In this document: positions 1 through 64,000 of the stretch, piece by piece
How the letters are laid out: each line of letters starts with the position of its first letter
How positions within the stretch are numbered: position 1 is the first letter of the stretch
Origin: a virus
Lineage: Duplodnaviria > Caudoviricetes
Strand: one strand, 5' to 3'
Length of the DNA stretch: 64,000 nucleotides
Virus record (IMG/VR): IMGVR_UViG_3300031867_000038
Location: 9,954 to 73,953 of that record
The notes under the pieces: generated by a model
What the model was told of the DNA's origin: nothing
Seen by the model: the letters and a program-made list of their open reading frames with translations, nothing else
The model's database searches: none
Made by a program: the position numbers and the translations under genes

Positions 1-228
1 GCAGATACTTCTAATTTAGCTATTGAAACTGCTACTGGTTATAAAATATATGGATTTGACTATGTAGCAAATACTTGGTATGCAGTACAAGATTTGGCGG
101 CGACTGCAGTAAAACCTGAATATAGTGTTTTATTAGCACGTCCTTTAGCAAATAATATTAATAAACCTGATTCATTAGATGTAGATCAGTTAAATGAAAA
201 AGGACTTTGGTTTGTAATTACGGCATGA
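1..228 (+). CDS. 3' end of tail-associated protein (partial)
   Basis: Frame 1 open from the window start to TGA at 226-228; ends ...KGLWFVITA, like other fibre-accessory proteins here. Confidence 0.6.
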   Translation, partial: ADTSNLAIETATGYKIYGFDYVANTWYAVQDLAATAVKPEYSVLLARPLANNINKPDSLDVDQLNEKGLWFVITA

Positions 229-297
229 TAATGAAGGACAAAACGCTATAATTATTTATAGCGTTTTTTCTTTCTATTGTAGAAAGGGTGCTATTAT

Positions 298-618
298 ATG
301 ATTATTAGTAATTTAGTACAAGGAGCTATAGGTCAAATTAAAGGGCCTTTAACAAATAAAGAGTCAATTACTTTTAGCACTGGCAATGAAGCAGGGGCAG
401 GGCGGCCGCCTGATTTAAAACTAGGTATTTCTATTGATGAAAAAGATCTTATGACTTATGGATGGAGATTTGAAGTTACAATTAATAAAAATATTAGAAT
501 TTTAATAGGATCAACTGGTCGATATGAATTTGATGAAAAGATTGCAGTTGATACAATCTCTTTTCCAGAAGGGGCGCCTGCCAGTGTTATCATTGATTAT
601 GTTGTATTGGATATATAA
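298..618 (+). CDS. hypothetical protein (tail region)
   Basis: 106-aa ORF, RBS-like AGAAAGGGTG upstream. Confidence 0.6.
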   Translation: MIISNLVQGAIGQIKGPLTNKESITFSTGNEAGAGRPPDLKLGISIDEKDLMTYGWRFEVTINKNIRILIGSTGRYEFDEKIAVDTISFPEGAPASVIIDYVVLDI

Positions 619-633
619 GGAGTGTAAAATGCT

Positions 634-1011
634 ATGGCGGATCGGATAAAAGGATTACGACAAAAAAATAACCAAGGTGTTTTTGATGCTTTGGTTCCTT
701 TTGGCACTGATGGCATTTTCGTAGATATGGTAAGTGGGCTAGACAATGAAGAAGAGTTAAAAATTGGTGGGAATCATACTTCTACTATTGTAGAAAATTT
801 AGATGGTTCTACAACTATTACAGAATTATTTAAAAATTTAAATAATGTAGTAACTTATACTATTGTTACAAATATTATTACTGCTCAAAATGGTTCGACA
901 ACAATTACAAGTGTTTTAAAAGAACGAGATACTGAAACTGTTCTACGAAGTAAGACTATTACTATCCCTGCTGATGCAAGCAGTATAACAATTGGGGAGG
1001 TATTAGATTAA
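634..1011 (+). CDS. hypothetical protein (tail region)
   Basis: 125 aa, AAGGAG RBS, stop overlaps next start. Confidence 0.65.
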   Translation: MADRIKGLRQKNNQGVFDALVPFGTDGIFVDMVSGLDNEEELKIGGNHTSTIVENLDGSTTITELFKNLNNVVTYTIVTNIITAQNGSTTITSVLKERDTETVLRSKTITIPADASSITIGEVLD

Positions 1012-1460
1012 TGAGTGCATGGCCAGAAGCTATATATATAATTCAAAAATTAAATAATTCTATTGAGAATATTTATAATATAGATGAAGATATTCAAGTT
1101 ATTGATGATACTAATACTAGAATTGATGATTTAAATATCAAGGTTTTAACTGGTGGAGAAACTAGTGATGGCACTATTGTTGATATGAGTGTAAATTCTA
1201 AATATACTCAATTAATGAATACTTTAAATGTTATTGAAAGTGAAGATAGTACCACACCAGGAAGCTTAGCAAATTTGCAAGAACAATTAGACGAATTAAA
1301 TACATCTGCTGTAGAAGAAGCAAATAATAAGATTAATGAGTTTAATAAAAATTTAGCAAGCGCAAAAAAAGAAATAATTATTGTTTCAGCGACAGAGCCT
1401 CCAACAGATACAGATCAAAAATTTAATAAATATTCAGTGTGGATGAAGACAGAGGGGTAA
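1011..1460 (+). CDS. hypothetical coiled-coil tail-accessory protein
   Basis: 149 aa, heptad-like, C-terminal SVWMK motif. Confidence 0.55.
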   Translation: MSAWPEAIYIIQKLNNSIENIYNIDEDIQVIDDTNTRIDDLNIKVLTGGETSDGTIVDMSVNSKYTQLMNTLNVIESEDSTTPGSLANLQEQLDELNTSAVEEANNKINEFNKNLASAKKEIIIVSATEPPTDTDQKFNKYSVWMKTEG

Positions 1461-1464
1461 TATT

Positions 1465-1854
1465 ATGAGTAGAATCAATGAATATACTCCTTTAAAATTA
1501 GAATTATTAGATAATTTAGAATCAGAATCACAACTTTTCGATTCTTCAATTGAAGACATTGACCAACGATTAGATAATGCTAATGATGCAATTGATCAAT
1601 TAGATGAAGATATTCATGAATTAAAAGTTAAATTAGATAATATTTCACAAACAGTAAATGATGTTGATTATCAATCTCAAGTGGCGGCAGATACTTTACA
1701 AGTAAAACTAAGAAAAAGTATAGTTGCAGCTACGGATGCTACTGATAACACCCAGCCAGATTTAAATACAGATGATTATCAAGATTTATTAAATCCAGAA
1801 TATGAATATTATGGATTTTCTGAAGGATCAGCATGGTTTATTTTAGAGAGTTAA
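1465..1854 (+). CDS. hypothetical acidic coiled-coil protein
   Basis: 129 aa, C-terminal GSAWFILES motif. Confidence 0.55.
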   Translation: MSRINEYTPLKLELLDNLESESQLFDSSIEDIDQRLDNANDAIDQLDEDIHELKVKLDNISQTVNDVDYQSQVAADTLQVKLRKSIVAATDATDNTQPDLNTDDYQDLLNPEYEYYGFSEGSAWFILES

Positions 1855-1867
1855 AAGGAGATATAAT

Positions 1868-3181
1868 ATGTCAAAAATAAAAAGTGTTTCTACTTATGAC
1901 GGTTCTAGTTGGGGAACGGCAGTTCCTTTAGGAGCTGATGATGTTAATGTAGATATAACAAGTGCAACTACTAGTCCTACAGTTTCTTCAAGTACCGCGG
2001 CAGAGTTAACAACCGCAACAGATGTTATTGTTGCTTCAGGAGATACTAATGCTACTGCTTGGACAAAATTTAATAGATTTAGAAACAGAGTTACAAAAAC
2101 TTTTGGAAATTATATTGGAGGGTCTGTTCAACCCAGTTATAATGCAACAGGGAGTAATAGTACATTTTATCCCACTTCTGTTATTAATAATTACATGAAA
2201 AATGTAATTGGTCTAACTGGCACTAGTACGCCTACAATTAATGGTAGCGCACAAACCGTGGCGTCAGCTCTTAGTTCATTAAATGATAATATTATTCGAC
2301 CAAATCTGCTGGATAACTGGTATTTTGTTGGCGGTGGCTCACAGAGCGGAAATGGCGTATTCCCAATTAACCAGAGAGGACAGACAAGTTATAGCACGAA
2401 GGGGTACGGAATTGACAGGTGGTACAGGAGTACAGTAGCGGCAGGAAATATTTTGGTTAATGCCAATGGATTAACTGCAAGCACAAATCTGTTCATCCGT
2501 CAGGCAAACGACATACAGCCACAGTTGATCGGTAAAACGCTTACCTTCTCAGTTTTGTGGAAAAATGCTGGCTTGAGCTCTATTACACATGTTTTTGAAG
2601 ATGGTTATCGTTTTACAGCAAGTAGCGTAGATTACACAAAGCTTGTATATTCTTACGGGTTGACAGTGCTACCGCATGAACTTGTTGGATTGTTTGTAAC
2701 ACCAAGTGATTATATCATAGCAATCAAATTGGAAGTTGGAGATACATCGACCCTCGCACATAAGGAAGGTGACATATGGGTGCTGAATGAGCTTCCGGAC
2801 TATCAGACCGAATTGCAAAAATGCCTCGGCTATTATTACAAAACGAGTAACACTACCGCCATATTTGGCTCAGGGATTATCACAGGCTCTGCAAAGCGCG
2901 TGATCATGAATTTTACTGTACCTGTCCCGTTTGTGAGATCCATTTCAAGCGTGAGTATGCAGGATTACACTTTGAGATTAGGCACTTCAGGCTACAGCGC
3001 TTTAACTCCCAACGAAACATATATACAACCGGAGAGCTTGTCGGTGCTGTTACCCTCAAAATACAGTACATCAGTCAGAGTAACGGATTTGCATAAAGAC
3101 GCAACAGGCGATCCGAACAATAGCGCAATTATCGTTGCCGCCAGAGGCCTAGAAATATCCTGTGAACCAGTTGAGACTTAA
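1868..3181 (+). CDS. tail fibre / receptor-binding protein
   Basis: S/T-rich N-terminus, then NLLDNWYF...PINQRGQTSY...GYGIDRW motif typical of Firmicute phage fibre C-terminal modules; GC-richer 3' half. Confidence 0.65.
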   Translation: MSKIKSVSTYDGSSWGTAVPLGADDVNVDITSATTSPTVSSSTAAELTTATDVIVASGDTNATAWTKFNRFRNRVTKTFGNYIGGSVQPSYNATGSNSTFYPTSVINNYMKNVIGLTGTSTPTINGSAQTVASALSSLNDNIIRPNLLDNWYFVGGGSQSGNGVFPINQRGQTSYSTKGYGIDRWYRSTVAAGNILVNANGLTASTNLFIRQANDIQPQLIGKTLTFSVLWKNAGLSSITHVFEDGYRFTASSVDYTKLVYSYGLTVLPHELVGLFVTPSDYIIAIKLEVGDTSTLAHKEGDIWVLNELPDYQTELQKCLGYYYKTSNTTAIFGSGIITGSAKRVIMNFTVPVPFVRSISSVSMQDYTLRLGTSGYSALTPNETYIQPESLSVLLPSKYSTSVRVTDLHKDATGDPNNSAIIVAARGLEISCEPVET

Positions 3182-3217
3182 TTAATTAATGATAATAAAT
3201 TAGGTTAATAAATTTAA

Positions 3218-3246
3218 TTGCTTTTTTATAAAAAATATGATATGAT
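3218..3246 (+). promoter_or_regulatory. sigmaA-type promoter upstream of integrase remnant
   Basis: TTGCTT-N17-TATGAT; first 25 nt identical to the minus-strand promoter at 46041-46069. Confidence 0.55.
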
Positions 3247-3361
3247 TTTATTTGTATTTTTTATAAAGGTGATATTTGCGTGAGTGGTAAAAAAGATTAG
3301 TATATCCAAGTGCTAAATACAGCCTTACACTTGAAAAACTAAAAAAAAAATAATGCTCTAG

Positions 3362-3472
3362 TTTAAGCAAATACAAGATTATCTTGGTCATGAAAATATA
3401 AATATAACTAAAATTTATGCAAAATCTGATCGAGACACTATAATAAATTCATTTAAAAAATGTATGATTTAA
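3362..3472 (+). pseudogene. C-terminal remnant of tyrosine recombinase/integrase
   Basis: Translates FKQIQDYLGHENINITKIYAKSDRDTIINSFKKCMI*, matching the LGH...T..Y catalytic box; in-frame TAG immediately upstream and no N-terminal domain. Confidence 0.7.
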
Positions 3473-3484
3473 AAGGAGATTAAT

Positions 3485-3937
3485 ATGAATATTCGTTTTG
3501 GATCTAATGAATATGCATTAGTGCCAGGTTCTGGAATTAATACTCTTGGGAATGGTATTGATATTCAGTTATTAGCGCAAGATGTAAATTTAAATAGTCT
3601 TACTGACGTATTAAAAAATTCTGCTAATACTGAAACTATTAAAGTTGTGGATGGAGATACCACCACTCAAGTTATTGAAGGTTATTCTAAATTAGATCAT
3701 ATGGAAATTAGATATGATCAAATATATTTTACAGAATATGAAGAAGTAATTATTGTTCCAGCTCATCATGATTCAGAGACTGGCGAAGAAGTTCCAGCTC
3801 AGACCGAAATGGTTCCTCAGGATTTAACTGCTGATATTGTTTATATTCATATGGTTAAGCCTGGTCTTGAAGGTCAAGTAAAAGAAAATACTGCTAATAT
3901 TGAGTTCCTCGCTATTATGAGCGATATTGAACTTTAA
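3485..3937 (+). CDS. tail-fibre-associated hypothetical protein
   Basis: 150 aa, AAAGGAG RBS, followed by XkdX-like ORF. Confidence 0.6.
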   Translation: MNIRFGSNEYALVPGSGINTLGNGIDIQLLAQDVNLNSLTDVLKNSANTETIKVVDGDTTTQVIEGYSKLDHMEIRYDQIYFTEYEEVIIVPAHHDSETGEEVPAQTEMVPQDLTADIVYIHMVKPGLEGQVKENTANIEFLAIMSDIEL

Positions 3938-3954
3938 TTAGGAGGTAAATATAA

Positions 3955-4095
3955 ATGCATAGTCAAAATTTTATGAAGATTAAAGGCTATTATGACGCAG
4001 GTCTTTGGTCTATTGAAAAAGTGCGTGCGGTTGTTGGCAAGCGCCTTGGAATCACAGCGGAAGAATTTTTTGAGATCACTGGGCAGAGATATTAA
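3955..4095 (+). CDS. XkdX-family small protein (46 aa, not in ORF track)
   Basis: MHSQNFMKIKGYYDAGLWSIEKVRAVVGKRLGITAEEFFEITGQRY; YY..GLW...V......ITAEEF.EITG motif; AGGAGG RBS. Confidence 0.8.
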   Translation: MHSQNFMKIKGYYDAGLWSIEKVRAVVGKRLGITAEEFFEITGQRY

Positions 4096-4182
4096 ATTAA
4101 TTGCAAGTGATTTTTACAATCTTATGGAGAGAAGAATAAAAGACAATTTTTAATTGAATAATAGCTAGTAATAGCTTAGTAT

Positions 4183-4255
4183 ATAACCCCTTCTTTCCAT
4201 AAGGAGGGGTTATTTTTTTATGCCTTCTCTCATTTGAGAGAAGGCATTTTTTTTT
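4183..4255 (+). terminator. two tandem intrinsic terminators
   Basis: ATAACCCCT...AGGGGTTAT plus T-run; ATGCCTTCTCTCA-TT-TGAGAGAAGGCAT plus T-run. Confidence 0.85.
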
Positions 4256-4280
4256 GTTATGTTTAAAGGAGAAGATAAAA

Positions 4281-4587
4281 ATGTATAATCCTAATCCATA
4301 TATAAGGTAGTATTAAATCTAGTTTAGAACGATGGGTTGATTGGGAAACTGAAACTAAAACACTCTATGAAAAAATGTATAAAGAATTAATTAATCTTGG
4401 AGAAATTGCAGCAGCTAGTAAAATTCAAGAACTTGTTGAAGATGTTTCTGATGAATTAAAAACTGCACAGCAATATTATCTTAATAAAAAAGCTTCTGAT
4501 TATGATATGTCTGTTATTGTAGAAGAACAATCAAAACATAAAGAAATGTTTGAAGTAAAAACTAGAAGTTCTTTTATGTACAGATAA
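4281..4587 (+). pseudogene. truncated/frameshifted helical phage protein
   Basis: RBS+ATG at 4281 stops after 9 codons; a different frame is open 4306-4587 (SIKSSLERWVDWETETKTLYEKMYKEL...) with no upstream start. Confidence 0.45.
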
Positions 4588-4630
4588 AAAAATAAGGTAC
4601 TCTAATATGTTTAGAGTACCTTATTTTTTT
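4588..4630. terminator. bidirectional terminator between convergent units
   Basis: AAAAATAAGGTACTCTA-N7-TAGAGTACCTTATTTTT. Confidence 0.85.
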
Positions 4631-5132
4631 ATTCCCAATTAAATTCATCTTTATCAAATTCATTAATATAAGCCTGGCCTATTAAAACGGCATCAGCTAA
4701 ATCATCATTTTTAGTATTTAGATTAAATAATTCATTAGCTTTAGCTATATCGAGCGGTTTTAGCTGCGCCCGCGCAACTCCACGTCCTGTTTTAATTCCC
4801 ACTTGTTTGCGCCAATGACTAGAACTGCATAACTTCATTTCTTTTGAATAATGATTTAATACAATAGCTATAGCTCCGTGAGCAAAAGTTAACTTACGGT
4901 AAACATCAATGTTATTTTTAACAAAAGCAGGTTCTGGCTCTTCTGCATAAATTATATCTGGTTGATATTCTAACATAAGTAAATTAACTTCATCTGCAAT
5001 TTTTTCAATCCGAGTAATTACATTTTTACTTGTTGGAGCAATTACTCCATATGCTATTAATTTTTTATTTTGGAAAATTGCATAACCTGTTGAAGTAGTT
5101 GAAATATCTAATGCGAGAATTGTTTGACTCAT
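4629..5132 (-). CDS. ruvC: RuvC-like Holliday junction resolvase
   Basis: ILALDISTTSTGYA, YAEE, DDLADA acidic RNase H-fold motifs. Confidence 0.85.
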   Translation of the reverse strand: MSQTILALDISTTSTGYAIFQNKKLIAYGVIAPTSKNVITRIEKIADEVNLLMLEYQPDIIYAEEPEPAFVKNNIDVYRKLTFAHGAIAIVLNHYSKEMKLCSSSHWRKQVGIKTGRGVARAQLKPLDIAKANELFNLNTKNDDLADAVLIGQAYINEFDKDEFNWE

Positions 5133-5236
5133 ATAAATCCTTCTTTTTTAAATATAATTAGTTATTCTCTATTCTAATTATAAGTTATCATATTTTTTTA
5201 TTATTGTCAAGTTTATATAAAAAAAATGACTGCATA

Positions 5237-5458
5237 TTAAGTGCAGTCATTTGTTAAAGTTATATTAGAAATTGTTCCACCACAATAAACAGCTTTATCA
5301 AAAGAATATTGTGTTGTTGGTTTTAAGCAAGTGCTACGAGTTATTGAACACATTCCACAAGGAAGTCTATGACAACAATAGTTTGAATAAATATTCGCAG
5401 TAGTTGTATTAGAAGGGTATGTATTCGTGGTAGTATTAGTTTGTTCCACTTGAACCAA
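5237..5458 (-). CDS. hypothetical Cys-rich protein
   Basis: 73 aa, overlaps dut 3' end. Confidence 0.4.
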   Translation of the reverse strand: MVQVEQTNTTTNTYPSNTTTANIYSNYCCHRLPCGMCSITRSTCLKPTTQYSFDKAVYCGGTISNITLTNDCT

Positions 5459-5870
5459 ACCCCCCTTCGCCCCTTTCAGTGTCAGAAAGGTTATCTACTT
5501 CAAGCCATTCTACTTCAGGAACAGGGGCAAAAATCATTTGTGCAATTCTATCTCCAGCATTAATATAATGGGGTTCTGTTCCATGATTATGAAGAGCTAC
5601 AATGATTTCTCCACGATAATCAGCATCAATAACACCGACTTTATTTGCGGGAGCCAGCCCTTTCTTAATACCAAGGCCAGATCTTGCATAAATCATGCCA
5701 CACCAGCCATGTGGGATTGCCATTTCTAGGCCTGTATGGAAAGGCACTGTTTCACCAGGTTCAATAATTCCGCCATGGGTTGTATAAAGATCCCAGCCGG
5801 CCGCGTCAACACTACCTCTAGTTGGAATTTTCACACCGGCTGCCGCACATTTAACTTCAATATTAAGCAT
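5436..5870 (-). CDS. dut: trimeric dUTPase
   Basis: AAGWDL, RSGLG, GVIDADYRGEI, RIAQM, RGEGGFGSSG. Confidence 0.97.
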   Translation of the reverse strand: MLNIEVKCAAAGVKIPTRGSVDAAGWDLYTTHGGIIEPGETVPFHTGLEMAIPHGWCGMIYARSGLGIKKGLAPANKVGVIDADYRGEIIVALHNHGTEPHYINAGDRIAQMIFAPVPEVEWLEVDNLSDTERGEGGFGSSGTN

Positions 5871-6099
5871 AAGTAACCTCGATTTCTTCTACAGGTTCTT
5901 TTGGATCATTAAAAGATTTAACAAGAACTACTTGATACCAAGAATCAACAATTTCGCCCTTAGCTTTTCTTTCTTTAAGTTCACTAGAGTATTTCTTTAA
6001 AGCATATCTATTTTCTTTCTTTTGTTCTTCAATAAATGCTTTAGCTTCATTTTCACTATCAATTCTATATTTTTCAGTTACTTCGCAAAGATATTTCAT
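5863..6099 (-). CDS. hypothetical protein
   Basis: 78 aa, translationally coupled. Confidence 0.6.
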   Translation of the reverse strand: MKYLCEVTEKYRIDSENEAKAFIEEQKKENRYALKKYSSELKERKAKGEIVDSWYQVVLVKSFNDPKEPVEEIEVTYA

Positions 6100-6380
6100 T
6101 TAATAACTCCTTTTAACTCAACTTCTATTGGGGACACTACACTATAATTATTAAATTGAATTTTTAATTCTTGTTCTAAACGCTCTTTAGTCTTTTGAGT
6201 ATATTTTTGATTACCATAAATAACTACATGATCAATATTTTGTTCTAAAATAAAGTTAGCAATTTTACTGCTATCAGTAGAAAGAGGACCTGTATATTCA
6301 GTGCACCCTGTTGTAGAATTATAAACTAAAGCAGGATAATTAAAGCTTAATGGTCTAACATCTAAAACTAATTCTTTCAT
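6096..6380 (-). CDS. hypothetical protein
   Basis: 94 aa in operon. Confidence 0.55.
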   Translation of the reverse strand: MKELVLDVRPLSFNYPALVYNSTTGCTEYTGPLSTDSSKIANFILEQNIDHVVIYGNQKYTQKTKERLEQELKIQFNNYSVVSPIEVELKGVIK

Positions 6381-6383
6381 TTT

Positions 6384-6761
6384 TTAAACCTCAATAACCG
6401 CAGCATCATAACAAAATAAATAGTAACAATAATCTTCTTGACTTTCACTGGTAGGATCTCCGCAACGGAGCCAAATTTCCCACGCAGTATTTGCTTTATC
6501 TTTGTCAATTGAAACCACCTGACCTCTATTTTCTAAACACTCTAGCAGTATATTAGCAGCTTCCGCAGGAGATTCAATTACACGAAAAATAGTATAATCT
6601 CTTCGTTCATGGCAAAGTAGCATGGCATATGTATCAATACTATCTCTAAACCATAGACGAATTTCATCAATTCTTTTTTTAATTTGATTTTGACTTAATA
6701 TTTTCTCTTGACTGCTAAGCTGTTTATTTACTTCATATAAACTATTACCTTGAATTTCCAT
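6384..6761 (-). CDS. hypothetical protein
   Basis: 125 aa in operon. Confidence 0.6.
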   Translation of the reverse strand: MEIQGNSLYEVNKQLSSQEKILSQNQIKKRIDEIRLWFRDSIDTYAMLLCHERRDYTIFRVIESPAEAANILLECLENRGQVVSIDKDKANTAWEIWLRCGDPTSESQEDYCYYLFCYDAAVIEV

Positions 6762-7273
6762 TAGCTAATCCTTTCAGCATATTGATTAGGAGAAGCTAAA
6801 TTTACTCCTAATACTTTATCATAATGTGATTCACAATCAGGAATAAATCTCCCATATTTTATAATTATATTATCATAATTTTTAAGTTTTGTCAAGATAT
6901 CCATTTTAATAAAGACACCCATTGCAGGAGCTTTACTTAATTCTTCTTTTGTATATCCAGTATAAATTACAATATCATCATGGCAATCATACAAATGACG
7001 TAACATATAAATAAAATTTACTACAGTGAGCATACTATCAAATGGTTCTAATCCTTGCATAACAATAGCTTCAGTAATAGGATTAGCAAGATATCTTTCA
7101 ATTAATGTTACATCATTTATATCTATATTGGGGGCGGAGGCTAGGTCTGAATTTTGACAAACCTGGCGCCCGCACTCTTTATCACATTTAAAAGTACAAT
7201 ATGGAAATTCTAGAACCATTGAAGGTTTTTTATAATTTACAAAATCTTCATCAATTAGTCCTTTGAGTATCAT
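6761..7273 (-). CDS. nrdG: anaerobic RNR activase (radical SAM)
   Basis: CTFKCDKEC cluster motif, GLEPF, YTGY; adjacent to nrdD. Confidence 0.85.
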   Translation of the reverse strand: MILKGLIDEDFVNYKKPSMVLEFPYCTFKCDKECGRQVCQNSDLASAPNIDINDVTLIERYLANPITEAIVMQGLEPFDSMLTVVNFIYMLRHLYDCHDDIVIYTGYTKEELSKAPAMGVFIKMDILTKLKNYDNIIIKYGRFIPDCESHYDKVLGVNLASPNQYAERIS

Positions 7274-9222
7274 AATGCCTCACTTGTTTGATTGATAGCT
7301 TCCCATCTTCTAAGTTTATATTCGCTCTTTCTATTTTTAGACCAGGTCTGAATTGGAGTATAAAATCCAACTATTCTTGTATATTCAGTTTCAACTGGTT
7401 TTCCACATACAGGGCAAGTTCTTCCATAAAATGCATGATTATCTTCACAAGCTTGAATCTTGGTATTAAAAGCAAAGTAGGTTACACCTTGATCAGCAAT
7501 ATATTCAACCATTTTTCTAGCTTTTTCATAACTATCAAAAGGAGAATCAATGTTAGCGTGAAGAATTGAGCCACCATTGCAATAGCCATCAAATAATGCT
7601 TGAACTCTTACTCTTTCTTGCAGAGTTGTTTTAATTCCAAGTGGCATAAACTGATTACCATATAGCGGCAGGTCATAAATATCAGCATCAGGATAAAAGA
7701 ATTTATCTTTACGCATTAGTTTGTCTGCAGCACTTTCACCTGGAATTTGTTCTGTATTAATTTTATAATCTGCGCCCATATCAATAATGAATTGATCTGC
7801 AACTTCCCGCATAGTTTTAAAAATCTTTTCTCCTAGTGCGGCTGCACGATCATCATAAAAAGTATTACCAAATTGATCTTGATTAATATAGCCAAAACGT
7901 TTCATAGTTTCATATACGCCAATAAAACCAATCGTATTATATAAATGTTCAAAATCAACTAATCCATATGAGAAATTAGGAAGTAATCCTTTTTCAACAT
8001 TCCGTTGAATGATATGTCTAACGCAATCTAGAGCTCTGAGTGCGACAAGGGTGCGCCCGCGCAGATTCTCGATAAACTCTTCTTCATCTTTTGAATCAAG
8101 TGCGCAACGAGCTAGATTAATAGTATTAACTTTAACAGAACCAACTTTAAGAGCTGTTCCACCTATTGAATTGAAATAACCTAAATCTCTAATGTCACTC
8201 TTTAATCTACAACAATTTGATAGACTATTGACTGAGTCATCAATAAAAAGGTTACTATCGCTCCATTGTATATTATGTTCTATAGCCCAATGAGCAAATC
8301 CTTCATCTTCAAATTTGCCATTTTTTCTAAGTAATGAAATTGTAGAAACTGGGAATGTGAACATATTATCATTACGAGTTGCAGCCATCTCTTCTAAGTA
8401 CCACTTTTGAAATTCAATGACTTCATCTTCTGCATCAATCATAAAACTACCATCAGGAAATTCGCTGCCGCCAAATAATGCTTCATAATAAGGATGGTCA
8501 AATACAGAAGTATTAGTAAATGCTGATTGTTGCCCATCACGTACATAGGGCTGGTTTACTGCGTATATAAATCTCTGGAAATTCTGTCGAGCATATTTTT
8601 CTTCACTATGACTCATTCTAATTCCGAGATAATCTGATTCAACATCTTTGTGCCAGAAATAATACATATATGGAATTAGATTTGGCAGACCAACTGCGCC
8701 AGAAGATCTATTACTAGCAAAGCCAATGAACTCTTTAACAAAATCTACAAAAGTAGTAAGATGCTGTGCGGGCTGTGGGTTAAAAGTACCGCCAATGAAA
8801 TACAACCCTTTTTCTGCTAAATCTTTAAGATCATATGCAAAGCAATAATGTTTAAAAGTAGAAGTATCTGAGTCATGCATATAAAGCTGCCCAATCCATT
8901 CCATTCTCAGCCATTCATTCGCAGCTTTAAATCCAAACCTCTTTTGCATCTCATAATAAATTTTATTAAATGCAAGCACTTTTCTATGGGGTTTTGGCAT
9001 TTCAGATAAAAGTGTTACTATATCTTTTCTGCCTACATTACTATTTCCATCAATAGAAGAATCTGCTACTGTAGATTCATCAATAAAATTTGAAATAAAA
9101 TCTGTATAAGAGAGTTGTTCATCTGCAAAACCATTAATTTGCGCGAGTTCAGTTCCAAACTCTCCTTGTAATTTATTATATTGAGTAGTAAAATTTTTAC
9201 CTAATCGAACATTTATTTCCAA
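7270..9222 (-). CDS. nrdD: class III anaerobic ribonucleotide reductase (no ATP cone seen)
   Basis: YMHD, HYCFA, NCCRL, C-terminal CPVCG and TRIVGFY glycyl-radical loop. Confidence 0.95.
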   Translation of the reverse strand: MEINVRLGKNFTTQYNKLQGEFGTELAQINGFADEQLSYTDFISNFIDESTVADSSIDGNSNVGRKDIVTLLSEMPKPHRKVLAFNKIYYEMQKRFGFKAANEWLRMEWIGQLYMHDSDTSTFKHYCFAYDLKDLAEKGLYFIGGTFNPQPAQHLTTFVDFVKEFIGFASNRSSGAVGLPNLIPYMYYFWHKDVESDYLGIRMSHSEEKYARQNFQRFIYAVNQPYVRDGQQSAFTNTSVFDHPYYEALFGGSEFPDGSFMIDAEDEVIEFQKWYLEEMAATRNDNMFTFPVSTISLLRKNGKFEDEGFAHWAIEHNIQWSDSNLFIDDSVNSLSNCCRLKSDIRDLGYFNSIGGTALKVGSVKVNTINLARCALDSKDEEEFIENLRGRTLVALRALDCVRHIIQRNVEKGLLPNFSYGLVDFEHLYNTIGFIGVYETMKRFGYINQDQFGNTFYDDRAAALGEKIFKTMREVADQFIIDMGADYKINTEQIPGESAADKLMRKDKFFYPDADIYDLPLYGNQFMPLGIKTTLQERVRVQALFDGYCNGGSILHANIDSPFDSYEKARKMVEYIADQGVTYFAFNTKIQACEDNHAFYGRTCPVCGKPVETEYTRIVGFYTPIQTWSKNRKSEYKLRRWEAINQTSEAL

Positions 9223-9238
9223 ATTGAATACCTCTCAA

Positions 9239-9436
9239 TTATAAAGATCTGAGCCAAGCAATTGCTTTAGAGAAGTCAAGGAGTTCTCCATCTTTTTCAA
9301 TAGTAGGAGCTGATTTAATTCCTTTAGATTTCATTAAATCAAGATCATCATTAACAGTAAAAGCAATATTTGCTTGTTCTAATTTTTTTTCTAGTACTGC
9401 ACATTTAGGACAATGCGTTGAATATAAAGTTATCAT
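9239..9436 (-). CDS. glutaredoxin/NrdH-like redoxin
   Basis: YSTHCPKC, SAP motif, next to nrdD. Confidence 0.85.
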   Translation of the reverse strand: MITLYSTHCPKCAVLEKKLEQANIAFTVNDDLDLMKSKGIKSAPTIEKDGELLDFSKAIAWLRSL

Positions 9437-9512
9437 ATTCTTTCCTCCCTATTTACTATATATTAAAATCATTTTAACAAGATTATATCATTCTGCCCGA
9501 ATGATGACATTT

Positions 9513-10151
9513 TTAATAGTGTAAAGAAATAGTAACATTATCAGTAGAATGAATAGATTTATGTTGAATGATTTCTATAAGAATAGTTTCATATAACAAA
9601 GGAAGAATATCATTTTGTACAATTGCAGAGATTTCATTATGTTCATTTTCAATTATAAAATGATGAAAATTAATATTCTTACGTGTAAAATCTTCTTTAT
9701 CAGTTTTAAATCTGCGACAAATTTCTTCGCAGTCAGGTTCTACTTCACGGTTAAGCTGTCTCAATAATCTTGTTTTATCTGAGCATGTTATATAAATAGG
9801 AATAATTGTGTATTCATCCCAAGGTAAATTTAAAAGTTGTTTTACGCCTGCAATATTAAATACTCCTATATTAATTTTATCAGATCGAATTGAATTTTTT
9901 AGAGTACCATAGCGCCAGCCTCTAAATTCTGCATACTCCAGATAATCTCCATTATCTAGATATTTTTGAGATTCTTCATCTGAAATAAAATGATAATCAA
10001 CCCAGTTTTGTTCATACTCACGCGGCGGCCGCGTAGTTGAAGAAATAATTTCATGGCAAAGATAAGGAGATTGTTTTACAATCTCCTTTTGAATTGTATC
10101 TTTACCAGCTCCCGCCGCCCCAAATAATGCTACAATATATTTTTTATTCAT
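9513..10151 (-). CDS. gmk: guanylate kinase
   Basis: GAAGAGKDT, TTRPPREYEQNWVDYHF, YGT; likely start ATG 10151. Confidence 0.9.
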   Translation of the reverse strand: MNKKYIVALFGAAGAGKDTIQKEIVKQSPYLCHEIISSTTRPPREYEQNWVDYHFISDEESQKYLDNGDYLEYAEFRGWRYGTLKNSIRSDKINIGVFNIAGVKQLLNLPWDEYTIIPIYITCSDKTRLLRQLNREVEPDCEEICRRFKTDKEDFTRKNINFHHFIIENEHNEISAIVQNDILPLLYETILIEIIQHKSIHSTDNVTISLHY

Positions 10152-13100
10152 CAGTTTGTCCATACCTTTTTGATGTAATCTCAATATTTTGCCCATGAAC
10201 ATCTGTTATTTTATATAATGTATGTCCAGGTGTATTATTATAACGTTTTGCTACGAACATATCATCTCTTCTAAACCCTGTTACCATAAGTTTTGTGCCT
10301 CGTACAAACCAGCCTTTTTCTTTAACCTTTTTAGTTCCATCAGGCTGTGGTTCACTAATCTGTCTACCATACAATGCATAGAACTCTTTTGTAAATTTGA
10401 CATTAACAACTCCTGTTTGAGTTAATAATGAAATACTATGACGACTATCATTTTTACTAATTACAGTGCCTGCAATTCTAAACAGATTAAAGATTGGAAT
10501 TTGTTTATTATTTCGTTTAAAGAAATAATTAACACTTGGTTCAGAAGATAATGTATTAAAATCAATAATACCATATTTTTGTTCATTTACATGCGTAAGC
10601 TCATGTTCATGATAATAAAAACATAATGCTTCCATTTCCCATGCAGAGATTGTACCTTGCGCATATTTATTCCAACATTCCATAAACAATTGCTGGTTAT
10701 ATGCATCTAACATTTCTTGCTGATGCTTTTGAAGATAAGTTCGTACTTTATCAATCTTTTGTTTATAAACTTTATCCCAAACAGTTTGCTTAATAAAATA
10801 CTGACCATGACTAATTTGTACGATATCTAAAAGATCAGGCACTTCACGTTCTAGAAATTCATACATAATTTCATCAATTCTATAATACTCTTCAACCTTA
10901 TCTTTTTTACAGAATTTATTAAATTTAAAAATTTTCTTTTCAAAATCTAATTCTGCTGGGAAAAGATTACGTTCAATTAATCCATTAACATTTTGAAGGT
11001 TAAGTTTTGATTTTGGTTCACTTGCAATCAAAAGATATTGAATCATTGTAAAATATCTTGGTTCACATTTAAGTTCTGCGGCAGCCGCCTTATTCAGCGT
11101 GTCAAACGCCCCCGCTTTAATCAAACTAATCATCGCTGTTTTTGTTAATGGACATTTACGCATAAAATCTTTAAATGAATAATATGGTCTATTTGCAATA
11201 ATTTTTTCTATAATTGGCGCTCCAACTCCTGTTAAAGCTTTCATACCAAAAAGAATTTGATTATTTTCTTCATCAGGTTCAAAACCATATGAAGATTTAT
11301 TTATATCAACGAGTGAAACTTTAATACCTGATGCAATAATTTCACCCAATGCTTTTGCTAATTTACTATAATCTGTACTAGCTTCTTTCTTTTGAACTCC
11401 AATGATATCTCCATCATCATCTTCAAGATATTCATTATCATCATTCTCCAGACTTCCGCTATTTACAATCAGACATGCTGTATTCCAATAAATTGGATTC
11501 CAATTTGTTGCTATATATGCAGTTTGATATCCAATAAATGAATATGCTAGAGCGTGGATGACTGAAAAACTATAACCCATTTGTGGACCAATTCCAGACT
11601 TCCATACATATTGACCTAACGCTGGAGATTTTGCTTGAGTTAAAACTTTTTCTCTTAAAGCTGGAATTTTATCCATTTGTTTCTTACCAACTACTTTTCG
11701 CGCGGCATTTGCTTCGGCCAGCGTAAACCCACAAATATTTTCATCCATTAACATTTGCATCAATTGTTCCTGGCTTGGCGGCACTCCATATGATGATTTA
11801 AAGTACGGCTCAAGAACCTGGACTTCCCGATCGGTTAAACCTGCGCCCGCCATTTCATTATACCAAAGTTTAATATTATTCTTAAACCTGATATACTTTT
11901 CCATTGGAGTTTCTTCGCCTTGTTCACTTGTCATCAAACGCATTAGTCCATTTGCGTCCGTAAGCTCTAGAATATTCTGCGGCTTAATCTTCTTTGCGGC
12001 TTGCGCCCCCACATCTGAATCAAACTGAAATACATTAAGAATTTTACCAGTTTGAATATTTTTCCATACATCATCTCGATCAAGAGGAATAACATTAGGA
12101 TGAAGGTATTTATTATAAACTTCTCTTAAACTTAAATCAGATTCAATCTTATTATTCTCTTGAAGGAATTTAATTGCTTGTGCTAATTTATCTTGAACTT
12201 CTGTTACTAGAAAGTCATATTTTACATAACCTAAATATTCTGCATCATGCAGATCATATGCTGTGATAATTTCACCTTTCGGCGTTCTCATATAAGATCC
12301 AAATTCATACGGATCTTGATCATTCATAATAATTCCAGAAGCATGAGAGCTACGTTTATTAATAAGATTTTCGATACCCTGCATAATTTCCAAAAGACCT
12401 GGATAATTTGAAATCTCATTAATAAATAAATCAACCTTGCGGCGGCCCTTTTCAGAATTACCCTGGACTACATCTTTTAATGGCCATAGAAATCCTCTTT
12501 CTTGTGGAACTAGAGATGATAAATACTGTGCTGTATCACTATCAATTCCATCTGGGTACTCTTCAGATCTATAACCACGGCAAGCTGTAAGAATTGTTGA
12601 TTTAGTTGTTTCTGTTCCGAATGTTGCTACCAAAACACAACCAAGATTATTACGACTTAATTCATCAATTTCTGGATTAAAATCTTTGCCACGCTCTTCT
12701 TTAATTTTACGGATAATTGTAGATTTCTTTGATGGACAAAGATCTATATCAATATCGCCAAGCTCTACCCTATCGCGATTTAAATATCTCCAGAATGGAA
12801 GACTCCATTGAATTGGATCAAGTTGTGTAATCCCAAGTAGATAATGATTGAGTCCACTACAACTAGACCCACGGCCGGCACCGACCAAACTCCCGCAATC
12901 CCACATCATATCAATATAATGTTGAAGAGTTATAGGATATTTAAACATATTAGTTTCAAGTTTTTCACTAATTGTTTTCTTAATATCTGCTTCTTCTTCA
13001 AGACGGGAAAGATATGTGTTGTTATCTTTATTTAAATTTTTTAATTTAATTAAACATTCATTAACCCAATATCTTTCATATTTATCATCAGAAATTTTCA

Positions 13101-14085
13101 TACTAGATAAAATAGGATATTGAGTTAATGATTGGTCTTCCCACTTGAGATAATCTTTAACTTCAACAGATGGAATTACTTGATGATGTGCTAAATCATA
13201 TACTTCAATTTTATCAAAAATCTCCATACTGTTTTTACACATCTGTTCATATTCAGATGCAATAGATGGACGAAGATTATTTAAAATATCTTCTTCAGAT
13301 TGAAGATATGCATATTCATAGAATGAATCAACTTCACGATCGCCGCCTTTAGAATTCAAATATGCTTTATGAACATATCTATCTTCTCTTTTGAGATAGT
13401 GAGCATCTGTACCTATTATCATTTTAATTCCATATGCGGCGGCTATATCTTTAAGTTTTAAATTAACTCTAATCTGTTCAGCACTAGCACCTGGCGCACA
13501 CTCAATATAAAAATCATCACCAAATAATGGTTTAACAAAATTGATAAAATTTTCAATTTGAAGATATGCAGTCATTGCGCCATTTTCATCACCTGTTTGC
13601 CTGGCTAACACCATGTTATTCACAGCAGATGATAGCTCCCCGCCAAGACAAGCCGATGTTGCAATTAAATGTCCTGGCTGCGCCCGCACAACTTTTTCTA
13701 ATTCACTTTTAAGAGTTGGGACTCTTTCCATACCACGATCATGATAACTTTGCATCCATGCTATTGAACTTAATTCAGAAAGTTGCCTATGACCTATTTT
13801 ATCTTTTGCAATAAGAATAAAATGATAATAAGGCTGACTTGGTTTACGTTCATCTACTAAATAAATTTCATTTCCTAATCCAATTTTAAAATCAGGATGC
13901 TCTTTCTGAAGTTTATTAAAAATAACATGACTTGACAAACATTCGTGATCAGTTATAGTTAATCCTTTTAATCCAAGCTCTAGTGCTCTTTCAATTAAAT
14001 CTTTGGGTTTATTAATACAATCGAGTAATCTAATATTACTGAAATGACTATGACTATGTACCTCAAAACGGTCTGACACTTTCAT
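10144..14085 (-). CDS. dnaE: DNA polymerase III alpha subunit
   Basis: PHP HSHSHFS/TDH/DAHY, GRGSS, DIDID, HASG, KYDFL, HALAY. Confidence 0.95.
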   Translation of the reverse strand: MKVSDRFEVHSHSHFSNIRLLDCINKPKDLIERALELGLKGLTITDHECLSSHVIFNKLQKEHPDFKIGLGNEIYLVDERKPSQPYYHFILIAKDKIGHRQLSELSSIAWMQSYHDRGMERVPTLKSELEKVVRAQPGHLIATSACLGGELSSAVNNMVLARQTGDENGAMTAYLQIENFINFVKPLFGDDFYIECAPGASAEQIRVNLKLKDIAAAYGIKMIIGTDAHYLKREDRYVHKAYLNSKGGDREVDSFYEYAYLQSEEDILNNLRPSIASEYEQMCKNSMEIFDKIEVYDLAHHQVIPSVEVKDYLKWEDQSLTQYPILSSMKISDDKYERYWVNECLIKLKNLNKDNNTYLSRLEEEADIKKTISEKLETNMFKYPITLQHYIDMMWDCGSLVGAGRGSSCSGLNHYLLGITQLDPIQWSLPFWRYLNRDRVELGDIDIDLCPSKKSTIIRKIKEERGKDFNPEIDELSRNNLGCVLVATFGTETTKSTILTACRGYRSEEYPDGIDSDTAQYLSSLVPQERGFLWPLKDVVQGNSEKGRRKVDLFINEISNYPGLLEIMQGIENLINKRSSHASGIIMNDQDPYEFGSYMRTPKGEIITAYDLHDAEYLGYVKYDFLVTEVQDKLAQAIKFLQENNKIESDLSLREVYNKYLHPNVIPLDRDDVWKNIQTGKILNVFQFDSDVGAQAAKKIKPQNILELTDANGLMRLMTSEQGEETPMEKYIRFKNNIKLWYNEMAGAGLTDREVQVLEPYFKSSYGVPPSQEQLMQMLMDENICGFTLAEANAARKVVGKKQMDKIPALREKVLTQAKSPALGQYVWKSGIGPQMGYSFSVIHALAYSFIGYQTAYIATNWNPIYWNTACLIVNSGSLENDDNEYLEDDDGDIIGVQKKEASTDYSKLAKALGEIIASGIKVSLVDINKSSYGFEPDEENNQILFGMKALTGVGAPIIEKIIANRPYYSFKDFMRKCPLTKTAMISLIKAGAFDTLNKAAAAELKCEPRYFTMIQYLLIASEPKSKLNLQNVNGLIERNLFPAELDFEKKIFKFNKFCKKDKVEEYYRIDEIMYEFLEREVPDLLDIVQISHGQYFIKQTVWDKVYKQKIDKVRTYLQKHQQEMLDAYNQQLFMECWNKYAQGTISAWEMEALCFYYHEHELTHVNEQKYGIIDFNTLSSEPSVNYFFKRNNKQIPIFNLFRIAGTVISKNDSRHSISLLTQTGVVNVKFTKEFYALYGRQISEPQPDGTKKVKEKGWFVRGTKLMVTGFRRDDMFVAKRYNNTPGHTLYKITDVHGQNIEITSKRYGQTDE

Positions 14086-14113
14086 ACCTCACTTCGATAT
14101 TTTTTCTATATAT

Positions 14114-14160
14114 ATTATATCATAAAAAAAGAAGTTTGTCAAGTTTTATTGACAAACTTC
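14114..14160 (-). promoter_or_regulatory. sigmaA promoter of dnaE whose -35 lies in a terminator stem
   Basis: TTGACA-N17-TATAAT (extended TG); 12-bp inverted repeat 14131-14160 followed by T7. Confidence 0.85.
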
Positions 14161-14625
14161 TTTATAAATTAATTCTATATAATCTGCTAAATTATATGAA
14201 AGAGTTGCTGGCATAATTATAGGTAAATTACTAGTTAAGATTTTTTTAATATCATTTTCAAAATAATTACGAATTCTTTCTAGAGCTGCAGAATTCTTTT
14301 TAGTTTGATTTTGGTTAAATCTTAATTGAGCTCTACCCTTCCAAAGATCCCACCATTTTAATTGAGGTATAAAAATACAAACATAGACATCTTCTAATGT
14401 ATTTTGTTCAAAATAATTTATAACATCACTATGAGTTGAAACAAAAACGATTCTTCTCTGTCTTGCTAAAGAAATTGCAGTATCACAATAATCCATAAAC
14501 CAGCAGGGATTATTTTTAGTAAAACAAGAACTGTCTAAGTCTATACAAAGCTGAGATTTTTCAGCTACAGAACTTTTTCCAATACACGGATAACCGCAAA
14601 CTATAATTCCTGTTCTTTTAGACAT
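14146..14625 (-). CDS. small P-loop NTPase/kinase-like protein
   Basis: IIVCGYPCIGKS. Confidence 0.65.
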   Translation of the reverse strand: MSKRTGIIVCGYPCIGKSSVAEKSQLCIDLDSSCFTKNNPCWFMDYCDTAISLARQRRIVFVSTHSDVINYFEQNTLEDVYVCIFIPQLKWWDLWKGRAQLRFNQNQTKKNSAALERIRNYFENDIKKILTSNLPIIMPATLSYNLADYIELIYKEVCQ

Positions 14626-14627
14626 TT

Positions 14628-14909
14628 TTATACCTTAAGGATAAATTCCTTATCGCTAATTGATACTTTAAAATCTTCTTCTATTATATCATTACGAAAA
14701 TAATAAATGCGTCCATAATATTTTTCAATATTATTACGAAATTCCCAATAAGCATCTTCACCAATAAAAAATTCAGCATCAATCAAATCATAAGGACGTT
14801 TTTCCATATAAGTACGATTAGAACAAATAATCATACATTCTTTTTCATATGCTAATTTAGTATGTAAATATTCTTCTTCTGAAATCTGCTGTTTAAAAAT
14901 CATCTTCAT
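14628..14909 (-). CDS. hypothetical protein
   Basis: 93 aa. Confidence 0.55.
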   Translation of the reverse strand: MKMIFKQQISEEEYLHTKLAYEKECMIICSNRTYMEKRPYDLIDAEFFIGEDAYWEFRNNIEKYYGRIYYFRNDIIEEDFKVSISDKEFILKV

Positions 14910-14930
14910 TATAATTTTACCTTTTATTAT

Positions 14931-15563
14931 TTAAATAGTTGGACTCTCTGGATCTAAGTCATTTGCTTCATAATAAGCAGCTTCACATTCGCAATGAGAA
15001 TGATATGGTGGATCTTCAAAGCCTTCTGCTAAGTGTACTTCTCCATCGGCATAATCATAACATATTCCTGTATCACATCTAGCACCCGATGATTTAAAAA
15101 TTTCAACGTATTCAACATTTGTTTTTTTCTTGATAGTCGCAGGGATCATATTATATTTTTCTGTATCTAATATGACTAACAATCTATTAAATAAACTTTG
15201 TATTTGTTTTGGATCATCATAGATAATAAACCAATTTTTTATACGATCTTCAAATGTTGTGCCATCTTTTTGAAATAAAATATCTTGTAATTCAATAGGC
15301 TCTGTATTAGAATAAGAAGAAAAAATTTCTTTTATTTTTGTTAAAATTATAGATAAATTTTGTTCAAAAATTGTATAAAATAATTCTATAGTTTTTTCTG
15401 GATCATAAAATAACTTTAATTGATTATAAATCCATTCTCCTTCTTGATCTGTAGTTTTTGAAAGCTCTGCATAAATTTCATCAATTTCTTGTCTACGTTT
15501 AATTTTTACTTTTTCATTTATATTAATAATAGGTTGCGATTGTTTATAATGAATTTTTTTCAC
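14931..15563 (-). CDS. protein with MuF/SPP1 gp7-like C-terminal motif
   Basis: RCDTGIC...DPPYHSHCEC resembles PP.HPNCRC. Confidence 0.5.
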   Translation of the reverse strand: MKKIHYKQSQPIININEKVKIKRRQEIDEIYAELSKTTDQEGEWIYNQLKLFYDPEKTIELFYTIFEQNLSIILTKIKEIFSSYSNTEPIELQDILFQKDGTTFEDRIKNWFIIYDDPKQIQSLFNRLLVILDTEKYNMIPATIKKKTNVEYVEIFKSSGARCDTGICYDYADGEVHLAEGFEDPPYHSHCECEAAYYEANDLDPESPTI

Positions 15564-16741
15564 TGTTGTATAATCACCAACTTTTCACTAGCTCTTGTTG
15601 CTGCAGTATATAACCAACGTGCATGCTCTTCTTTGTTCCAAGGGAAATTTTCTTCAATAACTAGAATCTTATCCCATTCACTACCTTGAGCCTTATGACA
15701 AGTAATAGCATAGCCATATTCAAATTCACGAGGTATAATATCTCCAATACGGTGTCTAGCTTTACCAATTTTATATGAGTCGCGCCAGTCACAACATGGT
15801 TTACCTTCAGTTAAATATTGATAATCTATTTCAACAGCAGGATACTCACTATCCTCCGTTACTACTTCAGCTTGCAGAATATCAAAACGTTTAACCGTAG
15901 TATAAAGCCAATATGGAATATTTCTAAAAGTTTTAAATGAATTTTTTAAATATCCAATAGAACCGTTAATAAGAGGATCACCGTTCATATTTAGATCTTC
16001 CCAATAATTTCTTACTGCGATTACTTTATCTCCATCTTGCGGCGGCCCCTCATGGCCAGCGAGAGCGCGCATCCGCGTATTTAAAGTATTTCTAGTTACG
16101 TTTTTAGCACATAAGACTTGATCTGCCCAAGTAAGAACGCTATCCTCGCTAAGATAAATATTAGGTAATACTTTGATCTCTTTTCCATCTTGAACTTGGA
16201 TAGGCTTCATAGCACGGATATCCATAGTTAATCTAATAATTTCTGACTCTTGCGCTTGCCGCATAATTTCATCAAGAAAGATATGTGGATTGTCAAGAAG
16301 ATGATTGTCTTGATCTTTATCTATTGGTGGAAGCTGAAATGGATCGCCTAAACAAATTATATATACTTGATGTTTAAAAAGTAAGTCCATTAATTTTTTA
16401 GGTGCCATACTAACTTCATCAACAATAACTATATCATATGGAATACTAGGTTTAGGTCTATTTATAAATCCCCCACCTGGTTTTGGGAAACTTTCATAAA
16501 GTAATCTATGTAATGTACTTACATTATCATTACCTTTTTTACGTAATACTTCTGCGGCTTTACCTGTAAATGTAGCAAAACAAACTCGATCTGGTGCTAC
16601 ATCTAGAGCTTCAATAATGAATCGTACTAAAGTAGATTTACCGCTGCCTGCATAACCACTAATAGTAGTATGCTTTTCACCCGCTCTATATCTAGCAACT
16701 GCAATTTTTAATCCTTGCTCCTGTTTAGGAGTTAGAACCAT
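15560..16741 (-). CDS. RecD/Dda-like SF1B helicase
   Basis: GYAGSGKS, TFTGKAA, VDEVSM, GDPFQLPP, YAITCHKAQGSEW, YTAATRA. Confidence 0.9.
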   Translation of the reverse strand: MVLTPKQEQGLKIAVARYRAGEKHTTISGYAGSGKSTLVRFIIEALDVAPDRVCFATFTGKAAEVLRKKGNDNVSTLHRLLYESFPKPGGGFINRPKPSIPYDIVIVDEVSMAPKKLMDLLFKHQVYIICLGDPFQLPPIDKDQDNHLLDNPHIFLDEIMRQAQESEIIRLTMDIRAMKPIQVQDGKEIKVLPNIYLSEDSVLTWADQVLCAKNVTRNTLNTRMRALAGHEGPPQDGDKVIAVRNYWEDLNMNGDPLINGSIGYLKNSFKTFRNIPYWLYTTVKRFDILQAEVVTEDSEYPAVEIDYQYLTEGKPCCDWRDSYKIGKARHRIGDIIPREFEYGYAITCHKAQGSEWDKILVIEENFPWNKEEHARWLYTAATRASEKLVIIQQ

Positions 16742-16775
16742 ATATACACATCCTTTTATTATTTCTTATGTGTAT

Positions 16776-16804
16776 ATAATACCATATTTTTCTTATTTTG
16801 TCAA
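16776..16804 (-). promoter_or_regulatory. sigmaA promoter of helicase operon
   Basis: TTGACA-N17-TATTAT. Confidence 0.75.
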
Positions 16805-16889
16805 TTTCGGTTTAAAAAAATCCTAGACCACTTTTTGCTTCAAAGTTTCGGTCGTGTGCGCGGCGCTCAGCTTTTTCATTGCACATCTT

Positions 16890-19734
16890 TCAAAAAAAGT
16901 ATTTCTTACTATCTACGACTTCATAATCTTCAATGAATAATTGTGGCGTAATATTTCCCATCCATTCATTTTGATTACATTTAGCAACAATATTTAATTC
17001 AATGTAACCTGTATTATTATATTGTAATTTAGCACAATCTAATTCAGTGGCCCTAAATAACATCAATGCAATTCCATCAGGCAAAGTAATTTTAATAGTA
17101 TAACCTTTTTTATCATAAATAGTCACCATTTCAGGAGTGACTTTAAGATTTTGAATTGCAATTAAAGCTTCAGGCAAATCTTTTCCCCATAAAGAGTCTA
17201 GGTTTGCGATGTCCAAAATAGCCTGCGGCCGCACATCTTTTTCTTCCCAAATATAATCAACATGATAAATAGCTTCATTAGGCATATCTTTTAAAAGTTC
17301 ATCTGTCTTTTGAATAAACTCTGGGATTTTATCTTCATCAATACCTAAACCAAATGCTCCCTGGTGCGAGAGCCCCTATCCTTTTCAGGTAGGCCTGACT
17401 ATTTCTTACTCTAGATTAATTATTAAATTAACCTAGAGAACCCCATTTCCAACTATGTATCAATAATAGCTGTACTTCCAATCTCACTTGGAATAGTCGA
17501 TACAGGTTATTTAACGTTTTCTCAATGGATAATCTAAATTTTTTCGTTTATTATTTTGACCAAGATTAATAGCAGTTACTGTACTTCTAGCACATTCATA
17601 TTTTTTAGCAATAGCATATTGAGATAAATTTGAATTAAGTAAATCATCAATAATCATATCAGCTCTATCTCTTTGAAAAGCTCTGCTTGTTTCTTTTCTT
17701 AATGGATAAGTATATTTATCTCTGTGCCAAAGTTTACCACTTTGAATACGTTTTATACTCGAATAATCATATCCAGTTCTTTCTGCTATTTCTTTCAAAG
17801 GCATATCTGTATTTAAAATTAAATCAAATACTTCATTTATTACATCTTGAGAATGAGTTACAAATGGACTATTTTCTCCAATATGTAAAGGAGGATTTTC
17901 TCCTCCAGGAGTCATATTATATCCATTTTCAAAACTATCATAATAACGAATCCAGTATTTTTCTCTTTCATTATAATTTTCTATATCAGATTCAATTACT
18001 TCAAAAGTAAAGTTTTCAATTCCATATTTATCAAAAGCATAATACAGTATTTTATTCTCATCTGTACCATATCCTTTAGCTTTATGTTCTTGAAAACGCC
18101 TTTTTGGATCAATCGTTTGTCCTATATAACATTTACCATTAATAGTATTAGTAATTTTATAAATACTTTTTTTCATATTTGTTCTCCTTATTAAAAAATA
18201 GGAGAAAACGTTAAATCTTCCCACGAGATTTCCATATACATTTTCTCTCAAATATACTTAGGATTCCTCGTTAGCAAATTATTTATTCATGTCCAAAAAT
18301 GGCCATGAAATTTTTAATTTACCCCGCTGATAAACGGAAAAAGGTTTACTGGCCACCAATTCGACCAGTTGCATACCGAATACATTGGGTAGCTTCACAG
18401 ATATCTTTAAATTCTGTAATGCCAACCGTATCACAGCCCCGCGCACTTCCTTGATATGAAATAAATTTAACCGAATAAGGTGGATCAAAAGGTGGATCTA
18501 ATTTAATACAATCTCCATAAGTAGTAGGGTCAGATTCATAAACTTCTTCTACTTTTGTTAAAATACAACATGGACGTTGATATTTAGCCATAATTTTATT
18601 TGCACAAAGGCCAGCAATATTTTTATCAATTTGGCCTGGTTCCAAAAGAAAAAGAATCACTTTATGATCTAAAAGATTCTCATTTTCAATCTTTCGCTCT
18701 AATAAATCCATGCTATTATCTTGAGCTTTTGTTTGACGAGCTTTAACATTAGTTGCAACTCTAATAGCTTGTTCTACTATTGATTCCATTGCGCCGGCCG
18801 CATGTCCACGCTTAGTTGAAGGCACTTTTTCAAAAGCAAACTGTAACAGCATAGATTTAAAAATTAATTCTTTTTCATCATTAGTACCACTACGTACAAT
18901 AGCATTTACAAAAGGAGCTACATAAAAAGCTACACCAATTGGAGTCACTTTATCTCCTATTGAGTATCTATTTTTTTCAATCATATATGTAATAAATGGA
19001 TTACGTAAATTATCTTCTTTTAAGCCAATTTGAATAAGATGCTTTGTTTCAAAAGATAGCATACTCATCATATCCGCGCAATTCCCAAGTGCTACAAGAT
19101 CTAAATATTTATTTGCAGTAGTTGTTCCCAATAAGTCATCTAAGTATCTACAAAATTGCCAAGTTACTCCAACTCCAGATAATTCTTTATTTGGATAATC
19201 AGAAATTTGATTATTAATAACAAAAGCATAGGGGTTATTAATATCGCAAATATGATGATCTAAGATAATAACTAAACACTCTTCATTCCATAAAGCTTGA
19301 CATTCTTGAATATCATTAGAACCTGCATCAGGAATAATAATTAATTTATGCTCTCCATTTAATGAGCGTAAAATACTTTGAATATGATCGTTTAAACCAT
19401 GCTGTTTTCCATCATGAATACGATATGATAGATGTGCGGCGGTCCAGTCTGGGAACATCTCATAGAGATAGTTATATATTAATGCGGCAGACGTAAAGCC
19501 ATCACAATCTGAATCTACAATTAAGATTGCATCAATACCTAGATTGATTGTAGTGATAAGGGTGGCCGCCGCATCATGTAATACTTTTTTACCAAAACCT
19601 TCATAAGAATTAATATCTGCGTTAGTTGTATTTAAATAATGTTCAATATCTTCTTGTTTAATTCCACGATTCGTTAAGATTTGTTCTATTGCATTATAAT
19701 TTGGATTAATAGGTTTAATTAAACTATACTTCAT
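16890..19734 (-). CDS. recJ: RecJ-like DHH exonuclease, spliced (exons 19734-18364, 17366-16890; ~615 aa)
   Basis: DSDCDG, DAG, DHH, GSARG; the exon join gives YATG|HQGAFG. Confidence 0.9.
17367..18363 (-). mobile_element. group I intron (IA2-like) in recJ
   Basis: 5' exon ends in U, intron ends in G; P1 ACUGGU/GCCAGU; R CCUGUAUCGACUA and S AAGAAAUAGUC. Confidence 0.9.
17511..18176 (-). CDS. intron-encoded GIY-YIG homing endonuclease
   Basis: SIYKITNTINGKCYIGQT...RRFQEH; start ATG 18176 with AAGGAG RBS. Confidence 0.9.
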   Translation of the reverse strand: MKKSIYKITNTINGKCYIGQTIDPKRRFQEHKAKGYGTDENKILYYAFDKYGIENFTFEVIESDIENYNEREKYWIRYYDSFENGYNMTPGGENPPLHIGENSPFVTHSQDVINEVFDLILNTDMPLKEIAERTGYDYSSIKRIQSGKLWHRDKYTYPLRKETSRAFQRDRADMIIDDLLNSNLSQYAIAKKYECARSTVTAINLGQNNKRKNLDYPLRKR

Positions 19735-19767
19735 TGTATCATTCTTTCTAATATTATTTCTAATAAT

Positions 19768-19809
19768 AGTATAACATAAAAAAAATGACTTGTCAAGATG
19801 ACAAGTCAT
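19768..19809 (-). promoter_or_regulatory. recJ promoter overlapping the primase terminator
   Basis: TTGACA-N17-TATACT; inverted repeat 19785-19809 contains the -35. Confidence 0.8.
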
Positions 19810-19810
19810 A

Positions 19811-20896
19811 TTAAATAAATATCCTTTTATTAAACAATTCTAAAAAAGTATCTTTTCCTTGGTCTATGGGAGAATTTTTATATTTTAAAGTATACCCTTT
19901 ATCAAAAATATATGAAAGCTGAATATATTTACCATATTTATTATATAGATTATACATTTTAGCCGCCCAATCTTTATGCTCTTGATCAGTTAATATTTGA
20001 TATTGTCGATCTAAAGCAATAATTAATTCTTGAATACCAAGAGAAAGGAGTAAATTAACTTGATAAGAACTAATATTACTACCACAACATGCTACACTAA
20101 TATCATTCTCAGATCCAAAATATGTTGCAAATTTAAGACAGCTTTTTTCTGATTCAAATACTATAGCTTTTTTAATAGCCTTTATAGGCCCAGCTGCATT
20201 ATTTATATTATATAGATTTAAACTTAATGGGTGATTATACATACGTTTATTTATAACAGCTGGTCTATATTTACCTGTCGCTTCATATTCTTTAATTAAT
20301 GTACGTTCTCTTATTCCGACCAAATGTCCCATAATATCAAAGTGAGGAATAATAATTCCATCACAAATGGGATCATAGCAGATGCCTCGTTCATCGCAAA
20401 CACTTTTTGATATACCCTCTTTCTCCCAAGGAATGATGCGCGGGCGCGGGAAATGTAGTAAAATCTTATCATCAAAAATGGGGAGTCCGTCTGAGTTTTC
20501 ATATCCGTATGATAACTTCTCTTTTGATTTTTTATTAAAATATTCCCAATCTTGAAGAGATGTTTGCCCTTCTAAAAAATCGTTTTCAAAATTTAATGAG
20601 AAGAAATCCGTGACAAAGGTCATTGCATTATATAGTGACCATTCTTCATTTTGTAATGCTTTGATTTTAATAATTAATTCAAAAATATCAAAAGCATCAT
20701 CCCCACAGTTAGTATAACATTTAAATAATCCTGTGTTAAAATAGTAATATAATTTATGACTATCTCCGCCATGACAAATAGTTTTACAAATTAAAGTATC
20801 TTTATAACGACGAGGTTCCCCACCTAACTCAGTAAGAAGGTCTTCCATTTGTGTAATAGTTAAACTATTTTTTATTTCATCTTTATCAAATTTCAT
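19811..20896 (-). CDS. DNA primase (Zn-finger + TOPRIM)
   Basis: CHGG...CYTNC, VFESEKS, IALDRQ. Confidence 0.8.
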   Translation of the reverse strand: MKFDKDEIKNSLTITQMEDLLTELGGEPRRYKDTLICKTICHGGDSHKLYYYFNTGLFKCYTNCGDDAFDIFELIIKIKALQNEEWSLYNAMTFVTDFFSLNFENDFLEGQTSLQDWEYFNKKSKEKLSYGYENSDGLPIFDDKILLHFPRPRIIPWEKEGISKSVCDERGICYDPICDGIIIPHFDIMGHLVGIRERTLIKEYEATGKYRPAVINKRMYNHPLSLNLYNINNAAGPIKAIKKAIVFESEKSCLKFATYFGSENDISVACCGSNISSYQVNLLLSLGIQELIIALDRQYQILTDQEHKDWAAKMYNLYNKYGKYIQLSYIFDKGYTLKYKNSPIDQGKDTFLELFNKRIFI

Positions 20897-21234
20897 TGAA
20901 CTTCATCGCTATGTAAATATTCTTCATAAGCTTCAGGATCTGGCATCATGGCTATATGTTCATAATCATTTAAATTAAAATCACACTTCCCTTGGACACA
21001 ATCATTGATATAATCATAAATATATTCTGCATCAGTTAAAATATCTATAGGCCCATGATTTATAATAAACTCTTCAATATAATCTAAATTATCTTGAGTT
21101 TTTCCTACTCCCTCAGACCAACTATATAATGCTTTTTCTAAATCTACATAAGTTTTTTGTAATTCAATATATGCCTTCATTACACAATAAAAATAACTTT
21201 TTTCTTTTTCAATCATTGTTTCTTTTTCAATCAT
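20893..21234 (-). CDS. hypothetical acidic protein
   Basis: 113 aa between helicase and primase. Confidence 0.55.
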   Translation of the reverse strand: MIEKETMIEKEKSYFYCVMKAYIELQKTYVDLEKALYSWSEGVGKTQDNLDYIEEFIINHGPIDILTDAEYIYDYINDCVQGKCDFNLNDYEHIAMMPDPEAYEEYLHSDEVQ

Positions 21235-21262
21235 TTTGAGTAATCTCCTTTATAATAATTAA

Positions 21263-22792
21263 TTAAAAAGCATTTTCTTCTCTTGGTATTACTTGAATAT
21301 TAAGAGCTGGAACATCAATTAATTCATATTGATAATCTGTTACAAATTTTGGTTCAATTTTACAAGTGGCTTTATTAGAAACACACCAAAGTAATACATC
21401 TTTATAACGACCACGTCTATTTTTATATACAGAAATTTTAGTGTCAGGAGGCGGGAATCCTTGCTGATCAACAAGCGGCTGTAGAGCTTCTCTATCTTCT
21501 TGGCTAGCATCAAGCATAATCATACCTAAATCAATTTTATCTGCAATAGATTTAGCTCCACGTAAAAGGTTCTGATCATATACTTGAGCAGTTCTATATT
21601 CTGCATTAAGCTGGGTTGCAGTTTCAATAAATACTCCATATTCAACTGCGAGGTCTTTTAATCTAACGGCAATCATAAAGAGAATATTATACTCTTTTAA
21701 TCCTTCTACTCTAGATTTGCCACTTACTTCAGAGAGAATTTTCATACTAGTATGGACATAATCATGACAAATATATCTAGCATTAAATTCACGAACACCA
21801 AATTTAATTGTGTTTTCAATATCTTGAAGACTAAAATCTGGTAGCCGTTTAACCTGGAGTGGTGAGTTAGAAAGGACCGCCGCCGCATGTCTTACTCTTT
21901 CTAATTCATTTCCCATATAATTATTATATAAGATATGATCCTCTGGAACGTCTGCAATAAAAGCCAGCATCATGGTTTGAATTTCATCTAGCTGTTGCTC
22001 TGTTGAAATATAGATTGTAGGTTCAGCACTTTTATTTTCTACCCATTCGCCACGCTTATATAATTCTATACAAGCAAAAGTACATGCGTCTGCAATCATA
22101 GCTCTAGTTTTACCGACGCCTGTTGCTGCAGATCTAAGATACAATTTACCAAGACGCGCGCCACGAGTAATTGTATTAGTAATATCTCCGAACATAGGAA
22201 TTCCTAATTCAGGAACTGTCATTAACCTATCAATTAATTCATCAACTCCTTCTCCTGCCTGAGCAAAAGAAGTATCAGCATTATCAATATATTTAGCTTT
22301 AATTTGTTCAATCTTAGCATCAATTTGATCTGCAATCTTTTCAATAGGAGTATTATCTAACCAATCTTCTTGAGCTTGTTTTTTCTTTTGGTCAAATAAA
22401 TTATCTATATCATATAACCATGAAAGATCTAATCCAACTTGCTCTTTATACATTCTAAACAAAGTCATTTTTTTCATGCGTTTATAATAATAATCAAAAG
22501 CAGCAAGTTGAGTTGATGCTTTAAGTTTTTCTAAATATTCTGCTCCATTATTTGCTTTGTAAGTTGCTAATTTAGTTGGGCGTTGTTCAAGATAATCTTC
22601 AATAGTAGAAGTATCAATTGCGGCGGCCCCTAAAGCATGCAAATTATATATAGAACCAAAAATAATTTTATGAAATGGTTCCGTAAAATCATCTTCGGTA
22701 AAATGATAGTTTTCATTATCGAGTAGGTTCGGATTTAAATAGACTCCTCCAATAACTTGGACTATACTTCCAATATCAACATATCGACCCAT
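21263..22792 (-). CDS. dnaB: replicative DnaB-like helicase
   Basis: SAATGVGKT, ISTEQ, DYVH, TQLN, RGAKSIADKID, KNRRG. Confidence 0.88.
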   Translation of the reverse strand: MGRYVDIGSIVQVIGGVYLNPNLLDNENYHFTEDDFTEPFHKIIFGSIYNLHALGAAAIDTSTIEDYLEQRPTKLATYKANNGAEYLEKLKASTQLAAFDYYYKRMKKMTLFRMYKEQVGLDLSWLYDIDNLFDQKKKQAQEDWLDNTPIEKIADQIDAKIEQIKAKYIDNADTSFAQAGEGVDELIDRLMTVPELGIPMFGDITNTITRGARLGKLYLRSAATGVGKTRAMIADACTFACIELYKRGEWVENKSAEPTIYISTEQQLDEIQTMMLAFIADVPEDHILYNNYMGNELERVRHAAAVLSNSPLQVKRLPDFSLQDIENTIKFGVREFNARYICHDYVHTSMKILSEVSGKSRVEGLKEYNILFMIAVRLKDLAVEYGVFIETATQLNAEYRTAQVYDQNLLRGAKSIADKIDLGMIMLDASQEDREALQPLVDQQGFPPPDTKISVYKNRRGRYKDVLLWCVSNKATCKIEPKFVTDYQYELIDVPALNIQVIPREENAF

Positions 22793-22793
22793 T

Positions 22794-23309
22794 TTAATCC
22801 TCCTCTAAATTAAAGAGATGTGGCGGAGCTACATAAACCCTAGGTGATGGGATCGAAACGGTCTGGACTGTGATTTGATAAGGGGCGGCCGCCGCATTTT
22901 TTTGTTGTTTTTGATATATTTCAAAATAATATTTATAAGCATCTTCATAAATATAAGGTAATATACCAACTGCTCCATGTGCATTTTCTTTTGAACCATG
23001 TTTAATTTCATAAAACCATTTTAAAGCTTTGAGCATACCACTATAAGAAAATTTATATTCTGTTTTATACTTTTCTAATAGTTTTTGGGTTTTTACAAAA
23101 TTAAAATCTTCCCCTAATAATGCACTAACATATTCAATTAAATTGTTCCAGTCTTCTTGCTCTTGAAGATCTGCCGCATCTTGTGCTTCATAACATTTCT
23201 TATGAGCATATCTATTTTTAATTTTTACGAACTCAATTTTAGGATCATTTCTATCAAATGATTCACCACAAAATTTACATTTTACAATTGCTTTTGGCAT
23301 TATTATCAC
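22794..23309 (-). CDS. Zn-binding replication-associated hypothetical protein
   Basis: CKFC...HKKC, coupled upstream of the helicase. Confidence 0.45.
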   Translation of the reverse strand: MIIMPKAIVKCKFCGESFDRNDPKIEFVKIKNRYAHKKCYEAQDAADLQEQEDWNNLIEYVSALLGEDFNFVKTQKLLEKYKTEYKFSYSGMLKALKWFYEIKHGSKENAHGAVGILPYIYEDAYKYYFEIYQKQQKNAAAAPYQITVQTVSIPSPRVYVAPPHLFNLEED

Positions 23310-23323
23310 CTACTATATATAAT

Positions 23324-23379
23324 ATTATACCAAAATAAAAGAAAATTGTCAAGAGTTTTTTTATCACTCTTGACAATTT
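23324..23379 (-). promoter_or_regulatory. promoter of helicase/primase operon with -35 in a terminator stem
   Basis: TTGACA-N17-TATAAT; 14-bp inverted repeat 23343-23379. Confidence 0.8.
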
Positions 23380-23398
23380 AGTAATTATATATTTTATA

Positions 23399-25454
23399 TT
23401 AAGTTGGATTAGGAATATCTTTAAGATCGTCAATAATCAGAGACAAAGCTTCAGTCTGTTCACGACTCATATTACCGACTTTATTTCCTTTTCCAAGATA
23501 TCTATCTGTTACCTGCTGGATTCGTGGACTCCAATATGATGCCATTTCTTCATCTGAAGCAGACTTAACAATATTTTCAATAATATTATTAAATTCTGCC
23601 ATAAGAGTATCAAAATCTTTTGTAGGAGCTACTTCATGAGTATTTTCTCTCTTGTCAGTAAATAACTCCTGACCTTCTTCTGCCATTTGCTTGTCAATAG
23701 CATCAGCAATAGCATTAACAAGATTCTGATAAGTAAAATCAATTACGTCTGGGGTGTATTTAAAGCGGGACCCTGCTTCGTAACGAGGAGTTCCTCGCAT
23801 AAACAACTTGGTGACGAGTGCTCCAGATTCATCTTCCACTGACCTTGAGTATCCGATAATGTCGCATAGACGAGCGCAGATATTGTTAGCTCTTTTATCA
23901 AGGGTTGGGACGATTTTATTATATTGCTGTTTTGATTCATCTGTAAATACCTTATCTGTATCGTGAGAGATAATTACAAGACCAAAATTAAGCTGAACAA
24001 TAGCACGAAGAGCTTCATCAAACTCTTTTTCAATCATGCCATACCCCTTGCCATAAGGAATATCGCTAACTGAATCAGCATTATTATTCGCACAAATATA
24101 CTTAGTACATAGGTCATAAGCAATATCAGCAGTATCAATAATAATTGTTTCATACATTTCCTGAGCCTGTGGCTCTTTCAGCTGACGAAGAACACGCTTA
24201 AAATCAGACCATGAGTTAATGGGCAACGCCATAACGCCAGGAATTGCAGCATAACCTTTTTCAAACGCAAGGAGTAGAGCTTTAGGGAATTTTGCGGCAA
24301 TTGTTGTTTTTCCTGTTTTCCCAATTTGTTATCCTATTAGTTTTTTATCTAATAGTTCTTATAGTTTCCTATAAGTTCAGCATATTTTTTAATCCTAGTG
24401 AAAGGATTTCATACTCTCGTGGATTTATTATATTCTAAAAATTTATTGCGTTTACGTTGTAATGAAAAGCAATCTAATGAATAAAGTTTATTAAAAAGTG
24501 GAATGGCATTTTTAGTAGAAATAGCCAACTCATATAATCCTCTATTATCTTTAGAAATATTTCCTACTTTAAGAAATTTTTTAATATCTTCAAGTAATTC
24601 AGAACGATGAGCGACTAATCTAAATCTGATATATTCATTTGCACTAATTGAGACAGAACCATCTCCATCAAAAAATCCTAAAATAAAAGCATAAGTTAAA
24701 TCAGGATCATTAAATTTAGGAAGATGCATTTCTTCATAAGTTTTGCGATGAACAATACCAAATTTAACAAGCTGTTTTTTTTGCTGTTGGCTGGTCCATG
24801 AAAGTCTACATATTGTAAATCCATTTCCAGTTTCACGAACCATAATTTCACTTTCAATATCTAATTCATTTTTAATTTTTTCAAGAATTTCTTTATCTAC
24901 AATAGATAACTCAATATTAATTCTATTTCGTTCCTTTTCTATCCAACCGTCTGAAGCAAGAAAACCAAGTAACCAAGCTTTTTGACAAGAATCAATATTA
25001 TCAAAATATTCATGATTTACGTGTTTTGTACGAGCTTTATTAGTTAAAGCATTTTGCCCTTTTCTAGAACGAATAGGGATACTATTATCAGTTAATATTT
25101 TTTTTACTTTATAAGTAGATAAATTACTAATTCTAGAAATTTCAGCAATAGATTTTAATTCTATTACATACGCATAAATAATATCTTGGGTGTTCATGTC
25201 TGCAAACACACTCCTTTTAAATTTTTAGTTTCAAAATCTATGCGTTGCACGTGTTATAGTTTTTAAACTATAACTTCCGTTCAGATTAGCATATCAAATG
25301 ACTTAGCTTTTCTGTTTTTTAGTATGATGTTCGACTATAATTACTTATAGAAGGGGCAGATTATAGTTTACCCTCCGTACAGGAACACGGAATAACCACG
25401 TAAATCTCTGCTCACCTGGTGCGGTTGAACAGCAAAAATGTCAATATTAGCCAT
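23399..25454 (-). CDS. Sak4-like AAA ATPase/recombinase, spliced (exons 25454-25370, 24321-23399; 335 aa)
   Basis: The exon join restores Walker A YGG-W-KTGKTT; IIIDT, VIISH, IIGY. Confidence 0.85.
24322..25369 (-). mobile_element. group I intron in Walker A of the ATPase
   Basis: U|...G boundaries; IGS GCCC pairs exon GGGU; P7 GCAUA/UAUGC in GUGCAACGCAUAG and AAAAUAUGCUG. Confidence 0.85.
24409..25209 (-). CDS. intron-encoded LAGLIDADG homing endonuclease
   Basis: Two motifs, AWLLGFLASDG and AFILGFFDGDG; start may be ATG 25197. Confidence 0.88.
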   Translation of the reverse strand: MFADMNTQDIIYAYVIELKSIAEISRISNLSTYKVKKILTDNSIPIRSRKGQNALTNKARTKHVNHEYFDNIDSCQKAWLLGFLASDGWIEKERNRINIELSIVDKEILEKIKNELDIESEIMVRETGNGFTICRLSWTSQQQKKQLVKFGIVHRKTYEEMHLPKFNDPDLTYAFILGFFDGDGSVSISANEYIRFRLVAHRSELLEDIKKFLKVGNISKDNRGLYELAISTKNAIPLFNKLYSLDCFSLQRKRNKFLEYNKSTRV

Positions 25455-25500
25455 ATTTTACTCTCCTTTAGGTAGAACTAAGTTAGGTATTTAACCTAAC

Positions 25501-26469
25501 TTAGAACTTAAACCCGCCAGCGGGAATTCCTGGAACTGCGGTGGGACCAGGAGCTGGAGCAGCTGCCGCATTGCCCTGATGTTGATAATATTCAACACTA
25601 CGCTGCTTAACTTCGGCCAGCATAACATTACGATTCTCCATAGCTTTTGCAATATCAGCAGGAGTCAGAATATCTTCTGCACCAAAATCATAAGGAATCT
25701 TATTTGCGTGATTTACAACCCAATTACGCACTCTGCGCTCTACTACATCAACAGCAGCCTCACCAAACGCAGATTCCACTTCCTTTTCAACCTTAACAAC
25801 TCTGTTTTCGATATAGCCACGAATCCCAGTGTACATAGGATTACTAGGATCAATCCCTGCACTTTCAAAGTAGTTCATTGCGCCAGGATGACGAACAACA
25901 AAAGTCATAGGAAGAATATCATTGCGGAAATTGAATACACAACCTTTAAGCTTTACATAATCTTCTTCAATTCCACGCTCTTCATTCTTTTCAACATGTT
26001 CCACGTTAGTAATAAGAACATCACATTCAAACTTATTTCTTTCCTGTCCTTCAGCAGGAAGCTCTGCGGGGCTTCTAAGAATTGTTACAAATCCACCTTC
26101 ATGACGAGGAGTAGATACGAGTTCATCTCCACCCTGGGGGTAGAAATCATTTAGAGCAATACTTGGGGTCAGACGCACACAAGTGGCCTGATCAAGACCA
26201 TCATTCATAATAGTCTTACCATTTTCAATAATCTGTTTCAGAGCATTATAAGAAGGATTGCCTTTACCAGCCTTTGTAGTCGGAGTTACATAAGTATAAT
26301 GAACCTGAATTACATTCATTCCAGCATCATCAGTAGCAACATCAAGTGTACCATTAATGAACTCTTTACCATAATTTTCGCTATCTTTTCTTTCTACCTT
26401 ACGAATAGAAAGATCATGAGTATAAATACGACCTGCAATCTGTTCAGTATTCTTATTAGTTCTTGCCAT
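25501..26469 (-). CDS. putative single-stranded DNA-binding protein
   Basis: Beta-rich 322 aa upstream of Sak4-like gene, flexible tail ending in Phe; inferred from context. Confidence 0.45.
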   Translation of the reverse strand: MARTNKNTEQIAGRIYTHDLSIRKVERKDSENYGKEFINGTLDVATDDAGMNVIQVHYTYVTPTTKAGKGNPSYNALKQIIENGKTIMNDGLDQATCVRLTPSIALNDFYPQGGDELVSTPRHEGGFVTILRSPAELPAEGQERNKFECDVLITNVEHVEKNEERGIEEDYVKLKGCVFNFRNDILPMTFVVRHPGAMNYFESAGIDPSNPMYTGIRGYIENRVVKVEKEVESAFGEAAVDVVERRVRNWVVNHANKIPYDFGAEDILTPADIAKAMENRNVMLAEVKQRSVEYYQHQGNAAAAPAPGPTAVPGIPAGGFKF

Positions 26470-26512
26470 ATTAGTTCTCCTTAGTAATTCATTAGTTTAT
26501 ATAAATATTATA

Positions 26513-26872
26513 TCATTTATTTTTATATTCGTCAAGTTTAAATGCTTTTCCCAATTCAGTTATCTGATAAGTAATGGGGGAAAGCGTTGACATCTTTTCT
26601 ACATAACCATCAGTAGCAAGCTTACGCATTGTACCTGAAATAGAACGAGTATTCATATCCAGGGCTTCAGCCAACATTTTAGCTGAGAAAATATATCCAT
26701 CTTCCTGGCCCTGGAGATACTCAAGGACGGCCGCGCCTTTTTCTGTAATGACACTTGAATTTTTCACAGTTCCATTTTTAAATTCAGTAAAATAATTCAT
26801 AGCATCTTCATTAATAGTATTTGTTTCTAGCAGTTTTTCGATTTCAGCAATAAAATTTTCTTTAGTAGTCAT
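26513..26872 (-). CDS. winged-helix DNA-binding protein
   Basis: FSAKMLAEALDMNTRSISGTMRKLATDGYV. Confidence 0.7.
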   Translation of the reverse strand: MTTKENFIAEIEKLLETNTINEDAMNYFTEFKNGTVKNSSVITEKGAAVLEYLQGQEDGYIFSAKMLAEALDMNTRSISGTMRKLATDGYVEKMSTLSPITYQITELGKAFKLDEYKNK

Positions 26873-26905
26873 TACTTTTAAGCCTTTCTTTTATTTTATA
26901 TATAA

Positions 26906-26934
26906 ATTATATCATAAAATAAAAGAATTGTCAA
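26906..26934 (-). promoter_or_regulatory. sigmaA promoter of wHTH/SSB/Sak4 operon
   Basis: TTGACA-N17-TATAAT. Confidence 0.8.
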
Positions 26935-26937
26935 TAA

Positions 26938-27651
26938 TTACCCTTTAAATAATTGCGCTACGTATGTCACATTATCATCTGCTACATAAACTCCAATAGC
27001 TGTTTCAGTAAAGTGCTGAAGAAGAATATTATCTCTATGGCTCTTGGAGTTCATCCAAGTATCAACCATCATCGCGGCGGTTGATAGCTCAGGATCAGCT
27101 TTTAATAAGTTTTCGCCAACAACAAAATAATCATCTGTAATTACGCTGTGACAAGAGGAACCATCTGGTCGAGTATGAGAAAATTGAATTGAACTTTCTT
27201 TTGCTCGAAGATCTGCGGCCGCTTGTAAATTTTTATTATAAGTTAAAACAGGAAGATTATTTTTCTGACGCACTTGATTAATTAATGCGAAAATTTCTTC
27301 ATTAATATTGTCATAAGTAGTTTGATATTCTATTGACTGTTCTTTTTCTGTTGGTAATGTAACAACATCATCATCATTACTATCATTTGTTTCTTCTGTT
27401 GTAACCACATTATCGGTAACAGGATTATATCGTTGATAATCAATATGTTCTTTACCATTTAGAATAACATATGTATTTGGGCCTGCATCATATTTTGGTA
27501 AGGTTCCAATAATTGGAACATCATGATCTGTTACACCAATAATATATACATTTCCGCTTGGTTGAATCGCATCTACATTTGTTGCTTCTGCAATTGTCAG
27601 CGGACTAATTAATATCATTAAAAGAAGTATTAATCCGATAATTCTTTTCAT
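26938..27651 (-). CDS. secreted CAP (SCP) domain protein
   Basis: Signal peptide; INQVR, AADLRAKE...FSHTRPDG, GENL, WMNSKSHRDNIL. Confidence 0.9.
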   Translation of the reverse strand: MKRIIGLILLLMILISPLTIAEATNVDAIQPSGNVYIIGVTDHDVPIIGTLPKYDAGPNTYVILNGKEHIDYQRYNPVTDNVVTTEETNDSNDDDVVTLPTEKEQSIEYQTTYDNINEEIFALINQVRQKNNLPVLTYNKNLQAAADLRAKESSIQFSHTRPDGSSCHSVITDDYFVVGENLLKADPELSTAAMMVDTWMNSKSHRDNILLQHFTETAIGVYVADDNVTYVAQLFKG

Positions 27652-28871
27652 TCTGCTTTCTCCTGTAATACTAAATTTAATATGATACCAATAATAAGAG
27701 CTAAAGCAGTACCAGAAAGACTAAAAACATCGTTTCCAATTACTATACCGCTAATTCCAACAGCAAGAATAACAGATACCAAGATTAAATTCTTAGAGTT
27801 ATTTAAATCAACATCTTTAAGCAATTTGATACCACTTGAACTAATAAAACCATATAAAACACAAGCAGTACCGCCGCCAATTACACAGCTAGGAATTGAT
27901 GCAATAAATGCTTGAACAGGTTCTAAGAAACCAAGACTAATCATCATTAATGCAGCTACAACTGTAGTTTTTACAGATGCACATTTACTAAATCCTACTG
28001 CGGCAACTCCTTCGCCATATGAACAAGCTCCTAAGCCACCTAAACAAGAGGTAGCCAGATTTGCCATGCCTTCACCAATGAAGATTCGGCTTAAACCAGG
28101 AGTTTTATAAAGGTCTGTTCCAATAATGCCTCCAAGGGCGGCGTGATCACTTAAACATTCACAAATAGCGCTAATTGTAAAAGCTATATATACAACAATA
28201 ATAGGGATAATCGAATTGTCGATAGGAGCCCAAGAAGTAAAAGCTAGTTTTGGAAGAGCAACTAAATGAATATTATTAAATTTAGTGAAATCAACTAGCC
28301 CGAATGGAATAGCGACTAAGTATCCTACTAATGTACCAATCAAGAAAGGAAACATGGATAAGGCGCCTTTGAGATAATGACTTGATAATGCAATTGCTAA
28401 TACTGTAATTAAAGCAATCATAATACCAAGATTTCCTGTGTCACCAATATATCCAGGAATGAACCCCATAAGATTAATACCAATAACAATTGTGATAGAA
28501 CCTATTAGAACTTTTGGCATTACTTTATACAAATTATCAATAGAGATGTAATGAAAAATAATACCAAAAATAATGTATGTTAAACAAGCAACCGCTCCAC
28601 CAATTGCTACTGCTGTATATCCTCCTGCGGCGAGTGCGGCCAGAACAGGAGCAACAAAAGCCCCGCTGTTAGAAATAAACATAGGAGATTTGAATCTTGT
28701 GAAGAGGCTATAAATGATTGTAGCCATACCGGCGCCTACAAAAGCACCAGATAATTCGACTCCACAAATCTGTGCAATTAATGCAGTTGCTGTAAAAACA
28801 CTTAATAGAATCTGTAGACTAAAAAGAAGTAACTTCCCGATAGGAGGAGTATCATTTGTTTTATAAATCAT
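27648..28871 (-). CDS. NCS2-family uracil/xanthine permease
   Basis: Polytopic; FISNSGAF, GEGMAN, SYGEGV; likely start ATG 28871. Confidence 0.88.
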   Translation of the reverse strand: MIYKTNDTPPIGKLLLFSLQILLSVFTATALIAQICGVELSGAFVGAGMATIIYSLFTRFKSPMFISNSGAFVAPVLAALAAGGYTAVAIGGAVACLTYIIFGIIFHYISIDNLYKVMPKVLIGSITIVIGINLMGFIPGYIGDTGNLGIMIALITVLAIALSSHYLKGALSMFPFLIGTLVGYLVAIPFGLVDFTKFNNIHLVALPKLAFTSWAPIDNSIIPIIVVYIAFTISAICECLSDHAALGGIIGTDLYKTPGLSRIFIGEGMANLATSCLGGLGACSYGEGVAAVGFSKCASVKTTVVAALMMISLGFLEPVQAFIASIPSCVIGGGTACVLYGFISSSGIKLLKDVDLNNSKNLILVSVILAVGISGIVIGNDVFSLSGTALALIIGIILNLVLQEKAE

Positions 28872-29379
28872 TGCGTTTCCTCCACATATAAATTTCATGA
28901 ATAACAGCGTCAATATTATCAACCAGAATTCCAGCTTGCTTAATCAAACCAGTAACATAAAGGTTTTGATATGAATATTGCTGCTCACCAAGGGAAGCAG
29001 CCCCGCCCCAATCTTTAGCTTCACTATGAGTATTAAAGCATTGACGAGTATCAGTGCAAATACCTATAATTAATTTATTGTCGCCACGCATAATCTTTTC
29101 ATGAAACTTACCTATTTCTGCGCATGTCCCAGAAGGAAGAACGTCTCCATCAATACATGCTACAAGAATATCAGTATTATCTAAGCGGACATTATCTCCA
29201 TTAGCGATTTCTTGTGAACCCGCAAATTTCTTTTTTCCTTCTACACCATTTATTTCAGTGTTTTCTACTGGGCTATAAAGATTTACATCTGGAAAAGCTT
29301 TACGAATTTTTGTAGCCCATTCAATATTTCTTAGATAATCTCCATAGAAGAAAATTGGTCCTGCAAGGTATATATTCAT
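28861..29379 (-). CDS. nucleoside 2-deoxyribosyltransferase family protein
   Basis: IYLAGPIF, YSPVE, D...LD..D, SGTCAEIG. Confidence 0.8.
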   Translation of the reverse strand: MNIYLAGPIFFYGDYLRNIEWATKIRKAFPDVNLYSPVENTEINGVEGKKKFAGSQEIANGDNVRLDNTDILVACIDGDVLPSGTCAEIGKFHEKIMRGDNKLIIGICTDTRQCFNTHSEAKDWGGAASLGEQQYSYQNLYVTGLIKQAGILVDNIDAVIHEIYMWRKRNDL

Positions 29380-29726
29380 ACTTTAAACTCCTTAAAATCT
29401 TCTAAATAAAGAATTTTTTTATTTAATGATTCTGCATAAGTAATTTCTGATTGAGTAGATTGTCCAATATAATTATTCTTATTAATAATAAAAACCATAT
29501 CTGCCATTTTAATTTTTGCTTTATGCAAGTTATCTAATTCTTGTTTTTGTATATCAGTAATTTGATCACCTGCATGACCAAAAATCATAGGCATAACAAC
29601 AATACAACCTTCAAGAGTAAACCATTTACTCCAATATACAAAGTCATCTTTAAATTTAGTGCTGCCGCACAAACATACAACAGGATATTTATGAGGAATA
29701 TGTTTAATTATTGCCTGCGGTTCCAT
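29376..29726 (-). CDS. deoxyribosyltransferase-fold small protein
   Basis: VVCLCGS...HKAKIKMAD...YIGQSTQSEITYA; start probably ATG 29726. Confidence 0.55.
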   Translation of the reverse strand: MEPQAIIKHIPHKYPVVCLCGSTKFKDDFVYWSKWFTLEGCIVVMPMIFGHAGDQITDIQKQELDNLHKAKIKMADMVFIINKNNYIGQSTQSEITYAESLNKKILYLEDFKEFKV

Positions 29727-30696
29727 TATATCCATACTCCTTTGCTTGGTATAATTCAATAAAATATTTTTCTTTACTATTTAGTTCTTCTTTTGAGCAA
29801 GCAATAAGAAGTTCAAAAGTAAAGTTCTCTAGGCCCCATTCTTGCATAGCTAAATAAAGTTTGTTTCCTGGGGGCGTATCTATTCCTAATCCACATTTAC
29901 AATGTTCATTCCAACGCTTATAAATATCAACGCTTTGACCTATATAACATTCAGTTGTTTGTAGATTAGTAATCTTATAAATTCCACATTGAGTTTTATT
30001 TTGTAAAATAATGGGGAATTTAGTCTTTGCTAAAGGCTGCCAATAGGTTTGCCAAATTAACATTGATAAAATTCTAGGCTTATGAAGAGTAAGTTTGACT
30101 CTTTCAAGAGCTTTGACATCTTCAAGATCTTGTCTTGAAGGAAGTAATCTATAATTATCTTTATTATCTCGAACTTCTTGTTCTTTTAATAAAGCTTGAT
30201 GCGCGGCCGCCCTTGTTGCTGCAATTTCATCTAGCTGTTTTTGTTTCCATTCTAACTCATGGTTAATAGTAGCTAGTTTTTTAGAATATTGTTCATCAAT
30301 TTTATTATATTCTTTATCTAATTGATCACAATACGTTTCAAAAGCACGCTTTGTTATTTCTTGTTGTGTTGCAGCTTCCACAGAAGCTGTAGTTTTAGTA
30401 ATTTGAATATCTTGATTTAATTGACTTAATTGTTTATTTCCATCAGAAATATCTTGATCTAGTTGTTGTTTACATGTTTTTAAAGCCTGGATGCTATCAT
30501 GTAAATCTTCTTTCTCTTGATATAATCCAGTATTGGTTACGTATAAACCTGAATTAATAGTTTTTAATTTTTCATTTTCTACTGTTAATTGGGTGTTTTG
30601 CTGTTGTATTTCTAAATTAATTTTCTTGCGGGTTGCAAATGCATATATGGTTAATCCCGCAAAAACTACAACTAGTATAAGTAAAATTATATCCAT
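29704..30696 (-). CDS. membrane-anchored coiled-coil GIY-YIG nuclease
   Basis: N-terminal TM helix, ~200-aa coiled coil, GIYKITNLQTTECYIGQS...RWNEH. Confidence 0.85.
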   Translation of the reverse strand: MDIILLILVVVFAGLTIYAFATRKKINLEIQQQNTQLTVENEKLKTINSGLYVTNTGLYQEKEDLHDSIQALKTCKQQLDQDISDGNKQLSQLNQDIQITKTTASVEAATQQEITKRAFETYCDQLDKEYNKIDEQYSKKLATINHELEWKQKQLDEIAATRAAAHQALLKEQEVRDNKDNYRLLPSRQDLEDVKALERVKLTLHKPRILSMLIWQTYWQPLAKTKFPIILQNKTQCGIYKITNLQTTECYIGQSVDIYKRWNEHCKCGLGIDTPPGNKLYLAMQEWGLENFTFELLIACSKEELNSKEKYFIELYQAKEYGYNGTAGNN

Positions 30697-30749
30697 ATAT
30701 ACAAAAAATGGGCTGGGTTATACACCCAACCCTATTTAAAAACTATATA

Positions 30750-31016
30750 TTATTCCTCAACTTCTGCATCTGGATCGAAAGCACGTCCATCAGCAGTCAG
30801 CTTAATAAGCTTAACCTTTTCATGAGTACCATCAGCGAGTTCCATCTCAGCCTCAACACGTTCGGTATAACCCTTGCGCTGGAAAGAGGTGACAGAACCA
30901 TTGACTGATTTAACATTCATATCAAGTGCTTCTGCGATATCCTTTGCAGTGAAATCCTCGCCGTCATGAGCCTTAATGTAATTGAAAATATCCTTTGTAG
31001 CCTGCTTCATAGCCAT
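30750..31016 (-). CDS. winged-helix DNA-binding protein
   Basis: FTAKDIAEALDMNVKSVNGSVTSFQRKGY; paralog-like to 26513-26872. Confidence 0.7.
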   Translation of the reverse strand: MAMKQATKDIFNYIKAHDGEDFTAKDIAEALDMNVKSVNGSVTSFQRKGYTERVEAEMELADGTHEKVKLIKLTADGRAFDPDAEVEE

Positions 31017-31099
31017 AATAATTTGTTCTCCTTAAAATAAATATTTAATAATTAGTTTTAATATTGGGCGAGAAATCAATCACCCTTTATTATGTTATT

Positions 31100-31128
31100 A
31101 TTATATCAAAAATTTTTCTTATTGTCAA
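31100..31128 (-). promoter_or_regulatory. sigmaA promoter
   Basis: TTGACA-N17-TATAAT. Confidence 0.8.
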
Positions 31129-31303
31129 TGCTTCCTAAAAAATTTTCTACATACAATGTTACCATAACTAAATCCCTGGGTGATAGACATTCCATATATG
31201 ATTGAATTTTCTCTTCATTAGATTGAACACTTTTGCCCAAGGCGATTTCCCGCTCTGCATTAATAATTTTTTGTCCGATGATTTGTATATCTCTTTTTTT
31301 CAT
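31106..31303 (-). CDS. hypothetical protein
   Basis: 65 aa with own promoter (TTGCAC-N17-TATAAT, 31315-31343). Confidence 0.55.
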   Translation of the reverse strand: MKKRDIQIIGQKIINAEREIALGKSVQSNEEKIQSYMECLSPRDLVMVTLYVENFLGSIDNKKNF

Positions 31304-31332
31304 CTTACAAATATATTATATCACAATATTTT

Positions 31333-33300
31333 TTAAAGTGCAAGTAGGTCGTCGACCAAAGCAAGAAAATCTGTTTCTGAAAGAATTGGAATATTCAATT
31401 TTTTAGCAGTTAGATTTTTTGCAGTAGTAGATTCAGTGTCATTATTAATAAGATAGTCAGTTTTGCTTGTAACTGAACCAGTTACTTTTCCGCCATGATT
31501 CTCAATCCATTGTTTAAGACTATCCCTATTATTCCACTTATATATTTTACCAGTAATACAAAATTGCTTACCTGTAAAAATCTGTGTTTTATTTTCATTA
31601 GGGTCTTCTTGAAAAACCATTCTTGCAGCTACATCATCCATAACCTCAAAATCATAATTATGGATATTATTATTCATAATATAACCAAAATCAGGAAGAT
31701 GACTAAAATCTTTACCTTCAAGAACAGCTGATTTAAATGCCTGCCATGTTTTATAATGATTAGCAATAGTCTTAGATGCTGTTACACCAATCTCTGGAAT
31801 ACCTGCCGCCGCAATCACTCGCCATAGTTCTGTATATCTACTTTTCTCTATTGCCGCTAAAATTTTATCTACTGAAGCCGCGCCAAATCCAGGCTTCTTA
31901 ATCCATTCATCACGATGAAGATACAGATCATAAATACTATTAAAGTTTTGTACCCAATTCCAATCAACTAATTTTTCTAAAGTGGCTTTAGAGAGACCTT
32001 TTATATCCATTCCTTTTTTACCACAAAAATGGTCGAATTTATTAATTAATTTACCATCACAATCAGGATTAGAACAATAAAGAAAATCATCTTTTACTAC
32101 TGTTGGCTCTCCACAAATAGGACAAACTGTTGGCAATTCAAAATGAATATCTTCAGAAGAATTTCTTTGTTCCGCCTGCATAATTTGTGGAATAATCATA
32201 TTCATTTTTGCAACCCAAATTTTTTCTCCTTTATATGGGAAAGAACCAAGCACTTGTTTCATAATATTTAAATTATGGAGTGACGCCCTATTAACTATTG
32301 AATCACCAAAATCAATATCATCAAATTTTGCTACTGGTGTTAACTGACCAGTACGCCCCATAGACCATTCAATTTCTTTAAGTGTAGATTCATATGTTTC
32401 ATCATAAAACTTAAATGCTATACCACCACGGAAATGATGATCTGTTCTACCAAGAGATTGATAGTATTCACAATTATCATACTTAAAAACTAATCCATCA
32501 ATTGGATATTTAAGCTCTTTAGCCATGTCTTTTATAAGATAAATAACATGCTGGATATGCTTTATATCTATTATATCTTCTATTAATGAGACATTAGGGA
32601 CAGAAATAAATCCTAATTCATTAAGACTAATTAATTTACTACTTAATTTATTATATGAACTTCCTTTGATAATATCCCAAGCAACAAAAGTTAAATGTCT
32701 ATTGGCACTTTCTTTTGCATCGAGTAGGCGAATAGACCCTGAAGCAAAATTTCTTGGATTTGCATATTCAGTTGAGAAAGGTTCAAAATCATCGTAAGTA
32801 CAAATGACTTCCCCATCTACTATAAATTCTTCTGCTAAACAAGGAATAATAAGGGGGACTCCTTGCACAAAATTAATATTATGAGTAATATCTTCTCCAA
32901 TAATACCATTCCCACGAGTCTCTGCGCTAACTAATTTACCATCTTTATATAAAAGAGAACATGTTAAACCATCCATTTTAGCCATAGCGATAGCGTCATG
33001 TCCCTGAAGAAAATTTACTATTTCTTCTTCATTTTTGGTTTTTTGAAGTGAAAGCATTGGATGATTATGCTCTACTTTTTCAAGAGAATTTTTTACAGCA
33101 TAATTAATTTTAATAGTCGGAGAATTAGATAAAATAACTCCAGATTTTTTTTCAAGTTCTAGAAGTTGAAAATACATATAATCCCATTCTTTATCTGAAA
33201 TTGCGGGATTCCCTTCATCATATAATTTTGTATAATAATTAAGTTTTTCAACTAAATTTCGCATTATATCAATATTAAAGTTATGAAACATATTTATCAC
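31333..33300 (-). CDS. ligA: NAD-dependent DNA ligase
   Basis: HPMLSL, KMDG, TRGNG..GEDIT, NPRN, DGLVFK, CPIC Zn finger, BRCT. Confidence 0.95.
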   Translation of the reverse strand: MINMFHNFNIDIMRNLVEKLNYYTKLYDEGNPAISDKEWDYMYFQLLELEKKSGVILSNSPTIKINYAVKNSLEKVEHNHPMLSLQKTKNEEEIVNFLQGHDAIAMAKMDGLTCSLLYKDGKLVSAETRGNGIIGEDITHNINFVQGVPLIIPCLAEEFIVDGEVICTYDDFEPFSTEYANPRNFASGSIRLLDAKESANRHLTFVAWDIIKGSSYNKLSSKLISLNELGFISVPNVSLIEDIIDIKHIQHVIYLIKDMAKELKYPIDGLVFKYDNCEYYQSLGRTDHHFRGGIAFKFYDETYESTLKEIEWSMGRTGQLTPVAKFDDIDFGDSIVNRASLHNLNIMKQVLGSFPYKGEKIWVAKMNMIIPQIMQAEQRNSSEDIHFELPTVCPICGEPTVVKDDFLYCSNPDCDGKLINKFDHFCGKKGMDIKGLSKATLEKLVDWNWVQNFNSIYDLYLHRDEWIKKPGFGAASVDKILAAIEKSRYTELWRVIAAAGIPEIGVTASKTIANHYKTWQAFKSAVLEGKDFSHLPDFGYIMNNNIHNYDFEVMDDVAARMVFQEDPNENKTQIFTGKQFCITGKIYKWNNRDSLKQWIENHGGKVTGSVTSKTDYLINNDTESTTAKNLTAKKLNIPILSETDFLALVDDLLAL

Positions 33301-33338
33301 CTTTTTAGTAAAGTAAGAGAATAAAATATTCTCTTACT

Positions 33339-35681
33339 TTAAAGTTTAGTAGCTTCAGTAATTTTACTATTTTTAATCATAATATTGCCTAAAGTGATAC
33401 GTCCACCAATAGGAATATCAGACGCTGAAATACAAATTGAACTAGGAATTCCTGTTAACAAAATAGTATCTGTGGGATTTACTAGGATAGCTGATGCTAA
33501 TTCTCCAGTTGCAGCGCATGGTTTATATGTATAGATGCCGTGGCCGCCCCTTGCTTGGACGGGGAACTCCTTGATATCAGTCATTTTACCTAGACCCTTT
33601 TCTGAAAAAACTGCTAGATATTGTTTCTTGCCTATAGGAAGCCCCGCAATTACATAGTCATTATCTACTAGTTTAATAGCTCTAACTCCTGAAGCAACTC
33701 TTCCTACAGGAGTAATTTCTGTAGACATAAAATGAATTGCTAAACCTTGTTTAGTAACTACAACTAAATCTTCATCTTTTACAAAAGTAACACTAACAAT
33801 TTCATCATTAGCATCTTTGAATTTAATTGCTTGAATACCAGTGGTTTTCTTAGTATCCATATATTCTTTAATTTTAGTCTTTTTAACTAAGCCATTCTTC
33901 GTAAAGAAAATAACATATTCTGCATTAGTATCTCTATATAATGAAGATACAGCACAAACTTTTTCATCAGGCTCAAACTTACAAAGAGAAGAAATAGGAA
34001 CTCCGCCAGAAGTATTATTACCTTCAGGAATTTTTTCTACTAACATTCTATATAATTTACCTTTATTAGTAAATATCATAAGAGTATCAATAGTATTTGT
34101 ACTAATTAAAGAAAGAATAGCATTATCCGTAGTTTTTACACCTTTCCCAGCTCTATTTTGTGACTTAAAGCTGGCCCGCGCTATTCTCTTAACATTCCCT
34201 GCTTTTGTCATAACCACCACAACATCTTCAGGAACTACTTCAGCAATTTCTTTTTCTTTTGTTGAAATATTAATTTGAGCTAATTCTGTTCTTCTATTGT
34301 CTCCATACTTTTTAACAATAGAACTAAGACGGTCTTTAAGAATTTCTTCTTGCTTTTCACGAGAAGCCAAAATCCATTGAAGATTTTTAATGGTATTTAA
34401 AAGATCAGTAGCCTCTTTTTCAAGTTCAACTTTTTCTAACTTGGCAAGAGAAGAAAGTCGCATAGCTAGAATAGCTTTTGCTTGATTATCTGTAAATTGA
34501 TATTTTTCAATCAATTTAATCTTTGCGGCCGCCGCACTTTCAGATCCTTTAATTAGAGCGATGATATTATCAATATCTTCTAATGCTCTAAGTAAACCAT
34601 TTACAATCTCTAATCTATCTACAGCTTTATCTAAATCAAATTGAGTTTCTTTTAAAATACATTCAATATTATGAGCTACATAAATTTGAATACATTGTTT
34701 TAGATTAAGTTCAGTTGGAACCTTATCTACAAGAGCTACTTGATTATAACTAAAAGAGGTCTGAAGATCAGTCTTTGCAAAGAGTTGATTTACTATTACT
34801 TCAGGATTAATTCCTGAATCACATCTAATAACAATATTCAGCTTACCTTTGCTGCTACTATTGATGACTTCATCAATGCCTTCTATTTCTTTTGCATCAC
34901 AAGCATCGCCAATTTGTTTAATCAATACTTCTGTAGAAGTCCCATAGGGAATTTCATAAAAGATAATATCTTGCTTTTTAATTTCATATTTACCACGAAT
35001 TTTAACAGACCCGTGCCCGCTCTTCATAATAATAGGAATATCATCTTTATTAATAACAATTCCACCTGTGGGGAAATCTGGACCAGGAAGAGTTGGTTCT
35101 TTCCCATCAAGGTAATCAAAAATAGCTTGAGCAACTTCTTTAAGGTTATGCGGCGCCCAGTTACATGACATTGCTACTCCAATGCCGCTATTAGGGTTAC
35201 ATAAAAGATTGGGGAAAGCCGCAGGAAGAGTTGTAGGTTCTTCTAGAGTTTCATCATAGTTTGGGATAAATGGTACATTATTTTTCTTTAGTCCAATTAA
35301 CATACCATCTTCAGCTAACTTTGACAGGCGGGCTTCAGTGTAACGATATGCGGCAGGTCCATCTCCGCCAATATTACCTAGATTACCATGAAAATCCATC
35401 AATGGATATCGCATAACCCAAGGCTGAGCTAATCTTACAAGAGCTCCATAGATACTGGAATCTCCATGAGGATGGAATTGACCCATTACATCACCAACAA
35501 TCTTTGCGCATTTGACATGAGCTTTATTGTTAGTATATCCGCTATGAAGTGCGCCATATAAGATTCTTCGTGCAACAGGCTTAAGACCACTCTTTGCATC
35601 AGGGATAGATCTATCTGTATTAACGGCTACTGCATATTCAATAAAGTTCTGAGATAATTCATTTATCAGATCATTAGTCAT
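33339..35681 (-). CDS. gyrA: type IIA topoisomerase subunit A (GyrA-like)
   Basis: DGLKPV, HPHGDSSIY, AAYRYTEARL, C-terminal beta-pinwheel repeats. Confidence 0.95.
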   Translation of the reverse strand: MTNDLINELSQNFIEYAVAVNTDRSIPDAKSGLKPVARRILYGALHSGYTNNKAHVKCAKIVGDVMGQFHPHGDSSIYGALVRLAQPWVMRYPLMDFHGNLGNIGGDGPAAYRYTEARLSKLAEDGMLIGLKKNNVPFIPNYDETLEEPTTLPAAFPNLLCNPNSGIGVAMSCNWAPHNLKEVAQAIFDYLDGKEPTLPGPDFPTGGIVINKDDIPIIMKSGHGSVKIRGKYEIKKQDIIFYEIPYGTSTEVLIKQIGDACDAKEIEGIDEVINSSSKGKLNIVIRCDSGINPEVIVNQLFAKTDLQTSFSYNQVALVDKVPTELNLKQCIQIYVAHNIECILKETQFDLDKAVDRLEIVNGLLRALEDIDNIIALIKGSESAAAAKIKLIEKYQFTDNQAKAILAMRLSSLAKLEKVELEKEATDLLNTIKNLQWILASREKQEEILKDRLSSIVKKYGDNRRTELAQINISTKEKEIAEVVPEDVVVVMTKAGNVKRIARASFKSQNRAGKGVKTTDNAILSLISTNTIDTLMIFTNKGKLYRMLVEKIPEGNNTSGGVPISSLCKFEPDEKVCAVSSLYRDTNAEYVIFFTKNGLVKKTKIKEYMDTKKTTGIQAIKFKDANDEIVSVTFVKDEDLVVVTKQGLAIHFMSTEITPVGRVASGVRAIKLVDNDYVIAGLPIGKKQYLAVFSEKGLGKMTDIKEFPVQARGGHGIYTYKPCAATGELASAILVNPTDTILLTGIPSSICISASDIPIGGRITLGNIMIKNSKITEATKL

Positions 35682-36243
35682 TATAAGTAGCCTCCTCGTC
35701 TACAAATTCCCATTTTAAAGGCTCTCCAGTAATAGGATGCCTACCATTAGTTTTTAATCGGGTTGAATGATTTGCAACTTGTCTAATATGATTTCTGTCT
35801 CCTCCTACACACCATTCAACAGCTCTATTTGCATTAGCAAAGATTTCTCCTGTATTAACACATCTAATTCTTTTACCTTTATTATAATTATGATGTTTTT
35901 CACCAGATTGAGCTTCTGATAATTTTTTTCGAGTTTCTAAACTTAAAGCTCCTTTAGAGCCAGCATCTCGTATATTATAACCATAATTTTCATCTTTGGT
36001 TTTATATAAATTAATATAATATTGTTCTCTAATTACAGCTTGTTCTTCAGTTAATTTATCTTCTAAAATTGAAGCAGTAAAATTTTCCCACCCATATTTT
36101 TCAATAGCATTATAAAAATGTCTAGAATTTTTATATCTTTTTCCATTAATACCAGCTCTACAACTTAAAGATACACAAGTTTGTCCTATATATTTTTTAT
36201 GATTAATATTATTTTCATACATATAAACTTTATATTCTTTCAT
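35674..36243 (-). CDS. free-standing GIY-YIG homing endonuclease
   Basis: KVYMYENNINHKKYIGQT; SLETRKKLSEA NUMOD3-like; IRCVNTG. Confidence 0.85.
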   Translation of the reverse strand: MKEYKVYMYENNINHKKYIGQTCVSLSCRAGINGKRYKNSRHFYNAIEKYGWENFTASILEDKLTEEQAVIREQYYINLYKTKDENYGYNIRDAGSKGALSLETRKKLSEAQSGEKHHNYNKGKRIRCVNTGEIFANANRAVEWCVGGDRNHIRQVANHSTRLKTNGRHPITGEPLKWEFVDEEATYND

Positions 36244-36252
36244 AATATTACC

Positions 36253-39200
36253 TCATATTGTATATACTGCATCTTTTGCGTGTGTTTTAATAAAATTCTT
36301 ACGAGGGATTACTGCTTCTCCCATAAGATCATCAAAAAGTCTATTTGCTTTTTCAACATCTTCAACTGTGATTTGTTGAATGATTCTTTGTTCTGGATCA
36401 ACAAGAATCTCAGTTTCTTCTGCTGACAATTCACCAAGACCTTTGAGTCGATTTACTGTATATTTTTTATTACGATTTTTAGCCCTATATGCTTCAAGAG
36501 CTTCATCATTTTTAAGATAAAGATAATTGTCTTTACCTTCAGTAATTTTATAAAGTGGGGGGATGCCGCCATATACATAGCCATCAAGAATTAATTCAGG
36601 ACAGAATGTCCATATAAAAGTATAGAATAGATTCTTAATATGACTACCATCTACATCCAGTTATTCGTAGCTTTCACTACGCCCTGACTATATCTTACCT
36701 GCAAATAGCAGGGACACCATTTCGAGTTGCGTATCAATAGCAACCCTACTCCCACGATTCTGGGATAGTCGATACAGGTTCAAACATTAATCCATTTCTT
36801 TTCTTTTTTCTTATAAATAGGTAAATCAGAATAATTGCGACCCCAAAGAATTTGTTGGAATGAAGTAAAATTTACTCTATCTTTATAGTCTTCATATATT
36901 TCTTTAGCTGTTTTATTAACATACTCAGTTCTAATTTTAATAATTTCTTCATTTGTGAACTGAGCAAATTTACCATTTTCGCCTTTACTATTTTGTTTTA
37001 TATAGTATTCTTTATTTTCTTTAGTAAAGACTTCAGGCATCACATGACCCCATGCTCTACCTTGCCAAAGATTTTGGAAATATTGAAAACTTATTTTATC
37101 AGCAAATTCTTGGTAAACATCTTTTTGCTTTAAATGATTATTATATGCAATTCGGATCTTTTTTACATCATCTTCAGTTAATTTTGCATTTGGATTATTA
37201 TTGCCAACGACATTACGTAATCCACCATCAAATTTATTACCTGAAGCTTTTGCATTTAATTTTGTAATCCAGTAAGCTTCTCGTTCATCCAATTGATCTA
37301 ATGAACACTCTTCCAATACTTCATAATTAAAAGCATTTTTACCTTTTTCTTTAATATATCCATCAAAAGGAATACGAGTTTGTTCATATGTTTTTATTTT
37401 ATGTTCATTGAAGCGTCTTTCAATATCATTACTTTTACCAATATAAAACATTGCTGGATTATTTTTTTCTGTTATTTTATAAATACCTATCATAATGATT
37501 TCTCCTTTAATATTTAATTAAAAGAGAAATGGATAATGTTTGTTTCCCACGGGATTACCATGCTTATTTATTAAGTTTAGGTTTCCCCGTTAGCACTTAT
37601 CATTTCTCTTTATTGGATATGAGATTGATGTGTGACACATGAATCTCTTTTGCCCAATAAATTAAAATTTTAAGTACCCCGCGGATCAGCGGAAAAGTGT
37701 TACACAGCCAATGTTACTTAGCATCACTCTCGATTATAATCTTTCCATATCTTAGATCTTTTGGATCATAGGTCAGCCGCATAGTTTTCATATCAACTTT
37801 AAGACCAAAAGCTTCAATCATAGTCATAATTTCAGCGTTCTTTTGAATCTTATCTAGACTTGCTTTACGAACGTTTAAAATTTTACCACGCACAGGAAGT
37901 ACCGCCTGAGTTTCTGCATTTCTAGCCTCTTTAAGATTACCCGAGGCGCTATCCGTATTATCCTATATTTCTATAGGTACTGACTAACTCTTCGCTCCGA
38001 CTTGTCAAGTCATCAACGCGTCCTCTATTTCCAACTATGTATCAATAATAGTTGTACTTCCGATCTCACTCGGAATAGTCGATACAGCTTATTGTATATC
38101 TTTATAAGTTTGGCGAGTAATTATATTATATACTGTAGTCCATGCTTTATTAGGAGCATATTTTAACCAAACTTGTTTAGGACTTAAGCCTTCATCATAA
38201 TCTTTTCTCATTTGACGAACTTCATCGTCTGTAAAACTTCTTTTATTATTTGCAGCTATTTCAGATGGATTAGCTTTAGCTTGATGAGAGTGCCAATATT
38301 TATTTTCTTCATTATGATATTCTGGATAAATATCTTTCCAAGTTTCAAACCACCAGACTTTTTGAAGTCCTCTTTTAGAAATTTTATCCTTATATTCTTC
38401 ATATACCTGTTTAAAAGGAATATGAGCATTATAGCACTCTCTAATATATTTTACATCTTCTTCATTCAGTAAAGCTCTACCATTTTTTGATCCCTTTTGA
38501 GATCTATTTGGATTACTGTCTCCACCTTCAGTAGCATTGTAACCATTATGAAATGAATCATAATATTTAATAAAAAATTTTTCTAATTGGTCTAAAGCTT
38601 CTTTTGAGTATTCTTCTGGTGTTAATGTTGCAATAATTTCAAAATCAAAATTTTCCCATCCATATTTTCTAACAGCTTGATGAAATTGATGGTTATAATC
38701 ATTGGCTTTTTCATTATAAGCAGAAGATTTATGTCCATATTGTCTACGTTCTATATCAATACTTTGACCAATATAGCATTTATTATTAATTTTATTTTGA
38801 TATTTATAAATTCCGATCATATCGGTCACTCCTTTCATTGGAATATGAAGGAGCATGAGAAAAGATTATTAAATTTTGTCCAATTATACAATCTTGCCAC
38901 GGGATTGCCTTCGCCTAACTAAGTTTTGACATACTTAGATAACGGTCAGGTTTCCCCGTTAGCCACTTTATAAGTGACCCCAGTGATGAACTGGAAAAAA
39001 GGATTAGGGCAATAGTTATTTACCCTCAGTGACATAGATCTCACATTTCTTACGATCTCGTCCCCAACAATCAGCGAGTTTGCTGTCAAATTTAACTGCT
39101 TTTTCTTTTTTCTTCTTTTGCTCACGAGCAGCATCTCTAGCCTTTTTTGCAGCTTCTCTTGCTTTACGTGCGGCCGCCGCCTTATCAAAAATAGTTTTAA

Positions 39201-40299
39201 TTTCTTTTTCATTACTAGCAAGCCAATACTGAAGATTATCAGCAATAGCTCCAGTAAAAGGAGTCATATCTAATTTAACAACAGTAGTTTTTACTTGAGC
39301 ATTATAAGCAACATTAGGAGCTGTTAAATTAAAAATAACATAAATACCCTCTTGTATATCTTCTCCAGTAAGATTTTCATCTTTTTCTTTTAACCATTTT
39401 TTTTCTCTGAAAAATTTATTAAATTCTTTAGTTAATAGACTTTTAACTTGAGTAATATGAGGACCTGATTCTGTTAATCCAGTATTAACATAAGGGATAA
39501 AAGTAGATGAATACATAGAAGTATATGTAAGTACCATATCCATCTTATTTTTACCTTGCGCGAATTGCATATTAAATCTATTTTTAATAAGTTCTTTATC
39601 TTTTACAGCTTTATCAACAAGATCATTTATTCCTTTTGAAGAAACATATACAGTTTTTTCATCGAGATAGGTAAGATTAATCGTAAGTCCAGGACAAAGA
39701 GCTGTAATAGTTTCACAAAGATTTTTAATCTTATTGATTTCTACTTCTGGATGTGTAAAAAATTCTTCACTAGGTAGCCATTCTACTAAAGTACCAGAAG
39801 GAATTTTTTTATCTACTTTTGCACTAGTTCGTTTTTCAAAAATTCCTTCTTTAAAGAAAATATGTTCTTGTTCTCCATCTCGACAAGTACACACTTGAAG
39901 CCAATGGCTTAGAAATGTAGTAATTTTAGAACCAATACCAAAAGAACCTAATGAAGTGCCTTCATAAGTACCATCTTCACGATATTTACCAGAAGTATTT
40001 AATACACTAAAAGCTGCTTCAAGAATAGTTTTCCCGTCATCTCTATAGCTATTAGGAATAAATCCTTGGCCATAATCTCGGACTCTTATGACATTATTTT
40101 TATCAATACTTATATCAATTTGATTTCCATGTCCTAATCTAAATTCATCAATAGCATTAGATAGAATCTCAATCAAAAGTTGAGTAGAATAGGTGGTGTC
40201 ACCCGCGTATACACCTGGTTTTAGACGAGTGAAAGTTAATGGGTCTAGACTTTCAATACTATTTTTAGTATATAAATTTTTTTTCTTTCTTTCTGCCAT
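36253..40299 (-). CDS. gyrB: type IIA topoisomerase subunit B, spliced (exons 40299-39022, 37953-37720, 36657-36253; 638 aa)
   Basis: GHKL motifs; the joins give TEG|DSA and ESDA|DVDG; PVRGK, RLKGLGE. Confidence 0.93.
36658..37719 (-). mobile_element. group I intron 2 in gyrB
   Basis: GCU|...G boundaries; CCUGUAUCGACUA and AAGAUAUAGUC core. Confidence 0.9.
36780..37493 (-). CDS. intron-encoded GIY-YIG homing endonuclease
   Basis: MIGIYKITE...FYIGKS...RRFNEH; repeated C-terminal helical units. Confidence 0.9.
   Translation of the reverse strand: MIGIYKITEKNNPAMFYIGKSNDIERRFNEHKIKTYEQTRIPFDGYIKEKGKNAFNYEVLEECSLDQLDEREAYWITKLNAKASGNKFDGGLRNVVGNNNPNAKLTEDDVKKIRIAYNNHLKQKDVYQEFADKISFQYFQNLWQGRAWGHVMPEVFTKENKEYYIKQNSKGENGKFAQFTNEEIIKIRTEYVNKTAKEIYEDYKDRVNFTSFQQILWGRNYSDLPIYKKKEKKWINV
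37954..39021 (-). mobile_element. group I intron 1 in gyrB
   Basis: GGU|...G boundaries; P1 AGGGU/GCCCU; GCUGUAUCGACUA and AAGAGUUAGUC core. Confidence 0.9.
38089..38820 (-). CDS. intron-encoded GIY-YIG homing endonuclease
   Basis: MIGIYKYQNKINNKCYIGQS; start ATG 38820 with AAAGGAG RBS. Confidence 0.9.
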   Translation of the reverse strand: MIGIYKYQNKINNKCYIGQSIDIERRQYGHKSSAYNEKANDYNHQFHQAVRKYGWENFDFEIIATLTPEEYSKEALDQLEKFFIKYYDSFHNGYNATEGGDSNPNRSQKGSKNGRALLNEEDVKYIRECYNAHIPFKQVYEEYKDKISKRGLQKVWWFETWKDIYPEYHNEENKYWHSHQAKANPSEIAANNKRSFTDDEVRQMRKDYDEGLSPKQVWLKYAPNKAWTTVYNIITRQTYKDIQ

Positions 40300-40471
40300 A
40301 AATTACCTCATCCACATTTTTCCAATAAATTTCCATTTGTTCTTTTGTAGGGTAAATCCATCCATCATGAATACCTATAGTAATATATCTTTCATCATTA
40401 AGATACTCTTGAGGAATAGGATAAAACCCCCCAAATTCTATTTTCAATTTTTCCCTTCCTTTTTCATTCAT
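40265..40471 (-). CDS. small hypothetical protein overlapping the gyrB start
   Basis: Directly downstream of promoter 40479-40507; start uncertain. Confidence 0.4.
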   Translation of the reverse strand: MNEKGREKLKIEFGGFYPIPQEYLNDERYITIGIHDGWIYPTKEQMEIYWKNVDEVIYGRKKEKKFIY

Positions 40472-40478
40472 TTTATAT

Positions 40479-40507
40479 ATTATAACATAGAATTTTTTGT
40501 TTGTCAA
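40479..40507 (-). promoter_or_regulatory. sigmaA promoter of gyrB-gyrA-ligA
   Basis: TTGACA-N17-TATAAT. Confidence 0.8.
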
Positions 40508-40552
40508 GTTTTTGCTTAAAAATTTTAGGAGATTTTTAAGCAAAAAAAATAA

Positions 40553-40583
40553 AAGTGGGTTATCTATTAAGATAACCCACTAT
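40553..40583 (-). terminator. terminator after endolysin
   Basis: AGTGGGTTATCT/AGATAACCCACT inverted repeat. Confidence 0.7.
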
Positions 40584-40586
40584 TTG

Positions 40587-41774
40587 TTAACGAATATATT
40601 GAGAAGCCGCGTATCCAGTTAGTCCATTTCCAGTAATTGCATACCAAGTTGAACCATCGGCAGCTTCAACTACTCTATTTAAAGTAACTGATGTGCCATA
40701 TCGTAATTGACCAATCACATCATAATTCATACCTGGGCCTGATCTTACATTTAAAACACTTGCGGCAACCTTATGTGTATCAGTTGTCGGTGCGGCAGGT
40801 GCTGGATTAAGATCCGCATTAGTATTTTCAGCATATTTACCGTAACCTAAATTAGTTGCAGTATGTTGTGCATCATTAAGAATAATATCTCCAGGAAGTA
40901 AATAACTTGGACCTGTTAGATATTTAGATGCAGTTAATACTTCAAAGCCTGCTGCGCGAAAGCCAGCTCTCATATTGCCAGTATATGTAGCATTAATGTT
41001 TTGTAAAACTGGGATTCCTAATAAATAACCCACAGCTTTGACATTCGCAATGACGCCTGCGGAGCAATCTGCTTCACAAGGGACTGTGATATTTTTAGGC
41101 CAATATCCAACTGAACGGAGTTGATTCCAATAGGTTTGATTCTCTGATTGGTCATAACCAACATTATCATTTTTTGCAGCTTGAATACCTAATTCAGCTA
41201 TATACTCACGAACTTGTCTATTAGGATGACGTAAAATGCATTGCCATCCTTGATTATACCAATTGATAATCCACCATTCTTTTCCAGATTGATCTCCTGC
41301 GCGGCCGCCCCTGATGCCGCCATGTTCATCCTTACCACAGTTAGAAATTTTACCATTATAGTTATTAAAATCTGTGGTGATCTTTGCGGCAGTAATTGGT
41401 GTGGCCGCAGACGAGGCAGGCGCCGCCGCATCGTTATAAGTAGTTGATCCATTCGTTGATGGAGTAATTATTGTTTGATTCTGTTTCTTTTGAGATCCTA
41501 AACGATTTACAAGGCTTTGAATAGCATTATAATCGAAACCAGCATTAGTAATTCTATTTCGACGGTCTACACCTGTTCCCCACTTATTATCTAGAACCTC
41601 TTGTGCTATTTCTTCATTGGTTGCTTGAGCTGGACCGACTCCAAATTCTTTATTAATTAAACTTTGAATTTCAATCCAACTATATCCAGCAGCTTGTAAT
41701 TTTTCTTTGCGTGCGTCACCGTTACCCCATCTGCCTTGTAAAACTTCTTGTACAATTTGATTGGGATTTGCCAT
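40587..41774 (-). CDS. endolysin (2x Cpl-7/CW_7, papain-like ADCS...H catalytic domain, SH3b)
   Basis: EVLQGRWGNG repeats; GYDQ...ADCSA...HTA; VLNVRSGPG. Confidence 0.88.
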   Translation of the reverse strand: MANPNQIVQEVLQGRWGNGDARKEKLQAAGYSWIEIQSLINKEFGVGPAQATNEEIAQEVLDNKWGTGVDRRNRITNAGFDYNAIQSLVNRLGSQKKQNQTIITPSTNGSTTYNDAAAPASSAATPITAAKITTDFNNYNGKISNCGKDEHGGIRGGRAGDQSGKEWWIINWYNQGWQCILRHPNRQVREYIAELGIQAAKNDNVGYDQSENQTYWNQLRSVGYWPKNITVPCEADCSAGVIANVKAVGYLLGIPVLQNINATYTGNMRAGFRAAGFEVLTASKYLTGPSYLLPGDIILNDAQHTATNLGYGKYAENTNADLNPAPAAPTTDTHKVAASVLNVRSGPGMNYDVIGQLRYGTSVTLNRVVEAADGSTWYAITGNGLTGYAASQYIR

Positions 41775-41776
41775 GA

Positions 41777-42127
41777 TTACACTACCTTATCTCCAAAATT
41801 AATAAATTCTTGAATATTAGTATTGCTTTCCATTAAATGTCTTAAAGTTACAAGAGCTTCATCTACTAATTCGCAGAATTTTTCAAATTTTAATACAGCT
41901 GCAACTTGAGGGAATTTAGCTACAAACATATCATAAACTTTAGCGAGTTTAAGTTTGCCAGTGCCTGCTCCCATTTCTTGTTCTGCTTCAGCAGTAGCAT
42001 ATAAAAGCCAATTTTTAACAATGGCTAATTTGGCATCGGTAGGAGCTTTAATAAACTTATTAATAAAATATCCTATAACAATACCAATAGCTAAAATGCA
42101 AATTCCATAAAAAATGTAATCGTTCAT
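41777..42127 (-). CDS. putative holin
   Basis: One N-terminal TM, AEQEMGAGTGKLKL motif, adjacent to lysin. Confidence 0.65.
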   Translation of the reverse strand: MNDYIFYGICILAIGIVIGYFINKFIKAPTDAKLAIVKNWLLYATAEAEQEMGAGTGKLKLAKVYDMFVAKFPQVAAVLKFEKFCELVDEALVTLRHLMESNTNIQEFINFGDKVV

Positions 42128-42141
42128 AGTGTTTCTCCTTT

Positions 42142-42585
42142 TTATCCTACGGCATTTTCGTCATAGTAACAATTAAAATTATTTGCGGCGGCCGCCTCAT
42201 ATGTAATACCGCCTGATGTGTTTTCTTTTGTAGATTTAGCGTAATAAGCTGCAAGAGCAATTACTTCTCCTACAACAGTTCCAATTAGGGTAACAAGTGG
42301 TGTAAAGTCTGGCATAATTCCCATTACAAGAGCTAGATGTAAACTTTGTACTGTAACCCAAGCTGTAAAAATCTCAATAAAAGTACAAGAAATAAAAAGA
42401 AAGATAAGAGCTTTTTTACTCATCGTAAGTGAGTTAGCTGTTGATTTTGTTAGCTCATTATATTCTTCACGTATCTTTCTTTGCCTTTTGAGATTTTCTT
42501 TTTCAATTTCCCATTTTTCTTCATCCTTGGCAACCTGTTTAGCTTTGTCAAGGTATTCATATTTCTCTTTTCTAAGGAATAGCAT
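42142..42585 (-). CDS. two-TM membrane protein (lysis cassette)
   Basis: Two hydrophobic helices, YYAKSTKEN. Confidence 0.55.
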   Translation of the reverse strand: MLFLRKEKYEYLDKAKQVAKDEEKWEIEKENLKRQRKIREEYNELTKSTANSLTMSKKALIFLFISCTFIEIFTAWVTVQSLHLALVMGIMPDFTPLVTLIGTVVGEVIALAAYYAKSTKENTSGGITYEAAAANNFNCYYDENAVG

Positions 42586-42598
42586 TAATTATCCCTCT

Positions 42599-43852
42599 TT
42601 ATAATTTTTGTGCGATAGTTGCGATTTTACTCCTATATATATTTGGGAGAGTAATTTCTCCATAAATATCTTCTCCACGAAATACTTGAGATACTCTTCG
42701 TAGACCATTATTATTCCCTGCATATAAGCTTGCATCAACTTGAGCTTCGCTATCACCATCTAGCACACATACGCAATCTTCACCAATTCTTTGTAATGCT
42801 AAACGCATTAATTCTACATCCATATTTTGTGCTTCTGTAATATAAACTCCAGCTCTCATACCAGTAGTATCAAATCCTCTAAGATCTGCTAATGGCAATA
42901 ATAATAAAGAACCATCTTCTATTAAACGTTCTACTTCTAATTTATCTCCAAGTTTACTGGCTAAAAAATTACCAATTTGAGAATCTAATAATTTATCATC
43001 TTTAGATCCAGGATAAAATCCTAATTTAGCAGCTCCGTTGGCAGCAACTGTATTACAAAAAATAACTATTTTATCTATATTATTGTATTCTAATTGATGA
43101 AATAAATAAGCCATAGATAAATATGACTTACCACTACCAGCTGGCCCGCGCAGTAATGTAATTTTATTTTTTAAAAGAGAATCCATAGCAATTAATTGAT
43201 AACTATCTTTTGGTTTAATTTTACCAAACTGTTTGCTATCTAATGTATAAAAAGTTGGTATTCTTGTATAAATTACTCCATCATATTTATAATAATCAAT
43301 AACTTCGCCTTGAGAATCTTTTAATAATAAATATTGGTTAGGAAGTAAATCAAATATATTTTCTTCAGTCGGAGTGTAAATTTGATTATAAATTTTTTCT
43401 AACTCAATATTAGAATTAGCTTGAATTTCTACCCAACCTTTATATGGGATTGTGTCTTCAGGAGAGTATCCAACATTTAAACCCATAGCTGCTGCAATTC
43501 TGTTACAACAATAATCTTTGGTAATAAAAAGAATTGGAATATTTTTTTGTTGTAATTTAAAAGCAGATAAAATAATACGACTATCATTATTATCTGATAA
43601 TACACTATGTAATTTTAAATCTAAATCCCAAGCATTATCATAAATTATTAGTTCATACTTATCTTCATATTTTGATAATAATTCAATTAACTTTCTAGCT
43701 TTATATTGTACTAAAGGATCTTTAGAATTAGATGTTTTTATATGTTCTAATTCTTTTAATGTAATAGCACTAATATAAAATTTTTCAGTTTTATTAAAAA
43801 TTGCCTGACCTTGATCTAAAAGAGCGCAAGTATCATAAAAAAGATATTGCAT
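42599..43852 (-). CDS. phoH: PIN domain + PhoH ATPase
   Basis: FYDTCALL, NDSRI, GPAGSGKS, LRG, TEAQN, DGDSEAQVD. Confidence 0.9.
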   Translation of the reverse strand: MQYLFYDTCALLDQGQAIFNKTEKFYISAITLKELEHIKTSNSKDPLVQYKARKLIELLSKYEDKYELIIYDNAWDLDLKLHSVLSDNNDSRIILSAFKLQQKNIPILFITKDYCCNRIAAAMGLNVGYSPEDTIPYKGWVEIQANSNIELEKIYNQIYTPTEENIFDLLPNQYLLLKDSQGEVIDYYKYDGVIYTRIPTFYTLDSKQFGKIKPKDSYQLIAMDSLLKNKITLLRGPAGSGKSYLSMAYLFHQLEYNNIDKIVIFCNTVAANGAAKLGFYPGSKDDKLLDSQIGNFLASKLGDKLEVERLIEDGSLLLLPLADLRGFDTTGMRAGVYITEAQNMDVELMRLALQRIGEDCVCVLDGDSEAQVDASLYAGNNNGLRRVSQVFRGEDIYGEITLPNIYRSKIATIAQKL

Positions 43853-43948
43853 ATAGTTTGTCTCCTTTAACTAAATAAAAATGCGGCTATTAAAAGCCGC
43901 ATATCTATACAGTTTCTTCAAATAAAGATGAAAAATAGTTAATATATT

Positions 43949-44383
43949 TTATTTGTTTTTGGCCTTAAAATAATTATCTGTGTTTTCTATCTTTGTTTTA
44001 ATATTTTCATTAAATTTATTAATAGCTCTATTTAGTGATTCAATATTAAAAGCTAATTCACAAATCTTATCATAAATTTCATTAGATGTACGAGTATTTT
44101 TTGGAGAGGTATAATAAATATGTTCTAATGTTTTTTTCGCATATTGATCAAGTCTTTTGCGATATTTAAAATATTCAATAAAGGCTCGCATATGGGCAAG
44201 AGTCTGTCCTGTAAGAGGAGTATATGCTTTCTTTTCCATATCATCTGGATGAACCCGTGCAGTTCCTGTAAAAATACCTTCGGGAGTTTGAATACTTACA
44301 ATACTTAAACCAGTATTTTTAGAAAAATCGCTATAAACAATAGGAAATCTACGTTTAGTTTCATCTTCAATTTTAAAATGCAT
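43949..44383 (-). CDS. hypothetical protein
   Basis: Likely start ATG 44383; GTARVHPDD motif. Confidence 0.55.
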   Translation of the reverse strand: MHFKIEDETKRRFPIVYSDFSKNTGLSIVSIQTPEGIFTGTARVHPDDMEKKAYTPLTGQTLAHMRAFIEYFKYRKRLDQYAKKTLEHIYYTSPKNTRTSNEIYDKICELAFNIESLNRAINKFNENIKTKIENTDNYFKAKNK

Positions 44384-44387
44384 AACA

Positions 44388-44912
44388 TCAATCCTTACTT
44401 GTTTTAATATCATTAATAATTTGTTCCAAAGAAACAGGATAATTATTATGCGCATCTAATGCAACATTATAAATACAATCTTCCTTATTAATAATATCGG
44501 GCTTATGAGTATGTCCTGATAGATTCCAAACAGGATGCCGTTCATGATAATTACCCATTTTCATAGGATAATGAGTAGCCCAAAAACTAATTCCTTGTTC
44601 TTTAAAACGATATCCCATTTGAATATCTTTAAAAATTTTTGCGTCTTTATATAGTTCAATGCGGGCGTCAGTGTCATGATTACCATAGGCTAGATACTTA
44701 TTGCCTTTAAGCTGCCGCAAACATGTAAGACCAAATTTATCATTTCGAAGCATACAATCACCAAGAATATAAACAGTGTCATCATAATCAATCATAGAAT
44801 TATAATTTTGAATAGTTTTATGAGCAGCTTCTATCCAACTACCAAAGCCACGAGGAGCCCATATAAATTCTTTTTCGTGGCCAAAATGAAAATCTGAGGT
44901 AAACCAAATCAT
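44388..44912 (-). CDS. calcineurin-like metallophosphoesterase
   Basis: SDFHFGH, LGD, GNHD, THYP, GHTH. Confidence 0.9.
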   Translation of the reverse strand: MIWFTSDFHFGHEKEFIWAPRGFGSWIEAAHKTIQNYNSMIDYDDTVYILGDCMLRNDKFGLTCLRQLKGNKYLAYGNHDTDARIELYKDAKIFKDIQMGYRFKEQGISFWATHYPMKMGNYHERHPVWNLSGHTHKPDIINKEDCIYNVALDAHNNYPVSLEQIINDIKTSKD

Positions 44913-44915
44913 TTT

Positions 44916-45407
44916 TTACACCTCTACATTCTTATCATTAGATACGTGTAATATTCCAATATACTTATACGTATCAAGATCAGGGTCTTGAAATTGATGA
45001 TACATACGACGCATAACAGTGACGGGAACTCGCGCGCGGCCTTCTCTATTATTATTTCTTTCAATTGCAGTAGCTAAATCGCAGGTAACTACAACAGGAA
45101 TAATATTGTAATTATTTGAAAAAATCCGCCGTATTTTATTTCGGCTAGCTTCATTAAGATGAGTAGCATCTGCGATCACATTAATTACTTCATCCTCTTC
45201 AAAAGCAGCTTTAATAGTATTTACGAACTGATTAAACACTTCTTTTTCTTTTGAAAAATACTCTTCATTTGCGGGGACCAGACTAAATCGCACTTCATCT
45301 CTAGATACATACCGCCATTCAGGCCCCCGCATTAATTTGTTTTTAGCGTACCAAGTTTTCCCGCTACCAGGAATACCAACCATTATCCAGAGAGTTTTAT
45401 CATGCAT
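44916..45407 (-). CDS. polynucleotide kinase-like P-loop kinase
   Basis: MVGIPGSGKT, SRDEVR, DATHL, RNNNREG...VP. Confidence 0.85.
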   Translation of the reverse strand: MHDKTLWIMVGIPGSGKTWYAKNKLMRGPEWRYVSRDEVRFSLVPANEEYFSKEKEVFNQFVNTIKAAFEEDEVINVIADATHLNEASRNKIRRIFSNNYNIIPVVVTCDLATAIERNNNREGRARVPVTVMRRMYHQFQDPDLDTYKYIGILHVSNDKNVEV

Positions 45408-45702
45408 CTTTTATCAGCCCCTTTTGTTTTACAGTAGCAATAAAATGTTTCCATGAAGGATCTATTCTCTGACCTTCTTCGTCAAAATTTCCATATTTAA
45501 ATTCAATTTGAAAATCTTCATAGGTGTATCGACCAAATGGTCTGACTTCTACCATATTTCGTTGAATCCTGCATCTAGGGCAGTATAGTTTTTTTAAATG
45601 ACCAGGCTCTCTTGTATGTTTAGCTGAACGTACAACAGGGAGTCCAAGAGCACCACAATGGGTACAATAAAAATCACTAATATATTGCAAACTGTTAGCC
45701 AT
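45400..45702 (-). CDS. Zn-ribbon hypothetical protein
   Basis: CTHC...HLKKLYCPRC; start probably 45702. Confidence 0.6.
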   Translation of the reverse strand: MANSLQYISDFYCTHCGALGLPVVRSAKHTREPGHLKKLYCPRCRIQRNMVEVRPFGRYTYEDFQIEFKYGNFDEEGQRIDPSWKHFIATVKQKGLIKDA

Positions 45703-46012
45703 TAATTTCCCTCCATCCATTATGTTGAATAATAGCTCTCATATTCTGAATACCAACAGGGTTCATAGAATGAATATGAAAGAAATAACCTGTATCAACA
45801 ATACCCTGACGCTCAAGCCACTTTAAAATTTCAATATAATCGCCGCCATCTTTAGTATAATTACCAGCATCATGATCGAGATCAATCATAATCGTATCAT
45901 CATGCATATTACTTTCATAAGTACGAATTGCTGATTTAGCTCCATTAACAGTCCGACACCAAAGCCAACTCGTATCGGGCGGCCGCCGCATATCATCAAT
46001 CCACAGTTTCAT
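45695..46012 (-). CDS. cyclic-phosphate-processing receiver-domain protein
   Basis: KLWIDDMR.P, IDLDHDAG, HSMNPVG. Confidence 0.75.
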   Translation of the reverse strand: MKLWIDDMRRPPDTSWLWCRTVNGAKSAIRTYESNMHDDTIMIDLDHDAGNYTKDGGDYIEILKWLERQGIVDTGYFFHIHSMNPVGIQNMRAIIQHNGWREING

Positions 46013-46040
46013 AATAATTCCCCCTTTATTTTATATATAT

Positions 46041-46094
46041 ATTATATCATATTTTTTATAAAAAAGCAAGAGTATCAATATACTCTTGCTTTTT
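46041..46094 (-). promoter_or_regulatory. promoter of RNA-repair operon with -35 in a terminator stem
   Basis: TTGCTT-N17-TATAAT; inverted repeat 46061-46094. Confidence 0.75.
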
Positions 46095-46102
46095 ATTATT
46101 AA

Positions 46103-47356
46103 TTACTTATCTAATAGAGTAATTCCATCAATATCTAGATCAAAGTATGGTGCTGATCTAAATTCAGATTCATGAAAATATCCATCAAAAATTACATTAG
46201 TATCAGGGGTGAAATTAGGATCAGAATCTACATCTGCCATATATTCAGTTAGATGCTCTCCATTGACTGTAAAATTATTAACATCAAAAACATGGATAGT
46301 ATTTGATTCAAGATATTTTCTTGCTTCAATAAGAGCTTCCGCAGTCCCTTCCGCAGCAACCTTATCATTAATCTCTGTCATTGTAACAGATCCAAGAGTC
46401 ATATTACCTGTCCAGTCTACATCAATAGGAGTTCCTGTCTGAACAGAGCTAATAATATATTTGAAATAAGGCGCCCAATCAATGCGAGTAGACACTATAA
46501 AAGTATTAGGTGCGGCTGAAATTGTACTACCGTTATAAGATACATTAGGGATACCTGCGGCTTCACATGCGGATGGCGCCCCCATAGAGTCTGCGTGCTG
46601 GCTAATAAGTTTACAGCCATTTTCAATTAGACGATTCGCGCCTTCTTTTTCCAGAGCTTCATCATACCAAGAATTAGTAAATACAACATCCATAGTTACG
46701 TCAGGACAAATATATCTAGCACCAAGGAAGAAGGCAGTATAACCAGATTTCACTTCAGCATAAGGATAAGCTCCAATATAACCTATCTTAGCTTCTTCTG
46801 GAGTAAACTCTCCATTAGCCATCATTTCATTTAACTTCATACCAGCGGCGACTCCCGCCATAAACCTACCTTCATAGATAGAAGCAAAAGCATTATGGAA
46901 ATTTGGAAGTCCGAGAGTATGAGCCTGTGTGCCAGTAGCATGACAGAACTGTACATCTGGGGCGGCCTGCGCAGCCTGGATAAGATAATCTTCATGTCCA
47001 AAGGAATCAGCAAAGACAATATTGCATCCTTCATCTACAAGATCCATAGCTGCTTCATAGCACTCGCCGCCTTCAGGAATACCAACTTTATTAAGATAAG
47101 GGACTCCCATTTCTTCGCAAGCTTCTTTTGCAGCCTTCATAAAGTTAAGATCATATGTAGACTGTTCATCATGGAGATAAATAAAACCTACTTTAACAGG
47201 AACAAGGCCATCTGGAATAATCTCTGCTTCTGCGGGCGCAGGTTCATTTGATACTTCGGGGCTAGGCTCTGCAGGTACCGCAGGTGTCTGAGTGCAAGCG
47301 CAAAGAGTAAACATCATCATACAAATAAGAATAACTGAAAGAATACGCTTTTTCAT
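46103..47356 (-). CDS. BMP-family (nucleoside-binding type) ABC substrate-binding lipoprotein
   Basis: Lipobox LCAC, VFADSFGH, EGRFMAG, IGYIG, QHADS; own promoter 47420-47448. Confidence 0.88.
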   Translation of the reverse strand: MKKRILSVILICMMMFTLCACTQTPAVPAEPSPEVSNEPAPAEAEIIPDGLVPVKVGFIYLHDEQSTYDLNFMKAAKEACEEMGVPYLNKVGIPEGGECYEAAMDLVDEGCNIVFADSFGHEDYLIQAAQAAPDVQFCHATGTQAHTLGLPNFHNAFASIYEGRFMAGVAAGMKLNEMMANGEFTPEEAKIGYIGAYPYAEVKSGYTAFFLGARYICPDVTMDVVFTNSWYDEALEKEGANRLIENGCKLISQHADSMGAPSACEAAGIPNVSYNGSTISAAPNTFIVSTRIDWAPYFKYIISSVQTGTPIDVDWTGNMTLGSVTMTEINDKVAAEGTAEALIEARKYLESNTIHVFDVNNFTVNGEHLTEYMADVDSDPNFTPDTNVIFDGYFHESEFRSAPYFDLDIDGITLLDK

Positions 47357-47454
47357 AAAAACTCCTTTGATTTTCAAAGTATTATACTATTTATATATGA
47401 GAAATACCCATATATAAATAGTATATCAAAAAATTTTTAAAAGTGCAAATTTAA

Positions 47455-47655
47455 TTAAATTTCTTGGATAGAAAATTTAGTAGTATAATGAGTGTCACAA
47501 TATGGACAATGGCCTTGGCCATAGTATAATTCAATAGGCGCCCCACATTTAGGGCAAGTCATAGGGTGGATTTCAACTACTCCACATTGAAGTTTATAAA
47601 TCTTATCACCCAATTGGATAGAATCAATATATCCTGCGAAATCTGTTTCTTTCAT
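47455..47655 (-). CDS. Zn-ribbon hypothetical protein
   Basis: CPKCG...CPYC. Confidence 0.55.
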   Translation of the reverse strand: MKETDFAGYIDSIQLGDKIYKLQCGVVEIHPMTCPKCGAPIELYYGQGHCPYCDTHYTTKFSIQEI

Positions 47656-47690
47656 ATAATAAATTTAAGTTTTGTCCAACTCTTTTCTTG

Positions 47691-48947
47691 TTATGAATGG
47701 AAACGTAAAAGGAAACTATTACTTACTGCCTTAAAAGATTTAGTTCCGTCAATGCTTCTCAGTACAAACCCCTCCCGCGGCAGCCCATCAATTTTAGATT
47801 CACCTTCGGCAAGGAAGAGAAGCTTATCCAGTCGAGATTCTCCCTTCATGATATCAAGCATATTAAAAGTGAAGTTCGGCTCAAGGATTGGAACACAAGG
47901 AACGTTAAATCCATTCTCTAGCAGATTCTTCATTGCATGGCTATTCCATCTACCCTTATCAGAAGTAATAAGATTAAATGCAGCAAAGTCATGTCCAGCA
48001 AGTCCATAGTCTCTTTTCTGGACGCCCGCACCATAAGTTTCTCCCTGGATAGTGACCCAATTAGCATTAGGCATCCGTTCAAGAAGTTCATTCAACACCT
48101 TGTACATATCATACTTCTGCGCCATTTCCCAATAAATATTAGTATCATAGTAACAAGGCTTATCTACACTATCAAAGCACACGTTACGAGAACAAACATA
48201 AAATTCATTCTTGCGGCGGCCACGCTTCATGGTGAAAGTAGTAGAACTACCATCAATTTTTTCAGTGATAATCCATTCCCCTTCATCTTCCAGAATCCAA
48301 GGCATGTTCTGAACTCTTTCTTCATCGGTCTTTACAACCCACTCTGGCCAGCTATTCTTTTTGTCTTTCTTCTTACCAAAGAATACAAACATCAACTTTC
48401 GGCCCCATGCGCGCTTCATCAGCCAACGCACCCAAGACTTCTTAAAGATGTTAGGATGACGCTGTGCCATTTTCTTATACTTATCTACAGAAGGAGCCTT
48501 GCGCTGGTTATCTTCCACGTCCGCATAAGTTACACCAAGTTCTTTAGTAAGGAAACGAGATTCTCTATCTGCCCAGTGAATTACACCTTTATCATCAGCG
48601 ATACCAACTTCATGTTCATTGGTGTTATGATTATTATTTTCCCAAATTTCCCAACCAAAATCTTCTGCGTGCATAAGAAGACCTTGACTTATAACCTTGC
48701 ACATACGAAGTGTTTTTACCTTATAGTTCCGCTTCTCAAGAAATGCAAAACATTCTTTATCAGACGGAACTTTGGAGTCAATCTCAAAATAGATCGCGGG
48801 ATCACCAACGTTAAACTGGCCTTTTTGAACAATTACCCACCAACCACCGACACGGGCATGCTCAACACGATCATAATTAGGAATAGGACGAATTTCATCA
48901 ATCGTTACAACATAAGCAAGCTCCCGAGACCCCTCTTTATTCAACAT
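47691..48947 (-). CDS. RNA ligase (DRB0094/Rnl2-like)
   Basis: N-terminal OB-like region (FEIDS), TEKIDGSS, QGETYG, REGFV, FKAVS. Confidence 0.88.
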   Translation of the reverse strand: MLNKEGSRELAYVVTIDEIRPIPNYDRVEHARVGGWWVIVQKGQFNVGDPAIYFEIDSKVPSDKECFAFLEKRNYKVKTLRMCKVISQGLLMHAEDFGWEIWENNNHNTNEHEVGIADDKGVIHWADRESRFLTKELGVTYADVEDNQRKAPSVDKYKKMAQRHPNIFKKSWVRWLMKRAWGRKLMFVFFGKKKDKKNSWPEWVVKTDEERVQNMPWILEDEGEWIITEKIDGSSTTFTMKRGRRKNEFYVCSRNVCFDSVDKPCYYDTNIYWEMAQKYDMYKVLNELLERMPNANWVTIQGETYGAGVQKRDYGLAGHDFAAFNLITSDKGRWNSHAMKNLLENGFNVPCVPILEPNFTFNMLDIMKGESRLDKLLFLAEGESKIDGLPREGFVLRSIDGTKSFKAVSNSFLLRFHS

Positions 48948-49008
48948 ATCTTATTCCTTCTTTATTATATAATTACTATTATTTAATAAATCTTTTAAAC
49001 ATAAATCA

Positions 49009-49173
49009 TTATAATATGTCTTTATCTATATAACGCTCAAAAAGTATCCATAGACTGTTATATTTTCCTGAACCACCAGTCATACAAATAATTTCCCAAT
49101 CAGGGTGTTCCGCTAGAAATGAATTTACATCACTTTCATAATAAAACTGTTTACAGAGACGTTCTTTTTCCAT
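49009..49173 (-). CDS. hypothetical 54-aa protein (not in ORF track)
   Basis: AAGGAG RBS; MEKERLCKQFYYESD... Confidence 0.5.
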   Translation of the reverse strand: MEKERLCKQFYYESDVNSFLAEHPDWEIICMTGGSGKYNSLWILFERYIDKDIL

Positions 49174-49188
49174 TTTTATTCTCCTTTT

Positions 49189-49377
49189 TTATAATTTGTT
49201 CGTTACATCAAACAATACACAAATACGATCACAGACTTCATCTTTTTCTTTTTCTGTAATCTTACGCCATTTCCATGCCCAATCAATATAATCAGCAATA
49301 GAAGAAAGAGAGCGTTCACAATATTTATAATTCTCATGCTGCTTCAGTGCTTTATCAATTTTTTGATAAACAGTCAT
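49189..49377 (-). CDS. hypothetical protein
   Basis: AAAGGAG RBS before ATG 49377. Confidence 0.55.
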   Translation of the reverse strand: MTVYQKIDKALKQHENYKYCERSLSSIADYIDWAWKWRKITEKEKDEVCDRICVLFDVTNKL

Positions 49378-49387
49378 ACAAGCTCCT

Positions 49388-49708
49388 TTAATCAATGCAT
49401 GAAAGTACATAATTATGAGGCATATAAGATTCTTTATCAGGGAAGAGAGATTTATATTCATCAATCATCTTCATCAACTCTTCATGAGGATAAGGAGTCA
49501 CAGGTGGCACCATGAAATATTTACTAGGATCTGCGTGCCAAATCATAAGACCAAAGAAATAAGTAGAGTTATCAGGGTCCCATCCATCAATCGCAAAAGC
49601 ATAATCAGATTCCTGAAACTGATTGAATTTTTCTTCTGAAAGTTCACGATATTCTTTGCGCTGAACAATGAAACCATAACCCAATCTGGAACTATAATGA
49701 ACAGACAT
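49388..49708 (-). CDS. hypothetical protein
   Basis: Promoter TTGAAA-N17-TATAAT at 49742-49770. Confidence 0.6.
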   Translation of the reverse strand: MSVHYSSRLGYGFIVQRKEYRELSEEKFNQFQESDYAFAIDGWDPDNSTYFFGLMIWHADPSKYFMVPPVTPYPHEELMKMIDEYKSLFPDKESYMPHNYVLSCID

Positions 49709-49779
49709 TAATCAATCTCCCCTCCCTTATTTTCTATATATATTATAACAAAAAATTTCTTATTTTTCAATAAGAGATA

Positions 49780-50037
49780 TTACATCCAAACTTTCTGAAT
49801 ATTATACATTTCTTTATTCCATCTTAATACTCTATCCCAAGTTTGCTGTGCATAAATATGACAATCTAAAGTAGGATTTATAACATCAATCCAATGCGCG
49901 TCAGCTGCTTCCTGCATTTCAGATCTAAAATCTTCCATAAAAATATCTAGGAGTTGTTCTTCGAGCGGCCGCCGCGTTTTTGCGACAGCTACTACTTCAC
50001 CATTTTCAACATCGACAAGGCAATAAATTTTTTTCAT
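49780..50037 (-). CDS. hypothetical protein
   Basis: 85 aa, coupled. Confidence 0.55.
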   Translation of the reverse strand: MKKIYCLVDVENGEVVAVAKTRRPLEEQLLDIFMEDFRSEMQEAADAHWIDVINPTLDCHIYAQQTWDRVLRWNKEMYNIQKVWM

Positions 50038-50597
50038 AGTTTATATCCTCTCTTTCTTGCTCTTTTAGTAGCATCATCAATCGTCGTTCTATGAATACTT
50101 TCACATTCTTTTAATCTACCAGATTTTACAAATTGGTTAAAGTTAATAGGAGTATATCCCATTACATCTGCGCATACGCATAAATGCCCTTTACGATCTA
50201 CGGTAATGTTATGAGTATGTCCATGAATGTTAAACATCCAGTCTATATCCAGAGGCTCATGCGAAAGAATAATGCGAGGGGAAATAATTAAAGGCCCCGT
50301 ATATACTTCATCAAAAATTTCTTCATATGCAGATGCGCCTACATCATGGTTGCCGCATATAAGAATTTTATAACCTTTTAATTTTCTGGCCCACTCGCAG
50401 TCTCCTACATCACCAAGATGAATTAGCGTTCCAGTTTTACCAACCTTTTGGTTAATTTGTTTTACTAGTTCATCGGGATCAGGGCGTTTGGGAAAAGCTT
50501 TGCGTAAACCATCTTCATTGAAATGTGTGTCAGATATGAGCCACACACCATTTTTCTCAGTCCAATGCTGAAAAGGTTTATATAATCCTTCAATCAT
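50034..50597 (-). CDS. metallophosphoesterase
   Basis: SDTHF, HLGDVG, GNHD, SHEP, HGHTH. Confidence 0.88.
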   Translation of the reverse strand: MIEGLYKPFQHWTEKNGVWLISDTHFNEDGLRKAFPKRPDPDELVKQINQKVGKTGTLIHLGDVGDCEWARKLKGYKILICGNHDVGASAYEEIFDEVYTGPLIISPRIILSHEPLDIDWMFNIHGHTHNITVDRKGHLCVCADVMGYTPINFNQFVKSGRLKECESIHRTTIDDATKRARKRGYKL

Positions 50598-50598
50598 A

Positions 50599-50826
50599 TC
50601 AAAACATCTCCGTTAAGTTACTTTTAATTAATTCAATATCTTGTATAGGTACTATAATTTTATTACCATTTAAGAGAGTTAGATTTATTCGATTAGGATA
50701 AATAAAGCTATCAATTATTCCATGTTTATTAATAGCTTCTGCGGCAACTGGATCATTATGTTCAATATCACCTTTAATTAAAACCAAGTCTCCAATTTTA
50801 AAATCATTCAACATATGTAACCTCAA
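50599..50826 (-). CDS. hypothetical (KOW/SH3-like) protein
   Basis: FKIGDLVLIKG. Confidence 0.4.
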   Translation of the reverse strand: MRLHMLNDFKIGDLVLIKGDIEHNDPVAAEAINKHGIIDSFIYPNRINLTLLNGNKIIVPIQDIELIKSNLTEMF

Positions 50827-51496
50827 ATGTATTTAAATTTAAAAGAGCTGCACGATGACTAACCACACTACAAAGATCAATATCTATTTTATGTCCATTA
50901 CAATATGTAATAATTTCAGGTGGATTTTTTCTACGGATGCCGAGATACTCTGCCAAATATTGTACAGGAGTATGTCCATGAATAATAATTTGAGATGATG
51001 CGTTAGGAAGACATTCAGGCCAACTATCATAAAAATGGTATCTATCCCATAAAAGATCAGAAAGTTCTTCACATCCAAAAGTAAATCCAGCGTGGGTTAA
51101 ATGGATAATTTGTCCTTTATTATTTGTAACAATTTGTTTGATTGGCAAATGATCACACCAAGTTTTAAAACTATAAATTTCACTATCAGACTTAGTTTCA
51201 TCCATTAATGTAAACCAAGTTTCATTGCCGCCATTAATGCACCAATTAAATACATCAGAGCTATCATGGCCTAGAAGCATGTCAGGAATCGCGGCAGCCG
51301 CCATGGCTTCATGATTACCTTTTAAAACTATTAAATTAGATATTTCCTGTTGTTCTTTACAGATTTTATAACTGCCAGGCCCACGATCAATGTTATCTCC
51401 AAGACAATAAAAAGTGTCTTGAGGGGTGATTTTATTTTTGATTTTTTCCCATAGATCATATTGTCCATGGAGATCAGAAAACACATAAAGCCCCAT
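50804..51496 (-). CDS. Ser/Thr protein phosphatase-type metallophosphoesterase
   Basis: SDLHG, GDNIDRG, KGNHE, HAG, HGHTP; promoter 51527-51555. Confidence 0.9.
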   Translation of the reverse strand: MGLYVFSDLHGQYDLWEKIKNKITPQDTFYCLGDNIDRGPGSYKICKEQQEISNLIVLKGNHEAMAAAAIPDMLLGHDSSDVFNWCINGGNETWFTLMDETKSDSEIYSFKTWCDHLPIKQIVTNNKGQIIHLTHAGFTFGCEELSDLLWDRYHFYDSWPECLPNASSQIIIHGHTPVQYLAEYLGIRRKNPPEIITYCNGHKIDIDLCSVVSHRAALLNLNTFEVTYVE

Positions 51497-51639
51497 AAGA
51501 TTCCTTCTTTCTCATTTTCTTTATATATTATAATATATTTTTTATAATTTGACAAGTATCGAAATATTGGTCAGATATTAATAAGAGAGAATTAAATTTT
51601 TTTATATTTATTATAAAAATAAATACAAGGAGTGATTAG

Positions 51640-51834
51640 ATGTTATCTTTAAGAGGCGATTACAATAATAGATACTGGATTGGTTTATCTACTGATGAAC
51701 CAAAGCCTTCTCTTACATCAGAAGATCCTTATTTACGTGCTGTTATTAATGGGATGCCATTATATGAAATGGATTCTGAAAAAATATATTTATTTGATGA
51801 AGCCAATAACCAATGGCGATTACAGTCAGAGTGA
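51640..51834 (+). CDS. small tail-locus hypothetical protein
   Basis: AGGAG RBS; GLSTDEPKP...LYEMDSEK.YLFDE..W. Confidence 0.55.
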   Translation: MLSLRGDYNNRYWIGLSTDEPKPSLTSEDPYLRAVINGMPLYEMDSEKIYLFDEANNQWRLQSE

Positions 51835-51845
51835 GGTAGCTTTTT

Positions 51846-53771
51846 ATGGATTTAATAGATATATTATTAAGTAGAAAGCTTAATAAAGGTTCTGGATCTG
51901 GTGGAACAACTAATTATTTACAGTTAACTAATAAACCTAAAATTAATAATGTTGAACTTAGCGGAAACAAAACCGCTCAGGATCTTGGCTTGGCGGCTCA
52001 ATCAGATATTCCAACTGTTCCTGTCCAATCTGTCAATGGTAAAACTGGCGCGGTTAATCTGGATTCCGGTGACATTGAATTTGACTCTACACAGACATAT
52101 CAGAGCGGTACTGTCGGTGCAGAGCTGACTGACTTAACTCGCCAAATAAGCGACAAAGACGTTTCCAACTGCGCCCCTATCATCATCAACACGGCAAGCG
52201 GTGCAATCGCATCCTTTGACGATGGTGCGGACAACCGGCCCATTCGCAAGCTGGTAGCTCAGATCGAGCCGGTGCAGGATTTGCATGGGCAGGATAGCCC
52301 TTATCCGGCTGGTTGTGGGAAGAATAAACTGAAAACGGGTGGATTGATTCAAGGCGCACCAAGTGATACAACGTTTGGTAATGCTACCAAGCGCACGTTT
52401 ACACTAGGGACGTTTGTGACCGATCTTACACCAAACAATTACTATCAGCCTAACCGTGTAACACAAGTTTCGGTTGCTGAGAATGCCATATCCGTTACGA
52501 CAGATGCGGCGGCCTATGCGCTTGCGTTACCGATGACCGGGTTAACTGTGGGTGCTGTGTATGTTGTTTCTGCGGTAAAAACAAACGGTGTTATTACAGT
52601 TTCGTTTTACAAAGAGGATGGCACATTTATATCTAATACAGTGGAAAATCCGGCCAACTTTACTGTCCCGGCAGAAACCTATTATACCTTAATCCACTTT
52701 AACCCGACAGGTGGTGGTACGCAAGCAACATACACCGATATCCAGCTTGAACTTGGCTCGTCAGCCACGTCCTTCGCTCCGTATGAGAACCTCTGCCCGA
52801 TCAGCGGTCACACGGGGGCGGAGATTACGCAGAGAGGTAAGAATTTGCTACCAGACGACTATTCTGTCTACGATAGCATCAGCAGTGGCAACTATCTTGT
52901 ATTAAACGATGTTGTACCTCCTGGCGAATTAGCAAGATTTACATTTATTGATAAAGATACGAGTGTTGTCATACCTTCGGATGTGAATTTCGGCTTTGTA
53001 GCTGAAGATCTAGTACAAGGCTCATCGCCAATTAATTTTAACTGGGCCATATATAGAGGACAACCCAATAATGAAAGCAGAATGCTAAACAATGGTGCAG
53101 GTATTTCGTCAGGTATATATGCACGCAATGTTTTCATGTATCCAAAAACAAAGGAAACATTTGACACAATCTTCTCACGTTATTATGTGATGGTAGAACT
53201 TGGCGATATAAAAACGGACTTTGAACCTTACACCGGCAACCAAATCTCCGTCACGTTCCCTGAGACGATCTATGGCGGCGAGGATGAGGTAATCAGCGGG
53301 AAGCTGAAAGTTGATATTTTTAACGGTGTAATTGACAATTTTATTGGTGATGGGTATGCATACAATCAAACTGATGATTTTTACTATGGATATTTGCCCG
53401 ATGCGTTCCCAACCCCAGCTAAGAGCGGTGGCATTTTTGACTTTTTAAGGTCATCCAATCCACGCATTAATAATCACGACTGCGCATATATATTCCCATC
53501 CAGAATTATCCGCATAAATATCTCACAGCTTGAAAGAACAGCAGAAGCATATAGAGCTTATTTAGCGCAACATCCGCTTCAGGTTGTATATAGCATAGCG
53601 CCTATTGAGTATCAGCTTACGCCTCAAGAAATCGACACGCTGCTCGGCACAAACAACATCTGGTCATCTACCGGCGACACCACGGTTGAATATTCAGCTG
53701 ATACCAAGCTCTATATCGATGGCAAACTTGCAGAGCTTCAGGCAACCATTCTTGAAAACATAGGAGGATAA
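51846..53771 (+). CDS. tail fibre / receptor-binding protein
   Basis: NYLQLTNKPKINNVELSG and VQSVNGKTGAV fibre motifs, GKNLL repeats, IQLELGSSAT; GC-rich mosaic. Confidence 0.7.
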   Translation: MDLIDILLSRKLNKGSGSGGTTNYLQLTNKPKINNVELSGNKTAQDLGLAAQSDIPTVPVQSVNGKTGAVNLDSGDIEFDSTQTYQSGTVGAELTDLTRQISDKDVSNCAPIIINTASGAIASFDDGADNRPIRKLVAQIEPVQDLHGQDSPYPAGCGKNKLKTGGLIQGAPSDTTFGNATKRTFTLGTFVTDLTPNNYYQPNRVTQVSVAENAISVTTDAAAYALALPMTGLTVGAVYVVSAVKTNGVITVSFYKEDGTFISNTVENPANFTVPAETYYTLIHFNPTGGGTQATYTDIQLELGSSATSFAPYENLCPISGHTGAEITQRGKNLLPDDYSVYDSISSGNYLVLNDVVPPGELARFTFIDKDTSVVIPSDVNFGFVAEDLVQGSSPINFNWAIYRGQPNNESRMLNNGAGISSGIYARNVFMYPKTKETFDTIFSRYYVMVELGDIKTDFEPYTGNQISVTFPETIYGGEDEVISGKLKVDIFNGVIDNFIGDGYAYNQTDDFYYGYLPDAFPTPAKSGGIFDFLRSSNPRINNHDCAYIFPSRIIRINISQLERTAEAYRAYLAQHPLQVVYSIAPIEYQLTPQEIDTLLGTNNIWSSTGDTTVEYSADTKLYIDGKLAELQATILENIGG

Positions 53772-53775
53772 AACC

Positions 53776-53982
53776 ATGACCAAACGCGAAATCAGAGTAA
53801 TCAATGCATTTCTCAACTGCATCCGTCACGGTGAGTACACCGAAGACTACGCAATCACGCTTATTGAGGATAACCAGCGCTACGGCTGGCTGTCGGAAGC
53901 GGCAAAGGACTATTTCTACGAAGAGCTGGACAAGCTCCATCCAGAACCCGAACCGGAGCCTGAATCCGATGAATCTGTCTGA
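53776..53982 (+). CDS. small fibre-associated protein
   Basis: GGAGG RBS, follows RBP. Confidence 0.55.
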   Translation: MTKREIRVINAFLNCIRHGEYTEDYAITLIEDNQRYGWLSEAAKDYFYEELDKLHPEPEPEPESDESV

Positions 53983-54060
53983 GTTTGTGATTCCGCGCAA
54001 GTGCGAGATACCAGACGGCGAGTGCGTGGCGACAGATAATTAGAAATAAATTTAATATAT

Positions 54061-54095
54061 ATGCGAACTAGTGTTAAACTAGTTCGCATTTTTTT
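54061..54095 (+). terminator. intrinsic terminator
   Basis: ATGCGAACTAG-N7-CTAGTTCGCAT plus T-run. Confidence 0.85.
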
Positions 54096-54184
54096 ATTGT
54101 TTAAGTAGGTCAAGTTTAAATAATATTATTTAATAGTTTTTTATATTTTATATAGATAGACCAAAACTGAAGGGAGACTTTAAT

Positions 54185-54697
54185 ATGATAAAACCCATCA
54201 AATTTAAAGTTGGTCGTGGTAAGCAAGAAGATCTTCCTCCTAAATATATTGATGGATTTATATGGTTTGCCACAGATACTGGAAAACTATATATTGACGC
54301 TCCTGTTAATGGTACATTAGAAAGAATATTAATTAATCCTGAAGCTGATTGGAGCCAAATTATTAATAAACCTGAAAATCTTGCAAAGATTTTTTATAAT
54401 ACAAAAGAGGGCTGGAATAATCAAGCAGGATTAATAGCAGAAAAAAATGCTTTATATGTTTATACTAATGCATCACAAGAAGAAGGAAAAAATATTCCTG
54501 ATTTTAAAATTGGGGATGGTAGTAGTTATTTAATTGATATGCCTTTTATCACAGCCACTACAATTGAAAAATTAAACGAACATATTAATAATTCTACTAT
54601 TCATATCTCTCAAGAAGATCGGATACGTTGGGATAATAAAGTGCGCGCTTATCATTCAACAGTGGATGAAGAAAATCTTGTATTTACAACAGATTGA
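54185..54697 (+). CDS. tail-fibre-related protein
   Basis: GFIWFATDTGKLY and FKIGDG motifs. Confidence 0.55.
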   Translation: MIKPIKFKVGRGKQEDLPPKYIDGFIWFATDTGKLYIDAPVNGTLERILINPEADWSQIINKPENLAKIFYNTKEGWNNQAGLIAEKNALYVYTNASQEEGKNIPDFKIGDGSSYLIDMPFITATTIEKLNEHINNSTIHISQEDRIRWDNKVRAYHSTVDEENLVFTTD

Positions 54698-54714
54698 AAG
54701 GAAGATTAAAGTAT

Positions 54715-56007
54715 ATGGCAGATATTTCTAAAATCACTTTACCAAGTGGTTCAGTATATGATATAAAAGATGCTCAAGCCCGTGCAGAGATTGAAGCCAT
54801 TCAAACGGCTATTTCTGGCGGCGTTACATTTATGGGTGCAACCACAACAGCTTTAACAGATGGTGCTACAACTACCACTATTGTTATTAGTGGTAATAAT
54901 ATTACAGCGGTTAAAGGTTATTTAGTTGCATATAATAATAAAGAATTTATTTTTGATGGCACTAAATGGTTAGAATTTGGTGATCTTGGAGCTTTTAAAG
55001 CTCTAGCATATAAAGATACGGCAAGTGCTACTTATACTCCTGCAGGTTCTGTATCTAAGCCAACTTTCACAGGTAGTTCTAGTACAGTTACAATTACAGC
55101 AACAGATAATACTAGTGGTAACTACCAGCCAAAGGGTACTGTTAGCCAGCCAACTTTTACAGGTTCTAGCACAACTTCAACTGGTAAATTCACTCCTAGC
55201 GGTAGTGTAACTGTAACAACAAATGCTACTACTAATAAAACCGCAACTGTTTCTAGTACAACTGGTACAGCTACTTATACTCCTGCAGGTACAGTGAGTA
55301 AACCCACTTTCTCAGGAACTGCAACAACTTCAACTGGTAAATTTACACCAGCAGGATCTGTTGCATTTACTAATACTAATCAAACAACCACTGTATCAAA
55401 AGCCACTTCTGGAACAGCTACTTATACTCCTGAAGGCACTGTCGCGGCGCCTACAATTTCAGTAGCTACTGCTGGATCTACTGCTACTGTTAATTCTATT
55501 ACTGATGTTGGTACATTACCTAGTTTAACAACTACTGTAGCTGATGAAAATTTAACCTTTGGATGGAGCGCTGGAACTCTTCCAACAAAAGGTGCAAATA
55601 CTACTGTTAAAATTGGTGATGCTGCATATTCAGCTTCTGCACCTAAATTTACTGGAACTGGCGCGAGATTAGTTACTGGAAATATTTCAGTTCCTTCTAG
55701 TGCATCTTTCACAGGTACCGAAGGTAATGTCAGTGTATCTGGCACTCCTGCAGGAACTGTGTCTCAGCCTACTTTTGATGGCACTGGTGTAAGATTGGTA
55801 ACTGATAATATTGCTGTACCTAGCACTTATACAGCAACCTTTACTGGTACAGAAGATGATGTGAGCGTATCTGGTACTCCTGCTGGAACAGTATCTCAAC
55901 CAACATTTACTGGTACAAAAGCTCAACTTTCAGGTACAACAACTGCTGCAGGTTCTGTTTCTCAGCCTACATTCACAGGTACAGAAGCTACAATTACTGT
56001 CTCCTAA
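54715..56007 (+). CDS. Thr/Ser/Gly-rich repetitive fibre-like protein
   Basis: About seven G(S/T)VS(K/Q)PTF(T/S)G-type repeats; start ATG 54715. Confidence 0.65.
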   Translation: MADISKITLPSGSVYDIKDAQARAEIEAIQTAISGGVTFMGATTTALTDGATTTTIVISGNNITAVKGYLVAYNNKEFIFDGTKWLEFGDLGAFKALAYKDTASATYTPAGSVSKPTFTGSSSTVTITATDNTSGNYQPKGTVSQPTFTGSSTTSTGKFTPSGSVTVTTNATTNKTATVSSTTGTATYTPAGTVSKPTFSGTATTSTGKFTPAGSVAFTNTNQTTTVSKATSGTATYTPEGTVAAPTISVATAGSTATVNSITDVGTLPSLTTTVADENLTFGWSAGTLPTKGANTTVKIGDAAYSASAPKFTGTGARLVTGNISVPSSASFTGTEGNVSVSGTPAGTVSQPTFDGTGVRLVTDNIAVPSTYTATFTGTEDDVSVSGTPAGTVSQPTFTGTKAQLSGTTTAAGSVSQPTFTGTEATITVS

Positions 56008-56026
56008 TTGAAAGGAGGCGGCCTAA

Positions 56027-56767
56027 ATGGCAGATATTTCAAAAATCACTTTGCCAAATGGCGATGAATATAATTTAAAAGATACTTTTGCTAGAGAAGA
56101 ATTAGCAGGAAAAGGCACTTATTCTAAACCCTCTACTGGCATTCCATATGATGATTTAGCAGATGATGCAAAAATGACAATATTATCTTATGGAACATCT
56201 ACTTGGGCACAATTTTTAGTAGCATATACTACTCATCGAGTAGTTTACTGTAAAGCATCTAGTAATAGTAACCCTGCATCAGGATCTCAAACTCGACTCG
56301 CTTTTATGGCGTATGTTAATAATGAAACTAACCCTACTGAAGTAGAATTTCAATATTATAGATCAGTTAATACACACAGTAATTCTCAACAAGGAGATCA
56401 AGTTTATGTTTATAAGCTTAATTCTTCTGGAACTTGGACAGTTACAGTTCGATCAGCTTTTACAAAAATTGTTGCGGGGTCTGGATTAGATAGTAGTTAT
56501 AGTAATGGAACATTAACAATAACTAATGCTAATGAATCTAAAACTGCAACTGAAAATGGTACAGATATTTCATTAGTTACTACTGGTGAAAAATATGTTT
56601 GGAATAATAAAGCTGATACTACAACTGCAACAACTTCTAATGCAGGATTAATGAGTTCTTCAGATAAAAGTAAATTAAATAATTTAAATAAATTTTATTT
56701 AACAGATACTACACCAACTTCTGCTAGCGCAGGAGATCTTTGGTTTATTATAGAAGAAGAAGAATAA
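56027..56767 (+). CDS. tail-fibre-related protein
   Basis: Same MADISKITLP N-terminus as the upstream gene; AGLMSSSDKSKL, GDLWF C-terminus. Confidence 0.6.
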   Translation: MADISKITLPNGDEYNLKDTFAREELAGKGTYSKPSTGIPYDDLADDAKMTILSYGTSTWAQFLVAYTTHRVVYCKASSNSNPASGSQTRLAFMAYVNNETNPTEVEFQYYRSVNTHSNSQQGDQVYVYKLNSSGTWTVTVRSAFTKIVAGSGLDSSYSNGTLTITNANESKTATENGTDISLVTTGEKYVWNNKADTTTATTSNAGLMSSSDKSKLNNLNKFYLTDTTPTSASAGDLWFIIEEEE

Positions 56768-56785
56768 ATTCTTTTTATATAAAAC

Positions 56786-56828
56786 AAAAAATGCCGAGTA
56801 ACAAAAATGTTACTCGGCATTTTTTTTA
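56786..56828. terminator. bidirectional terminator
   Basis: AAAAAATGCCGAGTAACA/TGTTACTCGGCATTTTTT. Confidence 0.88.
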
Positions 56829-57439
56829 TGAAATTCTATAGCTTTAGCATAAATTGTGTCTGCGGCGGTTGATGATCCATCATATATAAATCCCATCCAC
56901 ATACAATTTATATAAAGATTAGAATAATCATCTAATATTTCTGAATATTTTAATTGTTGATTTTTAATACTCCAAACTGTAAATGCACATTGCATCTCCG
57001 CGTCTGCAATAGAAGTACCCCAATTTTGTGCAAAATCATAAAAAGCATTTAAGTATAATTCACTATACCATTGACCTAATCCATAGCCTCCATAATTTTG
57101 GCTTTGCTGAATAAAATACTCTTTCGTTGAGCCATCTTTTAAACCTTCATCTATAATAGATGTAAATTCAATGCAGACATCTTGATCTGTAATATTTATA
57201 TTAGACCAATTCGCAACAGCATCAGAACGAAATAAGCTTTCCCTCCAAAAGAAGCCTAAAATGGCGGCGGTTAGCTCCTTTGAAGGAGAATATTTACTCA
57301 AAGAATCCCATAAAAAAGCTTCTGACTCTTCACTTTTATACTCTGTTACTGTAAATGCGGGAGTTGCTTCGGCTAGCGATATAGGGGCCGCCGCGCATAT
57401 TATAAGTAAACATAGTAATAAACTGATTATCTTTTTCAT
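56810..57439 (-). CDS. secreted lysozyme-like (phage tail lysozyme family) protein
   Basis: Signal peptide from ATG 57439; AAILG...RES, GYGLGQW. Confidence 0.7.
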   Translation of the reverse strand: MKKIISLLLCLLIICAAAPISLAEATPAFTVTEYKSEESEAFLWDSLSKYSPSKELTAAILGFFWRESLFRSDAVANWSNINITDQDVCIEFTSIIDEGLKDGSTKEYFIQQSQNYGGYGLGQWYSELYLNAFYDFAQNWGTSIADAEMQCAFTVWSIKNQQLKYSEILDDYSNLYINCMWMGFIYDGSSTAADTIYAKAIEFHKKNAE

Positions 57440-57505
57440 AATTTTTTCTCCTTTATAAAATATAAGAATTTTATAAAGGAGAAATTTATTATCTATGTCC
57501 AATTT

Positions 57506-59002
57506 TTAAGTAATCGCCATATAACGATTACTATTAAGTTTGTCCATCATCAGATCAGTCCCAGTTTTACCTGATACTACCTGCTCAAACAACACTGGGC
57601 TAAATCCTGATACAAAACTAATATCTGGACCAGAATCAAGAATTGTGTTATCTCTTGCATCTACATTCCAATAAACAAGCTTCGGTATTTTAATACCATA
57701 GTGAAGCCAGCTATTGCGAATTTTTTCCATTTCAGTTGCAGCGGAGTCAGTTGTCCAATAAGAGGAACTATTACCACGACCCCAATCATTCCATGATCGA
57801 GTTCCCTCATCAATCTGCATATCTGAAATCACAACGATTGTATCAGGGAGATCTTCTACTTTTGCTTTTCCGCTGATAATCATATTAAGCAGAAGATCAA
57901 AAACAGCTTCCAGATTAGTATTATCACACAAATTTGTTCGATAAATTCGCATGACCTTATCTGTCAAATCTGCGCCCTCAATATGAATAAGTTGAGGTCT
58001 ACTAGCAAAGCTAATATAATGATCTTTAAAAGCTCCACGATTACGCTCAGCTGCATACATTCCCAGACCAATTGCGACATTAATAGGAGTCCCATACATA
58101 CTCCCAGAAGTATCTACAACAGGCAGAATAGAATGAGTTGAACCATTAAAATAATCAGGAAGGTTATCCCAATATTTTTCAACAGCTACTCGCTCTGAAT
58201 CTTCCATCTTGTAATGACATGCATCAAGAGCCTTTTCTACTACCTCATAAGGATAAAGAGTAGTGGCATTAACTTTAGTAGACTTATCTTTAATAAAAGC
58301 TTCATACTTAGCTTTAATAAGATCACGTCTAGCAAAAGCATTTTTATAGATCAAACCTGCTTTTGAAGGGATTTTATCAAATTCAATTTGATCCCACTGG
58401 TTAGAAGACATTAACTTCTCTACCACTTTGATACGAGTACGCAATTCACTAAGAATTTTACGATACTGTTTATGACTCAGTGAGAGAGAGCTTCTCAGTT
58501 TATTTGCAACGCGCGCAGTTTCTTTGCTGGAAGCATTTTCAGAAGGCATCCATTTTGCCAAAAGAGAAGGAGTTTTGCACTTGGTATCCAACAGAAGCTG
58601 CTTCTCAATAATGCTAAAAGCGATCTTTTCTGCGGGGGTGCCTTCACAGATATAGATTAGATCATCCCACCGCCCATACTCTGGAATAAGAGCGATATTA
58701 CGAAGAGCTATATCAATATGGTTAATACACAGCCACCGATAAACTGTGCGGAAGAAGCGCCGCTCGCCCTGGCCGCCGCGCACATCACGCAGATAAAATA
58801 GGCATTTAAGAGCATAAAGCTCATTTTCATACAATGCATTACTAAATAGTGTAATAGCATCTGCATCAGATCTTTTGCGGTAAGCTCCACCAAAAGCAAA
58901 AAGATCATATAGAGCTGAATTAGTGGATTTATGGGCGAGTGCGCCATTTTCAGTGCGTGTATAATTCTGCTGGTTATTAAGGCTAGAAATAAAAGAGTTC
59001 AT
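57506..59002 (-). CDS. DUF2828 TROVE/Ro60-like protein with vWA domain
   Basis: TENGA, FYLRDVRGGQGERR, YGRWDD, AKWMPSE, VDTSGSM MIDAS. Confidence 0.85.
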   Translation of the reverse strand: MNSFISSLNNQQNYTRTENGALAHKSTNSALYDLFAFGGAYRKRSDADAITLFSNALYENELYALKCLFYLRDVRGGQGERRFFRTVYRWLCINHIDIALRNIALIPEYGRWDDLIYICEGTPAEKIAFSIIEKQLLLDTKCKTPSLLAKWMPSENASSKETARVANKLRSSLSLSHKQYRKILSELRTRIKVVEKLMSSNQWDQIEFDKIPSKAGLIYKNAFARRDLIKAKYEAFIKDKSTKVNATTLYPYEVVEKALDACHYKMEDSERVAVEKYWDNLPDYFNGSTHSILPVVDTSGSMYGTPINVAIGLGMYAAERNRGAFKDHYISFASRPQLIHIEGADLTDKVMRIYRTNLCDNTNLEAVFDLLLNMIISGKAKVEDLPDTIVVISDMQIDEGTRSWNDWGRGNSSSYWTTDSAATEMEKIRNSWLHYGIKIPKLVYWNVDARDNTILDSGPDISFVSGFSPVLFEQVVSGKTGTDLMMDKLNSNRYMAIT

Positions 59003-59039
59003 ATTAATCTCCTATCTTTGACAAGATATATTTTTTATA

Positions 59040-59180
59040 TTAGTTAGTGCTATCTGAGATATTTATTTCGTGGCTTGGAGCTGTAGTATGTAATTCTTGT
59101 TCTGTTGGCTGACTTTCTTCTTTATGGTCCATAACTTGCTTCTGAAGGTTTAAAGGACCAGGCGTTGCTTTTGTTGCCAT
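59040..59180 (-). CDS. hypothetical 46-aa protein
   Basis: GGAG RBS, ATG 59180. Confidence 0.35.
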   Translation of the reverse strand: MATKATPGPLNLQKQVMDHKEESQPTEQELHTTAPSHEINISDSTN

Positions 59181-59185
59181 ATTTA

Positions 59186-59416
59186 TCACTCTCCATAAAA
59201 AATAGCCCAATCATGTTGATCATATGTAGTATATCTTTTTTTACAATCAGGGCAATAAATAGTAAAAAAAGAATCATTTTTATCACTATCGTAATCTATA
59301 TGTAGATCTTCTTCTTCAAAAGTAAAAATACATCCACATTTATTACATGTTATTTTATAGTGTTTAATACCAGGTGAAAGAATTTTTATCATATTATTCT
59401 CCTTATGGCGCCGCAC
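59186..59416 (-). CDS. Zn-ribbon hypothetical protein
   Basis: CNKCGC...CPDC; true start probably after the tRNA (MIKILSPG). Confidence 0.55.
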   Translation of the reverse strand: MRRHKENNMIKILSPGIKHYKITCNKCGCIFTFEEEDLHIDYDSDKNDSFFTIYCPDCKKRYTTYDQHDWAIFYGE

Positions 59417-59497
59417 GTAGGTCCCGCCCCCAACTAGGCTCCCACCTAGCCAACCGATTTCAAGTCGGAGCCAGCGCGCTTGTCTGGTTCATGCGGC
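59406..59497 (-). tRNA. tRNA-Ser(UGA), non-canonical D- and T-loops
   Basis: GCCGCAU/GUGCGGC acceptor, G73-CCA, loop CUUGAAA, long variable arm with GGGA loop; T-loop GGCGGGA. Confidence 0.7.
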
Positions 59498-59501
59498 GTA
59501 A

Positions 59502-59608
59502 AATATGCGAATAAGGATTTGCACCTTATATAACATACAGCGTTTGTCTCGGTTAGTTTCAATTGTCTCTTGTCTCACTCTAGCGTCTACCTATTCCGCC
59601 ATCGCATA
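59502..59608 (-). ncRNA. tRNA-Leu-like scaffold with 33-nt repeat loop instead of an anticodon
   Basis: UAUGCGA/UCGCAUA stem, D-arm GGCGGAAUAGGUAGACGC, T-arm UAAGG-UGCAAAU-CCUUA; no anticodon loop, no encoded CCA. Confidence 0.7.
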
Positions 59609-59621
59609 TTAAATTAATTAT

Positions 59622-60152
59622 TTAGGGCCATTCTCCAAGAGGTTTACCTAGATTACCACGTTCAATATCGGTATTATAATAAACTCCATTTAGATCTGCA
59701 TCTTCAAAGATCTCGCTAGCAATATCTTGATACAAAGTGCTAAGTACACCATGACAATCATTCAGATTATCATTAAAGAACTGTACTACACAATTTTTAA
59801 ATACAACATAAGTTGCACTATAAAACCAGGTTTCATCACCAGGTGTTACTGAATAAGCATAGACAGGATTCCCACTAAAAGCAGTATCAAAAAGCTCTTT
59901 CTGCGTTGTGAAAGCAATATTACTAACTGGACCGTCAATAACAATCTTCAGTACAATATTACCAAAAATTTTCTCTTCAGGAAGCAGACACCAAAGAGCC
60001 GCATTTTTATCTCCATTATTTCCAGCAATAGTGACTGTCAATTCATCATAGTCAATATTAAATGCAAGCTGAGGATCTGGATCAAATAAGGCTTGCAGTT
60101 TATTAACATAGGTAATCCAGGGTGGTGCGAGTTTTAATCTAATATTAGACAT
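59622..60152 (-). CDS. hypothetical protein
   Basis: AGGAG RBS; start 60152 or 60158 (the ORF-track extension overlaps a tRNA). Confidence 0.65.
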   Translation of the reverse strand: MSNIRLKLAPPWITYVNKLQALFDPDPQLAFNIDYDELTVTIAGNNGDKNAALWCLLPEEKIFGNIVLKIVIDGPVSNIAFTTQKELFDTAFSGNPVYAYSVTPGDETWFYSATYVVFKNCVVQFFNDNLNDCHGVLSTLYQDIASEIFEDADLNGVYYNTDIERGNLGKPLGEWP

Positions 60153-60171
60153 AGGCATTTCTCCTAAATAA

Positions 60172-60281
60172 AAATTGTGTGCGGCGACCGCCCTACGCTC
60201 CACACATGAGGACACTTTACTTTCAGTCCTAACCATACTACTTTTGATCCCGAGGCATAGCCATCCCCGCTCATGCATGTT
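60172..60281 (-). ncRNA. GC-rich structured RNA in tRNA-Ser 3' trailer
   Basis: CAUGCAUGAG/CUCAUGUGUG 10-bp stem enclosing hairpins. Confidence 0.4.
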
Positions 60282-60282
60282 G

Positions 60283-60374
60283 TGGCGCCTGTGGTGCGTG
60301 CCGACCACACTCAAGCTTTACAGCTCCTAACTCCTTAGCAGAGAGTCCCCTTTGCCAACATTGGGTACACAGGC
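60283..60374 (-). tRNA. tRNA-Ser(GCU), non-canonical T-loop
   Basis: GCCUGUG/CACAGGC, G73-CCA, loop CUGCUAA, variable arm GUAA tetraloop, T-loop GUCGGCA. Confidence 0.82.
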
Positions 60375-60446
60375 ATATAAATGTCATTGATTATCGGTTC
60401 AATAACAAAAACCTTTATATGTCCTAAACTATAAGTAAAGGATTAC

Positions 60447-60533
60447 TGGTGCGGGTGGCCGGACTTGAACCGGCACGGGCTAAAGCCCAACAGATTTTAA
60501 GTCTGTGGTGTCTACCTATTCCACCACACCCGC
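60447..60533 (-). tRNA. tRNA-Leu(UAA)
   Basis: Canonical cloverleaf, CUUAAAA loop, GGUUCAAGUCC, ACCA. Confidence 0.95.
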
Positions 60534-60541
60534 ATATTAGC

Positions 60542-60603
60542 AAAACACTTTTTATTGACCGTTTTGCAGACGATTGATTTTTTAAATTGCTGTTTGTGTC
60601 TTT
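60542..60603 (-). ncRNA. stem-CAGCAA RNA A, carrying a Cys(GCA) anticodon stem-loop
   Basis: AAGACAC/GUGUUUU stem; AAACAGCAA; AUCGU-CUGCAAA-ACGGU; promoter 60621-60649 directly upstream. Confidence 0.6.
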
Positions 60604-60645
60604 CTTTATCTTACAAATATATTATATCAAAAATTTTTTAAATTT

Positions 60646-60927
60646 TCAAATGTCAGTATTTTCTCTATATTCATATTCTTCTTCGGAGCAATAGTTCCAT
60701 CCACAATGAGTCATGGCATTATCATAATACAATTTTTCATCTTCTTCTGATTCCCACTGTGAATCCCAGCCGCGTTCCATATATTCATATGTTTCAGCAT
60801 TTTCATAAGCATATTCATTAGACATATCATTAATTTCATTTTCAGATACATCATCTTCAAATGCTACATACTCTTCATAGTCAGTGCCGCAGTACCCATT
60901 ATTACCAAAAAATATTACATACTTCAT
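60646..60927 (-). CDS. acidic hypothetical protein
   Basis: AAAGGAG RBS before ATG 60927. Confidence 0.6.
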   Translation of the reverse strand: MKYVIFFGNNGYCGTDYEEYVAFEDDVSENEINDMSNEYAYENAETYEYMERGWDSQWESEEDEKLYYDNAMTHCGWNYCSEEEYEYRENTDI

Positions 60928-60949
60928 TAAAGAGTTCTCCTTTAAAAAC

Positions 60950-61116
60950 AAGACAGCAAGTTCTGTTTTATTACCTAACGAATGGCGGTGGCTTACAAAC
61001 TAGAACCACAATAAACTCAGCGTTTTCACATAGGTTTTAAATCAAGCGTCTTATAATAAGACATCTATTTTCATTGTAATAAATAATTACATTGATTTTG
61101 CTGTAATACTGTCTTT
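60950..61116 (-). ncRNA. stem-CAGCAA RNA B
   Basis: AGACAGUA/UGCUGUCU stem, UUACAGCAA, internal hairpins; starts just after the tRNA-Ile CCA. Confidence 0.55.
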
Positions 61117-61117
61117 A

Positions 61118-61194
61118 TGGTACTCTAGGTTGGACTCGAACCAACGATCATCGGATTATAAGTCCGACGCTCAAACCAACTGAGCTGCTAGAGT
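61118..61194 (-). tRNA. tRNA-Ile(UAU)
   Basis: ACUCUAG/CUAGAGU, UCGGA-CUUAUAA-UCCGA, GGUUCGAGUCC, ACCA. Confidence 0.92.
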
Positions 61195-61201
61195 ATATAA
61201 A

Positions 61202-61952
61202 TGGCGGGCGTGCAATTGCTAGTCGGTCTCAACCCAGTACTAGTTCAATCACGCGCATCTTATCGGGGTTGCACAGATGTTATTGTACGTCTACTCGCGC
61301 TTCATAGCGTAGACGTTCGGGAGTTCTCTCTCCTCGTGTCCCTTTCCTAAGCATTATTTTCTTCACGGCTTTTTATACTTGCCTACCGCCATATAGAACT
61401 CTTCTCATTTCAACTTGAACCTGTGAGAACTTTTAGAGATTAGCCAGGGACAACTCCCCTACTGTTAAACAAACCACCTATTCTTTATGGACACTTAATA
61501 GAGTGTTATTGTTTCTATTAAACCACTTTCGCTTGTTTATACTGTACATTTTTATCCAGTTTACTCGATCAAGCCATATTTCCCCCTTGGGTGGATTTAT
61601 TTTTGGCTCATCCCATAAGTCTTTATCATGACTTCAACCTATGGCGACTGACGAAGGGACAGGCTACCACTGCCCGAGCTGGATTTTTACTTTGTAACTT
61701 GCTTATTCCGCCACAGCGCGGTCAAGCGAAACCGCTTTGCAAAGTTGGAGGTTTTACCATCGCTATCGCAGATTAAACCTACCTTAAACGATGCGAGCAT
61801 AGCGCTCATCTTTAGTTTACCTTTTGAAACTCTGAGGTATATGCCTTACCATCTGTAAAGTCACCCAGCTAGATTTTAACAAGTTACCCCTGAGATCTGC
61901 TTGTGTCGTCGAGAGCCTTTTGAGTAGCTAATTCATATCTCTCTCGATCTTA
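61202..61952 (-). ncRNA. ~750-nt large structured RNA, GOLLD-like candidate
   Basis: Own promoter (61960-61988), no credible same-strand ORF, many stems, adjacent to a tRNA, ends ...CCGCCA. Confidence 0.65.
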
Positions 61953-61991
61953 CATATATATTATAGCAAAAATTTTTCTTTTTTGCAAGTG

Positions 61992-62375
61992 TTAATTAGG
62001 AACTCTACCTTCTAGTCTTGGAAATCTACCTTCTAGTCTTGCTTGTTGATTTGGATTAGGATTTTCATTCCAAACCTTCCAACGCGTAGTAATACATTCA
62101 TTCACCCAACGAATTACTCGATAATCAAAAGAATAGTTATTAAATACTTCGGTTTCTACCTTACCAGTTTTATTATCTTTCAGTTGAAGAACAACCAAAA
62201 ATTCTGCGCCACTTTTATCTTCATAAGGATGAAAATATGCTGCCCGTTGAGTTAAAATGAAACGACCATGCCAAAGCCAATCAAATTTGATACTCTGATT
62301 GTAGTCCCGAACAATTTTATTTACATCTCTTTGATACTTTTTTCGGTATAAAACTGAACGTCTGTTTTTTAGCAT
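61992..62375 (-). CDS. hypothetical protein
   Basis: AGAGGAG RBS, 127 aa. Confidence 0.6.
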   Translation of the reverse strand: MLKNRRSVLYRKKYQRDVNKIVRDYNQSIKFDWLWHGRFILTQRAAYFHPYEDKSGAEFLVVLQLKDNKTGKVETEVFNNYSFDYRVIRWVNECITTRWKVWNENPNPNQQARLEGRFPRLEGRVPN

Positions 62376-62391
62376 ATTTCCTCCTATTAAT

Positions 62392-62721
62392 TTAACTCAA
62401 TTCTTTCAACAGCGCATCAACCTGCTGCGCAGCAGTATTATAAGCCAGGTATGCATCATGATAATACTGCTCAGCATGAGTCAGTTTATCTTCTACGGCG
62501 TTATATTCATCAAGAGCATCATTCATTTTCTGGCTGGCTCTTTCATATCTCTTCGCGGCGACCTTTTCATTACAACGCGCGGCCGCCAGAGCCTTACCTT
62601 TTTCTACATCAAACTTATCATGCTCAGAACAAATAGCGACCCCGCGCACAGTCTTTCCAGCGTAGGTAGACAAAGCAATAATCTTACGCCCAACAATTAC
62701 ATAACGATAATTTGTAAACAT
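62392..62721 (-). CDS. hypothetical protein
   Basis: AGGAGG RBS; promoter 62750-62778. Confidence 0.7.
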   Translation of the reverse strand: MFTNYRYVIVGRKIIALSTYAGKTVRGVAICSEHDKFDVEKGKALAAARCNEKVAAKRYERASQKMNDALDEYNAVEDKLTHAEQYYHDAYLAYNTAAQQVDALLKELS

Positions 62722-62767
62722 TATTTCATTCCTCCTTGATTATGTATATATTATATAATAATTTTTA

Positions 62768-63223
62768 TTAATTTGCAAGAGTCATAATTGTATCTAATTT
62801 CTTAGCCTCTTGATAATGAGTATTAATAAATTGAATTGCCCATTTATTTGCTGCTAATTCATCTTGAATACTCCAATATTTTAAATTAGCGGTTTTTTCA
62901 TCTGTTTCATACCGTTCAGCAATAATTTCTTTTATAGTTGCAAACCATGATAACTCTTCATCACTAAAAGAAGGGATTGTAATATGATGTCCCAACTCAT
63001 GCAAAAAAGCTAAGGTATGAATATTAAATTCAGCTACCTGCGCGCATCCATGAGTTTTTAAAAAATCTTTGAACCAGTTTTCTGTAGTCCTGACGGCATC
63101 ATTCCCAATATAGATTGTATTTCCAGGAAGGCTATAACTATACTCTTCATCTTGCGCAACATATACCTGGAATCCATTATTATTTAACCAGTTCATAATA
63201 TCACGGCTGTGTTTCAACATCAT
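62768..63223 (-). CDS. HExxH metallopeptidase-like protein
   Basis: FLHELGHH...E..AN.WA; promoter 63246-63274. Confidence 0.65.
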   Translation of the reverse strand: MMLKHSRDIMNWLNNNGFQVYVAQDEEYSYSLPGNTIYIGNDAVRTTENWFKDFLKTHGCAQVAEFNIHTLAFLHELGHHITIPSFSDEELSWFATIKEIIAERYETDEKTANLKYWSIQDELAANKWAIQFINTHYQEAKKLDTIMTLAN

Positions 63224-63280
63224 ATATTCCCCCTTTGATATTATTATTATATCAAAAATTTTATTAATTTGCAATTAATA

Positions 63281-63312
63281 AAAAAATGCCAGTGATAAAT
63301 ATATCACTGGCA
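63281..63312 (-). terminator. terminator closing the ~410-nt ncRNA
   Basis: TGCCAGTGATA-TATT-TATCACTGGCA plus T-run. Confidence 0.85.
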
Positions 63313-63691
63313 AACTCCTTGTACCTCTTATATAGATAGAGGGCTAGAAGCACCTCGGAAGAGATTTAGCGCACGTTTAACGTGTGTGCGTCCACGTCAA
63401 TCAAGAGAGGGGTAAAGATTGAATACGTCCCTGTCAGATTTGAACTGACTATAAAACCAAAAGGGACATATAGAGGGAAATTCTTCCCTCATTGGTAATC
63501 CAAAGGGTGTCTTACCCAGATTAATCATAAGGAACCGTAAATAAATATTTTATGAAGAGCTGCTTGCTTTTTATCTTCTTTTGGCGGATGATCAACTCCG
63601 CTCCCAGCTACACGGTTATACTATAATTAGTCGTCACTCCATTGACGTATTTATTTACAACATACTGCGCATTATGCGTTCCTTATTTTGT
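63281..63691 (-). ncRNA. ~410-nt promoter-to-terminator structured RNA including a mini-tRNA (63425-63468)
   Basis: Consensus promoter 63698-63726; long stems 63678-63686/63527-63535 and 63648-63658/63537-63547; no ORF. Confidence 0.6.
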
Positions 63692-63724
63692 AATATAATT
63701 ATATCAAAATATTTGTTAATTGTC

Positions 63725-63805
63725 AAGGCGGTGTTTTTGATATAATTCTTTTTATATAATAGCAATCATGTTACATTTAAAACTTTATTTTGCTGAATCC
63801 GCCTT
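63725..63805 (-). ncRNA. stem-CAGCAA RNA C
   Basis: AAGGCGG/CCGCCUU stem, AUUCAGCAA; starts just after the tRNA-Trp CCA. Confidence 0.55.
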
Positions 63806-63806
63806 T

Positions 63807-63879
63807 TGGCAGGAGAGCAAGGACTTGGACCTTGAGTCACGGTTTTGGAGACCGTTGGTTTACCATTAACCGACCCCCT
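63807..63879 (-). tRNA. tRNA-Trp(CCA), partly degenerate
   Basis: ACGGU-CUCCAAA-ACCGU, GCCA end; T-loop UCCAAGU; 5' acceptor strand 1 nt short. Confidence 0.8.
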
Positions 63880-64000
63880 ATAAATTGGGGCATATTTCAG
63901 CCCCTCTGCTTAGGCTTTGAGATTAAAACCAAAAGTTATCAAAGAAATTATCGAAAAGATTAAACCAAGAATCTTCTCCGCCTTTTATAGTATAATGATA

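Follow-up and report, generated by a model that had tools for sequence, protein, structure and literature searches.

Why should an AT-rich phage genome carry the same G/C palindrome over and over again within unrelated genes? The DNA considered here, which we call the window, is a stretch of 64,000 nucleotides with a G+C content of 33.1%, and it lies within a fragment from rumen metagenomes, 74 kb long and 49% complete, of a SPbeta-like phage of about 130 kb. The phage itself (G000) was compared with three complete genomes of its family (G001, G407 and G408) and with a strain (G002). An earlier note, made from the letters of the window, had reported at least 13 exact copies of GCGGCCGC, the NotI site, and had read them as a HIP-like element built either by methylation and very-short-patch repair or by selection of a cis-acting signal. 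The count is right: all 13 sites lie at the positions reported, inside ORFs of 13 different and unrelated genes, and three reading frames are used (Table 1). They are read as Ala-Ala-Ala (GCG GCC GCN) in seven cases, as Arg-Pro (CGG CCG) in five and as Gly-Arg (GGC CGC) in one. The 11-mer or its complement is present in seven copies, as had been stated, with 0 expected, and the additional GCGGCGGCC/GGCCGCCGC cores were found near 12439, 16039, 19564, 22620, 48213, 57384 and 58771.

Table 1. NotI sites and other G/C-only runs in the window
Feature	Position	ORF	Codons (residues)	Relatives
GCGGCCGC in run GGGCGGCCGCC	402..409	+ strand, 298-618	GGG CGG CCG CCT (G R P P)	
GCGGCCGC in 13-nt G/C run	10025..10032	- strand, 9513-10202	CGG CCG CCG (R P P)	conserved in G001
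GCGGCCGC	17225..17232	- strand, 16890-17285	CGG CCG CAG (R P Q)	
14-nt G/C run with GCGGCCGC	22882..22895	YorH-like, 22794-23309	GCG GCG GCC GCC CCT (A A A A P)	
GCGGCCGC	27215..27222	CAP-domain, 26938-27651	GCG GCC GCA (A A A)	GCAGCTGC in strain G002
12-nt G/C run with GCGGCCGC	30201..30212	GIY-YIG, 29704-30696	GCG GCC GCG (A A A)	conserved in G001
11-mer with GCGGCCGC	34525..34535	gyrA, 33339-35681	GCG GCG GCC GCA (A A A A)	conserved in G001
12-nt G/C run with GCGGCCGC	39170..39181	gyrB N-terminal, 39016-40299	GCG GCG GCC GCA (A A A A)	conserved in G001
13-nt G/C run with GCGGCCGC	41299..41311	endolysin, 40587-41774	GGC GGC CGC GCA (G G R A)	
12-nt G/C run with GCGGCCGC	42185..42196	42142-42585	GCG GCC GCC GCA (A A A A)	conserved in G001
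14-nt G/C run with GCGGCCGC	45976..45989	45695-46012	CGG CGG CCG CCC (R R P P)	
12-nt G/C run with GCGGCCGC	49965..49976	49780-50037	CGG CGG CCG CTC (R R P L)	
12-nt G/C run with GCGGCCGC	62576..62587	62392-62721	GCG GCC GCG CGT (A A A R)	
G/C-only runs without NotI (examples)	4766, 8053, 11107, 12439, 16039, 19564, 20438, 21877, 22620, 48213, 57384, 58771			

The excess is also real at the level of DNA, independent of frame and beyond codon usage, as had been proposed. In dinucleotide-preserving shuffles, GCGGCCGC occurs 0.07 times on average and once at most. Synonymous codons shuffled within genes give 0.81 (z=13), and the expectation is 4.3 (z=5.7) when dinucleotides are kept as well and 2.9 (z=6.0) when the 5-nt context is kept. 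Because the excess survives these last three nulls, the objection that it might vanish once codons and dinucleotides are preserved, raised in the earlier note itself, does not hold. A literature search on over-representation of NotI sites in phages returned nothing relevant.

What is iterated, in our opinion, is not the palindrome. We hold that G/C-only islands of about 7–14 bp, uninterrupted by A/T, are what is repeated, and that the NotI sites are a by-product of this family-wide tendency combined with word avoidance; we give a probability of roughly 0.5 to this reading as a whole, including the fixation bias proposed below. Four lines of evidence take support away from the palindrome as the unit. 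Maximal-order Markov analysis detects no excess of 7-8-mers, the signal being carried by 3-6-mers. All-G/C words are enriched in general, since nearly every all-G/C pentamer is 1.8–2.8 times more frequent than under the synonymous-codon null, the exceptions being words that contain CCGG or are rich in homopolymers. Variants of the GCCGCCGC type are about as common as the palindrome, with 21 occurrences of GCCGCCGC on both strands vs 26 strand-occurrences of NotI; the commonest one-base variants (GCCGCCGC, GCTGCCGC and GCGCCCGC) deviate at inner positions 3 and 4. Finally, the relative G408, in which GGCC and CCGG are depleted and CCCGC/CCGCC words are used, has one NotI site only.

The islands themselves are abundant, with 107 G/C-only runs of at least 7 nt in the 74-kb contig, and those of at least 8 nt occurring about once per kb. 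Their excess increases with run length and shows no preferred length. Runs of at least 8 nt that lack GCSGC are still enriched 2.4–2.5 times, and the enrichment of GCSGC drops to 1.06–1.19 times when the pattern of G/C vs A/T is fixed. The tendency is best seen at free positions flanked by G/C bases that the amino acids constrain, which are G or C far more often than free positions elsewhere. Thus, the frequency of G/C at the wobble position is 0.34–0.68 at nearly every SS_SS flank pair, vs a baseline of 0.12–0.36, and it climbs smoothly from 0.19 to 0.7–0.9 with the length of the G/C run to be completed. The effect is seen on both strands and at every codon position, with hardly any flank combination exempt. 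The islands are symmetric between strands and their spacing is Poisson-like with no excess of close pairs, which rules out regular spacing or hairpin pairs. Clustering of rare codons was rejected as a cause: the correlation between neighbouring wobbles is phi 0.067 and 0.071 with 0 and 1 G/C in between, and doubles (0.163) only if both in-between bases are G/C, and ACN codons show no effect before codons starting with G/C. Structured RNAs and terminator stems confound the evidence on islands from non-coding DNA. The island effect was not seen in T4, Enterococcus phage H1 or phi3T.

Which words the islands contain is a separate matter. Scored against protein- and composition-preserving nulls, CCGG is depleted in G000 (20 observed vs 41.6 expected) and in G001 (66 vs 125), as are CCGCGG (3 vs 10.5 and 10 vs 21.6, respectively) and GGGCCC (0 vs 4.8 and 0 vs 9.3); GAATTC, GGATCC and ATCGAT are also depleted. 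In G408, it is GGCC that falls to 14 vs 50 expected. Inside the islands of the G000/G001 lineage, CCGG, CCGCGG, GGGCCC, long homopolymers and perfect triplet repeats are avoided. This exclusion funnels the islands that encode Ala-Ala-Ala(-Ala), Arg-Pro and Gly-Arg into GCGGCCGC and GCGGCGGCCGC. The wobble pairs of Ala-Ala-Ala are GC 19 times, GG 18, CC 15 and CG 0, and all 11 of the all-G/C Ala4 tracts contain NotI. We infer from the pattern of depletion alone that the excluded words would reflect restriction avoidance, with a host repertoire of the HpaII/SacII/ApaI type, together with slippage avoidance. The NotI count can be split accordingly: for G000, the expectation rises from 0.8 under the codon null to 6.0 when the G/C-vs-A/T pattern is kept, and to 8.4 when CCGG, CCGCGG, GGGCCC and homopolymers are forbidden, with 13 observed; for G001, the last two values are 8.9 and 12.6, with 19 observed. 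A residual excess of about 1.5 times (13 vs 8.4; 19 vs 12.6) is left over and is not fully accounted for. GCWGC is depleted while GCSGC is enriched, and avoidance of restriction at GCWGC was considered as the sole cause and rejected, since non-palindromic flank pairs are equally affected and the gain of GCSGC is about twice the loss of GCWGC.

The islands are both gained and lost between strains, with individual sites varying at 11% divergence, and about 5 of the 13 NotI sites are conserved in G001, at about 75% nucleotide identity. They appear to be at steady state; the idea of decaying relics was discarded as the strain data look stationary. Total S<->W turnover (S, G or C; W, A or T) was compared in eight strain pairs, and the SS_SS context has about 0.67 of the value found elsewhere. 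The pairs overlap, this ratio is the one independent number in the rate argument, and heterogeneity among sites lowers it by perhaps 10–20%. Given the observed compositions, it means that the rate in the SS_SS context is about 1.9 times that elsewhere for W-to-S changes and about 0.47 times for S-to-W changes. With a fixation bias of one parameter (S = 1.41), the values expected are 1.87, 0.455 and, for turnover, 0.65, so that by this fit the substitution rates are compatible with a weak fixation bias in favour of G/C. In G/C context, S<->W transitions are up 1.47 times and transversions 1.45 times, the latter from only 22 events. Singleton counts were abandoned as a test of direction because the G/C sites are saturated.

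We think that, where the context is G/C, a weak bias acting on duplex DNA may let G/C be fixed more readily than A/T and in this way maintain the islands. Its source might be a slight selective advantage of G/C-only stretches, or a mismatch correction in heteroduplex DNA that is biased to GC; neither a palindrome-specific methylase/Vsr ratchet nor a positioned signal would take part. Avoidance of restriction and slippage would then set the words that the islands contain. Regarding gene content, the phage encodes gyrase, DnaB and RecJ, and its replisome has a DnaE-type polymerase, for which a separate proofreading subunit was not found. A permease/deoxyribosyltransferase module was found only in the clade with the strongest effect. 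This module was rejected as the cause, as the records of five relatives that keep the effect, only 19–61% complete, are without the permease. A conserved 330-aa GIY-YIG protein is carried by strong and weak lineages alike and was also dismissed as a factor.

The same equilibrium could be neutral, if mutation and not fixation depended on context. A/T-to-G/C errors would then be likelier, and G/C-to-A/T damage such as cytosine deamination rarer, in G/C-rich stretches, owing to the phage replisome, dNTP pools or local duplex stability. We consider this explanation somewhat unlikely. Its simple versions miss the observed turnover of about 0.67: pure protection from decay (S-to-W lowered, W-to-S unchanged) predicts about 0.35, pure extra W-to-S error about 1.4, and reduced proofreading a value above 1. 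Nevertheless, a context-dependent spectrum with suitable parameters fits the rates equally well, and mutation would agree with a bias that is genome-wide, strand-symmetric, frame-independent, randomly spaced and turning over. The strength of the effect differs among lineages with differing replication and nucleotide-metabolism genes, although the clade-specific permease is missing from the five incomplete records mentioned above.

It is unlikely, too, that the phage has merely ameliorated to a host chromosome with the same G/C-island bias. Phage oligonucleotide usage commonly follows that of the host, and both the strength and the vocabulary of the islands vary between lineages from different metagenomes. 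This explanation, however, gives no account of the cause, and none of 401 sampled Clostridia genomes comes near the phage density of GCGGCGGCCGC; the highest value, 45 per Mb, comes from a genome in which the control word is even more frequent. Searches for the host gave one weak match to a Clostridia MAG in a scan of genome contigs and viral clusters only in a protein atlas, and the permease homologues all come from the same phage family.

A HIP-like ratchet would require a cytosine methylase of GCSGC, GGCC or NotI type, here of the host, and T:G mismatch repair that converts near-cognate sites and protects cognate ones, the phage accumulating the words. Alternate HIPs of cyanobacteria, including GCsGC of Cyanothece PCC 7822, have been linked to cognate methylases, and methylation-dependent mismatch repair has been proposed for HIPs (Elhai 2015, PMC4390886). 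The opposite changes of GCWGC and GCSGC would suit such a process, and faster W-to-S with slower S-to-W change is what repair of the very-short-patch type would give. We regard it as quite improbable, since the enrichment is not word-specific, as seen for GCSGC with the G/C-vs-A/T pattern fixed, non-palindromic flank pairs are affected equally, and one-base deviations have no bias to outer positions. Transversions are up as much as transitions, although the 22 events are not decisive. The version encoded by the phage, a methylase plus Vsr, is not supported: no such gene was found in G000 or the three complete relatives. Searches of the window gave no methylase, as the earlier note had said; PF00145, PF01555 and PF02086 are absent from G000, G001, G407 and G408, Vsr (PF03852) is absent from G000 and G001, and searches of the three complete family genomes for C5, N4/N6 and Dam methylases, Vsr and TGT came back empty. 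A GCNGC target of the phi3T type, also mentioned in the earlier note, is argued against by the depletion of GCWGC.

A defined signal read by a protein (a Chi-like, primase, packaging, gyrase or nucleoid-protein site) is very improbable despite the extreme over-representation, the conservation of some sites in G001 and the gyrase, DnaB and RecJ of the phage, as non-palindromic forms have no strand or orientation bias (GCGGCGGC on coding vs template strand: 12 vs 9 in G000, 15 vs 18 in G001, which rules out Chi-like polarity), spacing is Poisson-like, run lengths show a steady rise with none favoured, sites vary between strains and relatives use other words.

Returning to the islands as the iterated unit, this case teaches that an AT-rich phage can show a conspicuous number of copies of a palindrome without this implying a methylase-linked HIP; here the count splits quantitatively into a cooperative G/C-island bias and word avoidance. 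The vocabulary of the islands may serve as a fingerprint, readable from sequence only, of the restriction pressure on each lineage (CCGG, CCGCGG and GGGCCC here, GGCC in a relative). A weak G/C-favouring fixation, by selection or biased conversion, would bear on the question of prokaryotic base composition. Since rumen and gut metagenomes are rich in members of this family, and its strain-level contigs number in the hundreds, it offers a natural test system for context-dependent fixation of this kind in phages. More speculatively, and on balance against the odds, islands of at least about 8 bp might be selected in this family as duplex clamps, or else result from a context-cooperative GC-biased gene conversion not described in viruses. 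Such clamps would be read by stability and not by sequence, with the restriction repertoire of the host dictating the G/C words allowed. They could, for instance, fill the 8-9-bp RNA:DNA hybrid of the transcription complex, stabilize primers, or limit the supercoil-driven melting of the very AT-rich DNA handled by the phage gyrase.

Among known systems, HIP1 and the alternate HIPs are alike in being short G/C-rich words, far over-represented, in all frames, in unrelated genes and variable between lineages; each is a specific palindrome whose cognate methylase is encoded by the genome that carries it, and one-base deviations are biased to outer positions (PMC4390886). In the phage, by contrast, any G/C-only run is favoured, there is little word-specific excess of GCSGC or NotI, no phage methylase was found and the deviations follow another pattern. 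Dcm/Vsr very-short-patch repair enriches CCWGG in E. coli, and likewise raises one word class at the cost of neighbours that contain A/T, as for GCSGC and GCWGC here; the phage differs in that no Vsr or C5 methylase was found and that the effect is neither limited to one word nor clearly one of transitions. Avoidance of restriction sites is known from phage genomes, and the lineage-specific depletion of 4-6-bp palindromes would be of this kind; it accounts only for which words the islands use, contributing about 1.4-fold in the case of NotI, and not for their existence. GC-biased gene conversion or weak selection for G/C in bacteria resembles the bias proposed for the phage in being weak, regardless of substitution type and opposed to AT-biased mutation. 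To our knowledge, no cooperative dependence on an unbroken G/C context, such as that in the phage, has been described for GC-biased conversion. Lastly, the islands are made of the rarest codons of the genome (GCG, GCC, CGG, CCG and GGG), as rare-codon clusters are, whereas what defines them is contiguity across codon borders, in all frames, and not codon identity.

The 13 sites of the NotI palindrome GCGGCCGC that an earlier note had counted by eye in the window are all present, against 0.07 expected, together with the seven copies of the 11-mer and the further cores that it listed. All sites lie within ORFs, in three frames, where they are read as Ala-Ala-Ala (7), Arg-Pro (5) or Gly-Arg (1). 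The excess persists under a shuffle that preserves protein and codon usage (expected 0.81, z=13), as well as when dinucleotides are also preserved (expected 4.3, z=5.7) or when the 5-nt context is kept (expected 2.9, z=6.0). What did not hold is the proposal that the palindrome is the iterated unit, since maximal-order Markov analysis finds no added signal at 7-8-mers and any G/C-only run is favoured. The Markov signal is carried by CGC, CCGC, CGGC, GCCGC and CGGCCG.

The unit is better described as an island, i.e. an uninterrupted G/C-only run of about 7-14 bp. All-G/C octamer windows in the contig that holds the window (G000; 73,953 bp, 33.1% G+C, estimated completeness 49%) number 189 vs 10.7 expected by composition, and 181 vs 27 under synonymous shuffling, and the excess of runs climbs with length from ~2x at 8 nt to 15-40x at 12-14 nt. 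Nearly all all-G/C pentamers are enriched 1.8-2.8x, the exceptions being those that contain CCGG or are rich in homopolymers. GCSGC (S being G or C, and W being A or T) is enriched just 1.06-1.19x once the G/C-vs-A/T pattern is fixed, and is thus not supported as the unit in G000 either. Runs of at least 8 nt without it are still enriched ~2.5x, and one-base variants of the NotI site, GCCGCCGC among them, reach about the same frequency as the site itself. At wobble positions G/C becomes steadily more probable the longer the G/C runs on either side, going from 0.19 up to 0.7-0.9; its probability is 0.34-0.68 for almost all G/C-G/C flank pairs, palindromic and non-palindromic alike, and drops to 0.07 wherever CCGG would result. 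The correlation of neighbouring wobbles is twice as strong only if both intervening bases are G/C, a test that rejects codon rarity as the driver of clustering, as nucleotide contiguity decides. The NotI signal arises as a by-product of a compositional process that is real, strong and lineage-specific.

The vocabulary of the islands bears on how they yield NotI sites. With the protein and the G/C-vs-A/T pattern held and G and C reshuffled, 6.0 sites are expected in G000 (29 potential windows) and 8.9 in its complete relative G001 (41 potential windows); forbidding also CCGG, CCGCGG, GGGCCC and 5-nt homopolymers raises these values to 8.4 and 12.6, the observed counts being 13 and 19, which leaves an excess of ~1.5x. 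With the pattern fixed, G000 is depleted in CCGG (20 vs 41.6 expected), CCGCGG (3 vs 10.5), GGGCCC (0 vs 4.8) and GCCGCGGC (0 vs 5.0), and the same words are depleted in G001. Wobble pairs in Ala-Ala-Ala are GC (19), GG (18), CC (15) and CG (0), and all 11 all-G/C Ala4 tracts are GCGGCGGCCGC or its complement, the sole Ala4 forms with neither CCGCGG nor a perfect triplet repeat. Among the other complete relatives, G408 is depleted in GGCC (14 vs 50) and CCGG, has islands made of CCCGC and CCGCC words and contains one NotI site, while G407 shows a weaker effect.

Words containing A/T are also below Markov expectation over the whole contig: GAATTC (20 vs 58, both strands summed) and likewise GGATCC, ATCGAT, GTATAC and GAATGC. 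Judged from word counts, the depletion of such palindromes is consistent with broad restriction avoidance. Several of the intergenic G/C palindromes of G001 include CCCGGG; these palindromes look like terminator stems, are distinct in kind from in-gene islands and tolerate CCGG.

A two-state model was fitted to the four-fold sites of eight overlapping strain pairs. In G/C context, total turnover is ~0.67 of that at other sites, a ratio which comes from overlapping pairs and is biased downward by site heterogeneity. It is the only independent measurement among the three rate figures; given the compositions, it implies that W-to-S change is ~1.9x faster and S-to-W change ~0.47x as fast. With one parameter for fixation bias, the predicted values are 1.87, 0.455 and, for turnover, 0.65, whereas pure protection from decay predicts a turnover ratio of ~0.35 and pure extra W-to-S error one of ~1.4. 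In G/C context transitions rise 1.47x and transversions 1.45x, the latter on only 22 events. The behaviour of the islands resembles that of a weak fixation bias in favour of G/C, on which common restriction avoidance is superimposed.

Between strains 11% apart in nucleotides, 31 of 71 runs of at least 8 nt differ, almost always by a G/C-to-A/T change. Between G000 and G001, with wobble near saturation, the phi of the S/W state is 0.39 in G/C context and 0-0.14 elsewhere, and G001 keeps ~5 of the 13 NotI sites. At island positions of DnaE, the G000 clade has changed both synonymously and in amino acid, in the latter case towards Gly, Ala, Arg and Pro. Spacing is Poisson-like (CV ~1), and no strand or coding-orientation bias of the non-palindromic forms was seen. 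Islands lie close together no more often than expected, and perhaps less often, and thus are not hairpin arms.

The earlier note had also proposed a methylase plus Vsr ratchet or a selected cis-signal. Pfam searches found no C5 methylase in G000, G001-G005, G407, G408 and G409, no Dam-type methylase in G000, G001, G407 and G408, and no N4/N6 methylase, Vsr or TGT in G000 and G001. A nucleotide-salvage module and NrdD are confined to the clade with the strongest effect; the permease was rejected as a cause, as it is missing from five relatives' records that keep the effect, though these records are 19-61% complete.

The contig, an IMG/VR viral record whose bases 9954-73953 form the window, encodes a DnaE-type polymerase, DnaB, a RecJ-like DHH protein, a RecD-like helicase, GyrA, GyrB, NAD-dependent ligase, NrdD, a xanthine/uracil permease, a PnrA-like lipoprotein, RNA ligase, a TROVE-like protein and a CW_7/SH3 endolysin. 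In the replication module it shares synteny with SPbeta/phi3T and with Enterococcus phage H1. Relatives are plentiful in rumen and gut metagenomes, three of them complete: G001 (133,655 bp, terminal repeats, DnaE 83% identical to G000), G408 (130,270 bp) and G407 (163,635 bp). The permease, deoxyribosyltransferase-family and lipoprotein ORFs look like a base/nucleoside salvage set, which is present in the G000/G001 clade and missing from G407 and G408. The high NrdD identity suggests either a recent exchange or constraint of unusual strength. Among near-identical strains, gyrB is whole (638 aa) in L041 and interrupted by GIY-YIG ORFs in others, a GIY-YIG ORF interrupts the ligase gene in L042, only some strains have a LAGLIDADG ORF separating the YorF-like gene from the AAA_24 gene, and RecJ, which is divided in G000, is in one piece in some strains.

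Coordinates of genes and regions in the window and in G001
Feature	Coordinates	Observation
NrdD	window 7270-9222	G000 vs G001 92.8% identity; average ortholog ~63%
Intron/homing-endonuclease region	window 16890-40299	content differs among near-identical strains (L041-L047)
Permease	window 27648-28922	
Nucleoside 2-deoxyribosyltransferase-family ORF	window 28861-29379	adjoins permease
PnrA-like nucleoside-binding lipoprotein	window 46103-47377	
Four tRNA genes (Ser-GCU, Leu-UAA, Ile-UAU, Trp-CCA)	window 60283-63880	raised G+C, sparse coding
Small-gene region	G001 (L028) 1-9000	long palindromic intergenic G/C runs, e.g. 182, 771, 1356, 1789, 4947

In T4, Enterococcus phage H1 and phi3T (32-34% G+C), wobble G/C is flat or falling in G/C context and counts of G/C runs equal the null. 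In every family member tested, wobble G/C is up in G/C context, at 0.23-0.43 vs a baseline of 0.15-0.2. Although the islands fail those defining features of HIPs that were tested, they resemble HIPs (Elhai 2015, PMC4390886) in being over-represented independent of frame and in varying by lineage.

Follow-up and report, generated by a model that had tools for sequence, protein, structure and literature searches.

Mimicry of tRNA by non-coding RNAs is known from tmRNA, from the bacterial Y RNAs and from the tRNA-like ends of plant viruses. Among phage RNAs, the C4 RNAs of P1 and P7 and the CI RNA of P4 are processed by RNase P, with tRNA-like features that serve maturation and a variable part that gives specificity, and they act antisense on nearby phage targets. 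In the bacterial Y RNA YrlA, the 5' and 3' ends form the Ro-binding stem, a GNCGAA motif is present, and the gene for Ro60 lies next door (PMC4201824). The allo-tRNAs are described as unusual class II-like tRNAs of bacteria and phages with an 8/4 or 9/3 arrangement of acceptor and T stems (PMC5389517).

The locus considered here lies in a window of 64,000 nucleotides, i.e., the whole stretch of DNA that was analysed (positions 9,954 to 73,953 of IMG/VR record IMGVR_UViG_3300031867_000038, a virus of the Caudoviricetes). The phage comes from bovine gut (rumen) samples. An original prediction, made from the letters of the window, described a natural tRNA scaffold that displays a loop with GAGACA repeats and took it for a sponge or decoy. 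Comparison of the element with its relatives indicates that it is very probably an intact gene for a non-decoding, tRNA-Leu-derived RNA, and a member of a large phage and prophage family found mostly in Bacillota. The family looks like a widespread and undescribed variant of tRNA mimicry.

Anatomy of the element

The element is read from the minus strand, and its parts are collected in Table 1. The intact acceptor, leucine-type D-arm and T-arm of the original prediction, together making a natural tRNA frame, were borne out by the sequence and by the covariance model described below. The earlier description proved accurate in every point that could be checked, including a stem at the anticodon position (UAGAGUG/CGCUGUA, one mismatch) that closes a 33-nt loop, now confirmed on the minus strand, and three GAGACA copies at 59571, 59564 and 59545, positions that are the low ends of the GAGACA cores. 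U8 and G9 are present between the acceptor stem and the D-arm, and the D-loop AAUAGGUAGA is, letter for letter, that of the real tRNA-Leu(UAA) of the window (60533-60447). The element thus keeps the acceptor stem, G18 G19, U54, C56 and A58 of a canonical tRNA, with G55 and the 6-bp T-stem as exceptions.

Table 1. Positions of the tRNA-like element, its parts and its likely promoter in the window
Feature	Position	Strand	Basis or remark
Whole tRNA-like RNA gene	59503..59608	minus	first acceptor base to discriminator U, 106 nt; CCA not encoded
Acceptor stem, 5' strand UAUGCGA	59602..59608	minus	7/7 pairs with 59504-59510
D-arm GCG-GAAUAGGUAGA-CGC, Leu type, with G18 G19, A14 and A15	59583..59599	minus	invariant or nearly so in family alignment
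Closing stem, 5' strand UAGAGUG, at anticodon-stem position	59576..59582	minus	6/7 pairs with 59536-59542
Loop ("cargo"), 33 nt, A-rich, predicted unstructured	59543..59575	minus	folding z-score +1.56
GAGACAA-GAGACAA, copies 1 (59576-59570) and 2 (59569-59563), perfect 7-nt tandem duplication	59563..59576	minus	sequence
Third GAGACAA (59550-59544)	59544..59550	minus	sequence; the G/ACAA junction at 59548 is where two RNA-library contigs stop
Closing stem, 3' strand CGCUGUA	59536..59542	minus	sequence and fold
Linker UGUUAU, last base the invariant U (U48 counterpart, Levitt partner of A15)	59530..59535	minus	family columns
T-arm AUAAGG-UGCAAAU-CCUUAU, 6-bp stem (6/6 pairs), G55 in T-loop	59511..59529	minus	
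Acceptor 3' strand UCGCAUA (59510-59504) and discriminator U (59503)	59503..59510	minus	
Likely promoter	60621..60649	minus	TTGAAA, 17-nt spacer, TG-extended TATAAT; 11/12 consensus matches

A decoding arm was looked for in the element, and there is no 5-bp stem with a 7-nt loop and no U33 context; the 33-nt loop stands there instead. Neither ARAGORN nor the Rfam tRNA model (E up to 10) calls a tRNA on it. The closing stem contains one G-G mismatch among its 7 pairs and is thermodynamically marginal, being seen in the minimum-energy fold only; the minimum free energy of the middle region of this copy is -1.6 kcal/mol, a value equalled or bettered by 194 of 200 shuffles. The folding energy of the whole element (z -0.86) was not informative. 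As the original prediction had argued, an insert of 33 nt is too short for a self-splicing intron; group I features were not found in the element, where these 33 nt compare with about 200 nt or more carrying a P3-P9 core, and conserved anticodon-stem halves are missing from the family as well. In respect of tmRNA, the element has no ARAGORN call and no G3-U70 pair, and its loop contains several stop codons.

A family of tRNA-like elements

Among 80 loci around homologues of the neighbouring DUF2828 protein, relatives were found at L003, at L018 (two copies) and at L072/L073, all with the same D-arm, the same odd T-loop, and acceptor stems that differ in sequence but compensate. IMG/VR was scanned by two patterns that combine the D-arm and T-loop motifs at distances of 40-70 and 71-101 nt. 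The resulting family is defined by the D-arm UGGCGGAAUAGGUARACG, the T-loop UGYARAU and a frame of 7-bp acceptor and 6-bp T-stem, and it numbers at least 242 copies in IMG/VR, at least 203 of them unique. The window element matches both motifs exactly, with 7/7 acceptor and 6/6 T-stem pairs. Among the matches listed, 207 of the 242 copies have a perfect in-register 7-bp acceptor stem and 226 of the 242 a perfect 6-bp T-stem, and the middle domains form 164 sequence clusters with lengths of 37-96 nt, a range bounded by the spacing searched.

The helices of the frame covary. In an alignment of 64 members the three helices are 98.8% paired, versus 72% with shuffled and 36-43% with slid partners; the alignment was pre-selected for good pairing, which inflates the percentage, and the unselected tallies of the 242 copies agree. 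Changes on both sides were seen in 12 of the 16 helix pairs of this alignment, and all 7 pairs of the acceptor stem covary. Pair 7-66 is A-U in the window copy and G-C in 61 of the 64 members, and the sixth T-stem pair, again A-U in the window copy, is G-C in 58, A-U in 3 and G-U in 3. These compensatory changes from G-C to A-U argue for selection, not decay, of the window copy. A covariance model from which the window copy had been left out scored it at 75.4 bits (E 4.6e-18), with the real tRNA-Leu of the window at 45 bits; under the first covariance model (R1) the window copy reached 77.4 bits, members outside the training set 66-72, and real tRNA-Leu genes at most 45. As judged from such sequence comparisons, the scaffold of the window element is far beyond chance, and the strong evidence for this comes from the relatives, not from the window sequence alone.

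The family is absent from Rfam 15, which gave no match for its members, and ARAGORN called none of 163 representatives (among the matches listed), i.e., gene callers and Rfam currently miss it. No published description was found by full-text search, the coverage of which is poor for subscription journals, so that novelty is not proven.

What the family keeps is the tRNA elbow with the acceptor/T helix: the 7-bp acceptor, U8, A14/A15/G18/G19, the U48 counterpart, U54-G55-C56-A57-A58 and the 6-bp T-stem. U8, G9, the whole D-arm, the U before the T-stem and the T-loop UGCAAAU are invariant or nearly so. Among the matches listed, the linker ends in U in all 164 clusters, with A as the penultimate base in 89%. 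An in-register anticodon arm is absent; in its place stands a domain that varies in sequence, length and fold by lineage and that has, across the 164 clusters among the matches listed, no conserved position except its first 2-3 and last 3-4 bases. The smallest member seen, that of Lactobacillus phage Sha1, has a middle region of 31 nt consisting of a 9-nt linker and one hairpin.

These features bear on the possibility that the element is a dead tRNA-Leu, either a functionless pseudogene or what is left of a tRNA-Leu gene that formerly contained a group I intron. In related phages, tRNA-Leu(UAA) genes are indeed found that contain complete group I introns (L024, L025) or an insert of 49 nt (L010, L013); GAGACAAACGC, which is the third repeat plus its flank, is similar to the core GAGACAACGCC of the L024 and L025 introns; and the window insert is unstructured. 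Such an origin without function is nevertheless highly improbable: the helices are perfectly maintained, with compensatory changes; the derived G55, 6-bp T-stem and U48 counterpart are conserved in hundreds of very different phages; inserts in the family are not flanked by remnants of anticodon-stem halves; and the identical sequence recurs in an independent sample (DNA run X2).

Maturation of the element into a decoding tRNA through protein splicing of a short intron is scarcely credible. Deletion of 28 nt between GA repeats would leave a 7-nt loop, GACAAAC, with the leucine anticodon CAA at 34-36, but in the product A33 would replace U33, the stem would contain a G-G mismatch, the variable loop would be 7 nt long, and G55 and the 13-bp acceptor/T helix would remain. 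Conserved anticodon-loop halves are absent from the family, the middle region of Sha1 has no room for an anticodon arm, and among the contig joints seen, which stem from other family members, there was no spliced junction in the loop. We know of no bulge-helix-bulge splicing system in bacteria or their phages.

Hosts, flanks and neighbours

Prophage copies were found in 85 species (one genome per species scanned), nearly all of them Bacillota, with Lactobacillaceae, Bacillaceae, Paenibacillus, Clostridia and Lachnospiraceae as host groups. Cultured Lactobacillus phages in GenBank, including Sha1, phiJL-1, LP65, Lpa804, ATCC 8014-B2 and others, have copies that are not annotated, and these make the function of the family directly testable. 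The flanks resemble those of tRNA genes. CCA is encoded in 4 of 159 copies, U stands at -1 in 47% and at +1 past the discriminator in 53%, and the trailer is U-rich; CCA-less Bacillota tRNA genes that are processed by RNase P and RNase Z show such flanks. The discriminator is A in 59% and U in 23% of the family (among the matches listed).

A tRNA lies within 500 nt of 36 of the 163 representatives among the matches listed. Protein neighbours, examined with Pfam for the first ORF of at least 90 aa on each side of about 120 loci among the matches listed, are heterogeneous. The commonest context, at about 10%, has a late activator (DUF722, DUF1492 or Sigma70_r4) upstream and a terminase small subunit or HNH gene downstream, and it is in this late-activator/HNH-terminase setting that the elements of Lactobacillus phages Sha1 and H1-Guo are found. 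The family has no fixed protein neighbour and behaves as a stand-alone accessory gene.

About 500 nt downstream of the window element is a gene for a Ro-like DUF2828/DUF7788 protein (57506-59002, minus strand), for which the element might serve as a Y-RNA-like (YrlA-like) partner. The protein falls in phrog_850, "RNA-binding protein" (4.5e-119), and a portion of the gene matches genes of mycobacteriophages that bear the annotation "Ro-like RNA binding protein"; the element of L003 is located within the 5' leader of its Ro-like gene, and bacterial Y RNAs have tRNA-like domains and adjoin Ro60 genes (PMC4201824). The label "Ro-like" derives from PHROG and GenBank annotation only, since a PDB sequence search returned no Ro60 (best E 0.42, an unrelated chain). 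Against a partnership, of 81 Ro-like loci only five contain a family member (the window, L003, L018, L072 and L073), DUF2828 is the next large downstream ORF in only 2 of 122 representatives among the matches listed, and most copies lie in phage or prophage contigs of about 20-60 kb with no DUF2828 gene in the flanking ORFs scanned. The closest relative of L003, L002, keeps the Ro-like gene and its promoter without the element. In the element itself no GNCGAA motif is apparent by eye and the acceptor is not closed, a topology opposite to that of YrlA, and Rfam gives no Y-RNA match (E up to 10). Occasional proximity is explained by the general tendency of Ro-like genes to adjoin tRNA clusters. 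On this distribution, and on the precise absence of the element from L002, a Ro-protein partner is rejected, and a Y-RNA-like role of the window element is regarded as very improbable.

The GAGACAA repeats and the variable middle domain

In the original prediction, the tRNA frame stabilises a sponge or decoy, whose three GAGACA(A) sites would titrate an RNA-binding protein or bait a sequence-specific RNase toxin. In its favour, a single-stranded loop is predicted, and three copies of a 6-mer are unlikely by chance (P about 0.004-0.015): some 6-mer occurs at least three times in a 53-nt middle region in 0.4% of dinucleotide and 1.5% of mononucleotide shuffles. Genes with a bearing on anti-defence are found beside some members, with two Tad2-like and two MazG genes among 122 downstream neighbours (among the matches listed). 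Against it, two of the copies are a simple 7-nt duplication, Tandem Repeats Finder reported no array at the element, and GAGACAA is not enriched elsewhere in the window (6 seen versus 5.98 expected over its whole length). Any 6-mer present three times was found in the window copy only, of the 164 clusters among the matches listed, and no candidate binder or toxin was identified. On this evidence a sponge, decoy or bait built on the tandem sites is improbable.

The closest relative is instructive in this respect. L003, whose Ro-like protein is 61% identical to that of the window, has a single AAGACAAUU, the rest of its 75-nt insert is unrelated to that of the window, and where the window copy has its weak stem, L003 closes the insert with a 10-bp stem that differs in sequence. 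The repeats are therefore a local feature, the scaffold being conserved and the cargo not; to judge by the sequences compared, the three GAGACAA copies are a lineage-specific trait of a variable insert, arising in part from the 7-nt duplication, and not a conserved functional core. They are a peculiarity of this window and not the key to the element. The original prediction had looked to relatives for a conserved scaffold with variable repeat number, and had itself named a non-conserved loop as evidence against its reading; the scaffold is kept in the relatives and the inserts are wholly different. A scaffold displaying a loop thus fits in part, as a tRNA frame with a foreign insert, the loop of which, predicted to be unstructured, suits a displayed single strand, while its tandem sites are not conserved. 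The idea of a natural tRNA scaffold is supported for the window element; a tandem-site sponge as a conserved function of the family is not.

Middle domains of the family are mildly more structured than their shuffles (mean z -0.94), whereas that of the window copy is less structured than random; for this reason the window copy is atypical and might be losing or changing its function. A helix adjoining the T-arm showed a modest excess family-wide (mean 6.0 pairs versus 5.0 in controls), and is absent from the window copy, which has 4 pairs. No conserved reading frame was found in the inserts of the family (31-96 nt). GRCAA was considered as a conserved insert motif and rejected, AGACA being present in 28 and GGCAA in 23 of the 164 clusters among the matches listed, by judgement a weak enrichment over the roughly 6% expected per 5-mer. 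An antisense guide was likewise rejected: the longest complementary words between middle domains and their own 6-15 kb loci were no better than in shuffled controls, and an RNAduplex scan of the whole Sha1 genome gave -28.6 kcal/mol, with shuffles at -25.6 to -31.7.

Transcript position and RNA-library cover

Downstream of the likely promoter, the order of genes on the minus strand is tRNA-Leu, tRNA-Ser, an ORF, the element, and a Ser-type tRNA, which places the element within a tRNA/ORF transcript. It begins 13 nt past the stop codon of the ORF, and the Ser-type tRNA follows about 4 nt further on. No terminator-like site was found from the promoter down to 58900.

RNA-library contigs from two metatranscriptome studies (runs X20 and X4) are identical to 59548-60085 and 59548-59765, and link the upstream ORF to the 5' part of the element. 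The data are assembled contigs with a depth of about 4.5, without read-level ends, strand or abundance, and DNA carry-over is possible. Both contigs end at the same place in copy 3 of the repeat, whereas DNA run X2, from another sample, reads through it without difference. This shared end hints weakly that an RNA terminates within the loop; it could equally come from low depth, from a polymorphism that breaks the assembly graph, or from DNA carry-over. The remainder of the element, 59503-59547, has no RNA-contig cover at 100% identity, which carries no weight either way. Other contigs of the same runs match the D-arm and T-arm flanks only, with different sequence between them, and further family members are for that reason taken to be present in rumen samples.

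The contig end also bears on an RNase bait, as it falls in both studies between GAG and ACAA where the DNA run continues, and E. coli MazF cleaves 5' of ACA. The MazF enzymes of Bacillota, however, prefer UACAU, which is absent from the window loop, and the end could equally mark a graph-breaking polymorphism or a low-coverage gap. A binder or nuclease specific to the window copy alone is given a low probability.

Proposed mode of action

The most likely identity of the element is a non-decoding tRNA mimic that is matured by host tRNA-processing enzymes. The RNA would probably be cut from the polycistronic transcript by RNase P and RNase Z, receive CCA in the manner of a CCA-less Bacillota tRNA, and persist as a stable small RNA. 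Whether its target is then a host tRNA-binding factor, engaged in trans by the invariant elbow and D-arm, is close to an even question, tilting slightly to the negative. Leucyl-tRNA synthetase (LeuRS) ignores the anticodon (as in E. coli tRNA-Leu identity) and is for this reason the obvious candidate target. A universal model of charging by LeuRS is weakened by the discriminator, which is U in the window copy and, family-wide, A in just 59% of copies. With its G55 and 13-bp acceptor/T helix, the RNA may be excluded from translation (EF-Tu, ribosome).

Two other roles are conceivable. The insert itself could be the active part, as a scaffolded small RNA or a protein platform to which the tRNA frame lends processing and stability, a possibility that we consider less likely than not. 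A role purely in cis, in which the element would direct the processing of the flanking mRNA or affect its stability, is unlikely. A more elaborate proposal, which we offer as speculative and improbable, is that Bacillota phages carry mimics of the top half of tRNA-Leu for counter-defence or host takeover, with the insert as a swappable specificity module, here a platform of three GAGACAA copies cut between GAG and ACAA. In such a scheme, the G55 elbow and the 13-bp helix would allow maturation, and perhaps leucylation, by host enzymes and yet hold the RNA outside the ribosome, and the cut platform of the window copy would either lure an ACA-type endoribonuclease or serve the Ro-like protein as substrate.

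Returning to the preferred reading of a non-decoding tRNA mimic, its interest is that a phage family with hundreds of members, for which no description was found, has retained the elbow of a leucine tRNA nearly letter for letter and discarded the anticodon arm. The invariant G55, the extra T-stem pair and the leucine D-arm suggest that the tRNA elbow is read by a specific factor of host or phage origin. The variable insert resembles a natural version of the "tRNA scaffold" used in biotechnology for stabilising RNA cargo.

Comparison with known systems

ToxI and the phage pseudo-ToxI RNAs, to which the original prediction likened the repeats, have in common with the window element that they are phage RNAs with short repeated motifs that possibly engage an endoribonuclease. 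The analogy with a ToxN pseudo-antitoxin fails in its particulars: ToxI units are about 34-36 nt long, pseudoknotted, and adjacent to a ToxN-type gene, whereas the repeats of the element have a 7-nt unit, include one pair that is a simple duplication, and are not conserved among relatives. No ToxN/AbiQ-type match was found in ten flanking ORFs (Pfam E up to 0.01; PHROGs E up to 0.001).

Unlike the C4 and CI RNAs, the family shows no excess complementarity, whether to the 6-15 kb around each copy or, for Sha1, to the entire genome. With tmRNA it shares the acceptor/T helix and elbow and a large non-tRNA insertion at the position of the anticodon arm; tmRNA, however, differs in its reduced D-arm and canonical T-loop, in its alanine identity (G3-U70), and in containing pseudoknots and a tag reading frame. 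YrlA and the other bacterial Y RNAs are likewise non-decoding, with an acceptor, D-arm and T-arm that form a tRNA-like module; tRNA enzymes act on some of them, they too occur in phages, and a Ro-like gene is near the window element. YrlA nonetheless has a closed "acceptor", and its ends lie in the Ro-binding stem; in the family, by comparison, the acceptor ends are open, the Ro motif is missing, and the distribution does not follow that of Ro-like genes. The allo-tRNAs keep a 12-bp helix and an anticodon arm and decode; the family has a 7/6 arrangement (13 bp) and no anticodon (PMC5389517).

A further comparison is with the class II tRNA-Leu of bacteria and phages (RF00005; for example 60447-60533 in the window). 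Common to both are the 7-bp acceptor, U8, the D-loop AAUAGGUAGA, a core of the A15/U48 type and U54/C56/A58, and also the CCA-less layout of the gene and the tRNA-like flanks (U at -1, U-rich trailer). The family departs from this form in having no anticodon arm, in having G55 in place of U or pseudouridine 55, in its 6-bp T-stem, which makes a 13-bp acceptor/T helix, and in its hypervariable middle.

Frame and cargo across the family

The family comprises phage and prophage RNAs that carry the tRNA-Leu-like frame of the element (acceptor stem, D-arm and T-arm) around a hypervariable insert, the cargo. Among loci holding family members, an identical acceptor stem, GUGCUUG, is found with unrelated inserts, as when L082, L087, L103, L145 and L193 are set against L156, L160 and L163, and conversely the same insert is found with differing acceptor stems. 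Frame and cargo seem to have been swapped independently of each other. In the second member of a tandem pair (locus L159), the 95-nt insert holds a canonical T-arm-like hairpin, GGGUUCGAUUCCC, and with it a second T-loop lying within the cargo.

Coordinates of the features described (L-numbers, comparison loci)
Feature	Location	Strand	Remark
Tandem pair of family members	L159:11362-11624	-	5-nt spacing
76-aa zinc-ribbon ORF (phrog_2834)	window 59186-59416	-	
Presence/absence polymorphism of tRNA-like element	L002:~2160-2200 vs L003:1190-1345		
Insert-bearing tRNA-Leu(UAA)	L010:212-344 and L013:362-494		ortholog of window 60447-60533
tRNA-Leu(UAA) split by group I intron	L024:~2490-2860 and L025:~2710-3170		
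Ser(UGA)-type tRNA	window 59406-59498	-	~4 nt past element's end
DUF2828/DUF7788 gene (phrog_850, "Ro-like")	window 57506-59002	-	homologues in loci L002-L081

Genes surrounding the element

The Ser(UGA)-type tRNA is GC-rich, with an encoded CCA and a long variable arm; its D-loop lacks GG, its T-loop reads GGCGGGA, and it was detected by neither ARAGORN nor Rfam. Directly behind it starts the zinc-ribbon ORF, which has its own ribosome-binding site. In most related phage contigs (ARAGORN scan, n = 60) the Ro-like gene lies directly downstream of tRNA clusters, several of which contain over-long calls, e.g., tRNA-Cys, tRNA-Gln, tRNA-Lys and tRNA-Met of 82-87 nt, that may be further insert-bearing tRNAs; one such call (L015-L017:3861-3942) is positioned some 60 nt ahead of the gene. 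Two close relatives, L002 and L003, have the promoter and the Ro-like gene in common, but whereas the leader of L003 contains the tRNA-like element, L002 has just the first 7 bases of the acceptor strand.

Interrupted tRNA-Leu(UAA) genes

In L010 and L013, the tRNA-Leu(UAA) is perfect apart from its insert, encodes CCA and is followed, as in the window, by a similar small zinc-ribbon ORF. The 49-nt insert separates the 5' anticodon-stem strand, CAGAC, from the loop, UUAAAAU, and contains the hairpin CCAG-UGACAAUUAG-CUGG; ARAGORN made no call for this gene, which may represent either a mini-intron or a disabled tRNA. In L024 and L025, full-size group I introns interrupt tRNA-Leu(UAA) after U34, that of L025 being larger than that of L024 and rich in repeats. 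Their core, GAGACAACGCCGAGCUAAG, is similar to the Azoarcus-type core.

Follow-up and report, generated by a model that had tools for sequence, protein, structure and literature searches.

The tRNA region of phage T4 gives rise to two stable non-coding RNAs, species 1 and 2 (~120–140 nt), which have no assigned function and are cut from a tRNA precursor. Processing at 3' ends by tRNA-like structures is known from MALAT1/mascRNA, and this type is comparable to that of the t-elements of plant mitochondria. The latter are tRNA-like processing signals which are cut and receive C/A or CCA (PMC1920247). Among phage RNAs, GOLLD and ROOL occur “often near tRNA islands”, and the linker of GOLLD sometimes holds tRNAs (10.1101/2024.12.08.627333; PMC5737381). 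YrlA, which mimics tRNA and also occurs in phages, carries a conserved motif for the binding of Ro, GNCGAAN0-1G, on the 5' side of its terminal stem, and the YrlA of M. smegmatis is cut, with addition of C/A or CCA (PMC4201824).

The RNA gene described here belongs to an AT-rich phage of the ruminant gut (rumen). The analysed stretch of 64,000 nt (the window) makes up the final 64 kb of an IMG/VR viral contig of 73,953 bp, which is classed as linear and estimated to be ~49% complete. In this part of the record genes, tRNAs and promoters are all on the minus strand, and the RNA element is therefore to be read on that strand as well. It is found at the head of the island for tRNAs and RNA metabolism of the phage, where the tRNA genes are accompanied by genes for an RNA ligase, two metallophosphoesterases and a protein with a predicted Ro60 fold. 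A tRNA-Trp(CCA) gene (63807–63880, minus strand) immediately precedes it, and no terminator separates the two. With GOLLD and ROOL it shares that it is encoded by a phage or prophage, lies in or beside a tRNA island, is highly structured and is likely co-transcribed with, or adjoins, tRNAs. With GOLLD, which sometimes carries tRNAs in its linker, it further shares a division into regions of higher and lower conservation, and with ROOL its rumen origin. Unlike these two, which measure ~0.58 and ~0.8 kb, it is only ~0.4 kb long and matches neither at E ≤ 10 in Rfam, and it embeds a tRNA remnant where GOLLD embeds a full tRNA. The resemblance to T4 species 1 and 2 lies in being a presumably stable non-coding RNA in the tRNA region of a virulent phage, while the present RNA has a promoter and a terminator of its own.

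The initial annotation had described a perfect TTGACA-N17-TATAAT promoter and a strong terminator enclosing no open reading frame, and all three observations hold. The sigma-70-type promoter (63698–63726, minus strand; -35 box TTGACA at 63726–63721, 17-nt spacer, -10 box TATAAT at 63703–63698) matches the consensus at 12/12 positions, has an extended -10 TG and is the best site within 59000–64000. Sites of the form TTGMMA-N17-TATAAT occur 11 times in the window, all of them (11/11) on the minus strand where 0.43 would be expected, so that this is a genuine promoter type of the phage; the segment 63684–63726 was also found again in other phage contigs from the same samples. The predicted start of transcription is near 63691, and its predicted stop is an intrinsic terminator (63280–63312, minus strand) with an 11-bp stem and a 4-nt loop at 63312–63287 followed by a U-run, the sole strong terminator on the minus strand in the 5 kb from 59000 to 64000. 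The predicted primary transcript, which is non-coding, thus extends over 63281–63691 (minus strand, ~411 nt).

No open reading frame of at least 60 aa was found in the 411-nt unit. A 43-aa frame on the minus strand (63397–63528) has no Shine-Dalgarno sequence, and both this frame and one of 38 aa on the plus strand are frameshifted in close relatives by insertions of 1 nt, located after 63462 and 63471 in two sequencing runs and after 63485 in another; translation of a small frame was rejected on account of these indels and the missing Shine-Dalgarno sequence. Control of the downstream gene by a riboswitch or attenuator was rejected too, as that gene has its own promoter past the terminator and no alternative pairing of the terminator stem was found.

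The predicted fold is far more stable than expected by chance (-122.5 kcal/mol for the 411 nt, compared to -93.3 ± 5.3 for shuffled sequences; z = -5.47), and none of 100 shuffles was as good. It comprises a 5' domain (RNA positions 1–165; 63527–63691), a middle part (166–267; 63425–63526) and a 3' domain (268–379; 63313–63424), all on the minus strand. The 5' domain had been described as a multibranch structure of ~165 nt closed by stems of 9 and 11 bp, which is correct except that the second stem has 12 bp. The middle part consists of two hairpins, one of them GAGGGAA-GAAU-UUCCCUC (63473–63490, minus strand), and of a tRNA-like minihelix, while the 3' domain starts with a hairpin that displays a C-rich 14-nt loop (UUUACCCCUCUCUU) and continues with further hairpins; the loop sequence ACCCCUCUCUU is unpaired in the predicted fold. 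A palindrome, UGAUCA, in a hairpin loop at 63589–63594 was considered as a kissing-loop dimerisation site and dismissed as statistically unremarkable.

For the minihelix, an acceptor stem and a canonical T-arm joined by only 12 nt had been reported at 63425–63468. These elements are present, with the correction that 63425 is one base too far and the true end is 63426. In the order of the RNA, and all on the minus strand, they are the 5' acceptor strand UGUCCCU (63462–63468), the 12-nt linker UUUGGUUUUAUA (63450–63461) in place of D arm, anticodon arm and variable loop, the T-arm GUCAG-UUCAAAU-CUGAC (63433–63449) and the 3' acceptor strand AGGGACG (63426–63432). The latter is followed by UAUUC, so that the reported absence of both an anticodon arm and CCA is confirmed. 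Pair probabilities in the ensemble are high (~1.0 for the acceptor, 0.91 for the T stem), and the minihelix has the tRNA traits of a 7-bp acceptor directly joined to a 5-bp T stem, a UUCRANY loop and closure by G53–C61. As a cloverleaf it fails: ARAGORN makes no call (its four tRNAs in the window do not include the minihelix), RF00005 gives no match at E ≤ 10, and the gap between acceptor and T-arm is only 12 nt. Its helix is also longer than an acceptor by three pairs (AUA/UAU), so that there is no free tRNA-like end. Such an architecture is expected by chance 0.033 times per 64-kb window and 1e-4 times per 411 nt on one strand, which makes it improbable at this place yet unremarkable across a scan of many windows. 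A relaxed scan for anticodon-less tRNAs in related tRNA islands returned 5 matches on the plus and 3 on the minus strand, which is noise.

A tRNA-like nature of the element had been proposed from its shape, and the sequence comparison supports this in a more specific sense, as the T-arm together with the 3' strand is identical at 23/23 nt to positions 49–71 of a bacterial tRNA-Lys(CUU) known from metagenomes. Compared with the 5' strand of this tRNA, that of the minihelix matches at 5/7 positions, and positions 1–9 of the tRNA recur without mismatch 68 nt upstream as GGUUCCUUA (63528–63536, minus strand), on one side of the closing stem of the 5' domain, where the chance of finding the 9-mer within ~110 nt is roughly 4e-4. 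A full tRNA fold over this distance, with GGUUCCU (63530–63536) as the 5' strand of the acceptor, was rejected, being 10 kcal/mol above the minimum free energy and having zero ensemble probability. Exact-pattern scans found the 23-mer neither in IMG/VR nor in 185,579 reference genomes; in the contigs of JGI metagenomes (241 million records) it occurs three times, twice within complete bacterial tRNA-Lys(CUU) genes and once (L088) where only the 3' half of this tRNA is present, which is typical of the duplication at an integration site. We consider it most likely, judging from these identities, that the minihelix descends from a tRNA-Lys(CUU)-like gene that has lost its D and anticodon arms, although the match, which is to two genes and one fragment only, may be a coincidence among constrained tRNA-like sequences. 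The 603 phage tRNAs of related loci do not include the parent tRNA, the nearest having 6/24 mismatches.

Four sequencing runs were compared over 63101–64000, two of DNA (bovine and goat; X2 and X10) and two metatranscriptomes (X19 and X20), using assembled contigs only. A bovine contig of 3.7 kb covers the entire stretch at ~97–98% identity, and a goat contig of 31.5 kb spans 63101–63811 at a similar identity. The neighbouring gene has 12 variable sites in 132 nt, of which 10 are at third-codon positions (10/44). In the RNA, only 2 of the 165 nt of the 5' domain vary (63677 and 63627), and none of the 112 nt of the 3' domain do so in X2, X10 and X20, while the middle part (63425–63526) shows 10 variable sites in 102 nt and three distinct sites of 1-nt insertions. 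The rate in the 5' and 3' domains (2/277) is thus far below that of third-codon positions (Fisher p = 5e-8) and also below that of the middle part (p = 6e-5). In these close relatives of ~97% identity, the RNA gene is conserved and under purifying selection.

Outside the minihelix, each of the four substitution events that affect paired positions of the minimum free energy fold retains the pair (twice G·U to A-U, once A-U to G·U, and one double change). One of these is G15>A in the 5' domain, a change from G·U to A-U; the double change is a compensatory A-U to G-C in the hairpin GAGGGAA-GAAU-UUCCCUC, where 63489 and 63474 are altered together in 4/4 runs. As only near-identical relatives are compared, covariation is almost nil, and it is in essence thermodynamics from which the secondary structure is predicted. 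The minihelix itself shows a mixed pattern. Its T-arm (in X2, X10 and X20) and its inner acceptor, together 29 nt, show no variable site, while ~10% of sites vary in the surrounding part; the GG of the linker is invariant also, and an A>G change occurs at 63452 in X2/X20. The 5' strand carries U>C at 63468 in X10 and an additional C in its C-run in X2 and X20; the pair 1–72 changes from U·G to U-A in two relatives and to C·A in the third, and the first pair of the helix extension becomes A·C. Because the changes in outer acceptor and extension are uncompensated and a C is inserted, selection for an exact tRNA geometry is not visible.

The drift of the acceptor and its location in the fastest-evolving part of the RNA would also be compatible with a minihelix that has no function at the RNA level, being a decaying tRNA pseudogene or a recombination scar, such as an attP-like 3' fragment of a tRNA, in a transcribed spacer. 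Truncated tRNA-like elements do occur, if rarely, in related islands, and L088 demonstrates that the same tRNA-Lys is the integration target of some mobile element. However, an attP core is unlikely because no integrase was found in the 74-kb record (estimated to be ~49% complete; PF00589 reaches 17.9 bits, which is under the cut-off, and PF00239 finds nothing), the identity stops at tRNA position 71, before position 72 and without CCA, and an att site does not need the complementary 5' strand that is present 12 nt upstream. Since such a relic would in addition be hard to reconcile with 29 invariant nucleotides amid ~10% variable sites, and would leave the strongly constrained flanking domains unexplained, we regard it as highly improbable. 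The idea that anticodon-less tRNAs are common in these islands was likewise abandoned, as three clean cases in 1.1 Mb stand beside 603 tRNAs.

Contigs holding the RNA were detected in two metatranscriptome libraries from different studies. The contig of X20 (381 nt, depth 22) spans 63317–63670 and passes directly into the Illumina adapter at 63317, a few bases short of the terminator stem. Those of X19 cover ~63451–63724 and 63307–63395, the latter with flanks unlike the window, and one of them extends 33 nt upstream of the predicted start, into the promoter. The RNA runs do not cover the neighbouring coding gene (63101–63280) or the region 63731–63900, which constitutes no evidence either way. 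A non-coding transcription unit, as initially annotated, is hence also present in RNA libraries, and we take this as moderate support for expression, as contigs cannot prove transcription, strand or ends.

RNases P and Z need as a minimum, for recognition, a 7-bp acceptor with a 5-bp T stem whose loop is canonical, here UUCAAAU. The minihelix might thus be a processing signal resembling a t-element, with cuts 5' of U63468 and 3' of the discriminator (~63425), whose products would be a 5' RNA of ~223 nt, a minihelix of ~45 nt that is perhaps given CCA, and a 3'-domain sRNA ending at the terminator. Attractive in this respect is that the 3' end of the minihelix coincides exactly with the point where the variable middle part gives way to the invariant 3' domain, and the end of an X19 contig at 63451 adjoins the T-arm; in t-elements and M. 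smegmatis YrlA, cutting and addition of C/A or CCA occur in this manner (PMC1920247, PMC4201824). Like a t-element, the minihelix lies inside a longer transcript, resembles a tRNA only in part while keeping a conserved T-arm, and is a potential substrate of RNase P/Z. However, t-elements keep a non-canonical cloverleaf and have ends that correspond to mapped transcript ends, while here the X20 contig, with a depth of 22, is unbroken over both predicted cleavage sites. Leader and trailer are moreover paired by the 3 bp that extend the helix beyond the acceptor, CCA is not encoded, and relatives with C·A at 1–72, A·C in the extension and an inserted C speak against a selected tRNA geometry. On balance, processing seems to us rather unlikely, if worth serious consideration.

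Searches for more distant relatives were negative. No homolog was found by blastn in 50,697 GenBank phage records or by nhmmer and sensitive blastn in 80 loci (1.17 Mb) that encode a homolog of the DUF2828 protein of the island (see below), and self-comparison within the window revealed no paralog. Exact-pattern scans gave no matches with two patterns in GTDB reference genomes and a single one with three patterns in IMG/VR viral contigs, L087, which proved to be a 22-mer matched by chance within GC-rich coding sequence. Covariance models, each built from a single sequence, of the 3' domain (R1) and the 5' domain (R2) recovered only the window itself from the 1.17 Mb of DUF2828 loci, and their best score in five whole related records (9.1 bits, E = 0.86) is not credible. 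The downstream gene has homologs in ENA/Logan sequences P0001–P0007 at 65–93% identity (65–87% for P0002–P0007), and its distant homologs in L011 and L014 are preceded by open reading frames rather than by this RNA. Homologs, which the initial annotation had suggested looking for, thus exist as relatives of ~97% identity, with none in IMG/VR, in GTDB genomes, among GenBank phages or at the 80 DUF2828 loci.

Nor does the RNA match a described family. A cmscan against all 4227 families of Rfam 15, among which we assume the YrlA model to be, matched only the neighbouring tRNAs, and for the isolated region at E ≤ 10 there were only weak, terminator-driven matches and none to YrlA, GOLLD, ROOL, tmRNA or tRNA. 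This agrees with the earlier suggestion of a possibly new class of non-coding RNA. A comparable short element is present in the island of a related phage (L007, 5845–5924), an 80-nt “mini-tmRNA” restricted to the tRNA-like domain that scores 69.5 bits on the tmRNA model. As in the minihelix, acceptor stem and T-arm are connected by a short D-loop-like strand with no anticodon, but the L007 element has G3·U70, ACCA and the D-loop consensus of tmRNA, while the minihelix of the window has U1·G72, U3-A70 and no CCA, does not match RF00023 and is internal to a longer RNA. We conclude that this is a real, lineage-restricted and unclassified phage non-coding RNA, found in one narrow phage lineage only.

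The island also encodes a DUF2828/DUF7788 protein of 498 aa (57506–59002, minus strand), 4.3 kb downstream of the RNA, for which a Ro60 fold (TROVE and vWA) is predicted and which also matches phrog_850 (“RNA-binding protein”). When its AlphaFold model (pLDDT 82, from a 20-sequence alignment) is compared by Foldseek, the best full-length matches (E 7e-9 to 1e-6, TM 0.5–0.6) are a TROVE-domain crystal structure, the Ro autoantigen and, from Thermus phage phiLo, Ro60; a DxSxS MIDAS motif is invariant; together, these results indicate that the modelled protein is Ro60-like. Homologs occur in 711 cultured phage records. The 80 IMG/VR loci with a DUF2828 homolog contain 603 tRNAs called by ARAGORN, every one of which shares the strand of the DUF2828 gene, and in most of the tRNA-bearing loci the tRNA array is just upstream of it. 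The context of the island resembles the Ro60/Y-RNA/RNA-repair loci of bacteria.

This raises the question whether the RNA is a Y-RNA-like partner of the Ro60-like protein, its tRNA-like module being the part that binds an effector, as in YrlA. Both genes are on the same strand of the same tRNA island, the predicted Ro60 fold extends over the entire protein, and YrlA RNAs, which are known from phages (PMC4201824), likewise combine a tRNA-like module having a canonical T-arm with a locus that encodes a Ro60-fold protein and RNA-repair enzymes. However, YrlA has both D-like and T-like stem-loops and its ends exit at the anticodon position, while here there is a T-arm only, without a D arm, and the ends exit via the acceptor helix. 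The motif GNCGAAN0-1G occurs neither in the RNA nor anywhere else on the minus strand of 59000–64000, which is the gene strand of the island, and Rfam gives no match. Between the RNA and the DUF2828 gene there are three open reading frames and three tRNA genes called by ARAGORN, over a distance of 4.3 kb, and the models of its conserved domains are empty both in the 80 DUF2828 loci and in the five related records; as far as sequence searches can tell, it is not a conserved partner of this protein. A better candidate for a Y-like RNA or DUF2828 partner is a 7-bp stem followed after 0–4 nt by CAGCAA, which recurs directly after tRNAs in the distant DUF2828 phages L078, L003, L004 and L011, and one copy of which ends at the -35 box of the RNA described here. 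Neither the Y-RNA-like reading of the initial annotation nor its specific link to DUF2828 is therefore supported, and we consider a partnership of this kind very unlikely.

Another explanation would be a decoy or sponge that titrates a host factor, either through its host-like top half of tRNA-Lys or through C-rich loops in the 3' domain. The target might conceivably be a defence nuclease or toxin directed at tRNAs, an enzyme that modifies them, or sequences of the Shine-Dalgarno kind. It could draw on the exact 23-nt match to a bacterial tRNA-Lys, on the unpaired ACCCCUCUCUU loop within an invariant domain and on the promoter, which is the strongest of the window; RNA ligase and phosphoesterases of the island also have the makings of a tRNA-repair system. 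The anticodon loop, however, is the usual target of known tRNA-Lys nucleases and is the very part that the minihelix lacks. As the matching tRNA is in no reference genome and its contigs are far richer in GC than the phage, it is probably not the tRNA of the host, and the outer acceptor pairs drift in relatives. A decoy is thus quite unlikely in our estimation.

Of these possible explanations, we favour, by a modest degree of confidence, a real gene for a stable, structured non-coding RNA of ~0.38–0.41 kb with constrained 5' and 3' domains and a tRNA-derived relic in a fast-evolving linker. Transcription would start at one of the consensus early-type promoters of the phage and stop at the predicted intrinsic terminator, read-through from the upstream tRNA-Trp being possible in addition. 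The two constrained domains (~165 nt and ~110 nt) are joined by the linker of ~100 nt, and it is probably these domains which carry the function. In the linker there is a top half most likely derived from a tRNA, with the 7-bp acceptor stacked on the T-arm and 12 nt in place of the other arms; this embedded relic may be likened to the tRNAs that are sometimes found in the linker of GOLLD, and its T-loop hairpin may have been kept to support the structure or to offer a point of contact to enzymes that recognise tRNAs. A bolder version would see a new class of phage RNA whose two domains display the tRNA-Lys top half, either recruiting or sequestering defence factors or host enzymes specific for tRNAs early in infection or yielding, after a cut by RNase P/Z at this site, a regulatory sRNA rich in C, and which in both cases acts together with the Ro60-like/RNA-ligase island; in this full form we think it unlikely.

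Large virulent phages with tRNA islands have repeatedly yielded abundant structured RNAs without an assigned function, such as GOLLD, ROOL and the stable RNAs of T4. The present RNA adds a compact example of ~0.4 kb that has clear transcription signals, is present in rumen metatranscriptome contigs and is under a selection ~30 times stronger than that on neighbouring synonymous sites. Its embedded tRNA remnant provides a biochemical handle, as cleavage by RNase P/Z, addition of CCA and modification of the T-loop can be assayed. The RNA that is bound by the phage Ro60 is probably not the one described here; but since phage DUF2828 proteins, with their predicted Ro60 fold, are almost always encoded at the end of a tRNA array on the same strand, the RNA partner of a phage Ro60 becomes directly testable.

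The phage DUF2828/DUF7788 protein (window 57506-59002, minus strand) is predicted to adopt a full-length Ro60 fold, comprising TROVE and vWA/MIDAS parts. In most of the 80 IMG/VR loci that hold a homolog (L003-L082), the DUF2828 gene lies just 3' of a same-strand tRNA array, and all tRNAs called in these loci (603 of 603) share the strand of the gene.

A recurring element is found between the tRNAs of DUF2828 phages, consisting of a 7-bp closing stem, a CAGCAA motif 0-4 nt later and an AU-rich loop. Most copies are immediately 3' of a tRNA, and they occur in phages whose DUF2828 proteins are down to 36% identical. Examples are at 63725-63805 (minus strand) in the window, at 419-468, 476-539, 1084-1166 and 1175-1244 in L078, at 399-463 in L003, at 514-579 in L004, and at 3719-3807, 3900-3979, 4078-4202 and 7197-7305 in L011. 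As possible RNA partners for the Ro60-like protein, these elements are stronger candidates than the studied ncRNA. The 5' domain of the latter has an invariant hairpin with the 8-nt loop GUUGAUCA (window 63589-63596, minus strand), within which UGAUCA forms a perfect palindrome; this could serve as a kissing-loop site for self-association, although the palindrome is statistically not notable.

Reduced tRNA-like elements also occur in related loci. L007, a phage whose kinship to the window phage is via the DUF2828 gene, carries an 80-nt “mini-tmRNA” (5845-5924, plus strand), a tRNA-like domain standing alone. Its GGGGCAG acceptor includes G3.U70, its D-loop is of the tmRNA type, and a T-arm and CUGCUCC-ACCA follow. 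The element matches the tmRNA model end to end at 69.5 bits, and a tag reading frame and pseudoknots are absent from it. Three elements of 54-59 nt without an ARAGORN call (L030 1824-1877, L012 2784-2840 and L028 3088-3146, all plus strand) each combine a 7-bp acceptor, “UA”, a single middle arm and a canonical T-arm. Those of L030 and L012 possess a D-like arm and lack the anticodon arm, and the L030 element is also underlain by an extended helix. A fragment of another kind is present on the metagenome contig L088 (10940-10990, plus strand), where a lone tRNA-Lys(CUU) 3' half, running from the anticodon loop through position 72, sits 3' of a tRNA-Gly and a terminator, an appearance typical of an integration-site duplicate from a mobile element.

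The window phage has 11 near-identical consensus promoters of the TTGACAA...TTTTTGATATAAT type (14114-63726, minus strand), all oriented in gene direction, which represent a phage-wide early-type family for the host sigma-70/sigma-A polymerase. At a distance of a few kilobases, the tRNA island is accompanied by genes for an RNA ligase (PF09414 plus an OB-fold domain) and a pair of calcineurin-like phosphoesterases (47691-48947, 50034-50597 and 50804-51496, minus strand); the three proteins could jointly act as a tRNA-repair set.

Some tRNAs of related phages bear inserts of about 50-60 nt, giving tRNA-model matches of 118-133 nt (L009 4536-4664, L012 191-308 and L011 4212-4344, all plus strand). 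A tRNA with anticodon CUA, labelled tRNA-Pyl by ARAGORN, is common among these phages, and some have one with a UCA anticodon (L009, L010, L011, L014, L019, L026, L040, L035, L065, L069, L072 and L075; L008 and L052). Such suppressor tRNAs suggest that stop codons are recoded in this group of phages.
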